Shown: positions 1-64,000 of the stretch, piece after piece
How positions within the stretch are numbered: the first letter of the stretch is position 1
Layout of the letters: each line of letters opens with the position of its first letter
Source: Bacilli bacterium
Lineage (GTDB): Bacteria > Bacillota_I > Bacilli_A > RF39 > UBA660
Length of the DNA: 64,000 bases
NCBI GenBank assembly: GCA_017459425.1
Contig: JAFUCZ010000030.1
Coordinates: 83,651-147,650, forward strand
Direction of reading: 5' to 3'
Made by a program: the position numbers and the translations under genes
Notes under the pieces: model-generated
What the model was told of the DNA's origin: nothing
What the model saw: only the letters and a program-made list of their open reading frames with translations
Databases searched by the model: none

Positions 1-2
1 GG

Positions 3-320
3 GAATTTCCAGGTGGAAGAAGAGTTGGATTGGAAGATGAGAAAAAAACTTTAGCTAGAGCATTTGATGAAGTGTTGGGGATTAAAGTTGATATTAACAA
101 TTATATTACACATAGTATATGTGAATACCCAGGTCATATTGTAGACTTAAAACTATATGAATGTGATTATATAAGTGGTGATTTTAAGTTAAATATTCAT
201 TCTGAATATAGATGGGTTAATATTGAAGAATTACTTGATTACGATTTAGCAGATGCAGATGTTATTTTATCAAAATTTTTAATAAAACAATATATAGAAG
301 AATCTAGAAAAGATAAGTAG
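3..320 (+). CDS. NUDIX hydrolase (MutT-like), 5'-truncated by the window edge
   Basis: The frame is open from the window start. The Nudix box reads GGx5Ex7REx2EExG (FPGGRRVGLEDEKKTLARAFDEVLG). Confidence 0.6.
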   Translation, partial: EFPGGRRVGLEDEKKTLARAFDEVLGIKVDINNYITHSICEYPGHIVDLKLYECDYISGDFKLNIHSEYRWVNIEELLDYDLADADVILSKFLIKQYIEESRKDK

Positions 321-328
321 GTGAAAAT

Positions 329-631
329 ATGATGGATTTTAAAAAATTACAAAAAGACGTATATGAAAATAAAGTAAATCATGGGTTTAATGTTACTGAC
401 ATTAATATGGAATTTTGTCTAGCATACGGTGAACTTGGTGAAGCGTATATGGCATGGTTACAAAAAAAAGAGGATTTGGGGGAAGAACTAGCTGATGTAG
501 CAATTTATTTAATGGGTATTTCTGAAATTCTAGAAATAGATTTAGGTAAAGAAATTGAACACAAAATAGAAAAAAATTCTAAAAGAGTATATAAAAAAGT
601 TAATGGGGTTTTAGTAAAAGAGGAGGGTTAA
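329..631 (+). CDS. MazG-like nucleotide pyrophosphohydrolase, small form
   Basis: A 100-aa protein with an EELADV/EAYMA helical MazG-type signature and a preceding RBS. Confidence 0.55.
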   Translation: MMDFKKLQKDVYENKVNHGFNVTDINMEFCLAYGELGEAYMAWLQKKEDLGEELADVAIYLMGISEILEIDLGKEIEHKIEKNSKRVYKKVNGVLVKEEG

Positions 632-632
632 T

Positions 633-1496
633 ATGGTTAATTTAAATATGCATAAAAATGAAATAATAGAATTATTTAATAAATTTAATATAAATACATT
701 GGAGTCAATTGATTTATTGTTATCTTACGTAAAAGAATATAATTTGGATGATACAAATATAGCTTATAAAAATGTTTATCAAGAAAAGTATGAAAAAAAT
801 AGAAATAAATTTGAAGGTATGAATGAGTATGATTTTGTAAATAAAATGATTAATTTTGATTTATCAGAGGTAATAAATAATGCAGGATCATTGAGTGAAG
901 AAGAAATAATTTATTTACAACAAATAATAGATGATTCACTTAAAAATATTGTTAATAGGACTGAACTTGAAGGTAATGTTATTTCTAAATTAATTGATTG
1001 TAAAAATGTTATTACAGATCAATTAGTATTATCGGAAGAATATGAAGTAGATAAACTTAGTGATGATGAATTAGAAAAATTATTTGACAAATATAGCATT
1101 AATGAATTAGATGTACTTGGAAGTGTATTTAAGTATGCTAAAGATTATAATTTATCAAATGCATTAAAAATTGCAGAAAAAGCATACAATAAAAAATATG
1201 AAGAGTGTATTAATAATTATGAAGTACCTATTGAAAACTATAAAGCAATAGATATTACAAATAAAAACTATTTGTTATCTGCTAAGGAATTAAAATATTT
1301 ACATACTTTAGCTGACAATGCATCATTTTACTTATCAGAAATTAGAAGTGATGGATATGAATATGAAGATGTTATTGATGATTTTGATGTTAGCAGTTAT
1401 CCTATTAAATTTATGTTTGACTTCGAGCAGTCATTAAAAATGGAAATTGAAAATAGAAAACAAAGTCATAAAGTTAAAGTAAAAATGAAACATTAA
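633..1496 (+). CDS. hypothetical acidic protein
   Basis: A long ORF with a GGAGGG RBS and a K/E/D/N-rich product. No recognisable motif. Confidence 0.4.
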   Translation: MVNLNMHKNEIIELFNKFNINTLESIDLLLSYVKEYNLDDTNIAYKNVYQEKYEKNRNKFEGMNEYDFVNKMINFDLSEVINNAGSLSEEEIIYLQQIIDDSLKNIVNRTELEGNVISKLIDCKNVITDQLVLSEEYEVDKLSDDELEKLFDKYSINELDVLGSVFKYAKDYNLSNALKIAEKAYNKKYEECINNYEVPIENYKAIDITNKNYLLSAKELKYLHTLADNASFYLSEIRSDGYEYEDVIDDFDVSSYPIKFMFDFEQSLKMEIENRKQSHKVKVKMKH

Positions 1497-1664
1497 GCTG
1501 TTTCTTTTTTTAAATAACTTTAAACATATACAATTTTTATAATGAATAATAAAAAATAACAAATTATATTGTTTTGTAAACATATGTTTGATATAATTAA
1601 TTTAGGAACATTTGATGTGGGTGTCGTCCTCCAATCTTGAAAAAAAGAAAGGAGGTAGATATTG

Positions 1665-1757
1665 ATGAAAACTAAAACTTTTATTATAAAAGTTCTAAAG
1701 CTCATTGCTATCATTTTATTACTTTCTACCTTACTGGTGTTAGCAATAAAAAAATAG
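1665..1757 (+). CDS. small hydrophobic peptide (30 aa, MKTKTFIIKVLKLIAIILLLSTLLVLAIKK), candidate type-I toxin-like or membrane peptide
   Basis: A strong RBS AAAGGAGGT lies 8 nt upstream. A TCCTCC element upstream can pair with the RBS. A hairpin/T-tract terminator follows. Confidence 0.3.
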   Translation: MKTKTFIIKVLKLIAIILLLSTLLVLAIKK

Positions 1758-2107
1758 ACACTCTTCAACATTGATAGAGTGTCTACTCACTGATAGAGTT
1801 TAAAAACTCATTTCATAGAGGCGACATTCACTTGTGGAATCGAATGTTCCTCTTTTTTATTATATGCAATCTCTCTTGCTAAATACATAATAACACAAAT
1901 AATTATATTTGTCAAAAGTTTCCCTAATAGAAGAAAAAATTATAAATATTATTTTATATGATATAATATTATATAATATAGATAGAGGTGGTTAACTGTG
2001 GATTATAAAAAGTTAGATACTATATTAAATAATTTTATTAATGAAAACGATTAAAAGCTACAAAAAAAGATGCAGAAGCTGTTATACTTGAAAGTGAATA
2101 TATAAAA

Positions 2108-2404
2108 ATGATCCAGTCTGGATTAGAAAAAAATGAACAAAATTTACAGAATATTATATTGAAATTTATGGATGATCAAATTAGAAGCAATATAATATCA
2201 GAAGAATATAATAGTGGAAAATATACTTTCGATATTTTAAATAAAAATAATTTGCAATTTCCAATAAGACAACGATATGTTATTGCCCAGCATTTATCGG
2301 AAACATTTGATTATAGTCAAGAAAGTATAAAAAAATTTTTATATTTACATAATGAAGTGGGTAATATTGATTCGGATTTAAAAAAAGTTACAAGGTCATT
2401 ATAA
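2108..2404 (+). CDS. hypothetical protein
   Basis: A 98-aa ORF. No motif recognised. Confidence 0.3.
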   Translation: MIQSGLEKNEQNLQNIILKFMDDQIRSNIISEEYNSGKYTFDILNKNNLQFPIRQRYVIAQHLSETFDYSQESIKKFLYLHNEVGNIDSDLKKVTRSL

Positions 2405-2480
2405 GAAACTATAATAATTTAATTATAGTTTTTTTGTGCTTTATAAGCATTTTTTACATATACTTTATAGAGGTGAGATT

Positions 2481-3326
2481 GTGAATCAAACATATACTGT
2501 TAAAGCAGGCGATACTCTATATGGTATAAGTAATCAATTTGGAGTATCTGTTACAGAACTTGCTGAACTTAATAATGTAATAGGGACTAATTTAAAAATA
2601 GGCCAAGTACTTACTATACCAAGTAAGTCTGGTACTAATCCTAATAATTTATTTATGTATACAGTAAAATCAGGCGATACTCTATATGGTATTGCAAGAA
2701 AATACAATACAACAGCACAAAAAATTCGTGATTTGAATTATTTAAAAAATGATAATTTAAGTATTGGCCAGGTGATTAGGATACCCGAAATGTATACACC
2801 TGAAGATGAAATGATTATGCCAAATTATAAAAATTATATAGTGCAAAAAGGCGATACTTTATATAGTATTGCTCGAAATAACAACATTGATGTAAATACA
2901 TTAATTAAAGATAATGGACTTCAAAATAATAATTTAAGTTTAGGTCAAATTATTAGAATAAGAATACCAAGTAGCGAAGTAGAAATTGAAGAATGTATTG
3001 GACCGGATTATATACCGCCAGAAACAACACCAACAATCATTTATACAGTAAAGTCAGGCGATAGTTTATATAAAATTGCTAATAGATATAATACTAGTGT
3101 ATCAGTATTACAGAGTTTAAATAATTTAACAAGTAATAATTTAAGTATAGGGCAACAGTTAAAAATACCTGCAAGTAGTACTAGTTCAAGTAATACATAT
3201 ACAGTAAAATCAGGAGATAATTTATATTCTATAGCACGTAAATTTAATACTACGGTTGATGCTATAAAAAGAAAAAATAATTTAAAAACTACAGTTTTAT
3301 CTGTAGGTCAAATTTTAAAAATATAG
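2481..3326 (+). CDS. LysM-repeat protein (5 LysM domains), possibly spore or cell-wall associated
   Basis: Five repeats of YTVK(A/S)GD(T/S/N)LY(G/S/K)IA...LN. A GTG start lies after the RBS AGAGGTGAG. Confidence 0.8.
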   Translation: MNQTYTVKAGDTLYGISNQFGVSVTELAELNNVIGTNLKIGQVLTIPSKSGTNPNNLFMYTVKSGDTLYGIARKYNTTAQKIRDLNYLKNDNLSIGQVIRIPEMYTPEDEMIMPNYKNYIVQKGDTLYSIARNNNIDVNTLIKDNGLQNNNLSLGQIIRIRIPSSEVEIEECIGPDYIPPETTPTIIYTVKSGDSLYKIANRYNTSVSVLQSLNNLTSNNLSIGQQLKIPASSTSSSNTYTVKSGDNLYSIARKFNTTVDAIKRKNNLKTTVLSVGQILKI

Positions 3327-3334
3327 AGGTGATT

Positions 3335-3751
3335 ATGAATACATATAATATAAATGATGAAAGTTTTAAAAATTCAGATGAATATCAAAACTTTTTAAAA
3401 GAAAATCCTGGTATAGGATATTTAAGAATCAGAGCTTCGGCTGCTGGTGGAGCTATACCTATTAGTGGACTGCAAGTGTCTATTTCTAAAAATATAGATA
3501 ATGATAAAGTGGTTTTTTTTGAAGGAGCTACTGATATTTCAGGATTAATAGAAGGAATAGCGCTTCCAGCACCTACAATAAACACTGATAATATGATGTC
3601 TCCAACTAGTACTGTGTATAATATAACTGCTACCTATGAACCTGATAAGGCAGTACAATTATATAGTGTTAAAATATATGAAAATTTATATGTTGTACAA
3701 AATATAAGTATTGTACCAGATATTCAAAGAGGTGGTTTAAATTGGCAGTAA
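3335..3751 (+). CDS. hypothetical protein
   Basis: The ORF follows the LysM gene with an RBS AGAGGTGA. Confidence 0.3.
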   Translation: MNTYNINDESFKNSDEYQNFLKENPGIGYLRIRASAAGGAIPISGLQVSISKNIDNDKVVFFEGATDISGLIEGIALPAPTINTDNMMSPTSTVYNITATYEPDKAVQLYSVKIYENLYVVQNISIVPDIQRGGLNWQ

Positions 3752-5085
3752 GACTTCCTATTGTTCCTAATAATATCACAGTTCATTTAGGGGCTCCAGA
3801 TCAGGCAGCAAAGGATATCACAGTTCCTTTTACTGAATATATTTCTAATGTGGCAGCATCTGAGTTGTTTCCAACTTGGCCAACTAATTCACTGATTGCA
3901 AATATTTATGCAATAACGTCATTTGCTTTGAATAGGGTGTATAATGAATGGTATAGGTCTAAAGGATATAATTTTGATATAACTTCTTCACCACAGTATG
4001 ATCAAACATATACAGAAAATGGTTCAACATACGAAAATATTAATAATTTAGTTGGTGATTTGTTTGACAATTATGTTGTTAAAGGAGATCAAATACAACC
4101 TTATTTTACAAGATATTGTGATGGAAGAGTTACAACGTGCGAAGGGCTTTCGCAATGGGGAACTGTAAGTTTAGCCAATCAAGGTAAAAGTCCACTTGAT
4201 ATTTTAAAGTATTATTATGGTAATGATATTTCTATTAAATATGATGCTCCAGTAGGTGATTTAACAGGAGGGTATCCGGGATATGAAATAGGACTGGGTG
4301 ATTTTGCTAATCCAGTACTTGCAATTCAAAGAGATTTAAGACGTATCAGTCAAAATTATCCGGCGATACCATATATTACTTCTACCGTTGGAATATATGA
4401 TGAGCAAACTGAACTTGCTGTAAAAAAATTTCAAGAAATATTTGGATTACCTATAACGGGTGTAGTTGATAAGGCTACATGGTATAGAATCAAGTATGTG
4501 TATACTAGTGTAAAGAAATTGTCAGATTTATATTCTGAAGGATTGTCAGAAGAAGAGGCAACATTTTTATATACTGATGAACTTGATTATGGAGATACTG
4601 GAATAGAAGTTGAATATTTGCATTATTTTTTAGATGCACTTGCTTTTTTAGATAAGGATATACCTAGACTTCCAACAAATTCAATTTATACAAATAATAC
4701 AGTTACTATGGTTAAGGCTTTTCAACAAAAATATAATTTACCAGTAACAGGTAAAATTACATATAGTGATATTTTAGTGCTTCAAGATGCATATGATACT
4801 ATTTTAAAATCATTTCCAGTTGAGTATCAAGATTTTGTAAGTGAACTATATCCTGATTATTTTTTAACAAGAGGTACTACAGGTAATGATGTTAGACGTT
4901 TTCAAAAGTTTTTGCTTGCTATATGTAAATATGATAAATCAATACCTGGGGTTAGAGTAAATGGGGTATTTGATGAATTAACTGAAAAATCCGTAAAGAA
5001 ATTGCAACAAGATTATGGCTTTGAGATTAATGGTATTGTAGGGCCTTTATTATGGAGAAAGGTTGTTGAATTATCTAAAAGATAA
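3742..5085 (+). CDS. SpoIID/LytB-like domain protein with three C-terminal peptidoglycan-binding (PG_binding_1-like) repeats
   Basis: The N-terminal region resembles SpoIID. There are three repeats of the ...L..FQ...GL...G..D..TW.. type. The TTG start overlaps the upstream stop. Confidence 0.5.
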   Translation: MAVRLPIVPNNITVHLGAPDQAAKDITVPFTEYISNVAASELFPTWPTNSLIANIYAITSFALNRVYNEWYRSKGYNFDITSSPQYDQTYTENGSTYENINNLVGDLFDNYVVKGDQIQPYFTRYCDGRVTTCEGLSQWGTVSLANQGKSPLDILKYYYGNDISIKYDAPVGDLTGGYPGYEIGLGDFANPVLAIQRDLRRISQNYPAIPYITSTVGIYDEQTELAVKKFQEIFGLPITGVVDKATWYRIKYVYTSVKKLSDLYSEGLSEEEATFLYTDELDYGDTGIEVEYLHYFLDALAFLDKDIPRLPTNSIYTNNTVTMVKAFQQKYNLPVTGKITYSDILVLQDAYDTILKSFPVEYQDFVSELYPDYFLTRGTTGNDVRRFQKFLLAICKYDKSIPGVRVNGVFDELTEKSVKKLQQDYGFEINGIVGPLLWRKVVELSKR

Positions 5086-5180
5086 AGATTAGTTAATATG
5101 AATAAAAAAATTACATATAATAATATAAAAGACTTGACGTACGCAAAAAAGTACATTATAATGCAAATAGAGGTGAAAAT

Positions 5181-5438
5181 ATGAATACTATTAATATAAC
5201 AAATGCAAGAGCAAATTTGTTTCAATTAGTATCTGATGTTAATGTTGGGTATAATCCAGTTACAATAGTTAACAATAAAGGTAAGAATGCTGTTTTAATA
5301 TCTGAAGATGAGTGGAAGAATATTGAAGAATCTTTATTTTTATCAAGTATTCCAGGATATGTTGAAAACATAAATAACATTAGAGCTAATGAAGTTTGGG
5401 AAGATGCAGAGGAATATAAAAAAAATGAAGAATGGTAA
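5181..5438 (+). CDS. Phd/YefM-family type II antitoxin
   Basis: An 85-aa protein with N-terminal ...ITNARANLFQLVSDV... typical of YefM. Confidence 0.7.
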   Translation: MNTINITNARANLFQLVSDVNVGYNPVTIVNNKGKNAVLISEDEWKNIEESLFLSSIPGYVENINNIRANEVWEDAEEYKKNEEW

Positions 5439-5703
5439 TTATGTTATAAAATTTTCTAAAATGGCGGTAAAAGATAAAAAGAAATTGAAAAGTGCAGGAT
5501 TGGAAAATACTTGTAGAAAAATACTTGATCTAATGACTACTAATCCTTTTTGTTACCCACCTTCATATGAAAAACTGGTAGGAGATTTATCAGGTTTATA
5601 TTCGAGAAGAATAAATAGACAACACAGAATTGTTTATGAAGTTAATGAAGAAAAAAACGAAATACATATTATAAGAATGTGGACGCATTATGATAATGTT
5701 TAA
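5425..5703 (+). CDS. YoeB/Txe-family type II toxin
   Basis: The C-terminal RRINRQHRIVYEV...IIRMWTHY signature is present. The gene overlaps the antitoxin stop. Confidence 0.7.
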   Translation: MKNGNYVIKFSKMAVKDKKKLKSAGLENTCRKILDLMTTNPFCYPPSYEKLVGDLSGLYSRRINRQHRIVYEVNEEKNEIHIIRMWTHYDNV

Positions 5704-5771
5704 ACTCTATTAAATAGAGTTTTTTTGTCAAAAAAAATTAATATTCATATATTGTAACTAGGGGGTATTTT

Positions 5772-6692
5772 ATGGATTACGATTATGCATTTGGAAATGA
5801 TTACTATAATTATTATGGTGATTATGGAATAAAAAGTACGGTATATGATATTTTAGCGCCAGAACAATCTCAAAATATTCAACCAGGGATGGAATATGTT
5901 ATGAATCCGCTTCCTATATTTGATAATCCAGAATATAAAGGTAGTGGTAAATTAAAAGATAAGGTTGCGATAATTACTGGTGGAGATAGTGGGCTTGGTA
6001 GAGCATGCAGTATTGCATTTGTAAAAGAGGGTGCTAAAGTTGTAATTGTATATTATGATGAATATAAAGACGCTAATGATACTAAAGAATATATTGAATC
6101 ACTTGGTGGAGAATGTCTTCTTATAATGGGTGATATAACTAATCATAATTTTTGTCGTGAAATTGTAAATAAAACACTAGAGAAATTTGGTAAAATTGAT
6201 GTTTTAGTTAATAATGCTGGGGTTCAATATCAAGCTGATAAGTTAGAAGAAATTAGCGATAAACAATTTGATTGGACGATGAAGGTAAATGTTTATGGAA
6301 TGTTTTATTTAACTAAAGAAGTTTTGCCTTATTTAAGAAGTGGAGCATCTATTATTAATTTATCTAGTGTAACAACTTTTTATGGCGATCCTCAGTTAAT
6401 AGATTATGTTTCTACAAAAGGGGCAATAGTTGGTTTTACTAGAGCTTTGGCACGTAATTTAGCACTTAAAAATATTAGGGTAAATGCTATAGCACCTGGA
6501 TTTTTTTGGACTCCTTTACAACCAGCTTGTTGGGAGGCAGATAAAATTCCATCTTTAGGCGCGGATGCTGCAATGGCAAGGGGTGCCAATCCTTATGAAT
6601 TAGCACCTACATTTGTATATTTAGCAAGTTCTGATTCAAGTTATGTAACAGGGCAGGTACTTCATGTAAATGGGGGAGAGGTAATGGGATAA
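5772..6692 (+). CDS. SDR-family oxidoreductase (YhdF/glucose dehydrogenase-like)
   Basis: A TGGDSGLGRA Rossmann motif and an NNAG motif are present, with catalytic Y/K spacing. Confidence 0.8.
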   Translation: MDYDYAFGNDYYNYYGDYGIKSTVYDILAPEQSQNIQPGMEYVMNPLPIFDNPEYKGSGKLKDKVAIITGGDSGLGRACSIAFVKEGAKVVIVYYDEYKDANDTKEYIESLGGECLLIMGDITNHNFCREIVNKTLEKFGKIDVLVNNAGVQYQADKLEEISDKQFDWTMKVNVYGMFYLTKEVLPYLRSGASIINLSSVTTFYGDPQLIDYVSTKGAIVGFTRALARNLALKNIRVNAIAPGFFWTPLQPACWEADKIPSLGADAAMARGANPYELAPTFVYLASSDSSYVTGQVLHVNGGEVMG

Positions 6693-6774
6693 TTCATTTT
6701 ATGGATTATTCTTTTTTGTTATATTGACAATATAATGTTGTATGATATAATGAAAACCGAAAGAGGGTTATGGT

Positions 6775-7647
6775 ATGAAACAAAATAATAGTCGAATAGA
6801 GAAAATAGAAATGCTACTTGAAAAAGTTTTATCAATTTCTACTTCAAGGGATATTATTGCAAAGTACGAAATAAAAATTCTAGAATTAAATAATCCTAGA
6901 TTATCATATTTTTTTGCTAAAAATATGATAGGATCTGATATAAGTGCACACGAAAAAATAGTAATTAAAAGTAAAGATTCAGTATATAATTATATGTTTG
7001 CACGCGATATAAATGGGGCTGATGTGGCATCTCATGGTAAAGCGGTTATAGAAAGTAAAAATTTAGAGTATAATTATAAATTTGCACGTGATATCGAAGG
7101 GACTGATGTAGCAGCACATGGTAAAGTAATAATTCAAAGTGAGAATTTAGAATATATTTATCGTTTTGCACATGATATTGAAGGAATCAATATAAAAGAT
7201 TACAGTGATGCAATAGTAAAAAGTAAAGATCCATATTATAACTATAAATTTGCATATAATTTTTTTGATAAACTTGAAATATCTGATATAATGGCTCATG
7301 GCAGAGTGGTAATAGAAAGTAAAGATTTAGAACATAATTACAAATTTGCACGTGATGTAAAAGGTGCTGATATTGAAACTCATGGAAAAGTAATTGTTGA
7401 AAGTAAAGATCCAAAATATAATTATAAATTTGCACGCGATATAAAGGATTCTGATGTGTTAGCGCATATACATGTGATTGATGAATATAATTGTTTTGAT
7501 TGGTGTTCAGATATGCTTCAACAAATAGAAGAAATCAAATATACTTTGGATAAATTAAGAAATTTATATGAGACATTTAAAATGTTAGACGAACTGATAG
7601 ATGAGGAATTAAAAGTAAAAGTTTTAAAAAATAATCAATTAGGATAA
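6775..7647 (+). CDS. tandem-repeat protein (about six repeats of 29 aa: KSKDxxYNYKFARDIxGADVxAHGKVVIES)
   Basis: An internal periodicity of about 87 nt is visible in both the DNA and the protein. Confidence 0.45.
   Translation: MKQNNSRIEKIEMLLEKVLSISTSRDIIAKYEIKILELNNPRLSYFFAKNMIGSDISAHEKIVIKSKDSVYNYMFARDINGADVASHGKAVIESKNLEYNYKFARDIEGTDVAAHGKVIIQSENLEYIYRFAHDIEGINIKDYSDAIVKSKDPYYNYKFAYNFFDKLEISDIMAHGRVVIESKDLEHNYKFARDVKGADIETHGKVIVESKDPKYNYKFARDIKDSDVLAHIHVIDEYNCFDWCSDMLQQIEEIKYTLDKLRNLYETFKMLDELIDEELKVKVLKNNQLG
6945..7460 (+). repeat. about 87-bp tandem coding repeats inside the 6775-7647 gene
   Basis: The motif aaagtaaagatxxxxaatataattataaatttgcacg(c/t)gat recurs in phase. Confidence 0.6.
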
Positions 7648-7698
7648 TTCATTTTATGGATTATTCTTTTTTTCATATTATAAATTAGGAGGTGATTT

Positions 7699-8454
7699 AT
7701 GGAAAAGGCTAAATTTCCAATGCCTACTATGCGTATCACACAAGGTTATAATACTGGGACACATAAAGGTACTTTTGCACTTGATTTAGCTGGTGAAGAT
7801 ACAGGTAAGGACTGGGTGCTTGCTCCTTTTACAGGTACTATAAAAAAAGTACTTAGTGGAACATATGGTAATTGGTATTGGTTTGAATCAAATGATAAAG
7901 TATTATGCGCTAATGGTGAAGTTACAAAATTAGTGGCACTTTTTGGACATGATGATAGAATAAGACATAAAGTGGGAGATGTTATAAAACAAGGTGATAA
8001 TTTATGTGCAGAAGGAACTAGTGGTGATGCTACAGGGAATCATTGTCATTTAGAAATAGGAATAGGATCTTATGTTGGGACATGGTATAAAAATGGATAT
8101 GGAATATATATGTTATATAATTCGGTAAAACCTAATGAGTATTTGTGTTTACCAGATGATTATACTGTAATTAATACAGGTGGATATAATTGGGTAAAAG
8201 AAAGTATGGTTAATGAACCTAGTAGTAATTTAAAATTGTATTTACCAAGTGACGCTATATCATGGAGAGTATATCCGATGAATAAGGCTCCTGTTAAAGG
8301 AAACGAATGTGGATTTTTAAAACCAAGTAAATTTGGTGGACTTGTTTATGATATACTTGGATGGACTCAACCAAGTGTTGCTATTATTAAAACTCGTGAT
8401 TTTGGAAAAGTTCAAATATATGTTGCTAAGTCTACTGGTGCAATAATAAAATAG
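7699..8454 (+). CDS. M23-family peptidase domain protein
   Basis: The sequence GTSGDATGNHCHLEIG matches the M23 HxH region. An upstream H..G..ALD motif is also present. Confidence 0.65.
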   Translation: MEKAKFPMPTMRITQGYNTGTHKGTFALDLAGEDTGKDWVLAPFTGTIKKVLSGTYGNWYWFESNDKVLCANGEVTKLVALFGHDDRIRHKVGDVIKQGDNLCAEGTSGDATGNHCHLEIGIGSYVGTWYKNGYGIYMLYNSVKPNEYLCLPDDYTVINTGGYNWVKESMVNEPSSNLKLYLPSDAISWRVYPMNKAPVKGNECGFLKPSKFGGLVYDILGWTQPSVAIIKTRDFGKVQIYVAKSTGAIIK

Positions 8455-8469
8455 TTTTGACTTTAAATT

Positions 8470-8690
8470 ATGAATATGCTAAAATATCTTTAGAAACGTT
8501 GATTGAGACATAGTTTATAGATTGTTTTTAAAGAGAGTTAGTGCTAGGTGAAAACTAATATAATGATTTATAAATTCCTACTCATGAGTAAAATGTAAAC
8601 ATTTTCGGGTAATGCCGTTATACTAATTAAGCAAAAGAAAGGATGGTACCGTCTATAAGACTCCTTGTATCGTTCTTTTTTTGCTTTTAA
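8470..8690 (+). promoter_or_regulatory. T-box riboswitch leader (proline specifier CCU likely)
   Basis: An AGAGA box and a specifier-like loop ...AAUUCCUAC... are present. The T-box motif AAAGGAUGGUACCG is followed by a terminator hairpin and a U-tract. Confidence 0.6.
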
Positions 8691-8700
8691 GGAGGAAAAT

Positions 8701-9984
8701 ATGAAATTAAGTAATTTAAATATTAGAAAGATGAATTTAAATGATGTTGATCAGTCTTATGCCGCACAAGATATTTTAATGAAGTTAGGTGAGTTATATC
8801 AATATGAAAGTGGTATATATGGGTATGGTAATTTATGGACTAAATTAGAAAGAACTGTTGAAAATATTATAATCGATGAACTTGATAAAGCAGGATGTAT
8901 TCAAGTTGAATTTCCAAAGTTACAACCTAAAAAAGTTTGGGATAAATCAGGTAGATGGAAACTATATACTGATGAAAATGATATAATGTTTACTTTAGAA
9001 AATAATTTAGGTGAATATGGACTTGCTCCTACAGCTGAAGAATGTGCGACTATATTTGGAGCTAATAGATTATCTTCTTATAAAAATTTACCAGCTATTT
9101 ATTACCAAATAAGTGAAAAATTTAGAAAAGAAATAAGAACTAGAGGATATTTATTTAGACCAAGAACTTTTGTTATGATGGATGCATATTCATTTGACAA
9201 AAGTGAAGAAGATATGCATAAAACATATAATTTAATGCATCAAGTTTATTTAAATATTTTTAAACGCCTTGGAATAAATATTATTCCAACAGTAAGTGAT
9301 AATGGTACAATGGGTGGTAGTGTATCAGAAGAATTTCAAGCTATAACTTCTTTAGGTGAAGATTTGATTTTATATGATGAAAAAAATAATATTGGTATAA
9401 ATAAAGAAGTACTTGATTTTCCTGATAGAGATTCATATTTAAAACAATTAGGTATTACTGATATTTCTAATTTAAAAGAATTTCCTTCAGTAGAATTAGG
9501 TAATAATTTTGAACTTGGAACTAAGTATTCTGAAAGTATGGGTTTATATTTTACTGATAATGAAGGGAATAGTAAACCATATTACATGGGATGTTTTGGA
9601 ATCGGTGTAGGTAGAATTATAGCTACAATTTTAGAAAATAATGTAATTAAAGATAATGATAAAATAAAGGGATTTTCTATACCTTTAAATGTTGCACCAT
9701 ATAAAATACAAATTGTTTATAAAGAAGATAAAAAAGAGGCAGCATTTAAAATATATAGTGATCTATTAGGTAATGGTATTCCTGTTATAATAGACGATAG
9801 GGATGGTTTTTCTTTAGGAAATAAAATAAAGGATGTTTATGTAATGGGGACTCCATATATTATGGTATTAGGCAATAACTTTGATGGAACTAGTGTTGAA
9901 TTAGAAAGTACAAAAACTGGAGAAAAAATTAGTATAAAAATAGATGAAGTTGAAAAATTTATTAATAATAGTATTAAAAAATAA
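8701..9984 (+). CDS. proS: prolyl-tRNA synthetase (short form lacking an insertion/editing domain)
   Basis: A colinear match to bacterial ProRS class II motifs (ESGRW, FRDE-like FRKEIRTRGYLFRPRTFVMMDAYSF). Confidence 0.85.
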   Translation: MKLSNLNIRKMNLNDVDQSYAAQDILMKLGELYQYESGIYGYGNLWTKLERTVENIIIDELDKAGCIQVEFPKLQPKKVWDKSGRWKLYTDENDIMFTLENNLGEYGLAPTAEECATIFGANRLSSYKNLPAIYYQISEKFRKEIRTRGYLFRPRTFVMMDAYSFDKSEEDMHKTYNLMHQVYLNIFKRLGINIIPTVSDNGTMGGSVSEEFQAITSLGEDLILYDEKNNIGINKEVLDFPDRDSYLKQLGITDISNLKEFPSVELGNNFELGTKYSESMGLYFTDNEGNSKPYYMGCFGIGVGRIIATILENNVIKDNDKIKGFSIPLNVAPYKIQIVYKEDKKEAAFKIYSDLLGNGIPVIIDDRDGFSLGNKIKDVYVMGTPYIMVLGNNFDGTSVELESTKTGEKISIKIDEVEKFINNSIKK

Positions 9985-10021
9985 TTAAATTTAGTGTATA
10001 ATGATTGGGAGGGGATGAATT

Positions 10022-10357
10022 ATGGCAAAAGCATACTCTACCTTTGAAGGTAAAAAAGTTCGAAAAATTTATATTAATGATTGTTGGTATTTTTGCCTTA
10101 GTGATGTTGTGCATTGTATTACAAATTCTAAAGATTCAAAATTATATTTAAAAGATTTAAGACGAAGAAAACCAAATATAAAAGAAAAATGGAACTTACT
10201 TTGCCCTTTATATCCAATTCAAACTAAAGGTGGATATCAAAAATTAAAATGCGTAAATTATGATAGCTTGCAAATTCTTTTTGAAACTAGTAGAAGTGTA
10301 AAGAAAGAAAAATTCTTTAAGTGGGTTAGAAGAGTTAGTAAGCAAAAAAATGATTAA
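10022..10357 (+). CDS. Bro-N / phage antirepressor-like domain protein
   Basis: A 111-aa protein. The pattern FEGKKVRKIYINDCWYFCLSDVV is BRO-N-like. Confidence 0.45.
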   Translation: MAKAYSTFEGKKVRKIYINDCWYFCLSDVVHCITNSKDSKLYLKDLRRRKPNIKEKWNLLCPLYPIQTKGGYQKLKCVNYDSLQILFETSRSVKKEKFFKWVRRVSKQKND

Positions 10358-10391
10358 ACTACATGTGTAGTTTTTTCTTTAAGGAGTTAAT

Positions 10392-11219
10392 ATGGAATAT
10401 TATAAAGAAGTAGAAAGAAGTATTATAAAAAAGTATAGAAAAGAAATATGGTCTAAATTTGTTAAGGCAGTAAGTGATTATAAACTGATAGAAGAAAATG
10501 ATAATATTATGGTTTGTATTAGTGGTGGTAAGGATTCATTTTTAATGGCTAAATGTATAGAAGAATTAATAAAACACGGTAAATTTAAATTTAATGCACA
10601 TTATGTAGTAATGGATCCAGGATATAATCCTTTAAATAAAAAAAAGATTTTAGAAAATGCGAAAAAACTAAATATAAATATTGAAATGTTTGAAAGTAAT
10701 ATATTTGATGTAGTTAAGGATATCGAGGAAAGCCCATGCTATTTGTGTGCTAGGATGAGAAGAGGGTATTTATACAATAAGGCAAAAGAATTAAAATGCA
10801 ATAAAATTGCTTTAGGACATCATTTTGATGATGTGATTGAAACTACACTTTTGTCTATGTTTTACGGCAGTGAAGTTAAAACAATGCTTCCAAAACTTCA
10901 TAGCACAAATTATAAGGGTATTGAATTAATTAGACCTATGTATTTAATTCATGAACAAGACATTATTTCTTGGAAGAATTTTAACAAATTAAATTTCTTA
11001 AATTGCGCTTGTAGATTTACGGAAGATTATTCTTTAAATAAAACTGATAGTAAAAGAGAAGAAATAAAAAAATTAATTAAAGATATGAAAAAAATTAATA
11101 AAAATGTAGATCATAATATTTTTAAAAGTTTAGATAATATTAATTTAGATTGTGTACTTGGATATAATAAAAATAAAGAATACCATTCTTTTTTAGACGA
11201 GTATGATTTGGAGGATTAA
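10392..11219 (+). CDS. ttcA: tRNA 2-thiocytidine synthetase TtcA-family PP-loop ATPase
   Basis: A PP-loop CISGGKDS and CxxC pairs are present. Confidence 0.7.
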   Translation: MEYYKEVERSIIKKYRKEIWSKFVKAVSDYKLIEENDNIMVCISGGKDSFLMAKCIEELIKHGKFKFNAHYVVMDPGYNPLNKKKILENAKKLNINIEMFESNIFDVVKDIEESPCYLCARMRRGYLYNKAKELKCNKIALGHHFDDVIETTLLSMFYGSEVKTMLPKLHSTNYKGIELIRPMYLIHEQDIISWKNFNKLNFLNCACRFTEDYSLNKTDSKREEIKKLIKDMKKINKNVDHNIFKSLDNINLDCVLGYNKNKEYHSFLDEYDLED

Positions 11220-12401
11220 GTGAAGAAATTATTAATTGTTATTTTTTGTTTAATCTTTATATTTTCATGTTTTAAATTATATAATTATATTAGAATTAAG
11301 ACTGCTAAAATAGAGGTTGTTTTAAATGATGATTTGAATTTAGAATTTAGTTCGAAAAGAAAAGTATCTAGTTTTATTAAAAATATTAATGGAACAATAA
11401 TTGATGACTATGTAATTGATTCTACAATTTTAGGTGAAAAGAAAGTAAAATTTAAATTTATTAATGATGATAATATAGAAGTATCTTATCAATATAAAGT
11501 AAATGTAGTTGATACTAAAGAACCGTTAATATGGTTAGGTAAAAGTATTAGTATAGCAAAAGGTGAAAATATAAATTTAGAAAAAACAATTTTATGTGGT
11601 GATAATTATGATCCTACACCTAAGTGTTTTGTTGAGGGAATTTATGATATCAATACAGTTGGGGATTATGAATTAGTATTTAAAGCTGTTGATAATAGTG
11701 GTAATAGTGAACAAGTTCCATTTACATTAAAAGTATATGAACCAGTTAATACATATGATGAAAAAAAAGAAAATAATTTTACTGATTTTACCGAAGTTAT
11801 TAATAAGTACAAAACTAATAATAATAAAATAGGTATAGATGTGTCTCACTGGCAAGGAGAAATCGATTTTAAAGCATTAAAGAATGCGGGTGTAGAATTT
11901 ATTATGATTAGATTAGGTGGTACAAAAGGAACCAATGGAGAATATTTTGTTGATAAATATTTTAAAAGAAATATTAAAGAGGCAAAGAAATATAATATAA
12001 AAGTTGGTGTATATTTTTATTCATATGCAAATAGTATTAAATCTTCATTAAAAGATTCAAATTGGGTAATTAAACAATTAAAGAAATATGATTTAGATCT
12101 TCCTATAGCTTTTGATTGGGAAGAATGGAGATATTTTAATGATTATAATTTAAGTTTTTTTGGACTTACATCTATTGCTGATGCTTTCTTAGATAATATT
12201 GAAAAACATGGATATAAAGGAATGCTTTATAGTAGCAAAAATTATTTAGAAAAAATTTGGATGGAAAATGATTATGATATTTGGTTAGCCCACTATACTG
12301 ATAAAACAGATTATGAAGGTACTTATAAAATGTGGCAAATATGTGAAAATGGTAAAGTTGATGGTATAAATGGAATGGTTGATATAGATATTATGTATTA
12401 A
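11220..12401 (+). CDS. GH25 muramidase (lysozyme) with N-terminal TM and Ig-like region
   Basis: The GH25 catalytic region is GIDVSHWQGEIDFKALKNAGVEFIMIRLG. Confidence 0.75.
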   Translation: MKKLLIVIFCLIFIFSCFKLYNYIRIKTAKIEVVLNDDLNLEFSSKRKVSSFIKNINGTIIDDYVIDSTILGEKKVKFKFINDDNIEVSYQYKVNVVDTKEPLIWLGKSISIAKGENINLEKTILCGDNYDPTPKCFVEGIYDINTVGDYELVFKAVDNSGNSEQVPFTLKVYEPVNTYDEKKENNFTDFTEVINKYKTNNNKIGIDVSHWQGEIDFKALKNAGVEFIMIRLGGTKGTNGEYFVDKYFKRNIKEAKKYNIKVGVYFYSYANSIKSSLKDSNWVIKQLKKYDLDLPIAFDWEEWRYFNDYNLSFFGLTSIADAFLDNIEKHGYKGMLYSSKNYLEKIWMENDYDIWLAHYTDKTDYEGTYKMWQICENGKVDGINGMVDIDIMY

Positions 12402-12470
12402 AAGCTAAAAAGCTTTTTTTCTTTTATATTATTGATTAAATTAGGTTATTGGTTTATAATTATATTGCAT

Positions 12471-12544
12471 TGCCCCATAGCCAAGCGGTAAGGCAGCGGA
12501 CTCTGACTCCGATATCGTTGGTTCGAATCCAACTGGGGCAGCCA
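12471..12544 (+). tRNA. tRNA-Gln (anticodon CUG)
   Basis: The cloverleaf was parsed by hand. The acceptor is TGCCCCA/TGGGGCA. The anticodon loop is CUCUGAC. The T-arm is GTTGG-TTCGAAT-CCAAC and a CCA end is present. Confidence 0.85.
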
Positions 12545-12565
12545 AAAAAAATAAGGAGGAAAAAT

Positions 12566-14215
12566 ATGACTACAAAAGATTTAGCAAATTTAATATTTCC
12601 TGATATAGATAAAACTATTGAAGATTATAAAAATATGTATCCAGAAAGAAATCTAAAAGAGGGGGCTAAAGTAACTCGTTTCGCACCTTCTCCTACAGGA
12701 TTTATGCATATTGGTAATTTTCAAAGTGCTTTAATTGATTATGTTATAGCTAAAAATAGTGAAGGTGTTTTTTATTTAAGATTTGAAGACACTGATCAAA
12801 TGCGTGAAGTAAAAGATGCTTATTCTGTAATTTTTAATATTTTAAATGATTATAAAATGCTTCCTGATGAATATGAATACGATGGAAAAACTGTTGGGAA
12901 TTATGGCCCATATGTTCAAAGTAAAAGAAAAGAAATATATCATACTTTTATAAAACATTTGATTGAAATAGGTAGAGCATACCCATGTTTTTGTTCAAAA
13001 GAAAAACTAGATGAAATGAGGGAGAGTCAAACATCTAGAAAAAAAAGAATTGGATATTATGGAGTATATGCGACATGTAGAAAACTATCAGTTGAGGAAC
13101 AAATTGAAAAAATAAAAAATAATGAACCATATGTTATAAGATTTAAATCTAATGGTAATAATGAACAAAAATTTAAATTTGATGATTTAGTTAGAGGTAC
13201 GTTATTAATCCCTGAAAATGATATGGACTTTATTATTATGAAGTCAAGTGATAAATTACCTACGTATCATTTTGCTCATTTTGTAGATGATTATTTAATG
13301 CATACTACTCATGTTGTAAGAGGTGAAGAATGGTTATCTTCTGTTCCTATTCATGTAGAATTATTTAATGCATTTGGAGTTAAACCACCTAAGTATATAC
13401 ATACTCCATTGATACTTAAAAAAGATGGAGAAAATGTTAGAAAGATAAGTAAAAGGAAAGATCCAGAAGCTTCAATGTCTTATTATAAAGAAAAGTGTTA
13501 TCCAATAGAATCAGTAATTGAATCATTAATGACAATTATTAATTCCAATTATGAACAATGGCATGAATCTAATTTAGAAAAAACTTATTTAGATTTTACT
13601 TTTAGCCCTAAGAAAATGTCGGCATCAGGTGGTGCTTTATATGATATTGAAAAATTAAATAATATTTCTAAAAACTTTATTAGTAAGTTAAGCGCCAGTG
13701 AAGTATATGATAGAGTACTTAATTGGGCCAAGATATATGATAATGATTTTTATGAACTACTTTCTAAATATAAAGAATATTCAATAAATGTATTTAATAT
13801 TGAAAGAGAACAAAAGAAACCTCGTAAAGATTATGAAAACTATTTTAGTGTAAAAAAACAGGTTTGGTACATGTATGATGAATTGTTTGGTGATAGTTTA
13901 GAGTATAATTTTGATAAAATAAATGATAAAGAAGAAATTTCTAAAATATTAAAAACATATATTGAAATGTATAATGAATCAGATGATAAAGATACATGGT
14001 TTAATAAAGTCAAAGAATTAACTGAAAAGTTAGGGTATTGTTCTAATATGAAAGAATATAAATTAAATCCTGATAAATATAAGGGAAGTGTAGCTGATAT
14101 TAGTACTGTGATTAGAGTTGCAGTTACAACTCTTACTATGACACCAGATTTATATGAAATTTTAAGATTACTTGGTAAAGAAAGAATTGAAAAAAGATTT
14201 GAAATGTTGTATTAA
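12566..14215 (+). CDS. gltX: glutamyl-tRNA synthetase (probably non-discriminating)
   Basis: Motifs PSPTGFMHIGN (HIGH) and KISKR (KMSKS) are present. The RBS AAGGAGG lies 8 nt upstream. The ORF-track N-terminal extension, which covers the tRNA, is spurious. Confidence 0.85.
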   Translation: MTTKDLANLIFPDIDKTIEDYKNMYPERNLKEGAKVTRFAPSPTGFMHIGNFQSALIDYVIAKNSEGVFYLRFEDTDQMREVKDAYSVIFNILNDYKMLPDEYEYDGKTVGNYGPYVQSKRKEIYHTFIKHLIEIGRAYPCFCSKEKLDEMRESQTSRKKRIGYYGVYATCRKLSVEEQIEKIKNNEPYVIRFKSNGNNEQKFKFDDLVRGTLLIPENDMDFIIMKSSDKLPTYHFAHFVDDYLMHTTHVVRGEEWLSSVPIHVELFNAFGVKPPKYIHTPLILKKDGENVRKISKRKDPEASMSYYKEKCYPIESVIESLMTIINSNYEQWHESNLEKTYLDFTFSPKKMSASGGALYDIEKLNNISKNFISKLSASEVYDRVLNWAKIYDNDFYELLSKYKEYSINVFNIEREQKKPRKDYENYFSVKKQVWYMYDELFGDSLEYNFDKINDKEEISKILKTYIEMYNESDDKDTWFNKVKELTEKLGYCSNMKEYKLNPDKYKGSVADISTVIRVAVTTLTMTPDLYEILRLLGKERIEKRFEMLY

Positions 14216-14329
14216 AACCTATTTTATAATAGGTTTTTCTTTAAATGTTAATGTTAGTTGACAAATTTCCAAGTACACTTGGTTGAGCGCAACTGAAATT
14301 TATAGTAAAATTTTATTCGAGGTGAGAAA

Positions 14330-14932
14330 ATGAGTTTAGGTGAAAGACTAATTAGTTTTAGAAAAAAACTAAATTTATCACAAGAGGAGGTAGCTGAAAA
14401 GTTAGGCGTTACTAGACAAACTGTTTCAAAATGGGAAACTGATCAAAGTACACCAGATTTTGATAAGATAGTTCCTATTTGTGAACTTTATTCAATATCA
14501 ACTAATGAATTAATTAATGGTGAAGCTGAAGAAATTAAATCTGTAGATGTAGGTGATAACAATAAAAGAACTAAAGGAATAATACTTGGTGTATTTTTGT
14601 ATTTTGTTGCTGTTATATCCATAATGATTACTGTACCAGTACTTACAATAAATCCTGTAGTAGGAGCTGCAATATTTTTAGGTGTTTGCGCTATAGCTAC
14701 ATGTATAATAATATATACTTGTATAACTTATAAAAAAGAAAAGAAAGAAGAAGATACGTTATATAAACAAATTGATAATATTATAGCTATAATATTTTTG
14801 ATAATTTATTTATTAGTTAGTTTTATTAGTATGGCATGGCACATTACATGGATAATATGGATTATATATGCACTTGTGAGTAGTATAGTAAAATTAATTT
14901 TATCTTTAAGAGGTGATGATAATGAAAAATAA
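14330..14932 (+). CDS. XRE-family HTH regulator with C-terminal transmembrane segments
   Basis: An N-terminal LSQEEVAEKLGVTRQTVSKWE HTH is followed by hydrophobic helices. Confidence 0.7.
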   Translation: MSLGERLISFRKKLNLSQEEVAEKLGVTRQTVSKWETDQSTPDFDKIVPICELYSISTNELINGEAEEIKSVDVGDNNKRTKGIILGVFLYFVAVISIMITVPVLTINPVVGAAIFLGVCAIATCIIIYTCITYKKEKKEEDTLYKQIDNIIAIIFLIIYLLVSFISMAWHITWIIWIIYALVSSIVKLILSLRGDDNEK

Positions 14933-15803
14933 ACCACTAATAATTGTATTAATAGTATTACTTAGTATTATAACTTTATGTGTAAGTAGTGTATTTGTAT
15001 TTTTACTTGTTAATAAGAATTTTAGCTTTAATATAGGTAGTTATAAAGTAAGTAAAAAAATAGTATTTGATAAAACATTTGAAGAGGATTTTAATGAAAT
15101 AAGTATAAATTCAAAAGCAAGTGAAATTAAAATTCTTGAAAGTGATAATAATAAATTTAGAGTAGTTATATATGGATCTAAGGATAAATTTAGTGTTGAA
15201 AATTATGATGGTAAATTAGATATTAAATTAGATAAAAAAACATGTAAAGGTATTTGTTTAAATAGAACAATATATAGTACTCTAGTTTATATTCCAAAGA
15301 ATTATAATAAAAAAATAATTATTGATAATAAATACGGAGATATTCATATTAATGATTTTGAAAGTATGAATTTAGATGTTAAATTAAATGCTGGTGATAT
15401 TAAAGTAGATAGAGTTAATATTGCTAAAATAACGAATGATTATGGAGATATTTTTGTTAATTATGTAAAAAAGATAAATGTACTTGAAAAATGTGGAGAT
15501 GTTGAAATTAAATCAGGAAATAGTATTACAGTAAAAAACAATTATGGAGATATTGATATTAATAAAGTAAATGAATATTTAAATGCAGAAAATAATTGTG
15601 GAGATATAAGTATTAATAATTTAAATATTTTGAAAAATTCAAAAATTAAAGATGATTATGGAGATATTGAAATAGGAAGTACTAATGAAATAAGAATAAA
15701 TGCAAGTACTAGTTTAGGTGATACTAAAATAAGAAACAATTATAAATCAGATATTACACTTGATATAAAAAATAGTTGTGGTGATATTGAAGTTAATAAT
15801 TAA
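14913..15803 (+). CDS. DUF4097-like putative adhesin/beta-helix repeat protein
   Basis: The motif (N/K)YGDI(D/E/F)I repeats about ten times. There is an N-terminal TM segment. Confidence 0.5.
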   Translation: MMIMKNKPLIIVLIVLLSIITLCVSSVFVFLLVNKNFSFNIGSYKVSKKIVFDKTFEEDFNEISINSKASEIKILESDNNKFRVVIYGSKDKFSVENYDGKLDIKLDKKTCKGICLNRTIYSTLVYIPKNYNKKIIIDNKYGDIHINDFESMNLDVKLNAGDIKVDRVNIAKITNDYGDIFVNYVKKINVLEKCGDVEIKSGNSITVKNNYGDIDINKVNEYLNAENNCGDISINNLNILKNSKIKDDYGDIEIGSTNEIRINASTSLGDTKIRNNYKSDITLDIKNSCGDIEVNN

Positions 15804-15857
15804 GTAAGTATAATATACTTACTTTTTTTGATATAATAATTTAAAGAAGGTGTAGAT

Positions 15858-16583
15858 ATGTATGATTTATATTTTGAATGTTTTAATGGTATAAGTGGTG
15901 ATATGACAGTTGCGTCACTTTTAGATTTAGGTGTTCCAACAGATAAATTGTTAGATACTTTACATGAATTGCAAATAGATGATGAATTTGATATAAAAGT
16001 ATCTAAAGTTAATAAAGTAGGTGTTTTAGCAACTGATTTTGATGTTATAGTAAATAATACTAATGTATCTGAGCGTAATATTGATGATGTATTTGAAATA
16101 TTAAATAGATTAAGTGATGAAAGTGTAAAAGAATTGTCAAAGAAAATTTTTATGATAAATGCTGACGCATTATCTAAGGCACATAAAGTAGATATAAAAG
16201 AAGTTACTTTTCATGAAAAAGGTGCAATTGATTCTATGATAGATATTGTAAGTGCTTCGTTTTGTATTAACTATTTAAATGTAAAAAATATTTATTTTTC
16301 AACTTTATATGATGGAAGTGGATATACAAAGACAAGAAAAGGGTTGTTAAAAGTCCCGGTACCGGCTGTTATTAATATTACTAATGACTATAATATACCA
16401 ATAAAAATAACGGATAATATTGGTGAACAAATAACACCAACTGGAGCTAGTATTGTTGCTGCGGTAAGAGATGGTAATGTAAAAGAAAAATTTATTGTTA
16501 AAAAAATTGGAATAGGTGCTGGTAAAAAGTATAATGATAGGCCTAGTGTATTAAGGGCAATGTTAATTGAAAATGATAATTAA
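15858..16583 (+). CDS. LarC-family (DUF111) N-terminal domain protein
   Basis: The LarC N-terminal signature FECFNGISGDM..ASLLDLG is present. Only about 240 aa, so the C-terminal domain is absent. Confidence 0.5.
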   Translation: MYDLYFECFNGISGDMTVASLLDLGVPTDKLLDTLHELQIDDEFDIKVSKVNKVGVLATDFDVIVNNTNVSERNIDDVFEILNRLSDESVKELSKKIFMINADALSKAHKVDIKEVTFHEKGAIDSMIDIVSASFCINYLNVKNIYFSTLYDGSGYTKTRKGLLKVPVPAVINITNDYNIPIKITDNIGEQITPTGASIVAAVRDGNVKEKFIVKKIGIGAGKKYNDRPSVLRAMLIENDN

Positions 16584-16639
16584 GATATTTACTTTATTCT
16601 ATAATAAATGTTAAAATATATAATGAAAGGATTGATAAA

Positions 16640-17527
16640 ATGGAAAAATCAATAGTTTATTTTACAAAAGAAATTACACCAAATTCTTTAATAAGAATAT
16701 ATGAAAAATTAGGTGTAGAATTAAAAGGTAAAGTAGGTGTAAAGATATCAACTGGAGAACCTGGGGGAAATAATTATTTGAAACCCGAATTAATTGGTGA
16801 CTTAGTTAAAAAATTAAATGCTAATATAATAGAATGCAATACTGCATATAGTGGTAAAAGAAATACTGCAAGTGATCATATGAAAGCAGCCCAAGAACAT
16901 GGATTTACTAATATTGCTACTGTAGATATTATGGATAGTGATGGTGAATTTGAAATACCTGTTAATGGTAAACATTTGGATGTAGATATAGTTGGTAATC
17001 ATTTGAAAAATTATGATTCAATGTTAGAATTATCACATTTTAAAGGTCATGCTATGGGAGGCTTTGGAGGAGCATTAAAGAATCAATCAATAGGTGTTGC
17101 TTCTCGTAATGGTAAGGCATATATTCATAGCGCAGGTGTTACTAGTAATCCAGATGAATGTTGGAATAAATTACCTTTACAAGATGATTTTTTAGAGTCT
17201 ATGGCTGAGGCTGCTAAAGGTGTAGCTGATTATTTTAAAAATAATAATAAAACAATTTTATATATAAATGTTATGAATAATTTATCTGTAGATTGTGATT
17301 GTGATTCTAGTCCAGAAGATCCATGTATGGATGATATTGGTATACTTGCATCAATTGATCCAGTAGCCCTTGATCAAGCATGTATTGATAAAATATGGAA
17401 TTCTACTGATAGAGGTAGAGATCATTTTATTGAAAGAGTAGAAAGACAAAATGGACGTCATATACTGGAGTATGCTGAAAGTATAGGATTTGGTTCAAGA
17501 GAATATGAATTAGTTAATATAGATTAG
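16640..17527 (+). CDS. DUF362-domain protein with Cys-rich (CDCDSSPEDPC) cluster
   Basis: Similar to the DUF362 family. A Cys cluster is present. Confidence 0.45.
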   Translation: MEKSIVYFTKEITPNSLIRIYEKLGVELKGKVGVKISTGEPGGNNYLKPELIGDLVKKLNANIIECNTAYSGKRNTASDHMKAAQEHGFTNIATVDIMDSDGEFEIPVNGKHLDVDIVGNHLKNYDSMLELSHFKGHAMGGFGGALKNQSIGVASRNGKAYIHSAGVTSNPDECWNKLPLQDDFLESMAEAAKGVADYFKNNNKTILYINVMNNLSVDCDCDSSPEDPCMDDIGILASIDPVALDQACIDKIWNSTDRGRDHFIERVERQNGRHILEYAESIGFGSREYELVNID

Positions 17528-17534
17528 GTGCAGT

Positions 17535-18101
17535 ATGGAAAAAAGAATTGAATTAGATAATGGAAGAGTTATTATTTTAAGTATTGTGCCAGGACATGCT
17601 TGTTCTACTATAACTTTACAAGAAGGATTTTTAGTTAATGATAATTTAGAAAAAAGTTATACTTTATCTAAGTGGGATGATTATGGATTTAATGCGTTTA
17701 GTTATGAAGATAAAAATGAATTGTCATTTGATTTTGATGTTAATCATCCACTATATTTTCCTTTGTTACACTTACTAAATGAAGATGAATTACTAATAAT
17801 AGATGATGATGGTACTAATGAATTGAATAAAAAATATTTAGAAGTAAAGAAAGTAAATGATATTATTCAAATTACATTTGTAAATAACTTAGATTTAGAA
17901 AGTGATATGGATTTTGAAAAATATAATGTTTTTATAAAAAATATTTTATATGATGGAAGAAGTAAAATTGATCAGCAATGTAAAGATACAAAAGAGAGAT
18001 TAATTAGGTTTTTTGATGAATGTATTAATATTTTAACTGAGGAATATCATCAAGTAACTTTTGAAGAATACATGGTTAAAAAGAAAGTATATAGAATTTA
18101 A
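17535..18101 (+). CDS. hypothetical protein
   Basis: An ORF with an RBS. No motif recognised. Confidence 0.3.
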   Translation: MEKRIELDNGRVIILSIVPGHACSTITLQEGFLVNDNLEKSYTLSKWDDYGFNAFSYEDKNELSFDFDVNHPLYFPLLHLLNEDELLIIDDDGTNELNKKYLEVKKVNDIIQITFVNNLDLESDMDFEKYNVFIKNILYDGRSKIDQQCKDTKERLIRFFDECINILTEEYHQVTFEEYMVKKKVYRI

Positions 18102-18291
18102 AAAAGTAATTGTTAAACTAATGAGTTTTCGGTATAATTAAAATGTATTAAATAGTTTTCCTGATATTTATATGACAATTTATACGGTAAAGTGTATTTC
18201 TAGAGGCAAAATATAAATATGTATGATGCGGAGATACTTATTTTAAAAATAGTGTCTCCTTTTTTTGTTATTTTAAAAAGGAGGCTATAGA

Positions 18292-18468
18292 ATGAATGAA
18301 ATAATAGAAAAAGAAATAATTAATGTCGAGAATATGATTCATGAAATTAATGGAGTAGAGGTGATGTTGGATTCAAATTTAGCTAAACTATATCATGTTG
18401 AAACTAAAAGAATTAATAAATTATTTGATAAGTTTAATCCAAGAGATAGTATAAATATAAAAATATAA
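18292..18468 (+). pseudogene. ORF6N/KilA-N-like domain fragment (58 codons)
   Basis: The sequence GVEVMLDSNLAKLYHVETKRINK matches the ORF6N consensus. The reading frame terminates early. Confidence 0.35.
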
Positions 18469-18490
18469 CATATAATAAAAATGTAATTCT

Positions 18491-18517
18491 TTAGCACTCC
18501 CTCTTGACAAGTGCTAA
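18491..18517 (+). promoter_or_regulatory. CIRCE operator (HrcA binding site) TTAGCACTC-N9-AAGTGCTAA
   Basis: 26 of 27 match the CIRCE consensus. It lies about 90 nt upstream of the hsp20 gene. TTGACA is embedded in the spacer. Confidence 0.7.
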
Positions 18518-18605
18518 AGAAAGTGATATTATTAGATTGTAGTGAAAAGCTACTGTATTAATATTATATTGTGCTACCAATTCGTAACACTATTATGAAA
18601 GGAAG

Positions 18606-19031
18606 ATGATAAATATGATGTTAGTACCAAGAAGAAATAGTTTTGATTTATTTGATGACTTTTTTGATGATGGATTTTTTCCTAAAAAACAAAGAAATTT
18701 AATGAGAACAGATATCAAAGAAAAAAAGGATGAATATGTAATTGATATTGATTTACCTGGTTTTAGTAAAGAAAATATTAATTTATCTTTAAAAAATGGA
18801 TATCTTGATGTAAGTGCTAAAGTAGAACAAAATAATGATGATGAAGAGGAATCAAAATTTGTTCGTAGAGAAAGATTTTATGGAGAATGTTCAAGAAGTT
18901 TTTATGTAGGTGATGATATTACTGAAGAAGATATTAATGCTGAATTTAAGAATGGTATCTTAAAAATTGAAATACCTAAAAAAGAAGAAGTCAAAAAATT
19001 AGATGAAACAAAACAAATTGAAATTAAGTAA
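18606..19031 (+). CDS. Hsp20/alpha-crystallin small heat-shock protein
   Basis: An alpha-crystallin domain pattern with a C-terminal I-x-I (IEI) motif. The start may be ATG 18615. Confidence 0.8.
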   Translation: MINMMLVPRRNSFDLFDDFFDDGFFPKKQRNLMRTDIKEKKDEYVIDIDLPGFSKENINLSLKNGYLDVSAKVEQNNDDEEESKFVRRERFYGECSRSFYVGDDITEEDINAEFKNGILKIEIPKKEEVKKLDETKQIEIK

Positions 19032-19142
19032 TTAAGGTAATTTATTTACCTTTTTATTTTTGTCTAAATATGTTAATATAATTATGTATGATTTAGAATA
19101 CTTAATGTGTCTACATGTAAGAAACTATTTTTTTAAAGGAGA

Positions 19143-19613
19143 ATGAAAATGAAGGAAGTAATTGACATATTAACTAAAAAGAATAAAACTATTAGTACTA
19201 TGGAATCATGTACTGGTGGAGGAATTGCTAATGCGATTACTAATATAGAAGGTGCAAGTAATGTAATTAAATTTAGTGCTGTTACTTATTCTAATGAATA
19301 TAAAATTAAAATGGGTGTTAGTAAAGAAGTAATTGATAAGTATTCAGTATATAGTATTGAAACAGCTATGGAAATGAGTAAAAATATAAGTGATTTTTCT
19401 AATTCGGATTATGGAATTGGTATTACTGGTAAATTAAATAGAATAGATGAAAATAATTTATATGGTGAAGATAATGTAGTATTTATAAGTATTTATGATA
19501 AAGAATTTAATAAATATTATAATTATGATTTAGAAGTAAAAAAATCTAGTAGAAAAGAAAATAAAGAATTAGTAATTAATTTAGTTGTAGAAAAATTATT
19601 AGAAATAATATAG
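19143..19613 (+). CDS. CinA C-terminal domain / PncC-like nicotinamide-nucleotide amidohydrolase
   Basis: The sequence TMESCTGGGIANAITNIEGAS is typical of CinA_C. Confidence 0.6.
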   Translation: MKMKEVIDILTKKNKTISTMESCTGGGIANAITNIEGASNVIKFSAVTYSNEYKIKMGVSKEVIDKYSVYSIETAMEMSKNISDFSNSDYGIGITGKLNRIDENNLYGEDNVVFISIYDKEFNKYYNYDLEVKKSSRKENKELVINLVVEKLLEII

Positions 19614-19621
19614 GAGGTTTT

Positions 19622-20560
19622 ATGAAAAAAGTAATAGAGGTTAATAATTTAACAAAAGAATATAAGGGAGTAAAGGCCGTAGATGATTTATCCTTTGATG
19701 TAAATGAGGGTGAAATTTTAGGATTACTTGGGCCTAATGGTAGTGGTAAATCAACAACTATAAATTCTATATTATCTTTATTAAATTATAAAAGTGGTAA
19801 TATAAAAATATTTGGTAAAAAAATGGATACTAATGCTTATGATATTAAATCTAAAATAGGTGTTGTTTTTCAGGATGTAGCTGTTTTCGATGAATTAACT
19901 GTATATGAAAATATTGATTATTTTTGTGGATTGTATATAACCGATAAGAATAAAAGAAAACAATATGTAAGTGATGCACTTGATTTAGTAGGATTAAAAG
20001 AGTTTACTAAGTTTAGACCTAAACAATTATCAGGTGGATTATTAAGAAGACTTAATATTGCTTGTGGTATAGCTCATAAACCAAAACTTATATTTTTAGA
20101 TGAACCAACAGTAGCAGTTGATCCTCAAAGCAGAAATAATATTTTAGATGGTATAAAAAAATTAAGAGATAATGGTGCTACTATAGTGTATACTACTCAT
20201 TATATGGAAGAAGTAGAAATACTTTGTGATAGAGTAATTATTATAGATAAGGGTAAAATTATAGCCACAGGTACAGTAGATGAACTTAAAAATTTATCAA
20301 ATATTAAAGAAAAGGTTACTGTTGAAGTTTTAGATTTAAGTGATAAATATATTGAAGAAATTATGAGTTTAAAAAATGTAGATTCAGTAATTTATCAGAA
20401 TAATGAGTTATTTGTTACATATAAGAAGGGTAAGAATAACATTGTAGAGATGATTGATTATTTTAAAAATAAAAGAATTAATTATAGCAAAATATTTGTG
20501 GAACGTCCAACTTTAAATGATGTATTTTTAGAACTAACTGGTAAGGAATTAAGAGACTAG
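19622..20560 (+). CDS. ABC transporter ATP-binding protein
   Basis: Walker A is GPNGSGKST. The signature is LSGGLLRRL. Walker B is IFLDEP. Confidence 0.85.
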   Translation: MKKVIEVNNLTKEYKGVKAVDDLSFDVNEGEILGLLGPNGSGKSTTINSILSLLNYKSGNIKIFGKKMDTNAYDIKSKIGVVFQDVAVFDELTVYENIDYFCGLYITDKNKRKQYVSDALDLVGLKEFTKFRPKQLSGGLLRRLNIACGIAHKPKLIFLDEPTVAVDPQSRNNILDGIKKLRDNGATIVYTTHYMEEVEILCDRVIIIDKGKIIATGTVDELKNLSNIKEKVTVEVLDLSDKYIEEIMSLKNVDSVIYQNNELFVTYKKGKNNIVEMIDYFKNKRINYSKIFVERPTLNDVFLELTGKELRD

Positions 20561-21718
20561 ATGTTTTTACATAATTTTATATATGCACTTAAAATACTTT
20601 GTAAAAATAAAGTATTGATATTTTGGACGTTTGCATTCCCAATAATTTTAGGGACATTGTTTAATTTAGCGTTTTCTAATATTTCAAATAGTGAAAAGTT
20701 AGATGTTATTGATATAGCTGTTGCAGGTGAAAATATAAATTCTAATTTTAAAGAATCTATTGATATACTTAGTAATAAAGATAATTCTGATAAGTTATTT
20801 AATACAAAATATGTAACACTTAATGAGGCTAAAAAATTACTTGATGATGAAAAAATTGTTGGATATATTTATAATGAAAAGATTGTTGTTAAAAAAAGTG
20901 GAATTGAACAAACAATTTTTAAATATGTTGTTGATGAGATTAATAGTAAGATTAATATGTCTTCATCTATTTTTCAAGCTGAAATAAGTAAAGAAATAGA
21001 AAATGGTAATTATAATATTAATTATGAATTAATAAATAAAAAAGTTAATGATCAATTAAATACGAAAGTTAGTTTAAATGATACATCAAATAAAAATTTA
21101 GATTATGTAATGATAGAATTTTATACTTTAATAGCAATGGCTTGTTTATATGGTAGTCTACTTAGCATGACTTGTCTAAATAATATTATGCCAAATATGT
21201 CAAATGAAGGAAAAAGATTATCTATATCTAAAACAAAGAAAGTTAGTTTAATATTAAGTAATTTATGTGCTAGTTACTTAGTACAGTTAGTTGGTTTATT
21301 GATTTTGTTTACATATACAATTTTTGCTTTACATGTAAATTATGGTTCTAATTTAATTTATATTATATTATTATCACTTGCTGGAAGTTTAGCAGGGCTA
21401 TCACTTGGTGTAGTTGTATCAATTAAATTTAAAGTTGGTGAAAATGCAAAGATAGGTATATTAATTGGTATAGTCATGTTCTGGTGCTTTTTATCAGGTA
21501 TGATGGGTATTACAATGAAGTATATCGTTGATAAAAATATTCCAATTCTAAATAAAATTAATCCAGCTAATATGATAACTGATGGATTTTATTCGTTATA
21601 TTATTATGATACTTTAGATAGATATTTATTAAATGTAATTAGTTTAATTGTATTTAGTTTACTATTATTAGTTATATCTATATTAAATTTAAGGAGGCAA
21701 AAATATGACAGTATTTAA
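20561..21718 (+). CDS. ABC-2 type permease
   Basis: A multi-TM product, translationally coupled to the ATPase. Confidence 0.55.
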   Translation: MFLHNFIYALKILCKNKVLIFWTFAFPIILGTLFNLAFSNISNSEKLDVIDIAVAGENINSNFKESIDILSNKDNSDKLFNTKYVTLNEAKKLLDDEKIVGYIYNEKIVVKKSGIEQTIFKYVVDEINSKINMSSSIFQAEISKEIENGNYNINYELINKKVNDQLNTKVSLNDTSNKNLDYVMIEFYTLIAMACLYGSLLSMTCLNNIMPNMSNEGKRLSISKTKKVSLILSNLCASYLVQLVGLLILFTYTIFALHVNYGSNLIYIILLSLAGSLAGLSLGVVVSIKFKVGENAKIGILIGIVMFWCFLSGMMGITMKYIVDKNIPILNKINPANMITDGFYSLYYYDTLDRYLLNVISLIVFSLLLLVISILNLRRQKYDSI

Positions 21719-22850
21719 AGCATTCTTAAAAATACTAAATAGAAATAAAGGAATTGTTATTATGTATACAGTTATACTTTTAGTATTTGGTGTAACTAAT
21801 ATGAGTACAAATAATAGTAATAATTTATTTACAGCTAGTAAGCCTAGTGTATTAATTGTAAATGAAGATAATGGTAATATTTCAAAAAATTTAGTTAAAT
21901 ACTTTAATGAAAATAGTGAGATTAAAAAAATAGCAAATAATGAAGAAGCTCGTAATGATGCATTATTTTATCAAGATGTAAGTTATATAATATATATACC
22001 TAAAAATTATAGTAGTGATTTTCTATCAGGTAAAAATATAACTTTGGATATTAAAAAAACTGATACTTATAATGGAGCATATGCAGAAATGCTTTTAAAT
22101 AGGTATTTGAATGTTGCAAATATTTATCAAAAAAGTGTAAGTGATGAAAATGAACTTATAAATAAAATAAATGAAACTTTAAAAAAAGAAGTCAAAGTAG
22201 AAGTCACATCTAAATTAAATACAGGTGAGTTAGATAAAGCTAGTTTCTATTATAATTTTATGAGTTATAGTATGCTTGCTTGTTTAATATATGTAATATG
22301 TTTAATACTTCAAGTATTTAATCAAGATAAAATTTCTAAAAGAAATATTATTAGTAGTACAAATTATAAAAAAAGTAATAGAATTTTATTATTATCTAAC
22401 TTTTTATATTCATTTGTATTATGGTTATTTTACTTTATAGTAAGTATGTTTATTGTACCTGAAGTTATATTTAGTATGCATGGGGTACTGTATTTAATTA
22501 ATTCATTTATATTTATGATAACATGTATTACACTTTCATTTTTACTTGGAAATTTAATACGTAATAAAAACGCTATAAGTGGAGTAGTTAATGTAGTAGC
22601 ACTTGGTTCTAGTTTTCTTTGTGGAGTATTTGTTCCAGTTAATTTGTTACCAAGTTTTGTACTAAGTGTAGCTCATATATTTCCTACATTCTATTATGTA
22701 GAAGGTAATACTTTAATATCTTCTTTAGAAGATTTTAGTTTTATTAATTTAAAACCATTATTTATGAATTTCATTATTATGATTATATTTTGTATTGTAT
22801 TTATAATACTTACTAATATTGTATCTAAAAAAAGACAAAAAATAGGATAA
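21705..22850 (+). CDS. ABC-2 type permease
   Basis: A multi-TM product that overlaps the previous gene. Confidence 0.55.
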   Translation: MTVFKAFLKILNRNKGIVIMYTVILLVFGVTNMSTNNSNNLFTASKPSVLIVNEDNGNISKNLVKYFNENSEIKKIANNEEARNDALFYQDVSYIIYIPKNYSSDFLSGKNITLDIKKTDTYNGAYAEMLLNRYLNVANIYQKSVSDENELINKINETLKKEVKVEVTSKLNTGELDKASFYYNFMSYSMLACLIYVICLILQVFNQDKISKRNIISSTNYKKSNRILLLSNFLYSFVLWLFYFIVSMFIVPEVIFSMHGVLYLINSFIFMITCITLSFLLGNLIRNKNAISGVVNVVALGSSFLCGVFVPVNLLPSFVLSVAHIFPTFYYVEGNTLISSLEDFSFINLKPLFMNFIIMIIFCIVFIILTNIVSKKRQKIG

Positions 22851-22869
22851 TTATTTATCCTTTTTTTAT

Positions 22870-22897
22870 TGAAATAGTTTGAATTTATGATATAATA
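22870..22897 (+). promoter_or_regulatory. sigma-A-like promoter (TTGAAA-17-TATAAT)
   Basis: A near-consensus -35/-10 lies just upstream of the tRNA-like fragment. Confidence 0.45.
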
Positions 22898-22906
22898 ATT
22901 TTACTT

Positions 22907-22945
22907 GGTCCGTTGGTGAAGTGGCTTAACACATTGCCCTCTCAA
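22907..22945 (+). pseudogene. tRNA-Glu-like 5' half (acceptor/D-arm/anticodon loop CUCUCAA) with no T-arm or 3' half
   Basis: The sequence GGTCCGTTGGTGAAGTGGCTTAACACATTGCCCTCTCAA resembles Firmicute tRNA-Glu up to the anticodon loop. A hairpin CTCTCAAtttTTGAGAG follows. Confidence 0.3.
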
Positions 22946-23195
22946 TTTTTGAGAGAAATTTTTAAAACTTCATAATTTGAAAAAATGAATGTTTGAAAAC
23001 CCTTTATTTATAAGGGTAAATTGAATATCTAATTTTTGGACGAAAAATAAAAAACCAACTTGGACAGTTTAAAGTTGGCGAAATTTTTTTAAATGTTTTG
23101 AAAAAATTTGAAAAATTTTGAAAAAATCATCAAATTTTGGACTATTTTTGCCTCACGGTTAAATTCGTGGGGCATTTTTAATTTTTGCGATTTTT

Positions 23196-23465
23196 TTAAT
23201 TATTAACTGTTTCTTTTTTTTCTTTCATTAATTCTTCATATCCATCAAAGAATAATCTAATATCAAAGTTATATTTTTGTGCTAAGAAGAATAGAGTATC
23301 TATTGATATACCTGTATCGACATTTGGACTTTCAATATGAGATATAAAACTTCTACTCATATCTGTATCTTCAGCCATCTTTTCTTGAGATTTTCCTATT
23401 ATTTCTTTTCTAATTGTTTTCATATTTTTACCAATTAGATCAAATAATTCGTATGTGCTTTTCAT
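23196..23465 (-). CDS. XRE-family HTH regulator
   Basis: An HTH ...SQEKMAEDTDMSRSFISHIE is present. Confidence 0.7.
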   Translation of the reverse strand: MKSTYELFDLIGKNMKTIRKEIIGKSQEKMAEDTDMSRSFISHIESPNVDTGISIDTLFFLAQKYNFDIRLFFDGYEELMKEKKETVNN

Positions 23466-23608
23466 AATTGATTCCTCCTATATATAATTTTATAGGAAAT
23501 AGGGAATTAATACTGCTCCTTAATAGTGAGCAAAATTATTGTGTAAGATTTAATTATTTGTGCTATAATTGAAGTGGCATAAAAAAAGAATACAACTAAT
23601 TGTATTCA

Positions 23609-23869
23609 TTATCGTCTTGGTATTCGACGATTTTCAATGTTTTCTCTTATTTCAAATAATTGAAATAGTTCTACATTAAGTATTTTTGCGATGTGATCGA
23701 TATAATCGATTCTTGTATTTCTTTTAGCATTTTCTAAATTAGATACATAAGTAGGAGTAGTTCCAAGTCTATCTGCAAAATCTTCTTGGGACCAACCTTT
23801 TTGTAATCTAAAGTAAACGATATTATTTGCTAAAATATTACGAGCATTTGATGGTTTTATTATAATCAC
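23609..23869 (-). CDS. XRE-family HTH regulator
   Basis: An HTH ...WSQEDFADRLGTTPTYVSNLE is present. Confidence 0.7.
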   Translation of the reverse strand: MIIIKPSNARNILANNIVYFRLQKGWSQEDFADRLGTTPTYVSNLENAKRNTRIDYIDHIAKILNVELFQLFEIRENIENRRIPRR

Positions 23870-24017
23870 ATCCTTTCAATTACTTACTACTATTGTAATA
23901 AGTTTCTGATAATTCAACCATACTAACTATGTAGTAAGTTATAATGATTATAATAAGAACTAAATAGGAAAAATGTTGTATTTTGTGCTGATAATAAAAA
24001 AGGTAGATAGTGTGTGA

Positions 24018-24521
24018 TTGGAGCTAGATATGGATAAAGAAAAAATTAATGATTATGCTAGTAAATTATCAGAAGCTTTAGAAGATAAAATAAAAGTGAT
24101 TACTTCTATAAAGTATCACTATGATTTAGAAGAATTAGCATCTTCTATAAATAAATTATCTGAAAATGATGCAGAAGTTATTTTAGAACAATTAATTAAT
24201 GAAAGACTTGAAGAAATTAAGAATAGTCCAAATAAAGATAAATATAGAGAAAATATAAAATCAATTGATGAAATAACAGATTTTTTTATTTATAATAATG
24301 ACAAAAGTTCATCTGTAGAAGAAGGAAGTTTTGTTGTATCTGATCTAATAAATAAAGTAATAGGTATTAATGGTAGAAATATTAAACTTCCTTTAAAAAT
24401 TGAGTTTATTAAAGATTATTGTATAAGAAACATTATTGATAAAAAAGATATTAAAAAAACTTTATTATGGATTGTTTTAGAATTAACAGTAGTTAGTTAT
24501 TATTTAAATAATGTAGTATAG
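24018..24521 (+). CDS. hypothetical protein
   Basis: An ORF with an RBS. Confidence 0.3.
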   Translation: MELDMDKEKINDYASKLSEALEDKIKVITSIKYHYDLEELASSINKLSENDAEVILEQLINERLEEIKNSPNKDKYRENIKSIDEITDFFIYNNDKSSSVEEGSFVVSDLINKVIGINGRNIKLPLKIEFIKDYCIRNIIDKKDIKKTLLWIVLELTVVSYYLNNVV

Positions 24522-24665
24522 ATGTTTATATGTATTTAATAGTATCTACCTTTTTATATAACTATAGGATTTATTTCTTATAGTTTTTTCGTATTATATC
24601 TATTCTTAATTTATATAAAATAATTATGATTTATGATATAATTCTAAATAAAGCGAGTTGATTGT

Positions 24666-26366
24666 ATGTGTTCTGTTGATAAGAGTAAATATGTTGTTTT
24701 AGATGTTGAAACTAATGGGTTATCATCGTTAAAACATGATTTGTTATCTATTTCTATATATAAGCCAGATGATAAGAAAGAGTATAATAGATTTTTACCT
24801 TTGGAATTGAATGATTTTGTTGAAACAACATATATAAATGGAATTACTGATGAAGATTTAGAAGATAAAACACCTCTTACTCAATCAGAGTTTGATAACT
24901 TATTAAATGTTTTTGAACTTGATAAAAGAACTATATTAGTTTTTGGTAGTATTGATGAGAAATTTATGAAGAATTATATGAAAAGAAAAGGTTTAAAAGG
25001 GTTTGAAAAATTAATTTTTTATAATTTCAAACATGATATTATATCTAGTAGTTTTTCTTCTGGTGAAGTTTCAAAAGATAATTTGTGCATGATGTATGGT
25101 ATAGATGGAATTCAAAAAATTCATTCTGGGATAAATGACTGTATTTTGGAATGGAAATTATTTGAAAGAATGAATAATAAAAAACTTATTGTATTATATA
25201 ACGGTGTATATGAGTTAAGTGATGATTATATTGTTCCTGTTAGTTATTTATCAAATTATCCTAATTTTAAATATATGATTGATAATCTTCCTTTGATTAA
25301 TTATCGTTCTCAAATTATAAAAGAATTTACTATTACTAATTCAAAAATCAAAAAGTTTGAAACAAATATATCTGGTATTGCGATTGAACATTTAATAAAT
25401 ACTATGCTTGATGTAGTTGATAAAAATGAGGAATCATTTAAATTTCAATATGAAAACAAGTGTAAATTAAAATTTGTTGGTCATCTTAATACAAATATTC
25501 ATACGATACCTATTGTTACTAATTCTGATGGAACATTATCTGCTTTAAATGATGAAGATAAGCAAAAGGTTAAAGAGGTAAATAATGTAAATATTGTTTT
25601 AAAAAAAGAATTAAAACCGTTGATTGATTTTATTAAACATAATATTTTTGAAGATAATACTATTTTTTCTCAAGAGTTAGTTGTTGATTATAAGGATAAT
25701 GTTTTAGCAAAGTGCGACTTATCTAGTGAAAATGCAATAATGGAAATAAAGACATTTAATGCTGATTTAGAAAAAATAAAATATCAATTATATTATCAAT
25801 CAAAGGGTAGAAAAATTTATTTATTACATATTAAATGGGATAAGAAAAAGAGAGGATTAACATTTGTTGTATCTAAGGTTGATTTTGTTAATGAGGAGCA
25901 AATTCTTTTGGAAAGAAAGTATAGGCAGTTACTTAATAAAGAAATAAATTTAAATAAAAAGATAAAAAAACTTCAAGATGATATTGCTAATAAAGATATT
26001 ATTATTAAGGATTTTATTAATATGAGTACACCTGCTACTGTAAGATGCAAAAAGTGTAATCATGAATGGTCTATAAATTATAAGAAATTGTTTGAAAATC
26101 CTGTGTGTCCTAAATGTGAACCTCATAAGTTTTTGAATGATGTTGAGAAAAAGAACTTGAAAAATAAAAAAGAAAAAATAGATTATGGTAAAAAGTTATA
26201 TGATGATGTTTTTAATAAATCAAATGGTAAAATATATGTTTTGAAGTATTATGGTTCAAAATCAAATGCAGAAGTTGGTTGTTCTGTTTGTAATCATATT
26301 TGGAAAATTAGACCTGATCATTTGTTAAAAAGATGTTATTGCCCTAAATGTAGAAACAATAAATAA
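24666..26366 (+). CDS. DEDD-type 3'-5' exonuclease domain protein with C-terminal tandem Zn-ribbons
   Basis: An N-terminal VLDVETNG (Exo I motif) is present. CxxC...CxxC pairs occur twice at the C-terminus. Confidence 0.5.
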   Translation: MCSVDKSKYVVLDVETNGLSSLKHDLLSISIYKPDDKKEYNRFLPLELNDFVETTYINGITDEDLEDKTPLTQSEFDNLLNVFELDKRTILVFGSIDEKFMKNYMKRKGLKGFEKLIFYNFKHDIISSSFSSGEVSKDNLCMMYGIDGIQKIHSGINDCILEWKLFERMNNKKLIVLYNGVYELSDDYIVPVSYLSNYPNFKYMIDNLPLINYRSQIIKEFTITNSKIKKFETNISGIAIEHLINTMLDVVDKNEESFKFQYENKCKLKFVGHLNTNIHTIPIVTNSDGTLSALNDEDKQKVKEVNNVNIVLKKELKPLIDFIKHNIFEDNTIFSQELVVDYKDNVLAKCDLSSENAIMEIKTFNADLEKIKYQLYYQSKGRKIYLLHIKWDKKKRGLTFVVSKVDFVNEEQILLERKYRQLLNKEINLNKKIKKLQDDIANKDIIIKDFINMSTPATVRCKKCNHEWSINYKKLFENPVCPKCEPHKFLNDVEKKNLKNKKEKIDYGKKLYDDVFNKSNGKIYVLKYYGSKSNAEVGCSVCNHIWKIRPDHLLKRCYCPKCRNNK

Positions 26367-26447
26367 TTTTATGAATTAACCATATAATATAGACTATTAT
26401 TTAGGCTTTTGCTATAATTGTCATGGTATGATACAGGTGGTTTTATG

Positions 26448-26951
26448 GATAATATTTTTTTTAAAAAGATTACAATCAATGAAATATATAAATTGAAATC
26501 ACTTTTTCCTGGTACTGAGGAAGTATGGAAAAATTATAGAATTGGTAGATTGAATCAATTAAAAAAAGGCAATATAGATGTATGTGTTATTGAGTATAAT
26601 GGAAAATTTGTAGGGGAATTGACAATCAATTATGTTAGTCATGATTTACCTACTGAAACCATTCCTTATAAAAGAGTTTATTTAGAAACTTTGAGATTAA
26701 GTAAAGAATATCAAGGTAAAGGATTAGGACAAAGATTAGTTAAGTTTGCTTTAGATGATTTAGAAAATCGTGGGTATTGTGAATTTACTATTGGAGTTGA
26801 AGATAGTAATGAAATAGCAAAACATATATATTTTAAATATGGGTTTACTAATATAATAGATAAAGTTCATGTAGAACAGTATAAGCCTTGTGATTATACT
26901 TTATATATGCGAACAGCTAAAAAGAAAATAAAAGTAGGTAATACTATGTAG
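26448..26951 (+). CDS. GNAT-family N-acetyltransferase
   Basis: The motif Q.KGLGQRLV is an acetyl-CoA-binding motif. Confidence 0.6.
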   Translation, partial: DNIFFKKITINEIYKLKSLFPGTEEVWKNYRIGRLNQLKKGNIDVCVIEYNGKFVGELTINYVSHDLPTETIPYKRVYLETLRLSKEYQGKGLGQRLVKFALDDLENRGYCEFTIGVEDSNEIAKHIYFKYGFTNIIDKVHVEQYKPCDYTLYMRTAKKKIKVGNTM

Positions 26952-27036
26952 TTTATCTACTTTTTTTGTCATTATAATAAATAATATTTATCGATAAAAA
27001 TGCTGAATAAGATGACAATAAATTGATACAAAAAAG

Positions 27037-27065
27037 GTTCGTAGAACTATATCACTTCTACGAAC
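27037..27065. repeat. lox-like site 1A: GTTCGTAGAA-CTATATCAC-TTCTACGAAC flanked by A5/T5
   Basis: Perfect 10-bp inverted arms flank a 9-bp asymmetric centre. The site also has bidirectional terminator geometry. Confidence 0.8.
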
Positions 27066-27224
27066 TTTTTAATTTGTTTATGATAAGTCTATTATATTAT
27101 ATATTGCCCTTATTTTCAATATTTTGGTAATGTTTTTTTTAAAAACTATTGACATATTTTGGTAATGTTTTTTTTAAAAACTTGTTCAGTAATTTACAAT
27201 ATTATGTCGGAAGGAGGGAGATTT

Positions 27225-28157
27225 ATGATTTTTAAAAGGATAACATTTAAATATGTTATGTATGAATGGTTAGAAGGTAGAAAGGGTAACATCAAGGAAT
27301 CAAGTTTCAACAAGTATATGTTCTGTATTGAAAAATATCTAGATCCGTATTTAGGAGAGTATGAATTTAAAAAGATAAAGGAGAAGAATATTTTCAATTT
27401 CTATGAAGAAGATGAAATAAATAAACTTAGTAATTCAACTAAGAATATATTATTGATAATTATTCAATCATGTATTAGTTATGGTGTTGAAAAAAAGTAT
27501 CGAAGAAACTCATTAGAATTGGATATTAAATTTCAAAAGAAAAGGAATGAAATTACTTACTTTACTCAAAAAGAACAAAATATAATCGAAGAACACATTA
27601 ATAAAAATATGAATATAAGAAATTTAACTATACTTTTTTCTTTATATACAGGTGTTAGAATTGGTGAATTGTGTGCTTTAAAAGGTACTGATATTGATTT
27701 TATTAATAATACTATAAGTATTGATAAAACTGTTTTGAGAGTAAAGAATCCAGAAGGTAAGCCTAAAACAAAACTAATTATTGGAAAACCAAAAACGAAA
27801 ACATCAATAAGGATTATACCAGCACCAGCATTTATAATAAATCATTTAAAGAAGTATATTAAAGATAAAAATGATTTTATTTTTACTGGTAATGATAAAC
27901 CAAAAGATCCGAGAACATTAGAAAAATATTTTTCTGAATTATTGGATAGATTAAACATTAAACAAATTAATTTTCATTCTTTAAGACATACTTTTGCGAC
28001 TAGGTTAAGAGAACAAAAAGTAGATATTAAAGTTATAAGTGAATTGCTGGGACATTCCTCTTGGAAATTTACACAAGACATATATGTTCATGCTTCATTT
28101 GAGTCAAAAAAGAACTCAATAAATATACTTGGTAAGTCAAGAAAGAAAAGTTCGTAG
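27225..28157 (+). CDS. tyrosine site-specific recombinase (phage-integrase family)
   Basis: The C-terminal HSLRHTFATRL...LGHSS...DIYVH carries the catalytic R/H/Y. The RBS GGAGGGAG is present. The stop codon lies inside site 1B. Confidence 0.8.
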   Translation: MIFKRITFKYVMYEWLEGRKGNIKESSFNKYMFCIEKYLDPYLGEYEFKKIKEKNIFNFYEEDEINKLSNSTKNILLIIIQSCISYGVEKKYRRNSLELDIKFQKKRNEITYFTQKEQNIIEEHINKNMNIRNLTILFSLYTGVRIGELCALKGTDIDFINNTISIDKTVLRVKNPEGKPKTKLIIGKPKTKTSIRIIPAPAFIINHLKKYIKDKNDFIFTGNDKPKDPRTLEKYFSELLDRLNIKQINFHSLRHTFATRLREQKVDIKVISELLGHSSWKFTQDIYVHASFESKKNSINILGKSRKKSS

Positions 28158-28178
28158 AAGTGATATAGTTCTACGAAC
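28150..28178. repeat. lox-like site 1B: GTTCGTAGAA-GTGATATAG-TTCTACGAAC (exact inverse of 1A)
   Basis: The central 9 nt is the reverse complement of the 1A centre. Confidence 0.8.
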
Positions 28179-28230
28179 CATCTCTTGATATTTAAAATAT
28201 ATTGTGTTTTTAAGAGATTTAGGAGGAAGT

Positions 28231-28317
28231 ATGACAAATCAAGAATTGATAGAACTTATTTTAAAAATGGATAAGATTAAATATGAGCTTAAAGATTTAG
28301 AATTGAGGTTGAAATAG
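28231..28317 (+). CDS. small ORF (28 aa, MTNQELIELILKMDKIKYELKDLELRLK) possibly translationally coupled to the next gene
   Basis: An RBS AGGAGGAAG is present. The stop lies 1 nt before the next ATG. Confidence 0.25.
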   Translation: MTNQELIELILKMDKIKYELKDLELRLK

Positions 28318-28318
28318 T

Positions 28319-30799
28319 ATGAAAAAAATAACAGCGGCAAATATTAAAGAGTATATCCAAGAAATTGCAGATGCAATTCAAGAATTTAATCGTCAAATTG
28401 ATGCAATTAATAATCAAGAAGAAGAATATCGTGAAACAGGTGAATTTAAAATTGTAGACCTTGCTACTCATGAACGAGGAATATCTGGTGGTATGGGGAT
28501 AAGCAATGTTAACAATTATATAGATTCATGGAAAGAATATATTGAAAATGGTGGGAAAAATGTTGAAGAGGCAAAACAGAAGATAGAATATTTAACAAAA
28601 GTTCTAGAACTTATAGAAAATGATTCAAAATATGACTTAAAAAAAGAGAAGGTAGATAAAACCTTACAACAATTTAAAGAAAAGAAAGAGAAACTTGAAG
28701 AATTAATTAGTCAGTTAAGAAAAGAAATAAAATCATGTAATACAATTCTTAAAGATATTGCATTTACAAGTATTTTAAATAATCCAGAAGCAATGGGTAA
28801 AGTTATTGATGGACTTATTGCAAACGCAAACGAAGACTTGAAACAGAAAGAAGAAAAGAAAAAACAATTACTAGAAGAATTGGAACAAAAAGAAAAAGAT
28901 GAAAAATTATTATCTGAACTTTCATGTGGTGTTAGAAGTGAATATAACTTTACACCTTTTGGTAGGTTCAATCCTAAGAGCGTGGAATCATTTAGAGAAT
29001 ATTTATCAGAAAATAATTTATATGGACAATTAGAAAGCTTTATCAAAAGATTTGCAAATGATGATACATTAGAAGTTTTAAATTATTTAAAGAATGAACC
29101 AAATGGGGCATGGGAAAAATACTACAATGCATATCCAAATGAATTTAGAACATTGGCAAAGTATACATATGTTTTGATGCAAGCAAAAGCATCTTTGAAA
29201 ATACCACAAGATTATATTGATAAAACATGTGAGAACCAAGATGTTGAATTTGATGATAAAATATATTTTGGTGATCTTAACTTCATATCAAAAAAGGATT
29301 TGATAAAATATATTAAGAATATCACAAGTGAAAGTTTAGGTAAAGATAATATAGACAACTTTAATAGATTATGTAGTTTAAGTTATAATGATTTTTGCAA
29401 ATTAGTATCGAAAATAAATTTGGATACTGTAACATATGAAGAATGTTTACTATTATTTGAAATGGTAAAACCTATGGAGAGAACTTATCTTTTAGATTCA
29501 GAAGGAGAAAATTTTAGTAAAGCATTACAAAGTTACTATAAGCAAGAAAAAAGAAAAGAATATCCACATGATACAGGTCGCATTATTATCTCAAGAGATT
29601 TAGAGAAAATAAGAGAAAGAAGACCTTACATTAAGTCAGAATTATCACGAGTAGAAGATAGTATAGTTCAATCTCAATCATATATAAAATCATTAGAAAC
29701 TGGGGATAAAAAACATTTAATTGAATTGAATTTAAATGGATTTCAAATTAGAGAAGGTGTAATTCCAGTACCTGACAGTGTGGATTGGGCAATAGTTGGA
29801 ATAAATGGTGTTCATAATCGTATAGGTGTAAATCAAGAAGAATTTGATTCTATTAATAGTAAAATTAACGACTTCGAAAACTCTGAATATGGAAAATTAT
29901 TTGTTAAATATGTAAACGAGAATGGAGTCGACTTTGAAGAACCTTATGCACAATTATCAAAAATCGTAATAACATTTAATTCCAATATAAAACATGCTGA
30001 AGGTTTACTACGTTATGAAGAACGAACTGAAAAAGAAAAGTTTGAAAGTCAGATAAAAGAATTAGAAATAGAACTTGAAGAATTAAAAAATAGTGCAGAA
30101 GATAGAAAATTCACAAAGAAAAATGGCGAACTCGTTAAAGGAAAAGTTGGTAGATTTTTATTTAAAATCTTTAACAGAAAACAATACAAGAATAATATTG
30201 AACAAATAACAAATTCTGAAAAGAAAATCAACGAAGAAAAAGAAAGAATAATCGCTGAATCTCAAAGTCCAAGTAGTGTTGTTACTGCAAAGAAAGAACT
30301 TGAAAGATTGATACATGAAAGAGAAAATGCTATAACAAAAATTCTTAATTGCGATTTAGCTACTGCTGAAAAAATAGTTGAAGAACTTGAAAGTATTTCT
30401 CCTTATTCATTAACAGAATTCATGAGTGGTGATACACCTTTACAGAATAGTGAGAATGCTGAAAAAAATAGAGAATATCTTAATCTGTTGCAACGTAGGA
30501 AACAAATGAGTAGTGAAATTAATAGAGATAAATTAAATTACTTTGATTTAATAAAGAAATTGCTGAATGATTCAACACTACCTATTCATATTAGAAAAGA
30601 ATTAGAATTAATTATTTCTAGTGATGAAGTTCGTAGTATTGATGTTTCAAGGGAATCTGTAGCTTATGCCAGAGAATTAGAAAAACATTCATATGATCCA
30701 ACTCTAACGGATTCTATAAGAACAGGAATTATTGATCCAACTATGGATAGTGATGAAGCTGTAACAATATTGAACGAAACACAAGGAAAATCAAAATAA
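28319..30799 (+). CDS. large (826 aa) coiled-coil rich protein, function unknown
   Basis: Long K/E-rich heptad regions. No enzymatic motif recognised. Confidence 0.4.
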   Translation: MKKITAANIKEYIQEIADAIQEFNRQIDAINNQEEEYRETGEFKIVDLATHERGISGGMGISNVNNYIDSWKEYIENGGKNVEEAKQKIEYLTKVLELIENDSKYDLKKEKVDKTLQQFKEKKEKLEELISQLRKEIKSCNTILKDIAFTSILNNPEAMGKVIDGLIANANEDLKQKEEKKKQLLEELEQKEKDEKLLSELSCGVRSEYNFTPFGRFNPKSVESFREYLSENNLYGQLESFIKRFANDDTLEVLNYLKNEPNGAWEKYYNAYPNEFRTLAKYTYVLMQAKASLKIPQDYIDKTCENQDVEFDDKIYFGDLNFISKKDLIKYIKNITSESLGKDNIDNFNRLCSLSYNDFCKLVSKINLDTVTYEECLLLFEMVKPMERTYLLDSEGENFSKALQSYYKQEKRKEYPHDTGRIIISRDLEKIRERRPYIKSELSRVEDSIVQSQSYIKSLETGDKKHLIELNLNGFQIREGVIPVPDSVDWAIVGINGVHNRIGVNQEEFDSINSKINDFENSEYGKLFVKYVNENGVDFEEPYAQLSKIVITFNSNIKHAEGLLRYEERTEKEKFESQIKELEIELEELKNSAEDRKFTKKNGELVKGKVGRFLFKIFNRKQYKNNIEQITNSEKKINEEKERIIAESQSPSSVVTAKKELERLIHERENAITKILNCDLATAEKIVEELESISPYSLTEFMSGDTPLQNSENAEKNREYLNLLQRRKQMSSEINRDKLNYFDLIKKLLNDSTLPIHIRKELELIISSDEVRSIDVSRESVAYARELEKHSYDPTLTDSIRTGIIDPTMDSDEAVTILNETQGKSK

Positions 30800-30822
30800 A
30801 TAATGATATTTAACAAAAAAAG

Positions 30823-30851
30823 GTTCGTAGAACTAACATAGTTCCACGAAC
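30823..30851. repeat. lox-like site 2A: GTTCGTAGAA-CTAACATAG-TTCCACGAAC + T7
   Basis: Same architecture. A-tract and T-tract flanks. Confidence 0.8.
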
Positions 30852-31018
30852 TTTTTTTCATGTCTAAATTGTACTATAAAATAAAGAAATATGCAATATT
30901 ATGGCAGTCTTTTTGTATATGCAATTGTAAACTTTTACATAATTTTTTCAAATTGTATTTTTTTATTATATTTAATTGGTTTATAATAAGAAAAATTGTA
31001 TAATTAAAAAAATAATAG
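30852..31018. promoter_or_regulatory. invertible-module candidate 2 (167 bp, non-coding, homologous to modules 3-5)
   Basis: Bounded by inverse sites 2A and 2B. Shares the ...TAAATTGTACTATAA...TATGCAATAT...TTGTAAACTTTTACAT... blocks. Confidence 0.55.
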
Positions 31019-31047
31019 GTTCGTGGAACTATGTTAGTTCTACGAAT
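31019..31047. repeat. lox-like site 2B: GTTCGTGGAA-CTATGTTAG-TTCTACGAAT (inverse of 2A including the arm variant)
   Basis: The centre is the reverse complement of 2A. The T-to-C arm variant is mirrored. Confidence 0.8.
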
Positions 31048-31088
31048 ATACTTGAAAGATTACTTCAACAATATTGTAGGAGGTATAT

Positions 31089-31541
31089 ATGGGATTGTTT
31101 GATATGCTTAATAAAAATGATATAAAAAAAAAATATTTATCGATTGGTGATAAAAGACTTGATGAAGAAGATATGCTAGAAAGAAAAGATTTATATGAAA
31201 TATTTAAGAAATATCAAGGATATGAAAAGACAATTGATTTATCAGATAACAAAGAAGTAAATAAAAAGATTTTAAGTTTGATGTCAGAACTATTCAATTT
31301 AAAAATTGTTTGCAAAAATTATAATGAATATGAAGATTTATATAATAATTTTAATGAAATAACAATTAATAAAATTAATACTTTAAATATCCTTGAATGT
31401 ATGGCTTTAATAACTTATATTCAAAGACAAGATTATTGGTCTGGTGGATATTCTTCGCCATATTTAAATAATACTAAAAATGGATTTATTCCACAAATAA
31501 TAAATAGAATAATTAGTTTATATGAAAGTAGAGGAAAATAG
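31089..31541 (+). CDS. MGLFDM-N-terminus family small protein
   Basis: Starts with MGLFDMLNK. RBS AGGAGG. Confidence 0.45.
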   Translation: MGLFDMLNKNDIKKKYLSIGDKRLDEEDMLERKDLYEIFKKYQGYEKTIDLSDNKEVNKKILSLMSELFNLKIVCKNYNEYEDLYNNFNEITINKINTLNILECMALITYIQRQDYWSGGYSSPYLNNTKNGFIPQIINRIISLYESRGK

Positions 31542-31543
31542 TT

Positions 31544-32332
31544 ATGAATAAAGATAAAGATAGTGTTATAAAATCAGGCAAAGTTCTTTTTACAATGGGT
31601 ATAATTTTTTCTGTATTATTATTTTTATTACTAATAGTAGCAATTAATGATTCGATTGGAGCAGTAATTTTAGTTATATTATTATATGTTATCATATCAC
31701 CATTATTAATTCTGGGAGTATGTATGAAAAAAAATCCTGAAAAATATATAAAAACATCTATTTCGTATATCTATGGTGCTGATAGTACAATATATTTAAA
31801 TAAAGGATATACTTATGATATTGCTTGCAATTTATATTGTAAAAGAACAGGTAAAACAAATGAAGAATTAACTGAGTCTGATGAAGATGAAATATGGCAT
31901 TGTTCGTATGATGATTTTACTTATTTAATGGCTTGGATTATTGAAAATGGTTATTATCAATATTCTTCTCAACACTATGGTGAGGATGGAGAAAAAGGTT
32001 GGATGAAAACTATTGATAAAATTAAGAATAGAACTTATGAGGCTACTGATTTCTTTCTTTTAACAGATGGAGTTTTATTCAAGGATGAAATATCAGATCA
32101 AATTGTTGATTTTATACAGGAATATTCAAATAGTTCACTATGTAATGATGGGCAATTTTATCTTAAAGAGGAAAATGTAATAGGTGGTTTGGAAGTAGAT
32201 GTACAAGACTTTGCACGAAAACAACTTAATTCTGATATTTATGGCTTTAAATTCAAATGGGATGATTATGATAAATTCAAAGTTTATATAGATACTGCGT
32301 ATAAGAAATATTTAGATAAGGTAGGAAAATAG
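31544..32332 (+). CDS. membrane-anchored hypothetical protein
   Basis: An N-terminal TM helix pair. Confidence 0.4.
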   Translation: MNKDKDSVIKSGKVLFTMGIIFSVLLFLLLIVAINDSIGAVILVILLYVIISPLLILGVCMKKNPEKYIKTSISYIYGADSTIYLNKGYTYDIACNLYCKRTGKTNEELTESDEDEIWHCSYDDFTYLMAWIIENGYYQYSSQHYGEDGEKGWMKTIDKIKNRTYEATDFFLLTDGVLFKDEISDQIVDFIQEYSNSSLCNDGQFYLKEENVIGGLEVDVQDFARKQLNSDIYGFKFKWDDYDKFKVYIDTAYKKYLDKVGK

Positions 32333-32334
32333 TT

Positions 32335-32682
32335 ATGGGATTGTTTGATATGTTTAAAAGTAAAGGAATATATTCATCATTGACTAATGAACAAAAGCAA
32401 GAATTGATTAAGAACGGAGAATTAAAACCATTATATTTAATTGGATTAAGATTTGGTGGCTCTGATAAAATTGATAATATGGTTTATGCTCCATCACAAG
32501 CAGTTGAACAAAAAAATAAGATAGATGATGAATTAGAAAACTATATGAAACAAGGTAGAACTGTTAAAGGATATATGTGCATTCCTTCATATAAAGGAAA
32601 ATGTAGTATTCCATCTAAATTAAAAATACAAGCATTTATTGATGGAACAGAACAATTTGTTAGAAATATAGATATTTGGTAG
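32335..32682 (+). CDS. MGLFDM-N-terminus family small protein
   Basis: Starts with MGLFDMFKSK. Confidence 0.45.
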   Translation: MGLFDMFKSKGIYSSLTNEQKQELIKNGELKPLYLIGLRFGGSDKIDNMVYAPSQAVEQKNKIDDELENYMKQGRTVKGYMCIPSYKGKCSIPSKLKIQAFIDGTEQFVRNIDIW

Positions 32683-32691
32683 AGGTGCTTT

Positions 32692-33366
32692 ATGAAAAAA
32701 ATAGGAAAAATTATTTTTTGGATTATATGGATAGGAATACTTTTATTTTTACATATAGGAATGGCAGCAGGTTCTGAGTATAATGATTCCTCAACAAAAA
32801 CTGTTGGAATAGTTGGAATTGTTATCTGGTGGGTATTGACTATTGGAATAACTGTAATAGTTTTGAAAATTCAAGATAAAAAAGAAGAAAAAAAGAAAAT
32901 CGAATATAAAGAAAAAAATATTGAAACAATTGAGTATGAAGATGACAGATATGGAAAAGTTAGTTTTAAACACAATCTAGAGAAACATATTTTATCAGCT
33001 GATATAAAAAATGTTAATTTTGCTGGAAAAAATTTAGAGGCTAGTATTTTAAATATTGACGATAAGACTGATTTAAAAACTATCTTTGATAATTTAAAGA
33101 AATATAGTGATAATTCAAAATCAATTAAAGAAAGAATTTATCCTGAACTTGCTGGCACTTTAAAAAAAGTAGATAATTATGATAAAGATGGAAATTTATT
33201 TGAACCAAGTGAACAATTTTTAAGAGATAATTTTGAATTTAGTACAATAGTGATTCAAGATTCGAAGACTATAAGCTTGTGGGGAAGTTGGGATTCTCCT
33301 TATGAACAAGATTATTCAATTAATTACAATTCTAGCGATGATACAATTGAAGTTGAAAGTTTATAA
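32692..33366 (+). CDS. membrane protein, hypothetical
   Basis: Two N-terminal TM helices. Confidence 0.4.
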   Translation: MKKIGKIIFWIIWIGILLFLHIGMAAGSEYNDSSTKTVGIVGIVIWWVLTIGITVIVLKIQDKKEEKKKIEYKEKNIETIEYEDDRYGKVSFKHNLEKHILSADIKNVNFAGKNLEASILNIDDKTDLKTIFDNLKKYSDNSKSIKERIYPELAGTLKKVDNYDKDGNLFEPSEQFLRDNFEFSTIVIQDSKTISLWGSWDSPYEQDYSINYNSSDDTIEVESL

Positions 33367-33384
33367 TGTGAATGAGGTTAAAAA

Positions 33385-33840
33385 ATGGGATTATTTGATA
33401 TGTTTAAGAAAAATAAAACAAATAATAATATAAAGCCACAAATTTATATATCACAAGTTGAATATGATGGTATACCAATTGAAATAGAGTTTAACATAGA
33501 TGAGAGTAAAGAACATCTATCAGAAGATTATGCCGTATTACAAAACGAAGGTATAGATAAAATAATAAAAGACCGTTTTATACCATGGTTTAAGACTGAT
33601 AAATTTAAAGATAGAGATGATAATTTAATTTATGAAGGTTTAAAGATTTATGATATAGTATACTGCTATGGTATGATTGATGCTCGATATTCACCTACAC
33701 AACAACAAGAAATGGCTGGGCAATTTACATTTTTCTTTGAAAGTGGAAATGAATATACATCAGATATGTTGGAATCAACAGCAATGGAAATTTATGTATT
33801 AAATGGAAAAATAGTTAAAGTAGATGGATACGAAGTTTAG
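33385..33840 (+). CDS. MGLFDM-N-terminus family small protein
   Basis: Starts with MGLFDMFKKNK. Confidence 0.45.
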   Translation: MGLFDMFKKNKTNNNIKPQIYISQVEYDGIPIEIEFNIDESKEHLSEDYAVLQNEGIDKIIKDRFIPWFKTDKFKDRDDNLIYEGLKIYDIVYCYGMIDARYSPTQQQEMAGQFTFFFESGNEYTSDMLESTAMEIYVLNGKIVKVDGYEV

Positions 33841-33848
33841 GAGGAAAT

Positions 33849-34445
33849 ATGGGATTATTTAGTATGTTTAAGAAAGAAAGTAATGAAAAACCAGATATAT
33901 CAGAAATAGCATATGATTATGATGGGTATGATATAGCATTTGAAAGTGGAAAAACAGAACCAAAATTATATTCTGAAATAAATAATATTGTTACTAATAA
34001 TAATTTTGATATTAATAATATAAGTGAGTATAAGAATTTAAATATTAATTCTGATTATGACACATTTCTAACATTTTATGATTCTTGGTTAGAAGAACTA
34101 AAAAATAATAATTATGTTATACATTTGGATAATTATACTAATATAACTGACTTTGCCAACAAAATAAATCAATTATTAGATAGAATAAATTCCAAAAAAA
34201 AGATAGATGTTGATTTAATTACAAATGAATATAAGGAAGAATTGAAAAAATATTCTTTTATGGGTAATGATATAGAAGAAAATTTTAATTACGATGTACT
34301 TGAGGCAAATATAGTAGCACAGGAATTAAGAAAAATTGGATACGAGTTAATAAATTTCTTTATTGGATATGATAATAATGATAAAACTATTATTAAAATT
34401 GATGATATAGAAAAACTAAAAGAAATAGAAACTAAGATTAAATAA
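33849..34445 (+). CDS. MGLF(S)M-N-terminus family protein
   Basis: Starts with MGLFSMFKKE. Confidence 0.45.
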   Translation: MGLFSMFKKESNEKPDISEIAYDYDGYDIAFESGKTEPKLYSEINNIVTNNNFDINNISEYKNLNINSDYDTFLTFYDSWLEELKNNNYVIHLDNYTNITDFANKINQLLDRINSKKKIDVDLITNEYKEELKKYSFMGNDIEENFNYDVLEANIVAQELRKIGYELINFFIGYDNNDKTIIKIDDIEKLKEIETKIK

Positions 34446-34461
34446 TGGAGGAGTTGTTAAT

Positions 34462-34905
34462 ATGACAAATAAAACTAATTTAGGATTAATTATTGAAAAT
34501 TTAGATTTAGATGCTAATTTACAAGAATTTATAGAAAATGTAGTTGAGGAGAATTTTAGAGAATTAGATCAACCACTTTATGATGAACAAGGAAATTTTA
34601 TATATAATAAAGCACTTGTAGAATTCTTAAAGTCTGATGAAAAAATCAAATCATTATCTAATGATGAATTTAAATTAGTACTTGATATGTTGGTAAAAGA
34701 TATACTTCATAGAATAGAAGCGAAGGGAAATTCTCATATAAGAGCTACTGAAGGTGCTTATGATGAAGAAAATAGAAGTTATTATGGTAGTTCTGAAAGT
34801 GCATATTGGCATTTATTAGAACAATATTTAGACGATTTTAATTATAATAAAAGTATTTCAGATTTCTATGCTGAATATTTAGAAGAAAATGAAAAAAAGA
34901 AGTAA
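34462..34905 (+). CDS. hypothetical acidic protein
   Basis: An ORF with an RBS GGAGGAG. Confidence 0.35.
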   Translation: MTNKTNLGLIIENLDLDANLQEFIENVVEENFRELDQPLYDEQGNFIYNKALVEFLKSDEKIKSLSNDEFKLVLDMLVKDILHRIEAKGNSHIRATEGAYDEENRSYYGSSESAYWHLLEQYLDDFNYNKSISDFYAEYLEENEKKK

Positions 34906-34928
34906 AAGAATAAAGGTGGAGATTATAG

Positions 34929-35645
34929 ATGTTAAACTATAAAAAAATAATATGTAGTATAGCTATATGCTTTATGTGTTTTATTGGTATGAACTCAGTA
35001 ATGGCAGCCGAAGTGACTACTGAGAAACTTGCTGAAATTTTAAGAGAAAGTGATTTGTTGGATGCATTATATTTTGAAGATTCAAAAATTACATTTGAAA
35101 CAACGGACACTACACTTAAAATACATGAAATAAATGGATTTTATGATGATGAAATTGATGATGTTGAAACTGATACGATTTATACATTGATTGATAATAT
35201 CTTAACTTATGAATATCTTGATATGGAAAATCCATCATACGCACAAATTGTTCCTGATGAATTATGGACAGATGAGGTAATAAAAGCAATTTATACTCTA
35301 AAAGGGCATGAAAATGAAACAATAAATTATGAAAATCCAGAATTTATACTTTATGAGAAATTTGAAACTGCTGGGCAACCGCAAGGAACAAAAAGATTAA
35401 AAATAGATTTGAGTAAAATTGAAGACTTAAATCCAGAAACCACATCTGTTGATGATGATAATCAATCTTCTAATGTAGTTGAATCAACAGAAAATAGTGT
35501 TTCGAATAATGTTGATAACAAGAAAACATCTAGTACAACAGAAAATCCTAAAACAGGGGTTTATGGTGGAAGTATATTATTAGTTGTAAGTGCAATTGTA
35601 GGCTATATAGTTATCAGAAGGAAAAATAAATTCAAAAATATATAA
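34929..35645 (+). CDS. secreted cell-wall-anchored protein (signal peptide; C-terminal NPKTG sorting motif + TM + basic tail)
   Basis: An N-terminal signal, then ...TENPKTGVYGGSILLVVSAIVGYIVIRRKNK. Confidence 0.5.
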   Translation: MLNYKKIICSIAICFMCFIGMNSVMAAEVTTEKLAEILRESDLLDALYFEDSKITFETTDTTLKIHEINGFYDDEIDDVETDTIYTLIDNILTYEYLDMENPSYAQIVPDELWTDEVIKAIYTLKGHENETINYENPEFILYEKFETAGQPQGTKRLKIDLSKIEDLNPETTSVDDDNQSSNVVESTENSVSNNVDNKKTSSTTENPKTGVYGGSILLVVSAIVGYIVIRRKNKFKNI

Positions 35646-35653
35646 TAAAAAAA

Positions 35654-35682
35654 GTTCGTAGAAGTACCATACTTCCACGAAC
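35654..35682. repeat. lox-like site 3A: GTTCGTAGAA-GTACCATAC-TTCCACGAAC + T5
   Basis: Same architecture. Confidence 0.8.
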
Positions 35683-35872
35683 TTTTTACTTACACCTAAA
35701 TTATATTATAATTCGTGGATTTATGCAATATAATAATAGTTTTTTGATATATAATAATGTCAAATTTTACATTTTTTTAGAAAAAATTATTGTTTTTATA
35801 TATAAACTTTATAAATTGTCATAATACTGGATTTTATAAGTATTAACACCAATTTAATTGTAGAAAATAAAG
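35683..35872. promoter_or_regulatory. invertible-module candidate 3 (190 bp)
   Basis: Contains TAAATTATATTATAA, TATGCAATAT and the palindromic ATGTCAAATTTTACAT. Confidence 0.55.
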
Positions 35873-35901
35873 GTTCGTAGAAGTATGGTACTTCTACGAA
35901 C
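35873..35901. repeat. lox-like site 3B: GTTCGTAGAA-GTATGGTAC-TTCTACGAAC (inverse of 3A)
   Basis: The centre is the reverse complement of 3A. Confidence 0.8.
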
Positions 35902-35947
35902 AATAGATAATATTATAAGTTATCGGTATTGTATGAGGAGGAAATTT

Positions 35948-36244
35948 ATGAACAATAATCAAGATTATCAAACAACACAAATGTCAAATTTAGGTGTTAA
36001 TGCTTCTGGTAACCCATTACAAATGAGAGGTTTAATGAATGTTTTAAATTCTAGTTATCACGAAGGTATAACACTAGAAGAACTACAAGTAGCAGTTGGA
36101 ACAGCAATTCAGCAACAATTACAACAATCACTACAAGGTATGGATCAAGCATCAGCACAAACAGTTATGTCATTTTTACAAGGAGTAGATTATACTTTAA
36201 CACAAGATTATAATAAGACTGTTCGTTCAGATAGAACATTATAA
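35948..36244 (+). CDS. hypothetical Q-rich small protein
   Basis: ATG after the RBS GAGGAGG. The upstream track extension runs through site 3B and is unlikely. Confidence 0.4.
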   Translation: MNNNQDYQTTQMSNLGVNASGNPLQMRGLMNVLNSSYHEGITLEELQVAVGTAIQQQLQQSLQGMDQASAQTVMSFLQGVDYTLTQDYNKTVRSDRTL

Positions 36245-36260
36245 GAATTAGGAGTTATTT

Positions 36261-36626
36261 ATGATTTACAATATTTATTATAATACTTTAAATAAAGAAT
36301 TAAAGAAGGCAATTTATTCAAAATCAATTTCGATTGAAGATTTAAAAAAAGTGTATGAAAACTTAAAAATAAAAAATAACAAAAAAAGGAAAACTATTAA
36401 TTTAGTTATGATAATAGTAATTGTTATATTTGGTATTTTGGGTATTCCTACATTTATAAATTCAAACAATCCTGAATTTACTAAATTTATGTTATTATTA
36501 TTAATACCTTTAATCGTAGTTATTTATGGAATTGTTTATTTTACACAAGTAGGATTAATAAAAATCCAATTTAATAATGCAATAAAGAAGAATTATCCTG
36601 AATTAGTGAATGAATTAAAATTGTAA
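36261..36626 (+). CDS. small membrane protein
   Basis: Two TM helices. Confidence 0.4.
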   Translation: MIYNIYYNTLNKELKKAIYSKSISIEDLKKVYENLKIKNNKKRKTINLVMIIVIVIFGILGIPTFINSNNPEFTKFMLLLLIPLIVVIYGIVYFTQVGLIKIQFNNAIKKNYPELVNELKL

Positions 36627-36639
36627 ATAGGAGGTTTAT

Positions 36640-36942
36640 ATGGGAAATAATGAAAAATTAGACCAAATGGTGCATGATGAAATGTATAAGAATTTGAATA
36701 GAACAGAAGAATTACTTAGTCACTTATATGAAATGATAAAAAATGATCCAGAAAATAAAGAATTAACTAGAATTTTTGAAGGAGTTCTTTATATTGCACA
36801 AGGTCAAGTAAGAACTAATGCAATTGTTAGTGAAACATATTTTGGTAAGGGAATTAAGGAATATTCAATGAAGATTGCAAAAAAAAGAGAAGAAAACTTG
36901 AAAAGTTTATCTGAACATGCCAAAAAAGGAAGAACAAAGTAA
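36640..36942 (+). CDS. hypothetical protein
   Basis: RBS AGGAGG. Confidence 0.35.
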   Translation: MGNNEKLDQMVHDEMYKNLNRTEELLSHLYEMIKNDPENKELTRIFEGVLYIAQGQVRTNAIVSETYFGKGIKEYSMKIAKKREENLKSLSEHAKKGRTK

Positions 36943-36957
36943 GTTGGAGGAAATAAT

Positions 36958-37506
36958 ATGCAAGAAGAATTAAAAATGTTAGAACAAAAAAAGACAGAGG
37001 CTTTAAGTAAGTCATTGACACTTCATTCACAAGCAAGTGATAAAGAAGCTAAGATGGAAAATTTTATTCAGAAATGGTTAAATGATGAATCAGAATTAAA
37101 TAATGAAAGTATGCAACAATTACTTGATTCTGTTAATGAACAAGTTGCTGAATTAAAAAGACAAGCAGAAGAGTCATGGAAAGAATATAAAAAATTAGAT
37201 AGTGAAATATCATTAAAACAAAATGCAGTTTATAGTGTAAGAACAAATTTAGGAATGAGTCCTGATGAAATTGTTATAACAGGAGGAGTACTATCTTCTA
37301 ATGCAAGTGAATCACATTTAATTGGAAGAAGTAAAACACCAGAAGAATTAGAAATAGATAGGTTAAATGCTCTTGCAATGATTAGAGAAAAAGTTGCTAA
37401 AAAAGAAATTACATTAGCTCATGCATCTAAGTTAAAAAATGATGTTAATATTGCTTATGGATATGCACCACAACAACAAGAAAATCAAAATGGTATGTCT
37501 AAATAA
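36958..37506 (+). CDS. coiled-coil hypothetical protein
   Basis: RBS GGAGG. Heptad-rich. Confidence 0.35.
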   Translation: MQEELKMLEQKKTEALSKSLTLHSQASDKEAKMENFIQKWLNDESELNNESMQQLLDSVNEQVAELKRQAEESWKEYKKLDSEISLKQNAVYSVRTNLGMSPDEIVITGGVLSSNASESHLIGRSKTPEELEIDRLNALAMIREKVAKKEITLAHASKLKNDVNIAYGYAPQQQENQNGMSK

Positions 37507-37620
37507 ATTATGGATAGTAAAAAAATACTATCTTTTTAATTTCTTTATCAAAAATTAAAAAAATATAGTATAATAAGTAAGTAAATTAGTGTTTTTTAAT
37601 TTTTGAGGGAGAAAAGTGTT

Positions 37621-38538
37621 ATGAGAAAAATTATAACAAGTTATATTAATCCTGATATGGATGGTATAGCTTTAATGTATGCTTATTGTGAGTATTTAAG
37701 AAAAAAAGGTGAAGATGCCTATTATTATTTTGAAGGAACATACAAAAAAGAAGTTGGAATTGTTTTGGATACATTTAATATATCATTAAATCCAATAGAT
37801 AAAGTATTAGATGATGATAAGATAATTTTAGTTGATACAAATTATATTCAAGAAATTCCTAATACAATAACTGAGAATAAGATTGTAGAAGTAATAGATC
37901 ATCACAAAAGAGAACAATGGATAGATGAATATAATGTAAAAGCACAAATTGAGCCTCTCGGTTCAGCTTCAACAATAGTTGCTGAAAGATTTAAAAATAG
38001 TAATTTAGAGATTTCAAAAGAATCAGCAATTTTATTGTATTATGGTATTATATCAAATACAATGAACTTAAAAATCAAATTAACAAATCAAAGAGATATT
38101 GATATGGCAAATTGGTTAAAAAGTTTAGTACCCGAAATCACAGACAGTATTACTAATGAGATTTTTGTAAAAAAATCTGAAATTGGTAACAATTTAAGGG
38201 AAGAAATGGAAGTAGAATTTAAAGATCAATTTATGACTATATCATGGTCTATGGGACAATTAGAAGTTGCAAATGTTGAAGACTTTTTAGAAAAATATGA
38301 AGATAGTATTAGAAATGTACTAGAAACTGTTAGTAAAGAAAAAGAAGTTGAATATATGTCTGTTAATTGTATGGATATAATTAATGGTTATAGTATTATT
38401 GTCGCATTAAATGATAAAACAGCAAATTTAATTTCAAAATCAATTGGAGTGAACTTTATTGAATTGAAAGCAAAGATTAATGAACTTATAAGTAGAAAAG
38501 AAATTGTGAAAGTAATCAGAAATATATATAGTAAATAA
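37621..38538 (+). CDS. DHH-family phosphoesterase (family II inorganic pyrophosphatase-like)
   Basis: An N-terminal NPDMDG motif, a DHH motif VIDHHK and a GSASTIV motif are present. Confidence 0.6.
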   Translation: MRKIITSYINPDMDGIALMYAYCEYLRKKGEDAYYYFEGTYKKEVGIVLDTFNISLNPIDKVLDDDKIILVDTNYIQEIPNTITENKIVEVIDHHKREQWIDEYNVKAQIEPLGSASTIVAERFKNSNLEISKESAILLYYGIISNTMNLKIKLTNQRDIDMANWLKSLVPEITDSITNEIFVKKSEIGNNLREEMEVEFKDQFMTISWSMGQLEVANVEDFLEKYEDSIRNVLETVSKEKEVEYMSVNCMDIINGYSIIVALNDKTANLISKSIGVNFIELKAKINELISRKEIVKVIRNIYSK

Positions 38539-38558
38539 TTATGATTTAGGAGGTTTTT

Positions 38559-39119
38559 ATGATATATATAACAAGACACGGACAAACAAATTGGAATGTA
38601 CAAAAGAAAGTAATGGGTAGATGTGATGAACCATTAAACGAAACGGGATTAAGTCAAGCAGAAGAAACAAGAAATAACTTAATGAATACAGATATTGATT
38701 TGATTATTTGTTCACCATTAAAAAGAGCAAGACAAACAGCAGAGATAATTAATAGAGATAGAAATATTCCTATAATATATGATGAAAGAATTATCGAAAG
38801 AGATTTCGGTGAATTTGAAGGAATGGAAACAAAGAATTTTGATTTCCATGGTTATTGGAATTATTATAAGAATATGCAATTTGAGAGTGCTGAAAATATT
38901 CAAGTATTCTTTAAAAGAGTATATGATTTTTTAGAAGATATTACTGAAAAATATAAAGATAAAAATGTATTATTGGTTGCGCATGGTGGAATTAGTATCC
39001 CAGTAGCATGTTTCTTTAATGGAAATATACCAGAAGAATCACTCGTTGATGCAGGATTAGTTTTAGGTAATTGTCAAGTTGCATCATATACAGTGAATAA
39101 TAAAAAAATAAACAAGTAA
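38559..39119 (+). CDS. histidine phosphatase (phosphoglycerate-mutase-like) family protein
   Basis: An N-terminal RHGQTNWN catalytic motif is present. AHGG lies near the C-terminus. Confidence 0.7.
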   Translation: MIYITRHGQTNWNVQKKVMGRCDEPLNETGLSQAEETRNNLMNTDIDLIICSPLKRARQTAEIINRDRNIPIIYDERIIERDFGEFEGMETKNFDFHGYWNYYKNMQFESAENIQVFFKRVYDFLEDITEKYKDKNVLLVAHGGISIPVACFFNGNIPEESLVDAGLVLGNCQVASYTVNNKKINK

Positions 39120-39132
39120 TTACATAAAAAAG

Positions 39133-39161
39133 GTTCGTAGAACTCTATAACTTCTACGAAC
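39133..39161. repeat. lox-like site 4A: GTTCGTAGAA-CTCTATAAC-TTCTACGAAC + T6
   Basis: Same architecture. Confidence 0.8.
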
Positions 39162-39342
39162 TTTTTTCTATGATTAAATTATACTATAAGATATTGTTTT
39201 ATGCAATATAGCAAATAATTTTTTATTAATGAGTTATGTCAAATTTTACATTTTTTAATTCTAATTTGTATATATTTTTTTTAAATCATGGAATTCTATT
39301 GTGTACCAAATGAAAAAGGAATTTATAACATTATTAAAATAG
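39162..39342. promoter_or_regulatory. invertible-module candidate 4 (181 bp)
   Basis: Contains TAAATTATACTATAA, TATGCAATAT and ATGTCAAATTTTACAT. Confidence 0.55.
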
Positions 39343-39371
39343 GTTCGTAGAAGTTATAGAGTTCTACGAAT
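39343..39371. repeat. lox-like site 4B: GTTCGTAGAA-GTTATAGAG-TTCTACGAAT (inverse of 4A)
   Basis: The centre is the reverse complement of 4A. Confidence 0.8.
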
Positions 39372-39405
39372 AATGATTAGTAAATATATTTTGTGGAGGT
39401 AAAAT

Positions 39406-40431
39406 ATGAGAAAAAAGATATTTATTATGATTTTAGGAATAGTAATGTTTATTCCAATAGCACACGCAAAAGATGTTACAAAAGAGGAATTTGTTAGTAA
39501 TTTACAAAAATATGTAGAAGAATTTAATTCAGGTTCACCTACATATGAAGAATATCCATATGGTTCTGGAATTAGAAAAAATATGAAACAAATAATACTC
39601 ACAAATAATGATGAAGGAATTAATTTAAAAAATGGTGATTATGAAACTAATGTTGTATTCAATGAAACAGAGCAAACTGTAAATGGTATAGCAATGAATA
39701 TAGATAATATTAATGATAATTCTACTGAAGTTGAAAAAAAATTATATTATGAAAATATTATGTATAAATATATTCAATTACAAATGATAGGCTTATCTAT
39801 AATTGATTCGAAAGGAATAGATAAAGAATTAGGTTTATCGTCATATGATGTTTATGGTTTAAGAACAGGGACAGATACAATACTTAAAGATCTTTCATTT
39901 AACTTTAGTATTGATTTATCTAAAGTGGAGGTAATAGATGATGATGGATATGAATATCTTGTTCCAAAACTATCAATCGAAAAATTAAGTGATACTAAAT
40001 TAAGGATTTATTTTGATTTTGAAAGATATGATGAAGAACGATTTGATTGGGATAATATACCGATTGATTTATTAATTTTTGAAGATTCATCTTCTGTTTC
40101 AACAAATAGTATTACGCAAATTGAAGATGGATATGTTGATGTAAATATATTGCCAGATAAAGAATACATGTTTAAAGGTGTTGCATATCATCCAACATTA
40201 TTAGGTTATTTGCGATTAAGTGAGCCAGTATATTATAATGTACCATCGCAACAAGATAATCAAGCGACAGATAATAATAATGATAATAATGCTACTAATA
40301 CACAAAAAACTATATCTAATACAATAGACAATCCAAAAACAGGTGTGAAAAACTATATGACAGTTGGTATATTAGCAATCTTAATATTAGGAATAACATA
40401 CAAATTATATAAGAAAAAGGAAAGTATTTAA
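39406..40431 (+). CDS. secreted cell-wall-anchored protein (signal peptide; C-terminal NPKTG motif + TM + basic tail)
   Basis: An N-terminal signal, then ...IDNPKTGVKNYMTVGILAILILGITYKLYKKKESI. Confidence 0.5.
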   Translation: MRKKIFIMILGIVMFIPIAHAKDVTKEEFVSNLQKYVEEFNSGSPTYEEYPYGSGIRKNMKQIILTNNDEGINLKNGDYETNVVFNETEQTVNGIAMNIDNINDNSTEVEKKLYYENIMYKYIQLQMIGLSIIDSKGIDKELGLSSYDVYGLRTGTDTILKDLSFNFSIDLSKVEVIDDDGYEYLVPKLSIEKLSDTKLRIYFDFERYDEERFDWDNIPIDLLIFEDSSSVSTNSITQIEDGYVDVNILPDKEYMFKGVAYHPTLLGYLRLSEPVYYNVPSQQDNQATDNNNDNNATNTQKTISNTIDNPKTGVKNYMTVGILAILILGITYKLYKKKESI

Positions 40432-40442
40432 GGAGGACGATT

Positions 40443-41099
40443 ATGGGATTATTTGATATGTTTAAGAAAAAAAAGGTAGAACAAAAATCAAATCTACCTG
40501 AGAACAAATATTATAAAGGAAATGATATTTTTAAAGATGATGAGGTAAAGGGTAATGAAATATCAATTAGAATTATAAAGAGTATTGAAATACCTGGACA
40601 TTCTAATCTTTATGAATGTACTGTCCAATATGGAATACCAAGTGCACTGATTACAGATGCTTGGGAAAATGAAGATTTACGCTTTTTTGAAAAATTAATT
40701 ATGGAGTTTGATAAAAATGAAATGATTAATAATCCTGATTATGCTAAATTTGTTTTAACAAAATTATTAAGAAGGGAAAGAGTAAGAGAATTACACGACA
40801 TTGAATTTGGTTTAATCGATGGAAAGAAAAATGGAAATTATATTGGTTCTGTTTCAAAAAATAATGGTAATTTATCTATTACAATGAATGATGAAATAGG
40901 AACAGTAATAGAAACATTACCAGCAACAAAAAAGCTTCAAGAAAATTATAAAGAATATATATCTGAAAAAGAGCAAGTACAAAGAAATATAGACGAAAGC
41001 ACATCTACAAGCAGAAAAGAAAGAATTGAATATTTAAAACAAGAACTAGCAAATCTAGAAAAAAGAGAAGAAGAATATCAGAGTTCTAAAAATAAATAA
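40443..41099 (+). CDS. MGLFDM-N-terminus family protein
   Basis: Starts with MGLFDMFKKKK. Confidence 0.45.
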   Translation: MGLFDMFKKKKVEQKSNLPENKYYKGNDIFKDDEVKGNEISIRIIKSIEIPGHSNLYECTVQYGIPSALITDAWENEDLRFFEKLIMEFDKNEMINNPDYAKFVLTKLLRRERVRELHDIEFGLIDGKKNGNYIGSVSKNNGNLSITMNDEIGTVIETLPATKKLQENYKEYISEKEQVQRNIDESTSTSRKERIEYLKQELANLEKREEEYQSSKNK

Positions 41100-41161
41100 A
41101 TGATTTATGACTATTTAATATTGAAAATTAGATAGTCTTTTTTTATTTAGTAATAAAAAAG

Positions 41162-41190
41162 GTTCGTAGAACTACAATACTTCTACGAAC
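41162..41190. repeat. lox-like site 5A: GTTCGTAGAA-CTACAATAC-TTCTACGAAC
   Basis: Same architecture. Confidence 0.8.
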
Positions 41191-41370
41191 TTTCCCCATG
41201 TATAAATTATATTATATATTTCTTAAATATGCAATATGTTAATTAAATTTTTTGCTCATGAAAATGTAAAATTTTAACATTAATTTTTTTAATTACTAAT
41301 ATGTAATATGAAAAACTGTATTTTATTATTTTGCAATAGTAAAACATATTTTAACTTAATAATAGTTAGG
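41191..41370. promoter_or_regulatory. invertible-module candidate 5 (180 bp)
   Basis: Contains TAAATTATATTATATAT, ATATGCAATAT and ATGTAAAATTTTAACAT. Confidence 0.55.
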
Positions 41371-41399
41371 GTTCGTAGAAGTATTGTAGTTCTACGAAT
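41371..41399. repeat. lox-like site 5B: GTTCGTAGAA-GTATTGTAG-TTCTACGAAT (inverse of 5A)
   Basis: The centre is the reverse complement of 5A. Confidence 0.8.
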
Positions 41400-41433
41400 A
41401 ATGATGAATAAATATGTTTTTTGGAGTGAGATT

Positions 41434-42369
41434 ATGGGAATAGAGGAATTAAAGCAACTTCAATTACAAATTATAAGAAAGAATAAAACTTGTAATATTA
41501 TTGGGGTATTGTTATTTATATTTTCATCATTAGTTTTATGGGTTAATTATTTGTCTAAATATAATTTAATAGAGTTAACAATAATGGCGATATTAATTGA
41601 TTTAGTATTTTGTGTTATTATCATGGCATTTGTTAAAAGTAGAGTTAATGGTAAGAATATTCGAACTTTCTATAAAGAGTTTAAAAATGTTTTCGTGTTA
41701 AGTTCGCTTCAAAATGTTTTTGATAATATAACATACTATCCAACAAAAGGTTTTTCTAGAGAATTTGTAAAAAGTATCGGAATGATTGATACTGGTGATA
41801 GTTTTAATTCGAATGATTATATATCTGGTAAATATAAAAATATTTCATTTGAACAAGCAGATATGCATATTCAAGAAGAACATGAAGAAGAAGATAAAGA
41901 TGGAAAAAAAGAAACTGTCTGGGAAACAACTTTTTTAGGCAGATTAATGATATTTGATTTCAATAAGAGTTTTAAATCAGATATACAGGTAGCAAGTCGT
42001 TATTTCTCTGCTGAATCATTACCTTGGAGTAAAAGATTCTCAAGAGTAAGAATGGAAGACATTGAATTTAATAATTCATTTAATGTTTTTGCTGAGAGTG
42101 AACATGAAGCATTTTATATTTTAACCCCACAATTTATGGAAAAAATAAAAGATATAACAAAGAAATTAGGATGTAGTGTTATGTTTTGTTTTGTTAAAAA
42201 TAAATTGCACATTGCAGTGAATAATTATGAAGATTCTTTTGAACATAATGTTTTTAAAAAAATTGATGAGAAGAAAATTCAAGAAAACATAACAAGAGAT
42301 ATAAAATTGATTACAAACTTTGTCGATGAGTTAAGTTTAGATAATAACTTATTCAGAAGGGAGGTGTAG
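41434..42369 (+). CDS. membrane protein (DUF3137-like partner of LemA)
   Basis: ATG after the RBS GGAGTGAG, which follows site 5B. Two TM helices. Confidence 0.4.
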   Translation: MGIEELKQLQLQIIRKNKTCNIIGVLLFIFSSLVLWVNYLSKYNLIELTIMAILIDLVFCVIIMAFVKSRVNGKNIRTFYKEFKNVFVLSSLQNVFDNITYYPTKGFSREFVKSIGMIDTGDSFNSNDYISGKYKNISFEQADMHIQEEHEEEDKDGKKETVWETTFLGRLMIFDFNKSFKSDIQVASRYFSAESLPWSKRFSRVRMEDIEFNNSFNVFAESEHEAFYILTPQFMEKIKDITKKLGCSVMFCFVKNKLHIAVNNYEDSFEHNVFKKIDEKKIQENITRDIKLITNFVDELSLDNNLFRREV

Positions 42370-42370
42370 T

Positions 42371-42919
42371 ATGAGTCTTACAATTATTTTAATTATTGCA
42401 AGTATAATAATACTCATAATATTAGGCTGGTATATATCAGTTTCTAACAAACTAAATAGAGCAGTCGTTAAAATTGATGAATCATTATCAGGAATTGATG
42501 TGGCATTAACTAAAAGGTATGATGTTTTGACAAAAATGATTGATGTAGTTAAAGCATATACTAAACATGAAAAAGAAACACTATTTGAGGTAATTAAACT
42601 TCGCAAGGATATGTCTATACAAGAGAGAAACAATGTAAATCATGTGATGGATGAGAATTTTAGGAAAATTAATGTAGTCGCAGAAAATTATCCAGAATTA
42701 AAATCAAGTGAAAATTATAAAACATTGCAACAATCGATAGCAGATGTTGAAGAACATCTACAAGCATCAAGAAGACTTTATAATTCAAATGTCTCAATAT
42801 TTAATCAATTATTAGTTTCATTCCCAACAAGTAGTATTGCTAAAAGTAAAGGACTAACTAAAAAAGATTTCTTTGAGGCAGATGAGATAAAAAAAGAGGA
42901 TGTAAAAATCAATTTATAA
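42371..42919 (+). CDS. LemA-family protein
   Basis: An N-terminal TM followed by the LemA signature SNKLNRAVVKIDESLSGIDVALTKRYD. Confidence 0.7.
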   Translation: MSLTIILIIASIIILIILGWYISVSNKLNRAVVKIDESLSGIDVALTKRYDVLTKMIDVVKAYTKHEKETLFEVIKLRKDMSIQERNNVNHVMDENFRKINVVAENYPELKSSENYKTLQQSIADVEEHLQASRRLYNSNVSIFNQLLVSFPTSSIAKSKGLTKKDFFEADEIKKEDVKINL

Positions 42920-42935
42920 AATTTGAATAGAGGAG

Positions 42936-43454
42936 TTGAAAATAATGGAAAAAAAGAAAAAAATAACATTACCTATTAAGGTAACAATTGTAGGGTGTTT
43001 AATTGGTTTAGTTGTAGCTGGAATTGGTGTATTTAAACAACTTGATTCCAAAAGAATAAATGAAGAACGTCATGACGAAGCATTAAAACAATCTCAAGCA
43101 ATGGTTGATAAAGCAAATGAAAGATTGGCTGAAATTGAAAAGGAATATAATGAAATAAAGGCACAATATGATGCAAAAAACCAAGAATGTAATGCTGATA
43201 AAACAAATTTTAGTGATCCAAATTGGTTTAATAATCAATCAAATTGTAATCAAGAATTATTTGAATTAAACTCTAAAATGTCTGATTTAGAATTAGAGGA
43301 TTCTTCAATTAAAGCAAAAGATTATACAGTTTACTATGATGAAGTAAAACCTATGTCTTATTATATATTTTATATAATTGGTGGTTCTATAGCTGGTTTA
43401 GCAATATTAGGAGCATTCATTATATATTTAGTTAAAGGCGAAAAAAGATATTAA
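42936..43454 (+). CDS. bitopic membrane protein with coiled-coil
   Basis: N- and C-terminal TM helices. Confidence 0.35.
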   Translation: MKIMEKKKKITLPIKVTIVGCLIGLVVAGIGVFKQLDSKRINEERHDEALKQSQAMVDKANERLAEIEKEYNEIKAQYDAKNQECNADKTNFSDPNWFNNQSNCNQELFELNSKMSDLELEDSSIKAKDYTVYYDEVKPMSYYIFYIIGGSIAGLAILGAFIIYLVKGEKRY

Positions 43455-43592
43455 TAGTTATTTATAAATTTAACAAAAAACTTTGAACTTCTTTAATTAG
43501 AAGTTCTTTTTTTTGATTATTTTTATTATAACTTTAAAATTAAAAAAATAATCGAATGTATTTAATTTGTCCGTCATAAACAAAAGAACAAA

Positions 43593-44261
43593 CTACAATT
43601 GTTTGTTCTTTTCTGTTACTATGCTATATAAATCAATTTCTTTACCATCTATTTGAAATATACAATTTCTATTCAAATACTTTGACATTTCAGTTGGTTT
43701 AATAACTACCTTTGAATGATCCTTTAGACAAGAATAATCGAATGAACCATCAGTAATAATATTTACCGTAATATTATCATTATCTACATTTAAATCAACT
43801 TTTAAAATGTGTTTTACATTATCGTGATAAGGTATTCCATCAATAAATCTCATCATTCTTTCTCTACCCATATCTATTTTGTCAGCAAATGTAAGACTTG
43901 CACCAACAACTGATTCTAAATTTGTTCCTCCAGAATGATTTCTAATTGCATGTTCAATAATATGAATATCTTCGTCTGGCATTCCAATTTTCTTTAAATA
44001 CATTAAAGTAAAATCAGCACTTCTTTCAGCATGTCCTTGTTTTCCCATAACAGCACCAATATCATGTAGGTATGCTGATATTTGACCTAGTTCTATTGTA
44101 TGTTCATCACATCCAATACCAACTAATATTGTTTTTACATAGTTCATAACTCTTGTAATATGTCCCATTCCATGACATCCACAGTTATTGACAATTATAA
44201 CATTATTTACATTGTTAATAATTGCTTTAACTTCTTCATCTTTTAGAATTGTTTCTAACAT
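43593..44261 (-). CDS. HD-domain phosphohydrolase
   Basis: An H...HD motif (AYLHDIG) is present. Confidence 0.6.
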   Translation of the reverse strand: MLETILKDEEVKAIINNVNNVIIVNNCGCHGMGHITRVMNYVKTILVGIGCDEHTIELGQISAYLHDIGAVMGKQGHAERSADFTLMYLKKIGMPDEDIHIIEHAIRNHSGGTNLESVVGASLTFADKIDMGRERMMRFIDGIPYHDNVKHILKVDLNVDNDNITVNIITDGSFDYSCLKDHSKVVIKPTEMSKYLNRNCIFQIDGKEIDLYSIVTEKNKQL

Positions 44262-44375
44262 AAAATTCCTCCTTGTTACTTTCTACAAAGATTCAATAAT
44301 TAAGTGTTTTAATTTTATTATATTTATTTTGTTTTGTCAAATAATTTGCTATAATTATTATAGTAAAAGGTAGTG

Positions 44376-45314
44376 ATGCTAATGAATATTGATTATGATA
44401 AAATTCAACAATCTATTAATGAATACGGAAATTATATTTTGAATTGTATAAAGAGTCAATATAATTCCTCTTTAACTCAAGAACAATTACAGAATATAGA
44501 AGACTTACTAAATATGCAATTCATTGTAATTGAGAAATCATCAAATGAGGATATTGAGTTTTTTAGCAAACAGGCTGGGGTTACTAATCCTGAGGATTAT
44601 AGTGTAGATTATATTCCTTCTGCACATGGTGGTAGAGCTAAAGGGGATAATAAAATTCATATTTATCCATATACAAAAGCATTTGAATCATGTAAAACAG
44701 ATGATGAAATAATTAAATCTTGTATTGGTAATATAGTTGTTCACGAAATATTTCATTATTTCATAAGACCTAATTTATCAGATGAGAACAGAACTAAAAA
44801 AGATGAATTTGGTCATTTTATTACAGAAGGATTAGTACAATATTATTCAGAAGAGTTTGCAAAAAAATATAGATTAGGTGAACCAAAATCTAATTATGGA
44901 AAAAATGTAGAATTTGCTAAACAATTAATTGCATCATTCCCTGAAAATATGACACAAACTGAAATTGATAGGATTATTTTTACATATAATCAGGATCAAT
45001 TATTAGAATTATCAAAAAATGGTAAGCAGTTGTATGATAGTTATATTGAAAATTCAATATTCCAAGATAATATATCTCTATTTATTATTGAAATGGGCAA
45101 AGAAATAGGAATGGATATTAATGATGAGAGATTAAAAAGTATAATAAGACACTATAAGAAAATGGATAATCGTGATGAGATACTTAGTGAATTATACAAG
45201 GGTATAGAGGTAACATTTAATAATAATGAGTTATTAAAAAATAATTATATTATGAAACTTAATAATATTACATCAAATGGTTCTAATGAAGATGAAATAC
45301 ATAAGCATAAATAA
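44376..45314 (+). CDS. hypothetical protein with HExxH (VHEIFH) motif
   Basis: A zinc-metallopeptidase-like motif. Confidence 0.35.
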   Translation: MLMNIDYDKIQQSINEYGNYILNCIKSQYNSSLTQEQLQNIEDLLNMQFIVIEKSSNEDIEFFSKQAGVTNPEDYSVDYIPSAHGGRAKGDNKIHIYPYTKAFESCKTDDEIIKSCIGNIVVHEIFHYFIRPNLSDENRTKKDEFGHFITEGLVQYYSEEFAKKYRLGEPKSNYGKNVEFAKQLIASFPENMTQTEIDRIIFTYNQDQLLELSKNGKQLYDSYIENSIFQDNISLFIIEMGKEIGMDINDERLKSIIRHYKKMDNRDEILSELYKGIEVTFNNNELLKNNYIMKLNNITSNGSNEDEIHKHK

Positions 45315-45367
45315 AAATGTATGTATAAAACAATTATTCAAGGTAAATATTCAATGGAAGTGATTAA

Positions 45368-46717
45368 ATGTTGAAAGATGAATTATTAGATCTTATTTCT
45401 GAGTTTGAAAAAGAAACATGGAAATATCCTGAATCTGATGAATTATTTAATGATATGGATTATATTTATAAAATTCAGAGAAATATAAAAAAGAATGAAG
45501 ATATTGATTTAAAACAAATGTATATAAAAATATCTTCATTAATTGGTATGATGAGATTTAAATATGGATATGAAGGAATGATCGTACAATCAAATCCAGA
45601 TTTGGTTAATTTAAAAAATGTTATAGATTCTATAACTATAAATAGTGATGATATTGTTAATCAATATAACTATGTATCAACACTTTATAGCAATTCTGTT
45701 TCCAAAATAAAAAATCTAGATTTTATAGTAAATAAACATAATAATGAACATGGAAACGAAGGTTTATATCTTGCTATTGAGTCATTAAAATCATTAATAA
45801 CAAATAAGGATTATAGAAATATATTAAATTCAAAACAAATTGGTGAAGTAATAATTGATTGTATAAAATTAAATGAAGGTATTAGTAATATTAAATTTTT
45901 AGAGAATAAGTATCGTGATATTATATCAATGATATGGAATAAATCATTATCTAATGGAGTAGAAAATAAAGATAAATTTAATATTTTATTTTCTAATATT
46001 AGTGGTGGAGTTTTTACTAATCAATTACAAAATCTATTAAATAGATCTGAACAAAACTCATGTAGTTTAATTAGTGATGATTTTATGGAAATATATGGTT
46101 CTGAAACAAGCAGGATTGGATTAATTTATCCTAATAATTCTCAAATATTAATGGCAAGTGCTTATGATTTAGGTTCTAATGTTTTTGGTAATGGTTCTGT
46201 TAATGCAGAAAAAGGAACATCATTGGCAACTCCTGAGGTTTTGTTTAGAATTGGAAAAGAAAGAGTAAAGTCGAAAGAACAAACAGAAAATACTTCAAGT
46301 TGTTATAATGAAGTATTAGTAGATGCTAAACCTTGTGGTGTATTAATTCTTGGCATTGGAGAAAATGATTTGAATATTAATTATAATGAAGCATTATTAT
46401 ACTCTCAAAAAAATGGATTACCATTATATCAAATAGATGTAATGGATTATAAAGATAAATTGAGTGTTGCTGATAAGAGATATATTGCATTTCATTCTTT
46501 GATGTCTTATTTTGGATTAGATTCTTCTATCTTTAATGGAAATGATGCTACAATTGGAACTAATATAAGTAAATTGGTAGAAGAAAAATACGAAGAGATA
46601 ACAAATTTGTTTTTAACATTAAAAAGTAATGGTAATTTAAGTAAAGAAAATATGTGTCAAGCATTATCAAATATAATGGATATGTCTGTTATTAACGAGC
46701 AATCTAGAACAAAATAG
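45368..46717 (+). CDS. hypothetical protein
   Basis: A long ORF. Confidence 0.3.
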   Translation: MLKDELLDLISEFEKETWKYPESDELFNDMDYIYKIQRNIKKNEDIDLKQMYIKISSLIGMMRFKYGYEGMIVQSNPDLVNLKNVIDSITINSDDIVNQYNYVSTLYSNSVSKIKNLDFIVNKHNNEHGNEGLYLAIESLKSLITNKDYRNILNSKQIGEVIIDCIKLNEGISNIKFLENKYRDIISMIWNKSLSNGVENKDKFNILFSNISGGVFTNQLQNLLNRSEQNSCSLISDDFMEIYGSETSRIGLIYPNNSQILMASAYDLGSNVFGNGSVNAEKGTSLATPEVLFRIGKERVKSKEQTENTSSCYNEVLVDAKPCGVLILGIGENDLNINYNEALLYSQKNGLPLYQIDVMDYKDKLSVADKRYIAFHSLMSYFGLDSSIFNGNDATIGTNISKLVEEKYEEITNLFLTLKSNGNLSKENMCQALSNIMDMSVINEQSRTK

Positions 46718-46877
46718 TATTTATTTGGTATCTGAAAGCAAAACATTAGGTTTTTTTGCTTTTTTTTGTTATAATTATTATAGCATACCATAAAAGATAT
46801 ATGTATTGTTGCAAAATGTTAAAATTTTTACTAACCAAACATCATTTATTTATACTATATAAGTGAAAGGTGATAAA

Positions 46878-47351
46878 ATGAACGATATTTACGATAAGTA
46901 TTACGATAAATTATTTAATTGGTCTAAGGCTAAAACAAATAATATAAGTGATGCAGAAGATTTGACAAATAGTGTATTCTTGGCATTATTTGAGTATTTA
47001 AATAAGAATATTGATGTTGAAAAATTAGATAATTTAATTTGGAAAATTGCTTATAATTTATGGTGCACCAAAGCAAAATCCTATATTAAAGATAAGAACA
47101 ATGTTCTTTTTGATGAGAATTACTATACATACTCAAATGATGAAATGATTGATAAGATAATTTATAAAGAAATAGTTGACAATATTAGTAATGTTGGTTT
47201 AACTGAAAAAGAAGAAACATCTTTTAGACTATATTATATTGATGACCTTTCAATAAAAGAAATAAGTAGTAAATTGTGTACTACTGAATCAAATATAAAA
47301 TATTACTTATACAATGCAAGAAAGAAAATAAAGGAGAGATATTATGAATAA
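46878..47351 (+). CDS. sigma-70 family (ECF/SigI-like) RNA polymerase sigma factor
   Basis: A C-terminal region-4 HTH LSIKEISSKLCTTESNIKYYLYNARKKI is present. Confidence 0.55.
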   Translation: MNDIYDKYYDKLFNWSKAKTNNISDAEDLTNSVFLALFEYLNKNIDVEKLDNLIWKIAYNLWCTKAKSYIKDKNNVLFDENYYTYSNDEMIDKIIYKEIVDNISNVGLTEKEETSFRLYYIDDLSIKEISSKLCTTESNIKYYLYNARKKIKERYYE

Positions 47352-48030
47352 TTTTAATTTCGATAAGTATTTAAATATTGTTAATGAAGAAAAAAAGAAA
47401 TATGGGCTTGATTTATATGCTCCATTATATCCAATGTTTAGAATGGAAAATGGTAAACTTTATGTTGGAGTTATGCTTGTTAATGATGATGATAATGTAT
47501 GGAGTAAAGAAAGCAAGGTTAAACCTGAATATTGGGCTTTAATCGATATTGATACAGAAAAGATTGTATCTTTTAATAAAACTGAAGAAAAAGATTTTGT
47601 AGTAGGTGAAATCATACCTAAAACATATGATAATAAAGAAAAAGAAATATCCAAATATACAGTAGAAAAGACAATACAATATAGAGATTATTTGAAAGAG
47701 GATATTAAGAATTTCAAGGCTCCATTACAAGTAAAATTAGAAGAATTACTTGGTGAAGAAGTTGAGATTGATGGAGAAAAAATAAATATTAGTGATTATG
47801 TTTTTGCTAATATAGAGGAAGAAATCAATGATAAACTTAATAAATTAGTTGAAATGTTGATTTGGACAAAGTATGGTTCAGTTGTATTCTATTATGATTT
47901 GTTATATAGACAAGTTATTGAAGAACATAAGAAAGGTAATACAGATTTAGATAAAATTAAATTATGTGCTGAAATAATGAATAATTATTATGCAGGTGTT
48001 ACATATATTGATAATTTCTTTAATGTTTAA
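47344..48030 (+). CDS. hypothetical protein overlapping sigma gene stop (possible cognate regulator)
   Basis: An ATGA overlap is present. Confidence 0.3.
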   Translation: MNNFNFDKYLNIVNEEKKKYGLDLYAPLYPMFRMENGKLYVGVMLVNDDDNVWSKESKVKPEYWALIDIDTEKIVSFNKTEEKDFVVGEIIPKTYDNKEKEISKYTVEKTIQYRDYLKEDIKNFKAPLQVKLEELLGEEVEIDGEKINISDYVFANIEEEINDKLNKLVEMLIWTKYGSVVFYYDLLYRQVIEEHKKGNTDLDKIKLCAEIMNNYYAGVTYIDNFFNV

Positions 48031-48249
48031 TTATTAAAAATAGGGGGTATTAATATGACTAGACAAGAGAAAATTATAAGATTAAAAGAATTAAAATATT
48101 ATCTTATAATGTATAAAGAATATAAACCACAAGATGTAGAAGAAAAGATTGAGGAAAAAGAAAATGATTTAGATAAACCAAAAGTTTTGGTATTAAAAAA
48201 ATCATATCATGGAAAAATGTTAAAAGTTGGATAGTAAGAGGTGTGATTT

Positions 48250-48528
48250 ATGGCAAATTTTTGTTCTGATTGTGCTAATTTAGATACAAAAGATAAAAAA
48301 GTTGATGGTGTTTATAAATGCAAGAAATTAAAGGAGTATGTTCCTGCAAATACTCCTTCTTGCGATAAGTTTGAAAAATCTTATTCAAGAGATTGGTATG
48401 AAAAAGAAAAACTATATGATGATGGTAAGGAAGCATCTAATAAGTTTAGTGGAAAAGAGATTAGTATTATTGTTCCTATTATACTTATTGTTTTATTGAT
48501 AATATTAAAGTTGCTTAAGGTTGTTTAG
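48250..48528 (+). CDS. Zn-ribbon (CxxC...C) + C-terminal TM small protein
   Basis: The sequence CSDCANLD...CKK...C is followed by a TM helix. Confidence 0.35.
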   Translation: MANFCSDCANLDTKDKKVDGVYKCKKLKEYVPANTPSCDKFEKSYSRDWYEKEKLYDDGKEASNKFSGKEISIIVPIILIVLLIILKLLKVV

Positions 48529-48545
48529 ATTGGAGTGTGATATTT

Positions 48546-49394
48546 ATGAGTGAAAAAATGATATATATTGATGTAATAAATAATATTATGCCTTATGTTA
48601 TATCCCATACTAATATGTATTCATTAGAAAATAAAATTGATTCAAGTAAATTATCAAATATACATTTTAGTGAAAAGAATAATCATTATATAATTGAAGT
48701 AAAAGATACTTCTGATAGAAAGTTGTATTTTGTAGCAAATATTGATGGTATTATTGAAAAAATATATGAATCATCTTTAGATGGAATTTTGTTATATACA
48801 AATACAAAACAAAATAGTGAAAATAGTATTAACGATTATAATAAAAATAGTAAACCTGAATTATTAGATAAAAATACTTTTTATAAATTATTAAATGATA
48901 ACGACAATAATTCAAAGAATATAAATATAAATAATATGCATGTAACACCTGAACAAAATGAAAGAATTAAGGATATTGTAAAAGATTTTGATATTAATAA
49001 TAGAGAAGATGCTTTAAATAAGCTTGATTCAGTATTTGATGTATTAACTGAGGGAATGGATAAAGAGGAAAAAGAAAAACTAAAAAATGATATTAATGAT
49101 AATAAAACTGTTTCAATTCAAAAAGAAGAATTACTTAATAATGTAAAGAAAGTATTATTAGAATGGATTAATTCATTAAGAAATCTACAAGATGACATGT
49201 GGGTACAAAATTCAAGAATTTATCGTGCTAAATTAGATTATTATCTATCGTTTTTGATAAAAGATTCTACGGATTCTGTTTCTTTAAAAAGATATAATTA
49301 TCTGCCAATGATAGATGAAATTATTAAAGAAAAAAATAAAGAAAAATTATATAAAGTTATTCAAGAATTAATTGCTATGGAATTAGATTATTAA
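48546..49394 (+). CDS. hypothetical protein
   Basis: An ORF. Confidence 0.3.
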   Translation: MSEKMIYIDVINNIMPYVISHTNMYSLENKIDSSKLSNIHFSEKNNHYIIEVKDTSDRKLYFVANIDGIIEKIYESSLDGILLYTNTKQNSENSINDYNKNSKPELLDKNTFYKLLNDNDNNSKNININNMHVTPEQNERIKDIVKDFDINNREDALNKLDSVFDVLTEGMDKEEKEKLKNDINDNKTVSIQKEELLNNVKKVLLEWINSLRNLQDDMWVQNSRIYRAKLDYYLSFLIKDSTDSVSLKRYNYLPMIDEIIKEKNKEKLYKVIQELIAMELDY

Positions 49395-49413
49395 AATATT
49401 AGAGAGGTATAAT

Positions 49414-50598
49414 ATGAGTTTAGAAAGAAGTCGTAGTAATAGTATTGATGGACAATGGATTATTGATAATGAAACAAATGAAAAATTTGTTGGTCCCAGT
49501 ATTAATAGACAAAATTTTAGTGATCAAGTGATTGAACAGGTAAAGCGAATTCAGGAAGGTTTAAATCAAATTGATGTTCCTTCTTCATCTTCTACTAATC
49601 CGGGTAATAATAGTACAGTCGATGACCCATTGGATGCTGATGACCCATTGGATGCTGATATTGAAGATTTGATTAGTGATTTAGATATTTTATTTGATGG
49701 TCCTGTCCCTTCAAAACAACATCATAATAATGATAATCAACTTTTGATTAAAATAAGTAATATTGAAAAGGAATTGGAGGAATTAAATAAAAAAATTAAT
49801 TCAATTTATTTTGAATCTATAGGTTCACATTTTACAACACTTGTATCAGAACAATATCCCGATATATATTCTAGTTTTATGAAACAGCAAGAAGAATATA
49901 AAAGAACAATGGATGATGTTAAATTTTTAAATACAGAAGATAAATATAGAAAACTTTTAGAACAATTAGAAATTGCAAAAGAAACATTAAAAATATATGA
50001 ATTGTTTTATGGTAAATTTAAAGAAGTACAAAAGGAATATATAAAACAACAAACTCAAAGCAATAATTTGAATAGTCAGATTAATACTTCAAAAAAAGAA
50101 GATATAACTTTAAATGGAAAAAAAATTATTGATGGTTTACTACAACAATTTCCAGATATAACATCTATTGATCCAAATAATCCAAATTGTTTAAGGACTG
50201 TCGATGGAAAATATATTTTGAATGTTACTAATAATTATATAGCAACTCTTGGTATTCCAATCAGTAAGGAAGACTTTTTAACATTAGTTGATTATTTTGA
50301 GATACATCCTGAACGCATTAGATTTAATGATATTAAAATGCCAAAACAACAAGAAATAAAAAATGATGAATCGCAAGAGGATTTGATTAGAAAAAAGCAA
50401 GTAATAAATGAGATAGTAGTTGCAATGATGAATAATGGAGAATTTCCTGAAACAAATATGGATGTAGATAAAAGATTATGGGATATGCGAGTTGCAGAAG
50501 AACAATTAAAAAAGAAATCTTTAGAAGAATTAGAATTACTTTTATCTACTTATAATAAAACAGATGAGAATACTAATTCGTCTGGATTAAGAAAATAA
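49414..50598 (+). CDS. hypothetical protein with DDPLDA tandem duplication
   Basis: An ORF containing an 18-bp tandem repeat at 49621-49656. Confidence 0.3.
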   Translation: MSLERSRSNSIDGQWIIDNETNEKFVGPSINRQNFSDQVIEQVKRIQEGLNQIDVPSSSSTNPGNNSTVDDPLDADDPLDADIEDLISDLDILFDGPVPSKQHHNNDNQLLIKISNIEKELEELNKKINSIYFESIGSHFTTLVSEQYPDIYSSFMKQQEEYKRTMDDVKFLNTEDKYRKLLEQLEIAKETLKIYELFYGKFKEVQKEYIKQQTQSNNLNSQINTSKKEDITLNGKKIIDGLLQQFPDITSIDPNNPNCLRTVDGKYILNVTNNYIATLGIPISKEDFLTLVDYFEIHPERIRFNDIKMPKQQEIKNDESQEDLIRKKQVINEIVVAMMNNGEFPETNMDVDKRLWDMRVAEEQLKKKSLEELELLLSTYNKTDENTNSSGLRK

Positions 50599-50611
50599 CG
50601 GAGGTAATAAT

Positions 50612-51193
50612 ATGGAAATGATGTCGGATAGTTCTTTTAGAAAAATTAATGAGAATAAAACAATTGAAGAACTTTATTCAATGAAAAAAGATTATGAACA
50701 AAAAGTTAAAGAATATGAACAAATAAAGGATCAACCTTCACCTTTTGGAGAAGGCGCAAATATGGTTAAATACAAAATGTTTCAAAAGTATTTAAATGTG
50801 ATAAATGAACTGATAGATGAAAGTGAAAATAATAAAAGATTAATCGAAGAAGATTTTGAAAATGGTTTAAATAGATTATTTTATGGACATCTTGGGACAG
50901 ATTTTAACCGTGAATATCAGAGAAAAGCTGAAGCCCAATTGATAGAATGGTGTGAAAATTTTAAAAAGGGAGAATTTGATTATTTAAAATTTGTAAAAGG
51001 TGCTATTAAATTATCTTACGATATAGAATATCTTAATTCGACAGCTTTAGTAGACTTTGAAGATAGATTAATATATTGGGATGATAACAAACAAGAACAC
51101 TCTTTAAAAGTCGCTGACAAGTTGATTGAATTAATAAAAACAGAAGGTTCCGATGCTTTTGAAGTTAAAATATATGCTGATGATAAGAAATAG
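50612..51193 (+). CDS. hypothetical protein
   Basis: An ORF with an RBS. Confidence 0.3.
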   Translation: MEMMSDSSFRKINENKTIEELYSMKKDYEQKVKEYEQIKDQPSPFGEGANMVKYKMFQKYLNVINELIDESENNKRLIEEDFENGLNRLFYGHLGTDFNREYQRKAEAQLIEWCENFKKGEFDYLKFVKGAIKLSYDIEYLNSTALVDFEDRLIYWDDNKQEHSLKVADKLIELIKTEGSDAFEVKIYADDKK

Positions 51194-51210
51194 ACATAAG
51201 GGGATGAATT

Positions 51211-51861
51211 ATGTTAAAGCATATAATTAATGATGATATTGAAATATTTTATAATGAATGTGATCAGAAATATATAGGAAAAATAATTAGTTATTTTGAG
51301 TTGTACTACAAAGATGTAATGAATTATTTCAATATCAGTAAAATGGATAAAAAAATTATTATCAGGTTATGGGATAATTCAGATTCTTTTAGAGATGAGT
51401 TAAAGAAAGTGACAGGCAATGATATGCCATTTTGGGCTATAGGTAGTTCTAAAAATGATAGAAATGATGAATATTCTAGAATTGACTATTTATCTTTAAA
51501 AGAAATTAAAAAGATAGATTATCATAAAGATGAAACTGTTGCTGATTTAAAAAAAGGTATTTTGCACGAATTTGTACATACTTGTAATAGTCAGTCGTGT
51601 AATTATAATTATCCAAAGGAATATTTTCTGACTGAGGGTGTTGCTACTTATTTAGCTCATCAATATGATAATTGTGAGCTTAATGTTCCTATTAAAACAA
51701 TATTAGACGATGTCGATTATGTTGAATATGAGAATTATAGGTATTTGTTTAATAAATTGGTTGAATTATACAGTCATGATGATTTATTGGATATTTTAAA
51801 TAATAAAACTAAATTAGATTATGAAAAAGTAATAAATTATATAAATGACTTTAGTAAATAA
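51211..51861 (+). CDS. hypothetical protein with HExxH (LHEFVH) motif
   Basis: A metallopeptidase-like motif. Confidence 0.3.
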   Translation: MLKHIINDDIEIFYNECDQKYIGKIISYFELYYKDVMNYFNISKMDKKIIIRLWDNSDSFRDELKKVTGNDMPFWAIGSSKNDRNDEYSRIDYLSLKEIKKIDYHKDETVADLKKGILHEFVHTCNSQSCNYNYPKEYFLTEGVATYLAHQYDNCELNVPIKTILDDVDYVEYENYRYLFNKLVELYSHDDLLDILNNKTKLDYEKVINYINDFSK

Positions 51862-51887
51862 AAAATATTATTTGAAAGGAGAGTAAA

Positions 51888-52244
51888 ATGGAAAGTTTAT
51901 TCTTATTAAATGAAGGTAATGATGTAGAAATTAAACTTACTAAATCTAGTAATTCTGGAATTAGTAATGATAGTTTTTGGTATAAGTTTTATTTTGCTGT
52001 TAGAAATGGTGAAATGATTCAAATAGAATATTGTGATGAAACTTTGTTGACTAATGAATTGAAAAAAATAGTAAAAGATATAGAATTTCTTAATATGGAG
52101 AAAAATGTGGAATTTAAAAAGGTTAATGGAATTAGATATTTATGTATTAAATTTTATCCTTCTTCTGATTGGTATATGTTAAGGATTTCTGATTATAATT
52201 TCAATTTATTAAAAGAGTATATTGAGAAAAAACTAAATGATTAG
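51888..52244 (+). CDS. hypothetical protein
   Basis: An ORF. Confidence 0.3.
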   Translation: MESLFLLNEGNDVEIKLTKSSNSGISNDSFWYKFYFAVRNGEMIQIEYCDETLLTNELKKIVKDIEFLNMEKNVEFKKVNGIRYLCIKFYPSSDWYMLRISDYNFNLLKEYIEKKLND

Positions 52245-52393
52245 TTATTTATAAAAATATAGGGCAAATTATATAAAAGTTTGTCTTTTTTTGTTATAAT
52301 TGTATATATAAGATAGAGGTGGATTGATTTATATAAATAACTGGGTTTATGTGATAAGGTTAAAAAAATCTTAAGGTATTTATGGAGGTTTTT

Positions 52394-53209
52394 ATGGAAA
52401 ATGAATTTTATTATAATTTAGTAAATAAGTATTTTAAAAATAAGGTTGTTAGGAAAAAGTTTTATGAGCAAATAGATATGTTTTTTGCTGCCCTGCCAGT
52501 AAAACCTAAAAATTATAAAATAGGTGATTATGTAGAATTAAGAGAAAACTATTTAATACATGGTACTAAAATAAAACCAGAAGAACTTATTAAAATTAAG
52601 AATAATGGCTTATTAGGTGTAGAATTTTATGATAAAGAGTATAGCAATCAAAAGAAACCATATACTTGTGAATTTTGGCATATAAAGGAGAAAACTTTAT
52701 TAGGTGATTATATTAAAAAATATACTGGTGGTACTATTTTTTATGAAACAAGAGAAGGTATGATTGAAAATGTAGTTGCTTTTGATCAAATAGAAAATGA
52801 AATAAAAACAACAAATTTGGATTATTTTCAATGGCAAGTATATCAAACAAAAGAAGGTAGATTCTTACCAACTAATAAGAAAGTTACTATGTCTTTTATT
52901 ATAAATGGAACAAACAATACTAAATTATTAAATAATTCAATTCAAAGTGATGACTTAGATGAAAATATTAAGAAAAAAATATTACCAAAATGGTTTTATG
53001 ATAAATATGTTAAGGGTGGTTTTCATAATTATGACTCATATGAAACAAGAAGAGAATCAGCGATTTTATTTGGAATACCAAGTAGTTTGATTGAGGGAAT
53101 ATGTGTTAATAGTTTTATAGAAAAAGATACTAATACACTAAAACAGATAAAAGAAATTTTCCCTAATTGTTATATATGCAATGTTGAAGGAAAGGTCATT
53201 GTTGAATGA
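52394..53209 (+). CDS. hypothetical protein
   Basis: ATG after GGAGG. Confidence 0.3.
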   Translation: MENEFYYNLVNKYFKNKVVRKKFYEQIDMFFAALPVKPKNYKIGDYVELRENYLIHGTKIKPEELIKIKNNGLLGVEFYDKEYSNQKKPYTCEFWHIKEKTLLGDYIKKYTGGTIFYETREGMIENVVAFDQIENEIKTTNLDYFQWQVYQTKEGRFLPTNKKVTMSFIINGTNNTKLLNNSIQSDDLDENIKKKILPKWFYDKYVKGGFHNYDSYETRRESAILFGIPSSLIEGICVNSFIEKDTNTLKQIKEIFPNCYICNVEGKVIVE

Positions 53210-53470
53210 TATAAAAAAAGTATTATTGGAAATAAATAGAAAAAAGTATTTGTAATTTTATAAATTTTATGTTAAAATACCTTTCAATTGGAAAGGAGTG
53301 TGATTAACATGATTAAATTAAATAACAACAAATATGAATATTTTGATAGTAATAGTGGGTTAATTGCACTCTTTTTAACTATATAATTTTTTAGGTTAAA
53401 TGATTTCTTTTGGCTCTCTATTACTAGAGGGTCTTTTTGTATATAAAAGACTTTAGAATGGAGAGATAGT

Positions 53471-54325
53471 ATGGATATAAAAGAAATTATTGAAAATGAA
53501 CTTGGGATAGTAGTGAATAATATTTCTATTTTAGGACAAGGATTAGATAGTATTGCTTATAGAGTTAATAATGAATATATTTTTAAAATGTCTAAGCATA
53601 ATGAGGCTAGAGAAAATCTTAAGAAAGAAATAAATGTTTTAAATTATTTAAAAGGAAAACTATCATTACAAATACCAACTATTGAATTTTATAGTGAAAA
53701 ATATAGTGTTTGTGGATATAAAGAAATTAAAGGTGAAAAACTTACTAATGAAATATATAATTCTATGTCTATAGAAGAACAAGAAGATTTAGCACGTTCA
53801 ATAGCTCAATTTTTAAAGGAATTACATTCATTACCTTTACCAGAAATTGAAGATTTAGAATTAGATGTTATTGAGGATTATAAAGGTGATTATGAATCTT
53901 TAAAAGAATTAATATATAATGATATTCCTAAAAAATCTCAAGAATATTTAGATAGTTTGTTTAGAAGAATATTATCTGATGAAAGAATTATAAAGTATAC
54001 AAGAGTATTATGTCATAATGATTTAAGTTGCAATCACATTATAATGCAAAATAATAGAGTTGTTGGAATAATCGATTTTGGTGATGTTGCTATTACTGAT
54101 AGAGATAAAGATTTTATATATTTACTTGAAAATAGTAGTGAAGAATTAGGAAGAGATTTTGGATTAAAAGTATTGGATTATTATAATCATCCAAATAAAG
54201 ACATTGCAGTATTAAAGTCTGATTTAAATGATGAATATTATCCAATTGAACAAATATTAGGTGGACAATCAAAAGAATTAAAAGAAATGTATAATGATGG
54301 ATTAAATAAGATAAGAAATATATAA
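53471..54325 (+). CDS. aminoglycoside/antibiotic phosphotransferase (APH-family kinase)
   Basis: The catalytic loop HNDLSCNHI and the IDFGD motif are present. Confidence 0.7.
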   Translation: MDIKEIIENELGIVVNNISILGQGLDSIAYRVNNEYIFKMSKHNEARENLKKEINVLNYLKGKLSLQIPTIEFYSEKYSVCGYKEIKGEKLTNEIYNSMSIEEQEDLARSIAQFLKELHSLPLPEIEDLELDVIEDYKGDYESLKELIYNDIPKKSQEYLDSLFRRILSDERIIKYTRVLCHNDLSCNHIIMQNNRVVGIIDFGDVAITDRDKDFIYLLENSSEELGRDFGLKVLDYYNHPNKDIAVLKSDLNDEYYPIEQILGGQSKELKEMYNDGLNKIRNI

Positions 54326-54337
54326 GGTGGTGATTTT

Positions 54338-54844
54338 ATGGGTAAAGTCATAATAGTATGTGGCAAAATATGTAGTGGTAAAAGTTATTATTCTAAAATG
54401 ATAAAAGATTCTTTGAATGCTGTTATTATTAGTCCTGATGAGGCTACATATGAACTAATTAATAATGAACAAGGAGAATTTTATAATGTTTTTTCTAGTA
54501 GGCTTAATAAATATTTAACTAAAAAAGTTGGAGAAATTGCTAAAGCTGGTGCTAATGTAATTTTTGAAAGAGGTCTTTGGTCTAAAAAAGATAGAAAAGA
54601 TATTAAAGAATATTACAAAAATATGGGAATAGACTCTGAAATACATTATGTATGTGTAGATGATGAAACTTGGAAACAAAATATTACTGAAAGAAACAAA
54701 AGAGTTTTAGAAGGTAACGGTGGATCTGATTTTTATTTAGATGAAGGCTTAATGAAAAAGTTAGAGTCTAAGTGGGAAGAACCTACTCGTGATGAAGTTG
54801 ATGTAATATATAAAGTTGATAGAAATAAGAATAAAAAGAAATAA
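54338..54844 (+). CDS. P-loop kinase (AAA_33 / chloramphenicol-phosphotransferase-like)
   Basis: Walker A is GKICSGKS. Confidence 0.5.
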   Translation: MGKVIIVCGKICSGKSYYSKMIKDSLNAVIISPDEATYELINNEQGEFYNVFSSRLNKYLTKKVGEIAKAGANVIFERGLWSKKDRKDIKEYYKNMGIDSEIHYVCVDDETWKQNITERNKRVLEGNGGSDFYLDEGLMKKLESKWEEPTRDEVDVIYKVDRNKNKKK

Positions 54845-54854
54845 GGTTGTTTAT

Positions 54855-55364
54855 ATGGAATATGTAATTAGAAGAAAAGAACAAAAAGACTGTTATGCTG
54901 TTGCTCATGTTGTAACAGTAGCATGGCAAGAAACATATAGGGGAATAGTTAATGATGAATTTTTAGATAATCTTCCTAATACTGAAAAAGAAAGAGGAGA
55001 AAGATCTTTCAATAGTTTTGATGAAAATGATAATCATCAATTTGTATTAGAGGTTGATGGAGAAATTGTAGGATTTGTTAATGTTGGTTATTCAGATGAT
55101 GAAGATTATAAAAATCAAGGAGAAATATTTGCTCTATATATGATAAAAAAATATAAGGGGAATGGTTTTGGAAGAAAACTAACTGAAATAGGAATAAAAG
55201 AATTAAAGAATCTTGGTTGTACTAAGATGATTATAGGTTGTTTAGAAGGTAATCCATCAAATGAATATTATAAGCATATTGGTGGTAAGTTTATAAAAAC
55301 TAGAACATTTAAATTGCCAAATCAAGAATTGGTAGAAAATGTTTATTATTATGATGAAATATAG
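54855..55364 (+). CDS. GNAT N-acetyltransferase
   Basis: The motif KGNGFGRKL is present. Confidence 0.6.
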   Translation: MEYVIRRKEQKDCYAVAHVVTVAWQETYRGIVNDEFLDNLPNTEKERGERSFNSFDENDNHQFVLEVDGEIVGFVNVGYSDDEDYKNQGEIFALYMIKKYKGNGFGRKLTEIGIKELKNLGCTKMIIGCLEGNPSNEYYKHIGGKFIKTRTFKLPNQELVENVYYYDEI

Positions 55365-55386
55365 TGTAAAAAAGGATGTGGTATAA

Positions 55387-55803
55387 GTGAATTATATAAT
55401 AGAAAATGGTATAGACCCTTTAGAATACAATAGACTTAGAAATACGATAGGTTGGGATTCTAAAGATGAAAGTTTAATAAAAGATGCAGTAAATAGTAGT
55501 GCTATTGTAAAGTCTATAAAAATTGATGATAAAACTATTGGTATGGCAAGAGCAATTGGTGATGGAATATATTATCTGATTGTTGATGTTGTTGTTGACA
55601 AAGAATATCATGGAAAAGGATTTGGTAAGGTACTTATTGATGAAATTTCAAAAGAGGTTTATGGCAGAACACAAGTAGGTCAAAAAGCAAGTATAATTCT
55701 AATTTCTATGCAAGGAAAAGAAGGTTTTTACGAAAAATGTGGATTTAGAAAAGTTCCATTTGATTTTACTGGATATGGAATGATGAAAAGCATTCAAAAA
55801 TAG
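55387..55803 (+). CDS. GNAT N-acetyltransferase
   Basis: The motif HGKGFGKVL is present. Confidence 0.6.
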   Translation: MNYIIENGIDPLEYNRLRNTIGWDSKDESLIKDAVNSSAIVKSIKIDDKTIGMARAIGDGIYYLIVDVVVDKEYHGKGFGKVLIDEISKEVYGRTQVGQKASIILISMQGKEGFYEKCGFRKVPFDFTGYGMMKSIQK

Positions 55804-55850
55804 AAAAATATGTTTTTTTAAAGTTAAGAAAAATGGAAAAGAGGGATATT

Positions 55851-56768
55851 ATGAAAGAATATTATAAGATGTTTAAAGAACTGTTCCCTTATATCAATAG
55901 AGAAGAAGGTAAACACTTTGAAATTATTTGTAATGAAAATAATGAGTTTTTTGAAGAAAAAACAGAAGATGGTAAATTGGTTGGATTTGCTATTGTTAAT
56001 AAGAATACTATTCTTTTATTGATTGTTGATAAGAGTTATAGAAATCAAGGAATAGGAACAAAATTATTGGATAAGTGTGAACAGAGTATAATTTCAAAAG
56101 GTTATGATAAAGTTATTCTAGGTGTTGGCTTTGATTATTTAATGCCTGGTGTTCCAACTAGCGAAAAATATACTAATAGTTGTCATGAAAATTTAGATTC
56201 TTTAGTTAATGATAATGCTTCATCATTCTTTGAAAAGAAAGGATATCATCATTCTTGGGGAGAATGCAATTGCTTTGATATGAAAATGTCTTTAATTAAA
56301 TTTGTTAAAAATGAAAATTCAATTGGTGACATTATTAATGGTATTAATTATAGATGGGCAACTATTAATGATTTAGAAGGTATTATTGAATGTTCTGATG
56401 ATGCGTGTCAGTATCAAGATGAAAAGTTTTCTAAATATTATAGAAATGAAAAATTATATGATGAAAGTAATAATCAAAGAGTTTTAGTAGCAGTAAAAGA
56501 TAATAAAATTGTAGGTACTCTTATTATATCAATAGAAACTGAAGGAAAAGACTTAGGATGTGTAGGATGTACATGTGTATCATTTAAAGAAACACATCAA
56601 GGAATTGGTACAAATATGGTAAGATTAGGTACTAAATATCTAAAAGATATTGGTCTTAATAATGCTAGTTTAAGTTATACATATACAGGATTAGATAAAT
56701 TATATGGTGATTCTGGATATGAGATAAGTACATACTATTTTATGGGTGAAAAAAGATTAAAGAAATAG
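55851..56768 (+). CDS. GNAT-domain protein (two-domain)
   Basis: The motif RNQGIGTKLL is present, plus a second half. Confidence 0.5.
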   Translation: MKEYYKMFKELFPYINREEGKHFEIICNENNEFFEEKTEDGKLVGFAIVNKNTILLLIVDKSYRNQGIGTKLLDKCEQSIISKGYDKVILGVGFDYLMPGVPTSEKYTNSCHENLDSLVNDNASSFFEKKGYHHSWGECNCFDMKMSLIKFVKNENSIGDIINGINYRWATINDLEGIIECSDDACQYQDEKFSKYYRNEKLYDESNNQRVLVAVKDNKIVGTLIISIETEGKDLGCVGCTCVSFKETHQGIGTNMVRLGTKYLKDIGLNNASLSYTYTGLDKLYGDSGYEISTYYFMGEKRLKK

Positions 56769-56780
56769 GGTGATTTAGTT

Positions 56781-57563
56781 ATGAATATATATGAACTAAT
56801 GGAACAAGTTAATAACTGGATTAAAGAAATTTTACAAGATAATTATGTTGGTGTTTATTTTCATGGTTCACTAAGATTAGGAAGCTTTAATCCTAATAAA
56901 TCAGATTTAGATTTTATAATAGTAGTCAAAGATAAAATAAACTCTGAAACAAAAGAATTAATTTGGGATAAAATGTTAGAAAATGAAAAATTATTTCCAA
57001 AAAAGGGATTTGAGTTTAGTGTTGTTTTAGAAGAAAATTGCCAAAATATAAAACATCCTATTGCTTATGAATTACATGGTAGTAGAGATTGGATAGAAAA
57101 ATATAAAAAAGATAAGTGGATAGTTATTAATGATGATTATAAAGTTGATCCAGATTTAGCAAGTCATTTTAATGTTATAAATATTCCAAATGATAAAATG
57201 GATTTTGGTAAGCCATCAAAAGAAGTATTTGAAATGGTTCCCAAAGAATATATTATAGATTCTAATTATCAAGATACATTAGATTGTGTGGAAGAAATTG
57301 TTAATAATCCTGTATATTGTATATTGAATTTGTGTAGATTTTATGCACTAATTAGAGATGATTTAACATTATCAAAATATGATGGTGGGAAATGGGCTTT
57401 AGAAAATATGAATTCAAGTTATAATGATATTATAGAAAATGCTATGAATGATTATATGAGTGATGTTAATATCACTTATGATAATGTAAGATTAAAAGAA
57501 TTTGCACAAGAAATAATTGATAAAACTAATAAGTGTATTAATTCAAGTAAATTAAGGAAGTGA
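56781..57563 (+). CDS. aminoglycoside/lincosamide nucleotidyltransferase (ANT(9)/Lnu-like)
   Basis: The motif [27 protein letters not shown] is a polymerase-beta NTase motif. Confidence 0.6.
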
Positions 57564-57568
57564 TGGTT

Positions 57569-58081
57569 ATGGATAATTTTATTTGTAAAGTAGCAAATAG
57601 AGAAGAATTGTTAAGAAGATGGGATTATTTAATTAAAATTCATCCAAATAATAATAAGTGGGTTGAATTCAAAGAGAATACACTAAAAAAATATGATGAA
57701 AATAGTATTATTTCTTATTTAGGATTTTTAAATGATGAAATTATATGTGAAGCAACAGCATATATAAAAGAATCAGCCTTTATTGGCGATATAAGTGATC
57801 CGTCTAATTTATTAAACGATAATATGGCATATTTAGCTGCTTTCAGAACAAATAAAGAATTTGAAGGCAAAGGATATTTCAGCAAGTTATATAATTTTGT
57901 TGAAAATGATTTGAAAGAAAGAGGATATAAAGAATTATCTTTAGGTGTTAGTCCAGAAGCAGTTAGAAATATAGAAATATATTTTCATTTAGGATTCAGA
58001 GATTATATTAAAACTTTAATAGAGTGCGAACAATCAAAAGAAGAAGAGGCAATTATTTTCTATAAGAAGAAAATAAGGTAA
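57569..58081 (+). CDS. GNAT-like acetyltransferase
   Basis: The sequence EFEGKGYFSKL is present. Confidence 0.45.
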   Translation: MDNFICKVANREELLRRWDYLIKIHPNNNKWVEFKENTLKKYDENSIISYLGFLNDEIICEATAYIKESAFIGDISDPSNLLNDNMAYLAAFRTNKEFEGKGYFSKLYNFVENDLKERGYKELSLGVSPEAVRNIEIYFHLGFRDYIKTLIECEQSKEEEAIIFYKKKIR

Positions 58082-58136
58082 AAACATGAAAAGAGTATTT
58101 TTAAAAGTTATATTAGGATAATAAAAAGGACTTGGA

Positions 58137-58589
58137 TTATTTAATTTCCGAGTCTTTTGTTTTACCACATAACCAATCTATTGATATATTATAATGTTTA
58201 GCAAACTCAATAATATAAGATGTTAATATTAATGTTTCTCCTCGTTCATATTTAGAGTAGTTTGTTTGTATAGTACCAATTATTGTAGCAATATATTCTT
58301 GAGTATCATTATTTGCTAGTCTTATTTCTTTAAGTCTATTACCAACATTTATTTTATCTATTTCTTTTTTAATTATCTTTGTATTCTTGGTTTTAGATAA
58401 ACCACATATATAATCTAAACTTAAATTAAAATAATTACAAAATTCATTTAATTTAAGTAGGGGAATGGAATCTATACCGTTTTCCCAACCTGAATAAGTA
58501 GTTCTTTTAGTATTAAGTATATTTGCCATTTCTTTTTGCGTCATATCTTTATCTGTTCTAATATTCTTCATTAATTTTGTATAATACAT
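58137..58589 (-). CDS. XRE-family regulator with two HTH domains
   Basis: Two ...TQ.E.A..L...R.TYS..E blocks are present. Confidence 0.65.
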   Translation of the reverse strand: MYYTKLMKNIRTDKDMTQKEMANILNTKRTTYSGWENGIDSIPLLKLNEFCNYFNLSLDYICGLSKTKNTKIIKKEIDKINVGNRLKEIRLANNDTQEYIATIIGTIQTNYSKYERGETLILTSYIIEFAKHYNISIDWLCGKTKDSEIK

Positions 58590-58697
58590 AATGCTTTACA
58601 CCTCTAAAATAATTTTCCCATTTTCAGTAAAATTATTTAACAAATGACGGATATAGTGTTAAAATAATGATGTATAGGAAATGAAAAGAGGTGTTAT

Positions 58698-58952
58698 ATG
58701 TATTATTATAAAGAAGATGAGTTTAATTATAGTGATATTATAAAGATAAGTCTTGTTTATTTATTATTTGTATTATTGCTAGTAGTAAATTTTCATATTG
58801 CAGAAGTATTATGTAATATAGGTAATATTTCTTTTAATCTTGAATTATCTATTATGAGTATTGGGTTCGGATACGAGTTAACACTTGTATTATCATTAAT
58901 TGAATTAAGTGTATCGTGTTATTATATTTCTAAATTAGTTAATAAGCATTGA
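58698..58952 (+). CDS. small membrane protein
   Basis: Two TM helices. Confidence 0.3.
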   Translation: MYYYKEDEFNYSDIIKISLVYLLFVLLLVVNFHIAEVLCNIGNISFNLELSIMSIGFGYELTLVLSLIELSVSCYYISKLVNKH

Positions 58953-59139
58953 AAAATAAATGATTTTATGATATTCTTTAATTGTTAGAAGTTATTTCTA
59001 ACATTGAACCATTTTACTTTATCTTTCATATTCCTTCGGTTATGTTAGATAAAGAATAATAGCCTTTTAAAAGGCTATTTTAGTAAGATAACGGTAATAT
59101 ATATTTTATATATATTTGCTTGAATATAAAGGTGAGATT

Positions 59140-59601
59140 ATGAAACAAGATTATATTGATTTAGTAAATAAAATTAAACAAAAACAAAAAGAAAAAGAAG
59201 AACATAAAGGATTAAACGAAAATGCTAAAAAACTAATGAATGCTATTTTAACTGAACCTTTAAATGATATGATAAAAGAAGAAAATGAAAAGAAAGCATT
59301 AGATAATGTTATTTATATGAAAGAATATAAAAAAGATGATGTTGTTTTTGGTGTAGTATGTATAAAAAAAGACATTATTAAAAATATCGATCTAGGTGAA
59401 AAATATGAAATGTACTATGAAAATGAAACAGTATATGATTCATATATTATAATGATTGATAAAGAAAATGAACTAGATCATATAATGTTTAAAAGAACTG
59501 AAAAGAAAAAAGAAGGATTAGAGTATGCTGAATCTCTGTCAAGTATTATTGAAGAAAATAATCTGGATTATATTGTAAAGTTTATTAGTGAATCAATATA
59601 A
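59140..59601 (+). CDS. hypothetical protein
   Basis: ATG after the RBS AGGTGAG. Confidence 0.3.
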   Translation: MKQDYIDLVNKIKQKQKEKEEHKGLNENAKKLMNAILTEPLNDMIKEENEKKALDNVIYMKEYKKDDVVFGVVCIKKDIIKNIDLGEKYEMYYENETVYDSYIIMIDKENELDHIMFKRTEKKKEGLEYAESLSSIIEENNLDYIVKFISESI

Positions 59602-59720
59602 AACTATTTGCAATTGGTAAATAGATTTGATATAATTGGAATGTAAAAATTAAAAGGTAGTAAAGTTTTGAGAAATTTTACTACCTTATTTTTTTTATGA
59701 GAATGGAAAGGGCTGTTGTA

Positions 59721-59987
59721 ATGAGAAAGCATATTACAATAGAAACAAATTATGGCATGTTACATTCTAATTTAAAAAGGGTAATGGATAGGAAAAATAT
59801 ATCAATAAATATGATGAGCAAGCTCACGGGAATTAAGTATGATGTAATAAAAAGACATTATTATAATGAAACTTTTCAGGCAGATTATAATACTTTAGCT
59901 AAATTTTGTTATGTTTTAGGATGTAAGATTGAAGATATTTTAGCGTATGAGTGTACTGACGAAAAGCAAGAAAAACAAAGGGTTTAA
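59721..59987 (+). CDS. Cro/CI-type HTH regulator
   Basis: The sequence ISINMMSKLTGIKYDVIKRH is present. Confidence 0.45.
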   Translation: MRKHITIETNYGMLHSNLKRVMDRKNISINMMSKLTGIKYDVIKRHYYNETFQADYNTLAKFCYVLGCKIEDILAYECTDEKQEKQRV

Positions 59988-60380
59988 AGACTTTTGCAAT
60001 ATTTATAATTTAGATTATAAATAGATTATAAAATGGTTTTATAAAGGAGCATTTTAGGGCTTGATTTTCGATATGTCAAGGGCTATAATGTGTATAATGA
60101 GTGATAACTCTAAAGAGAGGACAACAATGCTACAAATGTTCGTTCCTTTAAAAAGGAATTGACATTGATATTTCAGGGTGCTAGTATAGAAACCAACAAA
60201 ATGAATTTGGCGATTTTCTATACTTTACTAGGAGGTTGTTGTCTATGGTGTTATTATTCATTAATCAATTTATTCCTTATATTAGATTTGATGTGCATGT
60301 ATTTGTTTATAATGTAAGTTAGGAGAATTATTGACTTTTTATGTCTGTAATTCTCTTTTCTTTATTTAGGGGGAGGTATT

Positions 60381-60845
60381 ATGAGAAGAAGAAAAAGTAT
60401 TTATTTGAGTAGTAATGTTGCAAATCAATATCCAACAGAAACATTAAAAAATATTATCTTTGATGTAGTTGATATTGTAGATAGTTTTATATTAGACTTC
60501 GGCGAAGAAGAAAATATTGATTCATCATCAATAACTAAATATGAAGAAAAATTAGGAAGTTTTCAAAGAGTTACTTCATCAAAAGTCGAAGCAATATGTT
60601 TAAACAAAATTAAAGATGACGAAAAGAAAAAAGAATTTATTCTTAAATATGGACTAGCACTAGAAAATCTAAATGAAATGGAAAAAAAGGTATTTGTTGC
60701 TACTTTTATAGACGGACTTACAAATAATGTAATAATAAAAACACTAGGACTTAACTCTGAACTACTTACCACGATTAGAAAAAGTGCCATTATAAGATTC
60801 AGTTTAAAAATGGGGCTAAATAAATTTATACATTTATATCAATAG
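60381..60845 (+). CDS. ArpU-like / sigma region-4-like small transcriptional regulator
   Basis: The sequence LNEMEKKVFVATFIDGLTNNVIIKTLGLN is HTH region-4-like. Confidence 0.4.
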   Translation: MRRRKSIYLSSNVANQYPTETLKNIIFDVVDIVDSFILDFGEEENIDSSSITKYEEKLGSFQRVTSSKVEAICLNKIKDDEKKKEFILKYGLALENLNEMEKKVFVATFIDGLTNNVIIKTLGLNSELLTTIRKSAIIRFSLKMGLNKFIHLYQ

Positions 60846-61068
60846 GACTATCAGCAGTATCGATGGTCTTTTTTTTATGTATTTTTTTGAGTTTATAGGG
60901 ACCTCATATAAAAAACTAACATGAGAGGAGGGAGAATATGCTATATAAAATACTAAAAATTCCTTAAAAATGCAAAAAACTGAAAATTGCCCTTGCAAAA
61001 TTTAATATTTTGAGAGATAAATAGTATAACAGATTTTATTATCTTGCTATTTAAGGAGGGACAACAAG

Positions 61069-61800
61069 ATGAAGAAAAAAATTATATGTATTGCTATTTG
61101 TATACTAATATTTATGGGTGCTTGTGTATGCGTTTATAATAATTATTCTAAAAAAGAAGTTAATTCATCAAACGAAGAATTAATTGATAATAAGGAAGAT
61201 ATTATTATAAATAAAGATGAAGAACAAACACAAGATAATAAGGTTGATGAAAAGGAAAAACAGGAAAAACAAGAAACAACAGAAACTAATGATGAAAAGA
61301 AATCAGATTTAGTTCAACCTAAAGAAGAATCAAGTAATCAAACAAGTAATAAAAAAGAAAATATACATGTAGAAGAACAAATACATAATGAAAATATTTA
61401 TAAGGAAGAAAATACAAATACACAAATTATTGAGGAAACAAAACACGAAGAACAAACTATTCAACCAGAGGTTGTAGATAATTCAGTAGATACGAATTCG
61501 TTAGATTATAACGAACATAGAGGTAGAATAGATTGTTATAGTTCTGATGAATGTATGAATATTTCTTTACCTATGCAATTTAAATTTAAAAAGTCTATTA
61601 CAAATTCACAATATATAACAGTAATGTCTAAGAGTGGAAATGTATTAGGATATTTCATTGAATATATGTTTAAAGAAAACACTTATTCAAGTAGTGAAGA
61701 ATGTGAAAATATAGGTAGAGAGATAAAACAAACATTATCAGACAAAGTTACAAGCTATCAATGTAATGGTAGCACACTTAAAATTTATACAAGTTATTAG
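61069..61800 (+). CDS. putative lipoprotein
   Basis: A signal with a Cys lipobox-like region (FMGACVC) and an E/K-rich linker. Confidence 0.4.
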   Translation: MKKKIICIAICILIFMGACVCVYNNYSKKEVNSSNEELIDNKEDIIINKDEEQTQDNKVDEKEKQEKQETTETNDEKKSDLVQPKEESSNQTSNKKENIHVEEQIHNENIYKEENTNTQIIEETKHEEQTIQPEVVDNSVDTNSLDYNEHRGRIDCYSSDECMNISLPMQFKFKKSITNSQYITVMSKSGNVLGYFIEYMFKENTYSSSEECENIGREIKQTLSDKVTSYQCNGSTLKIYTSY

Positions 61801-61838
61801 GAACATTAGGTTGTTCCTTTTTTTTATGGGAGGAAAAA

Positions 61839-64000
61839 ATGAAAAGATTAAGAAAGGTATTATTTGCACTCTCAATGATATTTATGTTTGGATTAGGAAT
61901 GGGAAGTGCAAAAGCAAGTGTTGATGATACATGGCTTGATCGAGATAGATTTGATGGTGTATATGAAGTTATTAATACTCAAAATAATACTTATTTATTT
62001 AAAGCAAATAGGTTTTTAATGAACGGTATTACAGCATACTGCATCGATCCAGGTGTCGCAATCAATACTGATATTTATTCTTCAACAGAGGATTGGAGTA
62101 TAGCCAATTTATCTAATGAAGTAAAACAAAAAGTAAGATTATATGCTTATTATGGATATGATTATCCAGGTCATCAAAGTAGATATTATTATATGGCATC
62201 ACAAGAGTTAATTTGGGAAACTATAACAGGTAGAGATACTTATTGGGTTACTGACAATTATTATGATGCTCCAAGAATTAATATTGAAAATGAGAAAAAC
62301 GAAATAATTAATTTAGTTAATAATCACTATGTAACTCCATCATTTGATGATACTACATTAGAAGTAAATATGGGTGATGAAATAACTATAACAGATAACA
62401 ACGGTGTTTTAAACAACTATGAAATATATAGTAGTAGTTTAAATGGGGTAGAGATTAATGGAAACACATTAAAAATTAAATCAAATAATACATCTGGAGA
62501 AAATGAAATACAATTTATAAAGAAAAATTTTGATAATAAGGTTACATTAATTTACTATAATGGAGATAATCAAAAAATGGCAAGTTCTGGAATGTTAGAT
62601 CCAGTTATTGCTAATGTTACTATTAAAACTACTGCTGGTACTATCACAGGAAATAAACTTGATATTAAAACAGGAAGTACACCACAAGGGGATGCTACTT
62701 TAAATGGTGCTAAATACGGTATTTATAATTCAAATAATGAACTTGTAGATATATTAGTAATTGGTACTAATAATACAAGTAAAACCTTACCTTATGGTAC
62801 TTATACTGTAAAAGAATTAGAAGCAAGTAAGGGTTATACTTTATCTGATAAGGTAGAAACCGTTACTATTAACTCTAATAATCAAAATCCAACTATTGAT
62901 TTATATGAAAAAGTTATATCAAATAAATATGAATTTCATAAAATTCTTACATCAGATTTAACTAGTATAATTAAAGCAGAAAAGAATATTAAATTTGATG
63001 TATATTTAAAATCAAACAACCAATTATTTACATCATTTACAACAGACGAAAATGGTAAAGCAACAATTGAATTACCTTATGGAACTTATGTAGTAAAACA
63101 AGTTAATTCTACAAAGAATTATAGAAAAGTAAAAGACTTTGAAATAGTGGTTAATAAAGATAGTAATGAAGAAAAAAGTATGCTTTTAACTGATAATGAG
63201 ATTACTGCTAAATTAAAAGTAATTAAAATAGATGCTGATACTGGAAATGTTGTAAAAAGAGCAAATATTAAATTCAAAATTAAAAGTTTAGATACAAATG
63301 AATATGTATGCCAAACTATATCATATCCAAATACTGTAGAAGTATGTGAATATGAAACTGATGAAAATGGTGAGTTTATAACTCCATATCCATTACATAG
63401 TGGTAAATATACTTTAGAAGAAGTAGACCAAAAGATTGATGGATATTTATGGAATAAAGAAAGTAAACCATTTGAAATAGGAGAAAATTCAAAATTAATT
63501 ACTGATGATAATGGAATCTTATTTGAAGTAAATTTTGATAATAAAGAGGTAAAAGGTAAAGTTAATATTATTAAAACTGGAGAAGAAATGGTAATTGAAG
63601 ATGGTTCTTATCATTATGAAAAAGCTAATATTGATAATGTATCTTATCAATTATTTGCAAATGAAGATATTAAATCAGCAGATGGAACAGAGATATATAA
63701 GAAAAATGATTTAATTGGTACATATAAAATTAAAAATGGAAAATTAAGTATAAATGATTTATATTTAGGTAAATATTACCTAGTAGAAAAAACAACAGAT
63801 AAAAATCATGTGTTAGATACTACTAAACATTATTTTACTATTAAATATAAAGACCAATATACTCCTGTTGTATCAGTAGATTTATCTTTTGAAAATAGTT
63901 TAAAGAAAGGTACTATTGAATTTACTAAAACAGACCTTGTTAATGGTGATGTTATACCTAATACTGAAATAAAAATATTTACTGATAAAAATGAAGAAAT
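61839..64000 (+). CDS. surface adhesin with thioester domain (YCIDPG) and Cna-B/SpaA-type repeats; 3' end beyond window
   Basis: A signal peptide is present. The TAYCIDPGVAIN region is TQXA-thioester-like. Repeated TGxLxIxKxD prealbumin-fold motifs follow. The frame is open to the window edge. Confidence 0.6.
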   Translation, partial: MKRLRKVLFALSMIFMFGLGMGSAKASVDDTWLDRDRFDGVYEVINTQNNTYLFKANRFLMNGITAYCIDPGVAINTDIYSSTEDWSIANLSNEVKQKVRLYAYYGYDYPGHQSRYYYMASQELIWETITGRDTYWVTDNYYDAPRINIENEKNEIINLVNNHYVTPSFDDTTLEVNMGDEITITDNNGVLNNYEIYSSSLNGVEINGNTLKIKSNNTSGENEIQFIKKNFDNKVTLIYYNGDNQKMASSGMLDPVIANVTIKTTAGTITGNKLDIKTGSTPQGDATLNGAKYGIYNSNNELVDILVIGTNNTSKTLPYGTYTVKELEASKGYTLSDKVETVTINSNNQNPTIDLYEKVISNKYEFHKILTSDLTSIIKAEKNIKFDVYLKSNNQLFTSFTTDENGKATIELPYGTYVVKQVNSTKNYRKVKDFEIVVNKDSNEEKSMLLTDNEITAKLKVIKIDADTGNVVKRANIKFKIKSLDTNEYVCQTISYPNTVEVCEYETDENGEFITPYPLHSGKYTLEEVDQKIDGYLWNKESKPFEIGENSKLITDDNGILFEVNFDNKEVKGKVNIIKTGEEMVIEDGSYHYEKANIDNVSYQLFANEDIKSADGTEIYKKNDLIGTYKIKNGKLSINDLYLGKYYLVEKTTDKNHVLDTTKHYFTIKYKDQYTPVVSVDLSFENSLKKGTIEFTKTDLVNGDVIPNTEIKIFTDKNEE

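Follow-up and report, generated by a model that had tools for sequence, protein, structure and literature searches.

We found that the locus described here is very probably a cluster of five DNA-inversion switches (invertons) that share one tyrosine recombinase, whose gene lies in the first switch, segment 1. The DNA analysed was a single bacterial stretch of 64 kb (64,000 nucleotides), which we call the window. The evidence, observed directly, consists of the anatomy of the paired sites, the conservation of a predicted promoter, the family of the recombinase, naturally inverted copies in other assemblies, and the co-occurrence of sites and enzyme across the recombinase family. Coordinates are collected in Table 1.

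Table 1. Features of the array, with positions numbered from the first letter of the window
Feature	Position	Strand	Description
Site 1A	27037..27065		GTTCGTAGAA-CTATATCAC-TTCTACGAAC; A run upstream, T run downstream; 34-bp perfect inverted repeat with 1B
Segment 1 predicted outward promoter	27091..27119	-	sigma-A-type, TTGAAA-17-TATAAT, 11/12; aligns with module promoters
Two perfect 29-nt direct repeats	27119-27147 and 27154-27182	+	ATATTTTGGTAATGTTTTTTTTAAAAACT; upstream of recombinase gene
Candidate recombinase-gene promoter	27173..27200	+	TTTAAA-16-TACAAT, 9/12; consensus match only
Tyrosine recombinase gene	27225..28157	+	intact, 310 aa; Pfam PF00589 Phage_integrase, 5.1e-29
Site 1B	28150..28178		GTTCGTAGAA-GTGATATAG-TTCTACGAAC; without T run after it
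Cassette 1	28231..30799	+	28-aa ORF (28231-28317) and 826-aa coiled-coil protein without family assignment
Switch 2	30823..31047		2A 30823-30851, centre CTAACATAG; 167-bp module; 2B 31019-31047, centre CTATGTTAG
Module 2 predicted promoter	30868..30896	-	TTGCAT-17-TACAAT, towards site 2A (OFF)
Cassette 2	31089..35645	+	eight genes; 4/8 start MGLF(D/S)MF/L
Cassette 2 last gene	34929-35645	+	signal peptide and C-terminal NPKTG sortase motif
Switch 3	35654..35901		3A 35654-35682, centre GTACCATAC; 190-bp module; 3B 35873-35901, centre GTATGGTAC
Module 3 predicted promoter	35700..35728	-	TTGCAT-17-TATAAT, towards site 3A (OFF)
Conserved semi-palindrome	35757-35772		ATGTCAAATTTTACAT; upstream of module 3 -35 box
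Cassette 3	35948..37506	+	four small genes
Switch 4	39133..39371		4A 39133-39161, centre CTCTATAAC; 181-bp module; 4B 39343-39371, centre GTTATAGAG
Module 4 predicted promoter	39178..39206	-	TTGCAT-17-TATAAT, towards site 4A (OFF)
Cassette 4	39406..41099	+	341-aa secreted protein with NPKTG sortase motif and 218-aa MGLFDMFKK protein
Switch 5	41162..41399		5A 41162-41190, centre CTACAATAC; 180-bp module; 5B 41371-41399, centre GTATTGTAG
Module 5 predicted promoter	41206..41234	-	TTGCAT-17-TATAAT, towards site 5A (OFF here); towards 5B in L026
Cassette 5	41434..43454	+	DUF3137 protein, LemA-family protein, 172-aa membrane protein

Anatomy and pairing of the sites

A pattern search of the window for GTTCGTRGAA-N9-TTCYACGAAY (≤2 mismatches) recovered the same ten 29-bp sites that an initial annotation of this DNA had listed, where the chance expectation was 0 and 100 shuffles of the sequence gave 0 occurrences. 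No extra real sites were found in the 64-kb window by a relaxed search (≤5 mismatches, spacers of 7–10) or a half-site search, and an independent inverted-repeat scan gave no separated inverted repeats beyond these five pairs except for two hits, namely the non-cognate combination 1B/2A, which has arms in common, and an unrelated overlapping palindrome near 45.7 kb. The arms had been described as perfect 10-bp sequences in every site, which held for five of the ten (1A, 1B, 3B, 4A, and 5A) but not for 2A, 3A, 4B, and 5B, with one mismatch each, or for 2B, with two. The report that an arm variant in 2A recurs in 2B was correct for pair 2; the inner-arm variant of pair 3 is not mirrored in the window but is mirrored in pair 3 of a related strain (L006).

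As had also been claimed, the two centres of a pair were exact reverse complements (5/5 pairs) and none was common to two pairs. Centres of different pairs differed at 2–5 of the nine positions and at 1–4 of the inner seven, the inner 7 nt of 2/3 and of 3/5 differing at one position only; since each centre differed from its own reverse complement at 3–7 of nine positions, every centre was asymmetric. Mirroring was exact in all 15 site pairs gathered from six organisms, and among these a centre was never common to two pairs within one organism's loci. Minimal core sites of the lox/FRT/dif type consist of two inverted recombinase-binding arms of ~10–13 bp around a 6–8-bp asymmetric overlap, and this form was found in the window sites (10-N9-10) and in those of L013 and L040 (10-N8-10).

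The recombinase and its sites in relatives

The gene that the initial annotation had placed inside segment 1 does encode a tyrosine recombinase by Pfam, with an N-terminal SAM-like domain (PF14659, 5.1e-09) in addition to the catalytic domain. In a phmmer alignment with XerA (5hxy) its YTGVRIGE, HSLRHTFAT, LGHSS, and DIYVH segments matched the GVRxGE arginine, HxLRH, LGH, and tyrosine motifs, and thus both features of the class, the R...HxxR...H/W...Y catalytic motifs and the SAM-like core-binding domain, were present. We rejected an assignment as an XerC/D/A orthologue because NCBIfam Xer models matched far under their cut-offs, and phmmer gave no sign of a close relation to Cre, its PDB matches including no Cre chain. 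The TAG stop codon lies within the left arm of site 1B; among the 120 closest homologues, 45 have a C-terminal xS, the ending that a TCG-TAG stop within the arm would give. The direct repeats upstream of the gene are possibly the site of a regulator or accessory protein.

Homologues of the recombinase numbered 2841. Those at 67, 66, 55, 55, and 51% identity were each flanked by sites of the 10-N8/9-10 type, with arms GTTCGTAGAA around the closer ones and, in the two sets furthest removed among those examined, GTTCGTGAAA; flanking sites were absent from the P0010 homologue (61% identity, L009). In L016 we found a recombinase cassette together with three short switches upstream of surface-protein genes, with four distinct centres among cassette and switches, and the arms around the recombinase gene matched those of the neighbouring short switches. 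Co-occurrence in relatives thus supports the link between this enzyme and these sites.

We considered whether the invertons might be real but flipped by another recombinase (a Xer-type enzyme or other invertase encoded elsewhere), or with the help of a second enzyme, the segment 1 enzyme acting on its own segment only. There is precedent in C. difficile, where the gene for RecV is distant from its switches and other enzymes seem to be needed for some switches (PMC5903667, PMC2784873), and our view here is of 64 kb of the genome. We nevertheless judge this improbable, as all ten sites, the two around the recombinase gene among them, have essentially identical arms, the arms in L016 match in the same way, and no second recombinase gene was noted adjoining the array in the window.

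It could also be argued that the 1.1-kb cassette with the recombinase gene is now, or once was, a small mobile element with terminal inverted repeats, modules 2–5 being its miniature non-autonomous derivatives and the array a result of element spread, not of regulatory design. Such a gene between inverted repeats resembles an IS, segment 1 and modules 2–5 have their left ends (site A, T run, and promoter) in common, and the cassette P0004 (recombinase homologue with 67% identity and identical site arms) has Mob_Pre, Fic, and serine-recombinase genes as neighbours. However, each "terminal repeat" is in itself a whole palindromic core site, the centre of which is specific to its pair, a geometry that leads to inversion and not excision; the window is syntenic over the left flank with L040, whose recombinase is 66% identical; and each module fits exactly into the space from a terminator position to the ribosome-binding site of a cassette in the same orientation. 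No target duplications were noticed, in an unsystematic inspection. We regard this account as highly unlikely, although it may describe how the array originated without contradicting its present function. In the inverton reading that we prefer, segment 1 appears to be a switch built like the others with a recombinase gene added, a point that the first reading of the sequence had missed.

Predicted promoters, orientation, and proposed switching

Modules 2–5 are paralogous copies (mean column identity 74%) of 167–190 bp, the inner length of segment 1 being 1084 bp. They correspond to the four homologous modules of ~170–190 bp that had been described as lying directly upstream of the cassette ribosome-binding sites; each site B is indeed followed after 34–53 nt by a ribosome-binding site and ATG, a distance too short for another promoter. 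In eight aligned segments, the left end of segment 1 included, we found the conserved hexamers TTG(C/A)A(T/A)-N17-TA(T/C)AAT, with invariant positions and a spacing fixed at 17 nt around a spacer of variable sequence. Each segment is predicted to have one such outward sigma-A-type promoter near one end; the -35 box TTGCAT matches 3/6 consensus positions, the module promoters were not picked by a promoter scanner, and promoter-like strings in this AT-rich DNA numbered 115 against 124 expected. In all five segments of the window the predicted promoter points through site A (leftwards through 1A in segment 1) and away from its own cassette, and therefore all five switches read as OFF. A and T runs border the A sites, but not the B sites, on both sides, hairpin energies range from -10 to -16 kcal/mol, and the downstream T run of site A is on the invertible DNA; site A with its runs looks like a bidirectional terminator. 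Neither the promoter direction nor this putative terminator had been recognized in the initial annotation.

Orientation was assessed from public assemblies and metagenome contigs. In a contig of the same species (L026) the left flank was identical at 1500/1500 positions and the interior of module 5 was an exact reverse complement (180/180), after which the contig folds back along the left flank; for this, the sample needs both inverted-state and reference-state left junctions. In a 63-kb contig of a related strain (L005) the module with centre CTACAATAC was flipped, with its promoter towards site B. At the P0004 cassette, L014 has the order reverse-complemented right flank, site, cassette, site, right flank, which is an inverted-state junction, and three other contigs (L039, L015, and L020) have both their start and their end at the sites flanking the cassette or no more than a few bases from them. 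L026 and L014 are palindromic mis-joins, behind which an assembler artefact at hairpin-like sites could conceivably lie, but their junctions are those predicted by inversion and not simple fold-backs. Both orientations, the hallmark of invertons, are thus seen in nature for module 5 (L026), in L005, and for the P0004 cassette (L014), in support of the original prediction that the paired sites invert the DNA between them. The mixed orientations anticipated at all five loci were seen in this species for module 5, flipped in 1 of ~5 contigs covering it, but not for modules 2–4 and segment 1, which were in the reference orientation only. No rearrangement between non-cognate sites was found in the contigs examined. 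That the repeats are instead a dispersed REP- or MITE-like intergenic element, a terminator plus 5'-UTR hairpin of fixed orientation on which an unrelated or inactive recombinase has no effect, would fit the clear paralogy of the modules, their single orientation in the window and most contigs, and the terminator-like site A, but we find it scarcely credible, since a terminator needs no second hairpin 170–190 bp away with a reverse-complement loop, yet 15/15 pairs have one, flipped copies exist, and sites flank the recombinase gene across 51–67% identity with arms that differ at the more distant homologues.

For the array of invertons we propose that each switch is bounded by inverted recombinase-binding arms of 10–11 bp around an asymmetric crossover region of 7–9 bp, and since the crossover sequence of one partner recurs in the other in opposite orientation, strand exchange would invert the DNA between them. 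At sites of the lox/FRT/dif type, cleavage is staggered at the borders of arm and overlap. Tyrosine recombinases require homology in the overlap region, and non-cognate sites therefore should not recombine productively. We infer that all five pairs are substrates of the single enzyme and that the mismatch between centres insulates the pairs from each other, which would protect the intervening cassettes from deletion or block inversion; because centres 2/3 and 3/5 are one inner position apart, the insulation may be leaky or depend on flanking S positions. Promoter and terminator activity is likewise read from sequence features. With a switch OFF, the site A hairpin and outer T run should stop the promoter's transcript, and the hairpin and inner T run should also stop the upstream operon. 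A flip would bring the promoter beside site B, which has no T run, to drive the cassette, and would remove the inner T run from site A, weakening that terminator; in segment 1 the inverted promoter would read through 1B into 28231–30799.

The cassettes, some with surface proteins, could in this way switch on and off independently. Two of the encoded proteins are sortase-anchored by motif, and sortase-anchored proteins are typical phase-variable cargo. The DHH and histidine-phosphatase genes after cassette 3 (37603–39119) are absent from the related strain L006 and may be outside the switched unit. The host is a low-GC gut or rumen bacterium using genetic code table 11.

Relation to known inversion systems

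The initial annotation had considered this design unusual among natural switch arrays. That overstated its novelty, since invertible-promoter arrays with one tyrosine recombinase are known in Mycoplasma penetrans mpl (PMC2268961, PMC3599477) and multi-site "master" invertases in C. difficile and B. fragilis (PMC5903667). The array belongs with invertons such as M. penetrans mpl, C. difficile RecV, B. fragilis Mpi, and Salmonella Hin. As summarized in the sources, the mpl locus (P35 family) has many short promoter elements with short inverted repeats, each before its own surface-protein gene and toggling ON/OFF independently, and a single tyrosine recombinase encoded nearby, MYPE2900, is reported to invert them (PMC2268961, PMC3599477). 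The window array is like mpl in its proposed independent promoter switches and single tyrosine recombinase, a likeness drawn from summaries of mpl. Beside mpl, the window array has full palindromic 10-N9-10 cores with pair-specific centres, a site that doubles as a putative terminator, proposed control of multi-gene cassettes, and a recombinase gene within one switch. The source studies of the mpl invertible promoters are reportedly those of Horino et al. (2003, 2009).

A single tyrosine recombinase of C. difficile, RecV, reportedly inverts several switches of 150–230 bp (cwpV/Cdi1, flg/Cdi4, and others), and for the cwpV OFF state an intrinsic terminator has been proposed to form where the left repeat meets the invertible DNA (PMC2784873), which is like the split terminator that we propose here. 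The C. difficile repeats, imperfect and 21 bp long, resemble each other little from locus to locus, and their switches are dispersed, with RecV encoded away from them (PMC5903667); unlike this regulon, the window array has arms common to all sites with only the centres differing, clustered switches, and a predicted promoter inside each switch. The H segment of Salmonella, as far as it is described in the sources, is a ~1-kb invertible segment that holds the Hin invertase gene along with a promoter pointing outwards, from which the neighbouring gene is transcribed in one orientation only (PMC5903667, PMC2784873). Segment 1 (1.1 kb) likewise holds an invertase gene and a predicted outward promoter and would be a Hin-like self-contained segment, but the likeness is one of function alone: the serine recombinase Hin depends on an enhancer bound by Fis and acts on one site pair, whereas segment 1 has a tyrosine enzyme and is one of five with the same arms, and we rejected its classification as a Hin-type segment for its enzyme, which is not a serine invertase. 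B. fragilis Mpi, one invertase for at least 13 promoter switches with a common consensus repeat (PMC5903667), is similar in that one enzyme is proposed for several promoter switches of the window array. Mpi is a serine recombinase with switches scattered around the genome, and those of the window are clustered. The crossover of serine invertases takes place at a core of 2 bp, and a multi-bp pair-specific overlap is not known to be part of the Mpi system.

In engineered lox variants (such as lox511 and lox2272) the arms are kept and the spacer changed, so that one enzyme carries out independent events; these are man-made, and we propose the same logic for the window array, but as a natural one. 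On a broader proposal we are evenly divided: that tyrosine recombinases of ~310 residues in low-GC gut and rumen bacteria form a large undescribed family in self-inverting 1.1-kb cassettes, which spawn miniature promoter switches with the enzyme's arms and private crossover sequences, i.e., natural orthogonal sites for one Cre-like enzyme, with the site doubling as a terminator with a travelling T tract. If true, this would explain how a multi-switch tyrosine invertase spares its own regulon from deletion, and would provide a ready-made single-enzyme, multi-channel inversion toolkit. The sfx sites of shufflons have one common core, any inverted pair can recombine, and segments shuffle. The R64 shufflon has several tyrosine-recombinase sites and one enzyme, Rci (PMC11852207, PMC5430464). 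We rejected a shufflon of this Rci/sfx kind for the window array, as its five centres are all different and the contigs held no non-cognate rearrangement; with pair-specific centres in place of one sfx core, the switches should behave as independent two-state toggles.

Recombination sites and their centers

In a pattern search of the 64-kb window for GTTCGTAGAA-N9-TTCTACGAAC with up to two mismatches, we recovered exactly the ten sites (pairs 1A/1B to 5A/5B) that the initial annotation had listed, and 100 dinucleotide-preserving shuffles of this DNA (~25% G+C) gave 0 matches. A looser search of the 64-kb window (up to five mismatches and spacers of 7-10, plus a half-site search) found no further real sites, and an unbiased inverted-repeat scan returned the same five pairs as separated inverted repeats save for two exceptions: a non-cognate match between 1B and 2A, whose arms are common to both, and an unrelated overlapping palindrome near 45.7 kb. 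As had been claimed, the 9-nt center of site B is the exact reverse complement of that of site A in each of the five pairs; every site has an asymmetric center, and the centers of different pairs differ at 2-5 of the nine positions (1-4 of the inner seven). The arms had been described as perfect throughout, which proved not to be so (only five of the ten sites), and the mirroring of an inner-arm variant stood for pair 2 but not for pair 3 of the window, which has a variant without mirroring. Mirrored centers were perfect in all 15 pairs that we compared from six organisms, with no center reused among the loci of any one organism. The observation was confirmed overall, and its interpretation as an array of inversion switches is supported.

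All ten sites have in their GTTCGTAGAA arm the hexamer TTCGTA, which is also found in the loxP arm (ATAACTTCGTATA). This likeness is probably due to chance; no Cre chain appeared among the PDB matches of the recombinase.

Coordinates of features in the window, and sites flanking the genes of recombinase homologs
Feature	Position	Identity to window recombinase	Site or remark
Segment 1	27037-28178		Contains the 310-aa recombinase ORF
Perfect 29-nt direct repeat in segment 1	27119-27147 and 27154-27182		Period 35
MGLF-type ORF starts	31089, 32335, 33385, 33849, 40443		
NPKTG-bearing genes	34929-35645 and 39406-40431		
Conserved semi-palindrome	35757-35772 (module 3)		Also at the corresponding places of modules 2, 4 and 5
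DHH and histidine-phosphatase genes	37603-39119		
Homolog P0004, locus L013		67%	GTTCGTAGAA-N8-TTCTACGAAC
Homolog P0003, locus L040		66%	GTTCGTAGAA-N8-TTCTACGAAC
Homolog P0044, locus L016		55%	ATTCGTATAA / GTTCGTAGAA arms, N9
Homolog P0035, loci L030-L037		55%	GTTCGTGAAA-N9-TTACACGAAC
Homolog P0060, locus L038		51%	GTTCGTGAAA-N9-TTTCACGAAC

The recombinase family and natural inversion

The recombinase combines a SAM-like N-terminal domain with a Phage_integrase catalytic domain (5e-29), and the Arg, HxxR, His and Tyr motifs are present when it is aligned to XerA. Since it scored far under the cut-offs of the XerC/D/A/S models, we regard it as a Xer-sized "simple" tyrosine recombinase and not a Xer ortholog. 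The gene ends within site 1B, its TAG stop codon falling in the left arm. The protein had 2841 homologs, mostly unnamed, and the gene was within its own inverton at five of the six homolog loci examined. C-terminal endings suggest this placement for many more homologs: among the 120 closest of the 2841, 45 have an xS C-terminus, as expected because TCG-TAG of the arm closes the ORF, and several end ..KFVE.., i.e., the arm in another reading frame. For most homologs examined the gene was flanked by sites of the window kind, with arms identical to the window's in the relative at 67% identity and a different arm sequence in the two most distant homolog sets; we found no flanking sites at L009, the locus of a homolog (P0010) with 61% identity. 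At locus L016, surface-protein genes are also preceded by three short switches; counted with the cassette there, these have four distinct centers. We infer that one enzyme serves all five pairs of the window. A genome-contig search with the recombinase protein gave only two distant matches (21-26% identity), and in tblastn searches of plasmids and phages we found relatives only at ≤35% identity over most of the protein, plus one partial match of 38.6%; by these comparisons the family appears not to be represented in the plasmids and phages searched. The generalized site occurred in viral contigs as five isolated single sites with no pairs, and these were rejected as the same system for being unpaired.

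Segment 1 also contains a 29-nt direct repeat, which stands between the predicted outward promoter and the recombinase ribosome-binding site. Downstream of the self-inverting cassette in the syntenic relative L040 (4710-6129) come, in order, an N_methyl/DUF6273 protein and a pair resembling a diversity-generating retroelement (bAvd and a reverse transcriptase). At L030-L037 the same recombinase cassette had different downstream genes between samples (264-aa/585-aa/550-aa/SpaA pilin vs 331-aa/550-aa vs 46-aa/331-aa), which could be strain variation or further rearrangement.

Among the same-species loci (about fifteen fetched, from fewer distinct contigs, found via the window's own proteins), module 5 had the orientation seen in the window in all except L026 (ENA ERZ27256836). 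This contig is 100% identical to the window over the 1.5 kb left of the module, whose 180-bp interior it carries as the exact reverse complement. Beyond the flipped module the contig doubles back through the left flank in reverse complement, so that the inverted-state left junction is joined to the reference-state left junction, which is what a strand-collapsed assembly graph yields with both orientations in the sample. We rejected a simple polymerase or assembler fold-back on the junction structure, since a hairpin fold-back gives flank-site-rc(flank), not flank-siteA-rc(inner end). In JGI Ga0129307, a related strain, a module inside a 63-kb contig has the window's module 5 center (CTACAATAC/GTATTGTAG) and its predicted promoter toward site B. 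The order in L014, from the relative with the 67%-identical recombinase, was rc(right flank)-site-cassette-site-right flank, an inverted-state junction of the recombinase cassette. The proposal that the paired sites invert the DNA between them is thus supported for module 5 in this species and, only in a relative, for the recombinase cassette; no inverted copy of modules 2-4 or segment 1 was present among the same-species assemblies examined. Recombinase cassettes systematically break assemblies: the longest contig was only 1.0-1.25 kb for ~30 of the 120 closest homologs, and the three ~1.1-kb contigs inspected (L039, L015 and L020) have both their start and their end on the cassette's flanking sites or a few bases from them.

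Switch modules and a proposed mechanism

The modules that make up segments 2-5 are homologous and 167-190 bp long. With all segments aligned in one sense, including two extra modules, a flipped module from the related strain and the left end of segment 1, the invariant columns were ATATTG(C/A)A(T/A)-N17-TA(T/C)AAT. A constant 17-nt spacing with a variable spacer sequence is the signature of a predicted sigma-A promoter; the segment 1 box is TTGAAA-17-TATAAT (11/12 match). All five predicted promoters are, in this assembly, on the minus strand, adjoining site A and directed away from the plus-strand cassettes. As only 34-53 nt separate site B from the next start codon, the cassettes depend on transcription out of or through the switch. 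Plus-strand promoters adjoining site B were considered as the functional ones and rejected for lack of conservation between modules. Every site A has an A run before it, a T run after it and a stem of 10-13 bp (-10 to -16 kcal/mol), the form of a predicted bidirectional intrinsic terminator. The T run is absent from B sites, and that downstream of site A belongs to the invertible DNA; in L026, where the module is flipped, CCTAACTA and not TTTCCCC comes after site 5A, and what was the T-rich stretch now appears as its complement ahead of site 5B. Promoters and terminators are presumably active as such. An Rfam search of 26.5-42 kb (E≤0.1) found no RNA family, and we rejected a known riboswitch or sRNA as an identity for the modules. 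The module -35 box has, ~25 nt upstream, a conserved semi-palindrome, TGT(C/A)AAATTTTACA, to which a regulator or accessory factor might bind.

Tyrosine recombinases need homology in the overlap, and engineered lox spacer variants behave in line with this requirement. We propose that the recombinase would bind the shared arms and exchange strands inside the pair-specific overlap, the outcome being inversion because partner sites are inverted. Non-cognate sites have arms but not overlaps in common, which should block productive exchange between pairs. By analogy, given the homology requirement and the behavior of the lox variants, the differing centers may insulate the pairs, which would spare the cassettes deletion (A x A) or block inversion (A x B). 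In the OFF state, the promoter would fire into the site-A terminator, where the upstream operon would terminate too. In the ON state the promoter would adjoin site B, without a T run, and read into the cassette; with no T run downstream of site A, upstream read-through may add to expression. Segment 1 would follow the same logic with the enzyme gene aboard. In its present orientation the recombinase transcript could pass 1B into a 28-aa ORF and an 826-aa gene, so cassette 1 may toggle between weak and strong expression rather than strictly OFF/ON.

Known systems and cassette genes

Shufflon sites share one core, so their segments shuffle. The shufflon is likewise a tyrosine-recombinase site array with one enzyme (PMC11852207), and the kind of system described here is already known. 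The Mycoplasma penetrans mpl genes, as summarized in later papers, similarly have independent invertible promoters with one tyrosine recombinase (PMC2268961, PMC3599477), and multi-site invertases include the tyrosine recombinase RecV of C. difficile and the serine recombinase Mpi of B. fragilis (PMC5903667). The OFF mechanism proposed for the cwpV switch is a terminator formed at the junction of repeat and invertible DNA (PMC2784873). The Hin gene, as the enzyme gene in segment 1, lies within its own invertible, promoter-bearing segment. Inverton group 139 with its tyrosine invertase group 35, described for strains of Firmicutes_A / class Clostridia (PMC11892184), might belong to the family of the window system. 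A literature search with the arm sequences gave only unrelated primer matches and no relevant paper. In the literature searched, where mpl is represented by summaries only, we found no description of the full combination of lox-like palindromic sites with common arms and private centers, a recombination site predicted to double as a split terminator, and a self-inverting tyrosine-recombinase cassette conserved over a large family.

DNA-inversion switching itself is not new; the value of the array is its mechanistic clarity and its potential as a tool. Where adjacent switches are served by one invertase, something must prevent wrong-site recombination from deleting the genes between them, and the array makes this question testable, with a candidate answer legible in the sequence (common arms, private overlap regions) that can be tested by center swaps. 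The recombinase family is large and uncharacterized, and a natural set of orthogonal sites served by one small recombinase could suit multiplexed genetic memory or barcoding, beside Rci/sfx and lox variants. For metagenomics, such elements break and mis-join assemblies, as in L026, L014 and the ~1.1-kb contigs, and in uncultured bacteria of the gut and rumen they hide phase-variable cassettes, some for surface proteins.

Pfam and NCBIfam searches of the cargo proteins mostly gave nothing above cut-off, except DHH, His_Phos_1, DUF3137 and LemA. PADLOC found no defense system among them; a weak match of the 826-aa protein to LmuB was attributed to coiled-coil composition. Five small cassette proteins have in common an N-terminal peptide, MGLF(D/S)M(F/L)(K/N)K, with no family above cut-off, which could be a targeting tag or mark a paralogous family. 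Two other products look like sortase-anchored surface proteins controlled by the switches: both carry a signal peptide, and their C-terminal NPKTG motif precedes a hydrophobic segment and a basic tail. The DHH and histidine-phosphatase genes are absent from the related strain (L006 8401-8585 vs window 37507-39117), so that switch 4 directly follows the 182-aa gene there. There is no recombination site at the window's 37507-37602 boundary. The switch 4 site of L006 has the center CTCTATTAC, one base off that of the window's 4A.

Follow-up and report, generated by a model that had tools for sequence, protein, structure and literature searches.

A tyrosine recombinase gene inside its own predicted promoter-inverting cassette, at the head of an array of recombinase-free switches

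In the Salmonella H-segment (hixL-hin-promoter-hixR, beside fljBA), the invertible DNA includes the gene of the recombinase that flips it, an outward promoter reads into the adjacent operon in just one of the two orientations, and both orientations yield recombinase. The locus described here, switch S1, lies in a 64,000-nucleotide stretch of a Bacilli bacterium genome (contig JAFUCZ010000030.1, positions 83,651 to 147,650; hereafter the window). It shares the first of these properties and is predicted to share the others. The original prediction had likened it to hin in the H-segment. This analogy appears to hold for function; however, the enzyme is a tyrosine recombinase and falls outside the family of Hin, a serine invertase with a Fis-bound enhancer. 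Unlike the H-segment, S1 has lox/FRT-like sites (two 10-bp arms and a 9-bp spacer), a stop codon inside a site, sites that are also predicted terminator stems, and a predicted promoter that shares one end of the segment with the start of the recombinase gene and points away from it.

Tyrosine recombinases likewise invert short promoter segments between ON and OFF states in fimS (with FimB/FimE), E. coli ipuS, Proteus mrp and the C. difficile RecV system, but in all of these the recombinase genes lie outside the invertible element, whereas here the gene lies inside. In the fim system the orientation also affects a recombinase transcript (fimE), as is predicted here; fimS differs in having 9-bp repeats and accessory IHF and Lrp sites, and no such sites are known here. 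The Mpi regulon of Bacteroides fragilis similarly ties one recombinase to several promoter invertons of about 200-260 bp, although Mpi is a serine recombinase encoded away from its targets and the enzyme here is a tyrosine recombinase encoded inside S1. Inverton group 139, in which 32 of 33 invertons come from Clostridia, has been linked to a tyrosine recombinase family (invertase group 35), and its members, 257 bp long in Clostridium sp. D5 and 255 bp in Intestinimonas, flip in read data (PMC11892184). Switches S2-S5 of our window (225-248 bp) resemble these invertons in size. In the same study invertases near invertons were generally not regulated by them, and it describes no recombinase inside a promoter inverton, no pair-specific spacers and no sites used as terminators (PMC11892184).

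The anatomy of the sites is that of Cre/loxP and FLP/FRT, in which direction is set by an asymmetric spacer between two inverted arms. Sites whose arms agree but whose spacers differ (lox511, lox2272 and similar) do not recombine together (PMC1479339). Such heterospecific lox and FRT variants were engineered, whereas the pair-specific spacers described below are natural and co-vary between partners, and are predicted to be orthogonal. The R64-type shufflon (Rci) and the S. pneumoniae ivr/PsrA hsdS locus also have a tyrosine recombinase acting on multiple inverted sites in one locus, and some Type I hsdS loci, like S1, carry the recombinase gene within inverting segments. However, shufflons and hsdS loci shuffle coding segments via cross-reacting sites, whereas the sites here pair exclusively and would move promoters rather than coding sequence.

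A repeat search identified a perfect inverted repeat of 34 nt with arms at 27036-27069 and 28146-28179 (recorded without strand), which are 100% complementary and enclose 1076 nt. Each arm contains a complete 29-bp palindromic core site of the general form GTTCGTAGAA-N9-TTCTACGAAC, composed of two 10-bp arms and an asymmetric 9-bp spacer. Site 1A (GTTCGTAGAA-CTATATCAC-TTCTACGAAC) is at 27037-27065, and site 1B, at 28150-28178, is its exact inverse, as had been claimed. The 10-mer GTTCGTAGAA occurs 22 times in the window with at most one mismatch, against 1.8 expected, and 0 of 100 shuffles reached 22. Between the sites lie a leader of 159 bp (27066-27224; predicted as about 160 bp) and, as anticipated, a tyrosine recombinase gene; the whole cassette, 27037-28178, measures 1.14 kb. 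Tested as a promoter inverton, the segment is bordered by inverted repeats that are putative recombinase target sites (a perfect 34-nt repeat with a two-arm palindromic site in each copy), which supports its reading as an invertible element bordered by two inverse copies of a recombinase core site. A scan of viral contigs with the site pattern gave no match, and the cassette is not obviously phage-borne. In a full-text literature search, the site sequence turned up in unrelated primers only.

The recombinase gene was listed as an open reading frame at 27159-28157 on the plus strand. Its likely start is the ATG at 27225, 7 nt after a GGAGG at 27213-27217, which gives a protein of 310 aa (27225-28157). 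The TAG stop (28155-28157) had been placed within 1B, and the sequence indeed reads GTTCG-TAG-AA in the inner arm of that site. The protein matched Pfam PF00589 (Phage_integrase) with 101.7 bits against a cut-off of 27.1 (E = 5.1e-29) and the N-terminal SAM-like domain PF14659 with 36.7 bits against 22.6. Residues R145, H251, R254, H277 and Y287, which are predicted to be catalytic, were invariant in a 30-sequence alignment of homologs, and the closest relatives in the PDB were XerA, Tn1549 Int and XerD. Both its domains and its R..H-x-x-R..H..Y signature place the predicted enzyme in the tyrosine recombinase superfamily.

We also considered other assignments for the enzyme. Membership of the Hin/Gin/Cin/Pin serine invertases was rejected, as the Pfam matches were to tyrosine recombinase domains only, with no Resolvase domain. 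FimB/FimE-type invertases, Xer/dif resolvases and integrons were likewise rejected, as the protein scored below the curated cut-offs. The FimB/FimE-type models NCBIfam PRK09870 and PRK09871 gave 23.9 bits (cut-off 221) and 18.9 bits (cut-off 222), respectively. The XerA, XerD and XerC dimer resolvase models scored 102.6, 84.9 and 84.6 bits against 220, 329.6 and 335, respectively, and the sites form inverted pairs in place of a single dif site. The integron model integrase_gron scored 51.7 bits against 265, and the sites are closely spaced inverted pairs around promoter modules, not single attC sites between promoterless cassettes.

The leader contains a predicted outward sigma70-type promoter, P_out, on the minus strand (27091-27119; TTGAAA-17-TATAAT, matching at 11/12 positions), 26 nt from site 1A. 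P_out and the recombinase gene stand back to back, both between sites 1A and 1B. The promoter is directed out of the segment and away from the recombinase, and in the window orientation it faces site 1A and the left flank. It lies in the same register in S2-S5 and in contigs L002, L084 and L087 from relatives. When these were aligned with S1, the only invariant columns outside the sites were the -10 and -35 of this promoter (minus strand), always equally far from the left site. A candidate recombinase promoter, P_rec (27173-27200, plus strand; TTTAAA-16-TACAAT, 9/12), is a weak prediction inside the segment; its -10 TACAAT and the ribosome-binding site, both inside the segment, are kept in L002 and L099.

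The original prediction had drawn attention to other features of the leader, namely a TTGACA and a 26-bp direct duplication at about 27118 and 27153. The duplication is real but differs in size and position: 29 nt are repeated exactly at 27119-27147 and 27154-27182, with a period of 35, within a 35-bp tandem duplication at 27119-27188 (plus strand). Because it is missing from the orthologous leaders of L002, L003 and L099, it appears specific to the window strain. The TTGACA is present at 27149-27154, where it arises at the duplication junction. We rejected it as a promoter, since it is a product of this strain-specific duplication and has no usable -10 16-18 nt downstream. The leader signal that counts is therefore likely to be neither of these but the conserved minus-strand TTGAAA-17-TATAAT (27119-27091).

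The site hairpins are predicted to serve as terminators, depending on their flanks. Their energies range from -13.6 to -19 kcal/mol in all five switches, and in 5/5 switches the hairpin precedes 6-7 U on the outer flank to the left versus 2-4 U on that to the right; the left sites are scored as terminators whichever strand is read. Site 1A looks like a bidirectional terminator because it has an A-run outside and a T-run inside, and site 1B has no T-run outside (CATCTCTTGA). The 3' end of the predicted recombinase transcript should therefore depend on orientation, with no terminator at 1B versus a hairpin and U-tract past the outer flank of 1A. At the leader end of the segment, the site hairpin and an internal T-run (TTTTTAATTT) both move with the segment.

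From these features we consider it likely that 27037-28178 is a self-contained invertible cassette in which the enzyme and an outward promoter are flipped between their own sites and control genes on the right flank. Strand exchange by the recombinase within the spacers of 1A and 1B would flip the whole 1.14-kb segment. In the window orientation P_out would fire leftward into 1A, where the hairpin followed by CUUUUUUG in the outer flank would act as an intrinsic terminator, and nothing would be driven. After inversion P_out would adjoin the right flank, where the hairpin is followed by CAUCUCUU and lacks a U-tract, and transcription would proceed into a 28-aa ORF (MTNQELIELILKMDKIKYELKDLELRLK; 28231-28317, plus strand, with a GGAGG ribosome-binding site), then the first gene downstream of P_out, and into the adjoining gene for an 826-aa coiled-coil protein (28319-30799, plus strand), the predicted target of S1. 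The recombinase would be made in both states, because its own weak promoter and its stop codon lie inside the segment. Without a terminator after 1B, read-through from the recombinase may already transcribe the 826-aa gene weakly in the window orientation; 'OFF' would then in fact be 'low'.

The small ORF and the coiled-coil gene are situated as the original prediction stated, and they are kept together in contig L120. A search of 5.8 billion proteins retrieved only 4 homologs of the 826-aa protein, and an LmuB-like match (E = 9e-7) was set aside because it looks like coiled-coil similarity. PADLOC, NCBIfam and Pfam scans of the controlled genes in blocks 1, 2 and 4 found nothing above curated thresholds. 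The genes thought of as targets are lineage-restricted; besides the coiled-coil protein they encode small membrane proteins and a family of MGLFDMFKK-type proteins. In relatives, the switch array comes after conjugation genes.

To look for inversion we compared consensus assemblies of related strains, and we also draw on one chimeric contig (L085). By blastn, the flanks of L002 and L118 aligned minus/minus (90.0% over 4291 nt and 89.4% over 1671 nt) and the recombinase segment aligned plus (84.7% over 1134 nt), reversed relative to the flanks. A comparison of the window with L002 had the same outcome, with the flanks one way and the segment the other. Both flanks of L002 and L003 are orthologous to those of L118, and the segment between them, opposite in orientation, encodes an intact 310-aa recombinase ortholog ending in ...SS-TAG in the arm. 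The expectation that inversion leaves the ORF intact was thus borne out, but not for the reason given, arm symmetry; the ORF survives because the stop codon sits in the inner arm and always moves with the gene. As also foreseen, the gene moves to the opposite strand and the leader faces the other flank, so that the small ORF and the 826-aa gene form the leader-side flank in the flipped state. The junction of that state, from the left flank through the site to the 3' end of the recombinase gene, is predicted to read ACAAAAAAGGTTCGTAGAACTATATCACTTCTACGAACTTTTCTTTC.

Contig L085 contains both junction types: the 59 nt of its left flank match its right flank in reverse complement, apart from 1 mismatch and 1 gap, and the left flank of L084, from a sister sample, differs. 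In L101 the operon lies on the leader side of the recombinase, which faces away from it. A switch with the same spacer as S5 was found flipped in L113, with TTGCAT-17-TATAAT beside the right site and directed towards the downstream gene. All five contigs (5/5) of the window's own strain carry S1 in the window orientation (four reach the left site; L095 was assigned by its right junction only), as do their S2-S4 where contigs extend that far, and a single orientation was found in all 10 contigs of the P0035 lineage. The window's strain is present in ERZ28019087, in the rumen samples ERZ28654702, ERZ27256833 and ERZ28653772, and in SRR12529324. A single orientation across all isolates had been set beforehand as grounds for rejecting the prediction; among relatives both were seen. 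Judged from these assemblies, both orientations exist between the same flanks among related strains or samples, and the cassette very probably switches the neighbouring genes on and off in a reversible way. In sample 3300010282, contigs break at S1 and at a further switch, S4' (spacer CTCTATTAC), which is compatible with mixed orientations and was not counted as evidence.

The ten core sites of the window form five inverted pairs, with one private spacer per pair. Beyond S1, the pairs (recorded without strand) define S2 (30823-31047; sites at 30823 and 31019, spacer CTAACATAG and its inverse), S3 (35654-35901; sites at 35654 and 35873, spacer GTACCATAC and its inverse), S4 (39133-39371; sites at 39133 and 39343, spacer CTCTATAAC and its inverse) and S5 (41162-41399; sites at 41162 and 41371, spacer CTACAATAC and its inverse). 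Each of these four, 225-248 bp long, has arms identical to those of S1 and the same promoter module, and is free of a recombinase gene; S2, for example, is built like S1 without the gene. The predicted promoters all point leftward, with TTGCAT (30896-30891)-17-TACAAT (30873-30868) in S2 and TTGCAT-17-TATAAT in S3. No conserved rightward promoter was found at the right ends of S2-S5, where conservation is confined to the left ~115 nt, and for this reason we abandoned the idea that a right-end promoter makes the present orientation the ON state.

Spacers change between strains in both partners together: the S1 spacer is CTATATCAC in the window and CTATACCAC in L002, and the S4 spacer is CTCTATAAC in the window and CAGTATAAC in L118. 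The S1 and S4 spacers differ at 2/9 positions, and some spacers are just 1-2 nt apart. The S1 recombinase would presumably also flip the short switches. Since recombination by tyrosine enzymes requires matching spacers, a site would recombine with its own partner alone, and the five gene blocks between 28.2 and 43.5 kb would be switched independently, with no deletions between switches.

The original prediction had further proposed that the recombinase's own expression may be phase-variable. In its strongest form, the main effect of inversion would be to switch the recombinase itself, via a promoter or signal outside the repeats or via one-sided read-in. P_rec matches at only 9/12 positions, orientation should alter the 3' end of the transcript (open at 1B, terminated past 1A), and the assemblies are strongly skewed to one orientation, which a FimE-like, orientation-dependent recombinase level could explain. 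We nevertheless regard this account as unlikely. Inversion would carry along the candidate promoter and the upstream hairpin with its T-run, both being internal to the segment; recombinase transcription should thus start alike in both orientations, and read-in from either flank should be stopped. The -10 TACAAT and the ribosome-binding site are conserved within the segment in L002 and L099, and what the family conserves strongly is the outward promoter, not an inward one. The sequence comparison does not support phase variation of the recombinase, and the phase-variable part would be the neighbouring gene pair.

Shared flanks also bear on whether the cassette is mainly a mobile element, with repeats that are the ends of a transposon-like or integrative unit and opposite orientations that reflect independent insertions. 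The flanks of L002 and L118 are shared right up to the sites and the segment alone is reversed, so that two independent insertions at an identical position in opposite orientations would be needed, which is unlikely. Its ends are complete two-arm sites with asymmetric spacers in inverted arrangement, a substrate for inversion and not excision; the recombinase-free S2-S5 share these sites and enclose only a promoter; and L085 has both junction types in one sample. Mobility would account for the cassette in L099 and L116 (recombinase 97% identical, sites identical), which abuts a different 567-aa gene unrelated to the 826-aa gene, for the presence of an 825-aa ortholog without the cassette in L120-L124, and for the many genomic contexts of the cassette family, but we judge it very improbable as the main explanation. 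Hardly credible is the view that the palindromes are mere intrinsic terminators or repeated intergenic hairpins, two of which enclose a recombinase gene by coincidence. Left sites do score as terminators on both strands, and every site lies between genes or at gene ends. However, each hairpin loop, the spacer, exactly inverts that of the neighbouring hairpin at a distance of 200-1100 bp, differs from those of every other pair and co-varies with its partner across strains, a pattern that terminators would not explain; U-tracts are missing at the right sites; the intervening segment occurs in inverted form; and recombinases only 29-41% identical (among the matches listed) are flanked by related palindromes with a TTCGyAGA core.

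The invertible cassette appears to belong to a large family in gut Firmicutes that is widespread in gut and rumen. A protein search retrieved 2841 homologs of the recombinase. Many of the best 120 are on contigs of ~1.1 kb, as expected because assemblies break at repeats, and 45/120 end in ...S, as expected from a TCG-TAG ending inside the arm. Homologs 55-67% identical have perfect inverted repeats of 30-35 nt around the gene. For more distant relatives we used a profile scan of reference-genome contigs with the recombinase alignment, which gave homologs 29-41% identical among the matches listed; 40/80 of these listed homologs are bracketed by inverted repeats like those of S1. In 31 such distant cassettes (recombinase 29-41% identical, locus GC 27-56%), 28/31 among the matches listed had an outward promoter of at least 10/12, compared to 1/31 and 2/31 in controls, and in most its -10 was 25-37 nt from the leader-side repeat. 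We found no further satellite switches near the 80 distant homologs among the matches listed, and the multi-switch array seems specific to this lineage.

A wider interpretation, which we offer tentatively and with rather less than even confidence, is that one tyrosine recombinase, encoded inside its own switch, runs at least 5 independent binary promoter switches (at least 7 in a sister strain) that are kept orthogonal by natural heterospecific spacers. The sites would double as terminator stems, with the outer flank deciding between silence and read-out. The enzyme level may be state-dependent, because the transcript meets a terminator only when flipped, and may bias the population to the orientation that most assemblies show.

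Standard inverton finders typically accept repeats only when they are well under 1 kb apart, and cassettes of 1.1-1.4 kb may therefore be systematically overlooked. As predicted here, 1.14 kb packs a whole phase-variation device, with enzyme, sites, promoter and terminator logic. The arms, spacers, promoter and terminator flank may offer ready-made parts for recombinase-based memory circuits in Firmicutes. In this lineage, four to six further switches, whose spacers are private to each pair, are linked to the recombinase, which would make the array a natural counterpart of engineered heterospecific lox/FRT systems and provides a testable model of how one recombinase may set many independent ON/OFF bits while the intervening DNA is not deleted.

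The recombinase cassette S1 (27037-28178) is bounded by sites 1A (27037-27065, GTTCGTAGAA-CTATATCAC-TTCTACGAAC) and 1B (28150-28178), its exact inverse. A repeat search of the window recovered them as a 34-nt inverted repeat with 100% complementarity (27036-27069 and 28146-28179), both arms of which are 29-bp palindromic sites in themselves, bearing out the original prediction that exact inverse copies flank a leader and a tyrosine recombinase gene. The arms enclose a 159-bp leader followed by the recombinase ORF, which likely starts at ATG 27225, with GGAGG 7 nt before it, and encodes 310 aa. The product contains Pfam Phage_integrase (E = 5e-29) and an N-terminal SAM-like domain, and residues R145, H251, R254, H277 and Y287 are invariant in 30 homologs. 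It falls below the curated NCBIfam cut-offs for XerA, XerC, XerD, integron integrase and the FimB/E type, and a FimB/E-like identity was ruled out by this curated score. The closest solved structures are XerA and Tn1549 Int.

The stop codon lies within the 1B arm as predicted (TAG 28155-28157, in GTTCG-TAG-AA). Arm symmetry had been credited with preserving the ORF upon inversion; instead, the ORF survives because the stop is in the inner arm, which always travels with the gene. The 66-67% identical recombinase genes of two relatives (L084 and L087) also end TCG-TAG inside the arm, and by sequence the overlap of stop codon and arm is conserved. A C-terminal ...S is found in 45 of the best 120 of 2841 homologs retrieved in a protein search. 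Some homologs read the arm in another frame, with the stop in the spacer (e.g. ...KKFVEVI), and in P0035 lineage recombinases the stop is 3 nt ahead of the arm.

Comparison with relatives revealed both orientations of S1. L118, a 109.7-kb gut-metagenome contig, has the order PrgI, VirB4-like, CHAP, S1, 822-aa gene, S2, block 2, S3, block 3, S4, and its recombinase runs in the same direction as the genes downstream of it, matching the window. L002 and L003, from two other assemblies, share its flanks. A blastn comparison with L118 placed both flanks in minus-strand alignments (90.0% over 4291 nt and 89.4% over 1671 nt) but the recombinase segment in a plus-strand one (84.7% over 1134 nt); comparing the window with L002 gave the identical outcome. 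Because opposite orientations occur between the same flanks, the S1 segment is invertible. L002 retains an uninterrupted recombinase ORF of 310 aa that ends ...SS-TAG within the arm, and P_out, the predicted outward promoter of the leader, is there directed at the ortholog of the 826-aa coiled-coil gene. On a 1303-bp scaffold (L085; lineage's recombinase 67% identical), the 59-nt left flank is its own right flank reverse-complemented, bar one mismatch and one gap. The left flank in a sister sample (L084) is unrelated, which indicates that both junction types existed in the L085 sample. L113 has a short switch bearing the S5 spacer in which TTGCAT-17-TATAAT adjoins the right site and is aimed at the downstream gene. 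The core of the original prediction, that S1 is a self-contained invertible switch, thus appears right. On the NCBI MAG contig L101, the leader of a cassette with a 55% identical recombinase points toward a signal peptidase/DUF5305/Flg_new operon. The repeat of this cassette (L101:9780-10962, GCA_965353895.1) is degenerate (88% complementary; one arm TTCTTTGAA), and the cassette may represent a switch that is locked in the flipped state.

With one mismatch allowed, the 10-mer GTTCGTAGAA has 22 matches in the window against 1.8 expected, and 20 of these make up ten 29-bp sites, or five inverted pairs. Two partnerless one-mismatch copies (18861-18870, in an HSP20 gene, and 30629-30638, near the 3' end of the 826-aa gene) are within chance expectation. 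The S1 sites start at 27037 and 28150 (spacer CTATATCAC). The other pairs form short switches of 225-248 bp that have the same arms: S2 (30823-31047; sites start at 30823 and 31019; spacer CTAACATAG), S3 (35654-35901; 35654 and 35873; GTACCATAC), S4 (39133-39371; 39133 and 39343; CTCTATAAC) and S5 (41162-41399; 41162 and 41371; CTACAATAC). All four are placed in gaps separating five co-directional gene blocks (28231-43454). Spacers are exact inverses within each pair and differ by at least 2 nt between pairs. Between strains, both partners changed together: the S1 spacer CTATATCAC of the window is CTATACCAC in L002, and the S4 spacer CTCTATAAC is CAGTATAAC in L118. Such co-variation is expected only if both sites must match for recombination. 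Cre/lox is an established case of a tyrosine recombinase that depends on spacer identity (PMC1479339), and by analogy we infer that the same rule would apply to S1-S5. At least seven spacer classes occur in a sister strain (L112-L116). Its CTCTATTAC left site (L116:8417-8585) and matching GTAATAGAG right site (L114:1-310) are on separate contigs, and their inner sequences share ~70 nt including the promoter module and diverge on both sides; this split pair may reflect an assembly chimera, rearrangement or strain mixing. Sites with the same arms in L084 (7675-7702) and L087 (1554-1581), whose recombinases are 66-67% identical, have spacers of 8 rather than 9 nt (GTAGCATA and TATGTATG), so inter-arm spacing varies within the cassette family.

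We aligned S1-S5 and the corresponding S1 segments from L002, L084 and L087. The sole invariant columns outside the sites were ATT.TA..A.A and, further in, CAA, which on the minus strand read as a -10 (TATAAT/TACAAT), 16-26 nt from the left site, and a -35 (TTGCAT/TTGAAA) 17 nt upstream. In S1, P_out is predicted at 27119..27091 on the minus strand (TTGAAA-17-TATAAT, 11/12 match). Conservation among S2-S5 is limited to the left ~115 nt and does not extend to the right halves; their predicted leftward promoters are all directed away from the downstream gene blocks in this assembly. Beyond the -35, S2-S5 keep a TGTmAAaTTTTAC(A) block (~30926-30940, 35758-35772, 39236-39250 and 41266-41280; TTGACA or TTTACA on the minus strand), which may serve as a second promoter or an UP-like element, or bind an accessory protein. 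The leader does contain the reported direct repeat, an exact 29-nt match at 27119 and 27154 (period 35); since the orthologous L002, L003 and L099 leaders lack it, it is a strain-specific tandem duplication. The TTGACA reported alongside it is a product of the duplication junction and lacks a -10 partner, and on both counts it was ruled out as a promoter.

A predicted outward promoter is also found in distant cassettes. Among 31 listed reference-genome recombinases (29-41% identical, bracketed by inverted repeats, loci of 27 to 56% GC), 28 had one matching at 10 or more of 12 positions, five of them with a perfect TTGACA-17-TATAAT; in most of the 28 the -10 is 25-37 nt from the leader-side repeat. 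Control searches gave 1/31 on the opposite strand of the same region and 2/31 on the same strand within the gene.

Every site is predicted to form an RNA hairpin (-13.6 to -19 kcal/mol). In the 8 nt beyond it, a P_out transcript would have 6-7 U in the left outer flank versus 2-4 in the right, an asymmetry present in all five switches. With this hairpin and U-tract, each P_out in the window orientation aims into a predicted terminator. Upon inversion, P_out would cross the same hairpin with the U-tract gone, and the downstream genes would be transcribed. The left site is also predicted to terminate transcription from upstream via an adjacent inner T-run.

Phase-variable expression of the recombinase itself, as originally suggested, is unsupported because its own signals and a block to read-in move with the segment. 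The segment itself holds a candidate promoter (TTTAAA-16-TACAAT, 27173-27200) and the ribosome-binding site, both conserved in L002 and L099, and a hairpin with a T-run at the leader end should block read-in from both flanks in either state. It is conceivable that the recombinase level depends on state through mRNA fate, since the transcript 3' end would differ. Site 1B has no terminator beyond it in the window orientation; recombinase mRNA may thus read on into the 826-aa gene, and S1 'OFF' may mean 'low' rather than silent. In the flipped state this mRNA would stop at the left-flank terminator.

Contigs of the window's own strain carry S1 in the window orientation in 5/5 cases (full-length segment identity 100% for L094 and 99.95-99.98% for L096 and L097; L095 and L098 cover the right junction only), and those reaching S2-S4 likewise have these switches in the window orientation. 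The P0035 lineage shows one orientation in 10 contigs. In a crude reference-genome census, a gene leaves only on the stop-codon side of 13 cassettes and only on the leader side of 2. Because assemblies are a majority-state consensus, these skews indicate a bias toward the orientation in which P_out would be silenced and do not count against switching; inversion itself is known from strain and sample comparisons.

Many of the best 120 of the 2841 homologs are on contigs of ~1.1-1.2 kb, as expected if repeats of at least 31 nt break a k=31 assembly graph. Perfect bracketing repeats of 14-49 nt, most with the core TTCGyAGA...TCTrCGAA, were found in 40 of 80 listed reference-genome homologs. Cassette neighbours are prepilin-like or LRR proteins (L084), an N_methyl protein followed by a diversity-generating retroelement and polysaccharide genes (L087), SpaA/Cna_B pilins (L102) or, in the window lineage, a 28-aa ORF and the 826-aa coiled-coil protein. 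In L087 (2734-6129), the cassette is directly 5' of a 498-aa N_methyl/DUF6273 gene, with bAvd and an RVT_1 reverse transcriptase coming next, an arrangement that may place a retroelement target under an invertible promoter.

For the 826-aa protein, a search of 5.8 billion proteins yielded only four homologs. An orthologous 825-aa gene occurs without any cassette in L120-L124, regions that look like conjugative-element cargo, and in a sister strain an identical cassette precedes an unrelated 567-aa gene. This makes the cassette an add-on regulatory module. The window is chromosomal DNA, with tRNA synthetase and ABC transporter genes and no T4SS genes. Its array comes after an exonuclease and a GNAT gene and has no T4SS genes in its vicinity, whereas in L118 (3939-9203) and L002 (1783-6906) the array follows PrgI, VirB4-like ATPase and CHAP hydrolase conjugation genes, so either the array moved or a conjugative element decayed. 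Five small switched-block proteins (gene starts 31089, 32335, 33385, 33849 and 40443) begin MGLFDMFKK, MGLFDMLNK or MGLFSMFKK and form a paralog family with a common N-terminal motif that resembles the PspA/Vipp1 amphipathic N-terminus. Multiple adjoining genes encode products with transmembrane segments or signal peptides.

The comparison with Hin holds for function, because the H-segment likewise has a recombinase and an outward promoter within invertible DNA, but not for the enzyme, which as a tyrosine recombinase is outside the Hin family. Recombinases inside their own invertible region have been stated in reviews and surveys (PMC5903667, PMC9881135). Clostridia invertons similar to S2-S5 in size have a reported statistical association with a tyrosine recombinase family (PMC11892184); unlike for S1-S5, that study describes no internal recombinase, pair-specific spacers or sites serving as terminators. 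The large cassette family that S1 represents was not found described in the literature searched. On its predicted signals, S1 is a switch for its neighbours and not for the recombinase itself, governing the 28-aa ORF (28231-28317) and 826-aa gene (28319-30799) through a conserved predicted outward promoter and a flank-dependent terminator.

Follow-up and report, generated by a model that had tools for sequence, protein, structure and literature searches.

A putative bank of five DNA-inversion switches with pair-specific recombination sites in a Bacilli bacterium

Overview of the array

Within a 64-kb stretch of DNA (25% G+C) from a Bacilli bacterium, hereafter the window, the region 27037-43506 probably represents a bank of five DNA-inversion switches, for all of which a single tyrosine recombinase encoded at 27225-28157 is most likely responsible (probability about 0.8). 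The four non-coding modules of this region are most likely small invertible promoter segments that would switch four gene clusters independently of one another, with the recombinase as the candidate enzyme for flipping them.

Five gene cassettes, all on the plus strand, lie to the right of the respective segments. Cassette 0 (28231..30799) contains a 28-aa ORF and a gene for an 826-aa coiled-coil-rich protein. Cassette 1 (31089..35645) has eight genes, mostly without an assigned family; four of their products start with MGLF(D/S)M (three of these with MGLF(D/S)MFK), and the last gene encodes a protein with a signal peptide and an NPKTG-type anchor. Cassette 2 (35948..39119) encodes four small proteins, a DHH phosphoesterase and a histidine phosphatase, cassette 3 (39406..41099) a surface protein (signal peptide, NPKTG anchor) and an MGLFDMFKK protein, and cassette 4 (41434..43454) a DUF3137 protein, a LemA protein and a membrane protein, after which a terminator-like hairpin is found at 43485-43506. 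The content of the array varies among related contigs: in L021, the DHH and phosphatase genes are missing and cassette 0 is not the same, and L033 carries another recombinase allele and other cargo at the same chromosomal spot.

Recombination sites and their centres

Each recombination site is 29 nt long and has the form GTTCGTAGAA-N9-TTCTACGAAC, in which two inverted 10-nt arms surround a 9-nt asymmetric centre. Ten such sites were found in the window, forming five inverted pairs, each with its own centre. The four small segments of the sequence-only reading were thus recovered, and the count of inverted pairs rises to five through an extra pair (27037/28150) that encloses the recombinase gene. 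This pair consists of A0 (27037..27065, centre CTATATCAC), the left site of the recombinase-bearing segment (segment 0), and B0 (28150..28178, GTGATATAG), which are reverse complements at 29/29 positions. Module 1 is bounded by A1 (30823..30851, CTAACATAG) and B1 (31019..31047, CTATGTTAG), module 2 by A2 (35654..35682, GTACCATAC) and B2 (35873..35901, GTATGGTAC), module 3 by A3 (39133..39161, CTCTATAAC) and B3 (39343..39371, GTTATAGAG), and module 4 by A4 (41162..41190, CTACAATAC) and B4 (41371..41399, GTATTGTAG).

Across the five pairs, partners are reverse complements at 28-29 of the 29 positions, so that a given centre occurs twice within its pair, once in each orientation, and differs from pair to pair. 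The same arrangement recurs in related contigs. The site pairs of L006 (CTATACCAC/GTGGTATAG), L008 (GTAGCATA/TATGCTAC), L033 (TATGTATG/CATACATA) and L019 (CTGTATGAC/GTCATACAG), as well as four further pairs in L015, have centres that are complementary to each other and unlike those of the window. In other tyrosine recombinases, strand exchange needs identical crossover regions; with the centre as the putative crossover position, each site should therefore recombine with its own partner only. Isolation between modules may nevertheless be leaky, since the non-partner centres of modules 1 and 2, and of modules 2 and 4, have only one difference each in their inner seven positions.

The recombinase and its segment

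The recombinase gene (27225..28157, plus strand) encodes a 310-aa protein with a Pfam Phage_integrase domain (5e-29) and a SAM-like N-domain. The ORF is intact and contains the catalytic motifs R145, H251-x-x-R254, H277 and Y287. It is the single tyrosine recombinase gene in the 64-kb window, where no paralogue was found. Its last codons and stop lie within the inner arm of site B0, and recombinase homologues with 55-84% identity are likewise each located inside their own site pair.

Segment 0 would follow the same logic as the modules on a larger scale, with the recombinase gene and an outward promoter in one invertible unit. This promoter-like sequence, P0 (TTGAAA-17-TATAAT, 27091..27119, minus strand), matches the consensus at 11/12 positions and faces leftwards through A0. 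As sequenced, P0 would be dead-ended, and cassette 0 would be readable only by read-through from the recombinase gene; in the flipped orientation, P0 would drive cassette 0. In L006 and L007, segment 0 is indeed flipped relative to the homologous outer flanks, and P0 is directed towards the cassette 0 homologue. In L006, this homologue is 82% identical and adjoins the flipped segment at its P0 end, with the P0 equivalent pointing at it.

Putative promoter modules and their orientation

The interiors of modules 1-4 are 167, 190, 181 and 180 bp long, respectively, and align with 75% mean column identity. All of the ordered blocks by which these modules had been described as homologous occupy their expected places in 4/4 modules: site A with its T-run, a nearly invariant TAAATTRTAYTATAA block, an invariant TATGCAATAT block, and a palindrome followed by a T-run and a divergent AT-rich tail leading to site B. 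The module region near site A also resembles the A-proximal end of segment 0, with the succession of site, T-run, -10, 17 nt and -35.

Each module carries a putative sigma-70-type promoter of the form TTGCAT-17-TA(T/C)AAT on the minus strand, at 30868..30896 in module 1 (with TACAAT) and at 35700..35728, 39178..39206 and 41206..41234 in modules 2, 3 and 4 (with TATAAT). The pattern TTGCAT-N17-TAYAAT occurs four times in 64 kb against 0.22 expected, a number reached by no shuffle, and the 4/4 matches lie on the minus strand at an identical module position. Moreover, ATATTGCA and TATAnTAYAAT are kept in eight modules from four contigs, with a variable 17-nt spacer. On the other hand, TTGCAT matches TTGACA at only 3/6 positions, and a general promoter scan returned 128 promoter-like hexamers in the window versus 139 expected from shuffled sequence. 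Because such hexamers are equally common in shuffled DNA of 25% G+C, the promoter call relies on conservation and position rather than on score. Bottom-strand hexamers had been proposed earlier, and this part holds; the -35, however, is located in the TATGCAATAT block, 17 nt from TA(T/C)AAT, and not in the palindrome. The module numbers of the earlier examples, TATAGTATAAT and TGCCATAAT, fit only when the numbering of segments starts with that of the recombinase, and TGCCATAAT, which lies in module 1 between the palindrome and the -35 block, is not conserved. Reading of the sequence between site B and the ribosome-binding sites found no promoter-like site.

The flanks of the segments are asymmetric. 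In 5/5 segments, T occupies 7-8 of the 9 nt that follow the leftward exit, against only 2-4 after the rightward exit. Site A1 combines an A-run, a hairpin and a T-run and is terminator-like in both directions; with the flanking runs, its hairpin has predicted folding energies of -19.3 kcal/mol on one strand and -20.5 kcal/mol on the other (z ~ -7). B1 has no T-run on its cassette side, and B0 has none after it. As sequenced, each module promoter would point left into site A, where the fixed plus-strand A-run outside the site would serve as the T-run for leftward transcription and complete a hairpin-plus-U-tract terminator. In this OFF state, only a short transcript of roughly 55-60 nt is predicted. 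Inversion would place the promoter beside site B and direct it rightwards, towards the cassette with its ribosome-binding site and genes (the ON state), and transcription should continue there since the site hairpin precedes non-T sequence. The sites may thus serve in recombination and, as terminators, also insulate the cassettes from one another.

Both orientations exist among related contigs. In L020, a related metagenome contig with module 4 centres and the same left outer flank, the promoter lies on the cassette-facing strand, that is, the module is flipped. One of the three modules in L015 is inverted relative to its siblings. Within the same strain, L001-3, L023-24, L026-32 and L038-40 show the window orientation in all covered modules, and the sole exception is L025, in which the left flank is joined to a flipped module 4 interior exactly at the site. 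This contig is chimeric: its end folds back, so that its left flank recurs there as the reverse complement, and the flipped junction may have arisen by misassembly at the shared core of 28 nt. The bottom-strand hexamers, inverted sites, adjacent recombinase and flipped copies elsewhere agree with the earlier proposal that the modules are invertible promoter cassettes that would currently be OFF.

The palindromic box

The palindrome has the consensus AATGTAAAATTT(T/G)ACAT and was located by alignment and pattern search at 30925..30940 in module 1 (TTGTAAACTTTTACAT), 35757..35772 in module 2 and 39236..39251 in module 3 (both ATGTCAAATTTTACAT), and 41264..41280 in module 4 (ATGTAAAATTTTAACAT, with one base inserted). 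Its pattern is not enriched in the window (5 matches vs 7.5 expected), and its significance comes instead from the fixed module position and from conservation in related modules of other contigs, namely those of L019 and L021. The box centre lies near the segment middle, about 70-74 nt upstream of the predicted transcription start.

The box travels with the putative promoter and is most likely a site for a dimeric DNA-binding protein. A first guess is that this protein activates or represses transcription from the promoter, whose -35 is rather weak; a second is that the box binds an architectural factor that helps the ~200-bp segment to loop for synapsis. The XRE regulators at 23196-23869 had been suggested as binders. 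This finds no backing in the comparison: the palindrome is absent from the DNA surrounding these genes, and in L033 the same XRE pair (98-99% identical) stands beside a recombinase that is only 66% identical, with different cargo. The XRE genes thus seem to belong to the conserved flank and not to co-vary with the recombinase and its cargo.

Alternative explanations

The box might itself be a transcription signal, namely the -35 of another promoter, as proposed earlier, or a small hairpin that terminates transcription together with its T-run, and several features invite this reading: on the bottom strand, the boxes of modules 2 and 3 contain TTGACA and those of modules 1 and 4 TTTACA, a scan of module 3 pairs it with AATTAT at 16 nt (10/12 match), and a T-run follows it on the plus strand. 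However, no conserved -10 is present at 16-18 nt, where most modules have an A-run, and TTGACAT is ~60 nt away from the conserved TAYAAT. The predicted RNA folding energy of the boxes is just -0.8 to -1.7 kcal/mol and does not stand out from shuffled sequence, since an equal or better fold was obtained for 126-140 of 200 shuffles with three of the boxes and for 71/200 with that of module 1. Such a role is therefore very improbable, and a protein-binding site is preferred.

For the array as a whole, the modules could be static intergenic repeats, decayed MITE-like copies of the recombinase element that serve as terminators or spacers and do not invert. The single orientation in same-strain assemblies (apart from the chimeric L025), the strong terminator-like hairpins of the sites and the layout near site A, which fits an origin by duplication from segment 0, are all compatible with this. 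But partner centres are perfectly complementary yet pair-specific, both here and in relatives, promoter blocks are conserved over diverged modules, the recombinase ORF and catalytic motifs are intact, and flipped copies occur in L020, L006/7, L015 and L025; static repeats are thus considered unlikely. An integron-like array, in which the recombinase captures, excises or shuffles cassettes via palindromic sites and promoter inversion is incidental, would account for the recombinase at the head of the array, the palindromic sites separating the cassettes and the mosaic cassette content of the close relatives L021 and L033. Yet matching centres are inverted around the non-coding modules and not direct around the cassettes, so cassette excision would need recombination of unlike centres. 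In addition, the recombinase reaches 51.7 bits with the integron-integrase model, whose cut-off is 265, and no single-site attC-type junctions are found, which leaves this explanation a very small chance compared with a bank of inversion switches.

Comparison with known systems

The Salmonella Hin/hix H-segment resembles segment 0 in combining a recombinase gene with an outward promoter from which the adjoining genes are transcribed in just one of the two orientations. Hin belongs to the serine recombinases and works with a Fis-bound enhancer, whereas the present array has a tyrosine recombinase and four extra promoter-only target segments. In Cre/loxP, two inverted arms flank an asymmetric centre that sets the orientation, and engineered spacer-variant lox sites exist. 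The site architecture is similar here, different centres would likewise give mutually exclusive pairs, and the loxP arm also contains TTCGTA. However, the sites here have a centre of 8-9 nt and arms of about 10-12 nt, their dependence on the spacer is only predicted, and Cre is not among the PDB matches of the recombinase at E <= 1e-3, with no sequence-level relation found.

In layout, the array recalls the mpl (P35) lipoprotein genes of Mycoplasma penetrans, each with its own invertible promoter and with tyrosine recombinases nearby (Horino et al. 2003, summarised in PMC2268961). There, adjacent units are switched independently by inverting a short promoter segment beside a tyrosine recombinase, as would be the case here, and both genomes are very AT-rich. 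The mpl units are, however, paralogous lipoprotein genes with short inverted repeats, in contrast to the multi-gene cassettes of unrelated proteins, the 29-nt lox-like palindromes with pair-specific centres and the recombinase inside a switch found here. In Clostridioides difficile, another Gram-positive gut bacterium, the single tyrosine recombinase RecV acts on several 150-200 bp segments (cwpV, flgB, cmrRST and pdcB; PMC2784873, PMC5386303, PMC9286219), and terminator formation is part of the ON/OFF logic of cwpV. Its targets are scattered over the genome with recV outside them, whereas the present switches are arrayed, share an arm consensus with coded centres and have sites that are themselves terminator-like; unlike in cwpV, promoter orientation would be decisive, not a terminator formed within the leader. 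The invertible promoters of Bacteroides fragilis polysaccharide loci (Mpi) and gut 'invertons' (PMC11892184, PMC11602134) are also multiple, mostly OFF, linked to surface-related clusters and found in gut bacteria, but Mpi belongs to the serine recombinases and acts at simple inverted repeats of common sequence. Invertases near invertons are generally not in a regulatable position themselves (PMC11892184), in contrast to the recombinase within an invertible segment described here.

This type of switch is already known in bacteria, and what is new is its unusually tidy build. With recombination restricted to partner sites, the segments would flip independently, and deletion or large inversion between modules would not be expected.

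Module structure and predicted promoters

The four non-coding modules (modules 1-4, each lying between a left site, A1-A4, and a right site, B1-B4) align along their whole length with a mean column identity of 75% (alignment A1), and their interiors measure 167, 190, 181 and 180 bp. The ordered blocks described in the sequence-only reading were all seen in every one of the four modules. On the plus strand, each module starts with an A-run, a palindromic site, a T-run and the block TAAATTRTAYTATAA, followed by a variable stretch of approximately 15-17 nt, the invariant block TATGCAATAT, about 30-35 nt, and the palindromic box ATGT(C/A)AA(A/C)TTTTA(A)CAT with a T-run next to it. A divergent AT-rich tail, the second palindromic site, a ribosome-binding site and a start codon complete the arrangement.

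On the minus strand, the invariant blocks read TTGCAT and TA(T/C)AAT and are separated by exactly 17 variable nt in all four modules, which corrects the earlier assignment of the hexamers as TTGACAT and TATAAT-like. In the 64-kb window, TTGCAT-N17-TAYAAT has four matches, compared with 0.22 expected and a count of four never reached by shuffles, and all of these matches are located on the minus strand at an identical module position. A generic promoter scan was unhelpful in this 25% G+C DNA (128 matches vs 139 in shuffles) and overlooks TTGCAT, which matches the consensus at only three of six positions; the promoter call is thus based on conservation, spacing and position. Eight modules (four from the window, two from contig L019, and one each from contigs L020 and L021, all three from relatives) were also aligned on the promoter strand, where ATATTGCA and TATAnTAYAAT are nearly invariant and the spacer is free to vary. 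Conservation extends to an A-run around -50 and to the palindrome's left half (AATGTAAA), and the L019 module at 2521-2769 carries TTGCAA-16-TACAAT with a TG-extended -10. These features point to a putative promoter in each module.

As sequenced, all module promoters face left and exit through site A, away from the gene clusters (cassettes 1-4) to the right of the B sites. The plus-strand A-run that always precedes site A reads as a U-run on the leftward transcript, and the leftward exit consists of the site hairpin followed by 7-8 T in 9 nt. For site A1 taken together with the adjacent A- and T-runs, the folding energies of the two strands are -19.3 and -20.5 kcal/mol (z about -7). In this OFF state, transcription to the left would break off after some 55-60 nt. 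On the right, the flank outside site B has no T-run (2-4 T per 9 nt) and reaches a GGAGG-type ribosome-binding site within 35-50 nt. In an inverted module, the promoter would adjoin site B and would transcribe through a hairpin lacking a U-tract into the cassette. The same flank asymmetry is present in five of five segments, including the recombinase-bearing segment 0, and in the related L019 and L020 modules. Moreover, rightward transcripts arriving from the cassette upstream likewise meet a terminator-like structure in site A, so that the cassettes are predicted to be insulated from each other.

Recombination sites and their centres

A search of the window with the arm sequences returned ten sites, compared with eight expected from four modules. 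They have the form GTTCGTAGAA-N9-TTCTACGAAC, with one A/G arm variant in some copies, and constitute five inverted pairs. The partners of each pair, asymmetric 9-nt centre included, are reverse-complementary at 28-29 of 29 positions. The centres are CTATATCAC in segment 0 and CTAACATAG, GTACCATAC, CTCTATAAC and CTACAATAC in modules 1, 2, 3 and 4, respectively. All five are distinct, non-partners differing at one to five of the inner seven positions, and each matches its own reverse complement at only two to six of nine positions. From site centre to site centre, the modules span 196-219 bp. The fifth pair (27037-27065 and 28150-28178, sites A0 and B0) bounds a 1.1-kb segment, segment 0, which holds the recombinase gene.

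In each relative with a homologous recombinase and found sites, the paired centres are again complementary and unlike those of the window. The centres of contig L006 (CTATACCAC / GTGGTATAG) show a single change relative to segment 0 that is carried by both partners, and those of L008 (GTAGCATA / TATGCTAC), L033 (TATGTATG / CATACATA) and L019 (CTGTATGAC / GTCATACAG) are matched likewise, as are four site pairs in L015. Complementary partner centres in relatives argue against the possibility that the modules are inert repeats. In other tyrosine recombinase systems, the crossover region must be identical between partners. The partner-matched centres are the pattern expected if crossover takes place within the centre and needs partner identity, and they indirectly support a restriction of recombination to sites with identical centres.

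The recombinase and segment 0

The tyrosine recombinase gene at 27225-28157 is the only one in the window, where it has no paralogue, and would presumably act on the module sites as well as on its own. Its product contains a Pfam Phage_integrase domain (5e-29) and a SAM-like N-terminal domain, with the catalytic motifs R, HxxR, H and Y intact, and the nearest solved relatives among PDB matches are XerA, Tn916-type Int and XerC/D. It reached the cut-off of none of the curated NCBIfam models. In metagenomes, 2770 homologues were detected at E < 1e-10; tblastn against plasmid and phage collections gave nothing above 35% identity, a scan of GTDB genomes gave just two remote matches (21-26% identity), and a scan of viral contigs for the recombination site gave zero matches. 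Many of the homologues are known solely from contigs of 1.0-1.25 kb, the same size as the invertible segment. This fits assembly graphs breaking at inverted sites; contigs of ~1.1 kb were not counted as evidence of inversion, since the ~33 nt common to a site pair could break a short-k-mer graph with or without it.

The final codons of the recombinase gene (..KKSS) and its TAG stop lie inside the inner arm of its own site B0 (28150-28157), so that the stop would move along with the gene upon inversion. This overlap is kept at four homologous loci (L006 2708-2715, L008 8739-8746, L033 2619-2626 and L015 10929-10936). In addition to the recombinase gene, segment 0 contains an outward promoter-like site, P0 (TTGAAA-17-TATAAT, 27091-27119, 11 of 12 consensus matches), which points left into A0. 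Cassette 0, comprising a 28-aa ORF and an 826-aa protein, would in the present state be transcribed solely by read-through from the recombinase gene, as no T-run follows B0. The stretch from P0 to the start of the recombinase gene contains two exact copies of a 27-nt direct repeat, TATTTTGGTAATGTTTTTTTTAAAAAC, with a 36-nt period (27120-27146 and 27156-27182). This repeat could be a regulatory site for recombinase expression.

Orientation in other contigs

Both orientations are found in nature when genomes are compared. L020, part of a 63-kb JGI metagenome contig, has a module with the centres of module 4 (CTACAATAC in its left site, GTATTGTAG in its right site) and shares the outer flank on the left; the TTGCAT-17-TATAAT promoter of this module lies on the plus strand, adjoins the right site and faces an ORF with a ribosome-binding site. 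In L006 and L007, two independent assemblies with a recombinase 84% identical to that of the window, the recombinase segment is inverted relative to the homologous outer flanks, with the P0 end adjoining a cassette 0 homologue (the small ORF, and the 826-aa protein with 82% identity) and the recombinase 3' end adjoining the A-run flank. L015, whose recombinase is 55% identical, carries three modules of 120-130 bp between surface-protein genes (926-1074, 3151-3309 and 5572-5719), one of which is inverted relative to its two siblings. These modules represent a second, shorter family with degenerate arms, matched pair-specific centres and a central dyad, TTAATCAATAAATTAT-N12-ATAATTTATTCATTAA; no promoter could be identified in them.

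Within the strain, the evidence for both orientations is suggestive and comes from one chimeric contig, L025 (sample ERZ27256836, 99.97-100% identical to the window). In this contig, the left flank of module 4 joins a fully inverted interior exactly at the site and continues via the second site into the reverse complement of the same left flank. Of these two junctions, the former occurs only in the flipped state and the latter only in the present one, a pair that a mixed population would yield; however, this contig end is chimeric and may stem from misassembly at the 28-nt core common to the sites. Contigs containing the downstream gene were screened for the complementary ON junction of module 4, and all three contigs listed were OFF. 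The remaining same-strain contigs (L001-3, L023-24, L026-32 and L038-40) have the window orientation, which indicates that OFF is the majority state. Taken with the matched sites and conserved hexamers, the flipped relatives support, by comparative sequence evidence, the earlier proposal that the modules are invertible promoter cassettes currently OFF.

Cassette cargo and a probably exchangeable island

Comparison of the cassette proteins with PADLOC and NCBIfam gave weak, below-threshold matches only. Five otherwise unrelated cassette genes (starting at 31089, 32335, 33385, 33849 and 40443) encode a common N-terminus, MGLF(D/S)M, continued by FK(K/S) in four proteins and by LNK in the product of 31089. 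The similarity is also visible as DNA repeats D3/D8 (alignment A2), no family match was found for these proteins, and the common start may serve as a targeting tag or mark a hot spot of recombination. In the products of 34929-35645, 39406-40431 and L019 2795-3817, a signal peptide at the N-terminus is combined with a C-terminal NPKTG motif, after which come a hydrophobic stretch and a basic tail. Such a C-terminus is that of a sortase-type wall anchor, which places surface proteins among the switched cassette products.

The locus on L033 (ENA ERZ10544617 NODE_2843, 119-12626) seems to occupy the corresponding chromosomal position in a close relative. Relative to window 23196-28157, identity is 98-99% for its XRE pair, 80% for the ORF that follows and only 66% for the recombinase. 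Besides Wzy and glycosyltransferase genes, its cargo includes an N_methyl/DUF6273 protein and a diversity-generating retroelement (bAvd and reverse transcriptase). The switch island as a whole appears to be exchangeable, and the XRE genes, so well conserved beside a divergent recombinase and different cargo, behave as constant neighbours of an island that can be replaced. In the interval from the XRE genes to the recombinase, the window encodes a 566-aa protein (24666-26366) with an N-terminal DEDDh/RNase T-like exonuclease domain and C-terminal CxxC zinc-ribbon pairs, which is missing from the equivalent spot in L033. A close relative of the window locus, L021 (Ga0129307_1004018, 1-8585; 93-97% DNA identity), begins within a few bases of site B0, has a shorter and different cassette 0, lacks the DHH and histidine-phosphatase genes before the third module, and carries a replaced stretch relative to window 33849-34448 (roughly gene 33849-34445); the centre of its third module differs by one base (CTCTATTAC). 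Elsewhere in the window, a gene run at 53471-57563 encodes an APH-type phosphotransferase, a double GNAT acetyltransferase and an AadA-like nucleotidyltransferase, modifying enzymes that may confer aminoglycoside resistance.

Role of the palindromic box

Several roles could be considered for the box inside each module. As RNA, it folds at only -0.8 to -1.7 kcal/mol, no better than shuffles, so that a hairpin or terminator was rejected; a -35 element of a tandem promoter was rejected for want of a conserved -10 downstream. A role as operator of the adjacent XRE regulators (23196-23869), which the sequence-only reading named as candidates, gained no support: no copy of the box was found around these genes, and the pair stays 98-99% identical in L033 beside the divergent recombinase. 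Measured from its centre, the box is 35.5-38.5 nt upstream of the -35 hexamer, which corresponds to about -70 to -74 relative to the likely transcription start, and falls within 3.5-12 bp of the segment midpoint. These observations fit either a site for a transcription factor or an architectural site that helps the 200-bp segment to loop. The presence of a central dyad of unrelated sequence in L015-type modules slightly favours an architectural role; a site for a regulator is weakly preferred and ranked first.

Comparison with known systems and implications

Invertible promoters are well known (PMC11892184, PMC11602134). The features of such invertons, namely a short segment bounded by inverted repeats, a promoter-like pair exiting one repeat and an associated recombinase gene, were all found here, and the expression of the neighbouring genes is predicted to depend on orientation. 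In layout, the Mycoplasma penetrans mpl array comes closest; it is described as having an invertible promoter for each gene and tyrosine recombinases encoded nearby (PMC2268961). As in mpl, adjacent units have their own invertible promoters, here four modules and segment 0 in a 16-kb array; unlike the paralogous surface lipoproteins of mpl, the window cassettes encode unrelated proteins, two of which have a signal peptide and an NPKTG-type anchor. Segment 0 resembles the Hin H-segment in combining a recombinase gene with an outward promoter, although Hin, Gin and Cin are serine recombinases and Pfam gives Phage_integrase and no Resolvase domain for the present enzyme. RecV of C. difficile also serves many short switches, yet these are scattered and mechanistically different.

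The site logic, with inverted arms GTTCGTAGAA / TTCTACGAAC flanking an asymmetric centre, can be likened to that of spacer-variant lox sites. Membership of the Cre family itself was rejected, as no Cre chain appeared among PDB matches at E <= 1e-3. The FimB/FimE type (NCBIfam PRK09870/PRK09871; 23.9 and 18.9 bits vs cut-offs of 221 and 222) and the integron-type integrase (TIGR02249; 51.7 bits vs a cut-off of 265) were likewise rejected. An integron arrangement, with a single attC per cassette and excision between like sites, does not fit either, as the sites occur as inverted pairs around non-coding modules and the centres flanking a cassette differ. A literature search on the site sequence and on 'lox-like' phase variation found nothing relevant.

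The sequence is thus read as encoding an array of centre-addressed promoter switches, in which the sites would double as terminators and the recombinase gene lies inside one switch. A more specific model, to which we give a probability of roughly 0.45, is that one Cre-like recombinase reads five mutually exclusive addresses, encoded by the 9-nt centres of lox-like sites that are identical in all else, and so forms a natural five-bit register with up to 32 expression states. The sites would be bidirectional insulating terminators, the recombinase gene would be one of the bits, so that its own expression context shifts with the state, and a conserved operator at about -72 would provide a second, non-stochastic control. 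With such a register, engineered spacer-variant lox logic would have its counterpart in nature.

These findings leave the overall view of phase variation as it is. Current inverton surveys are dominated by Bacteroides, and the catalogue of phase-variation systems would gain a recombinase family with thousands of metagenomic homologues and without a curated name. As recombination targets, partner-specific addresses and terminators in one, the sites would be compact and portable, which may be of interest to builders of recombinase logic. If the model is true, a gut bacterium of an uncultured, very AT-rich lineage can switch four or five gene clusters independently via one enzyme, and some of the switched clusters would encode wall-anchored surface proteins.
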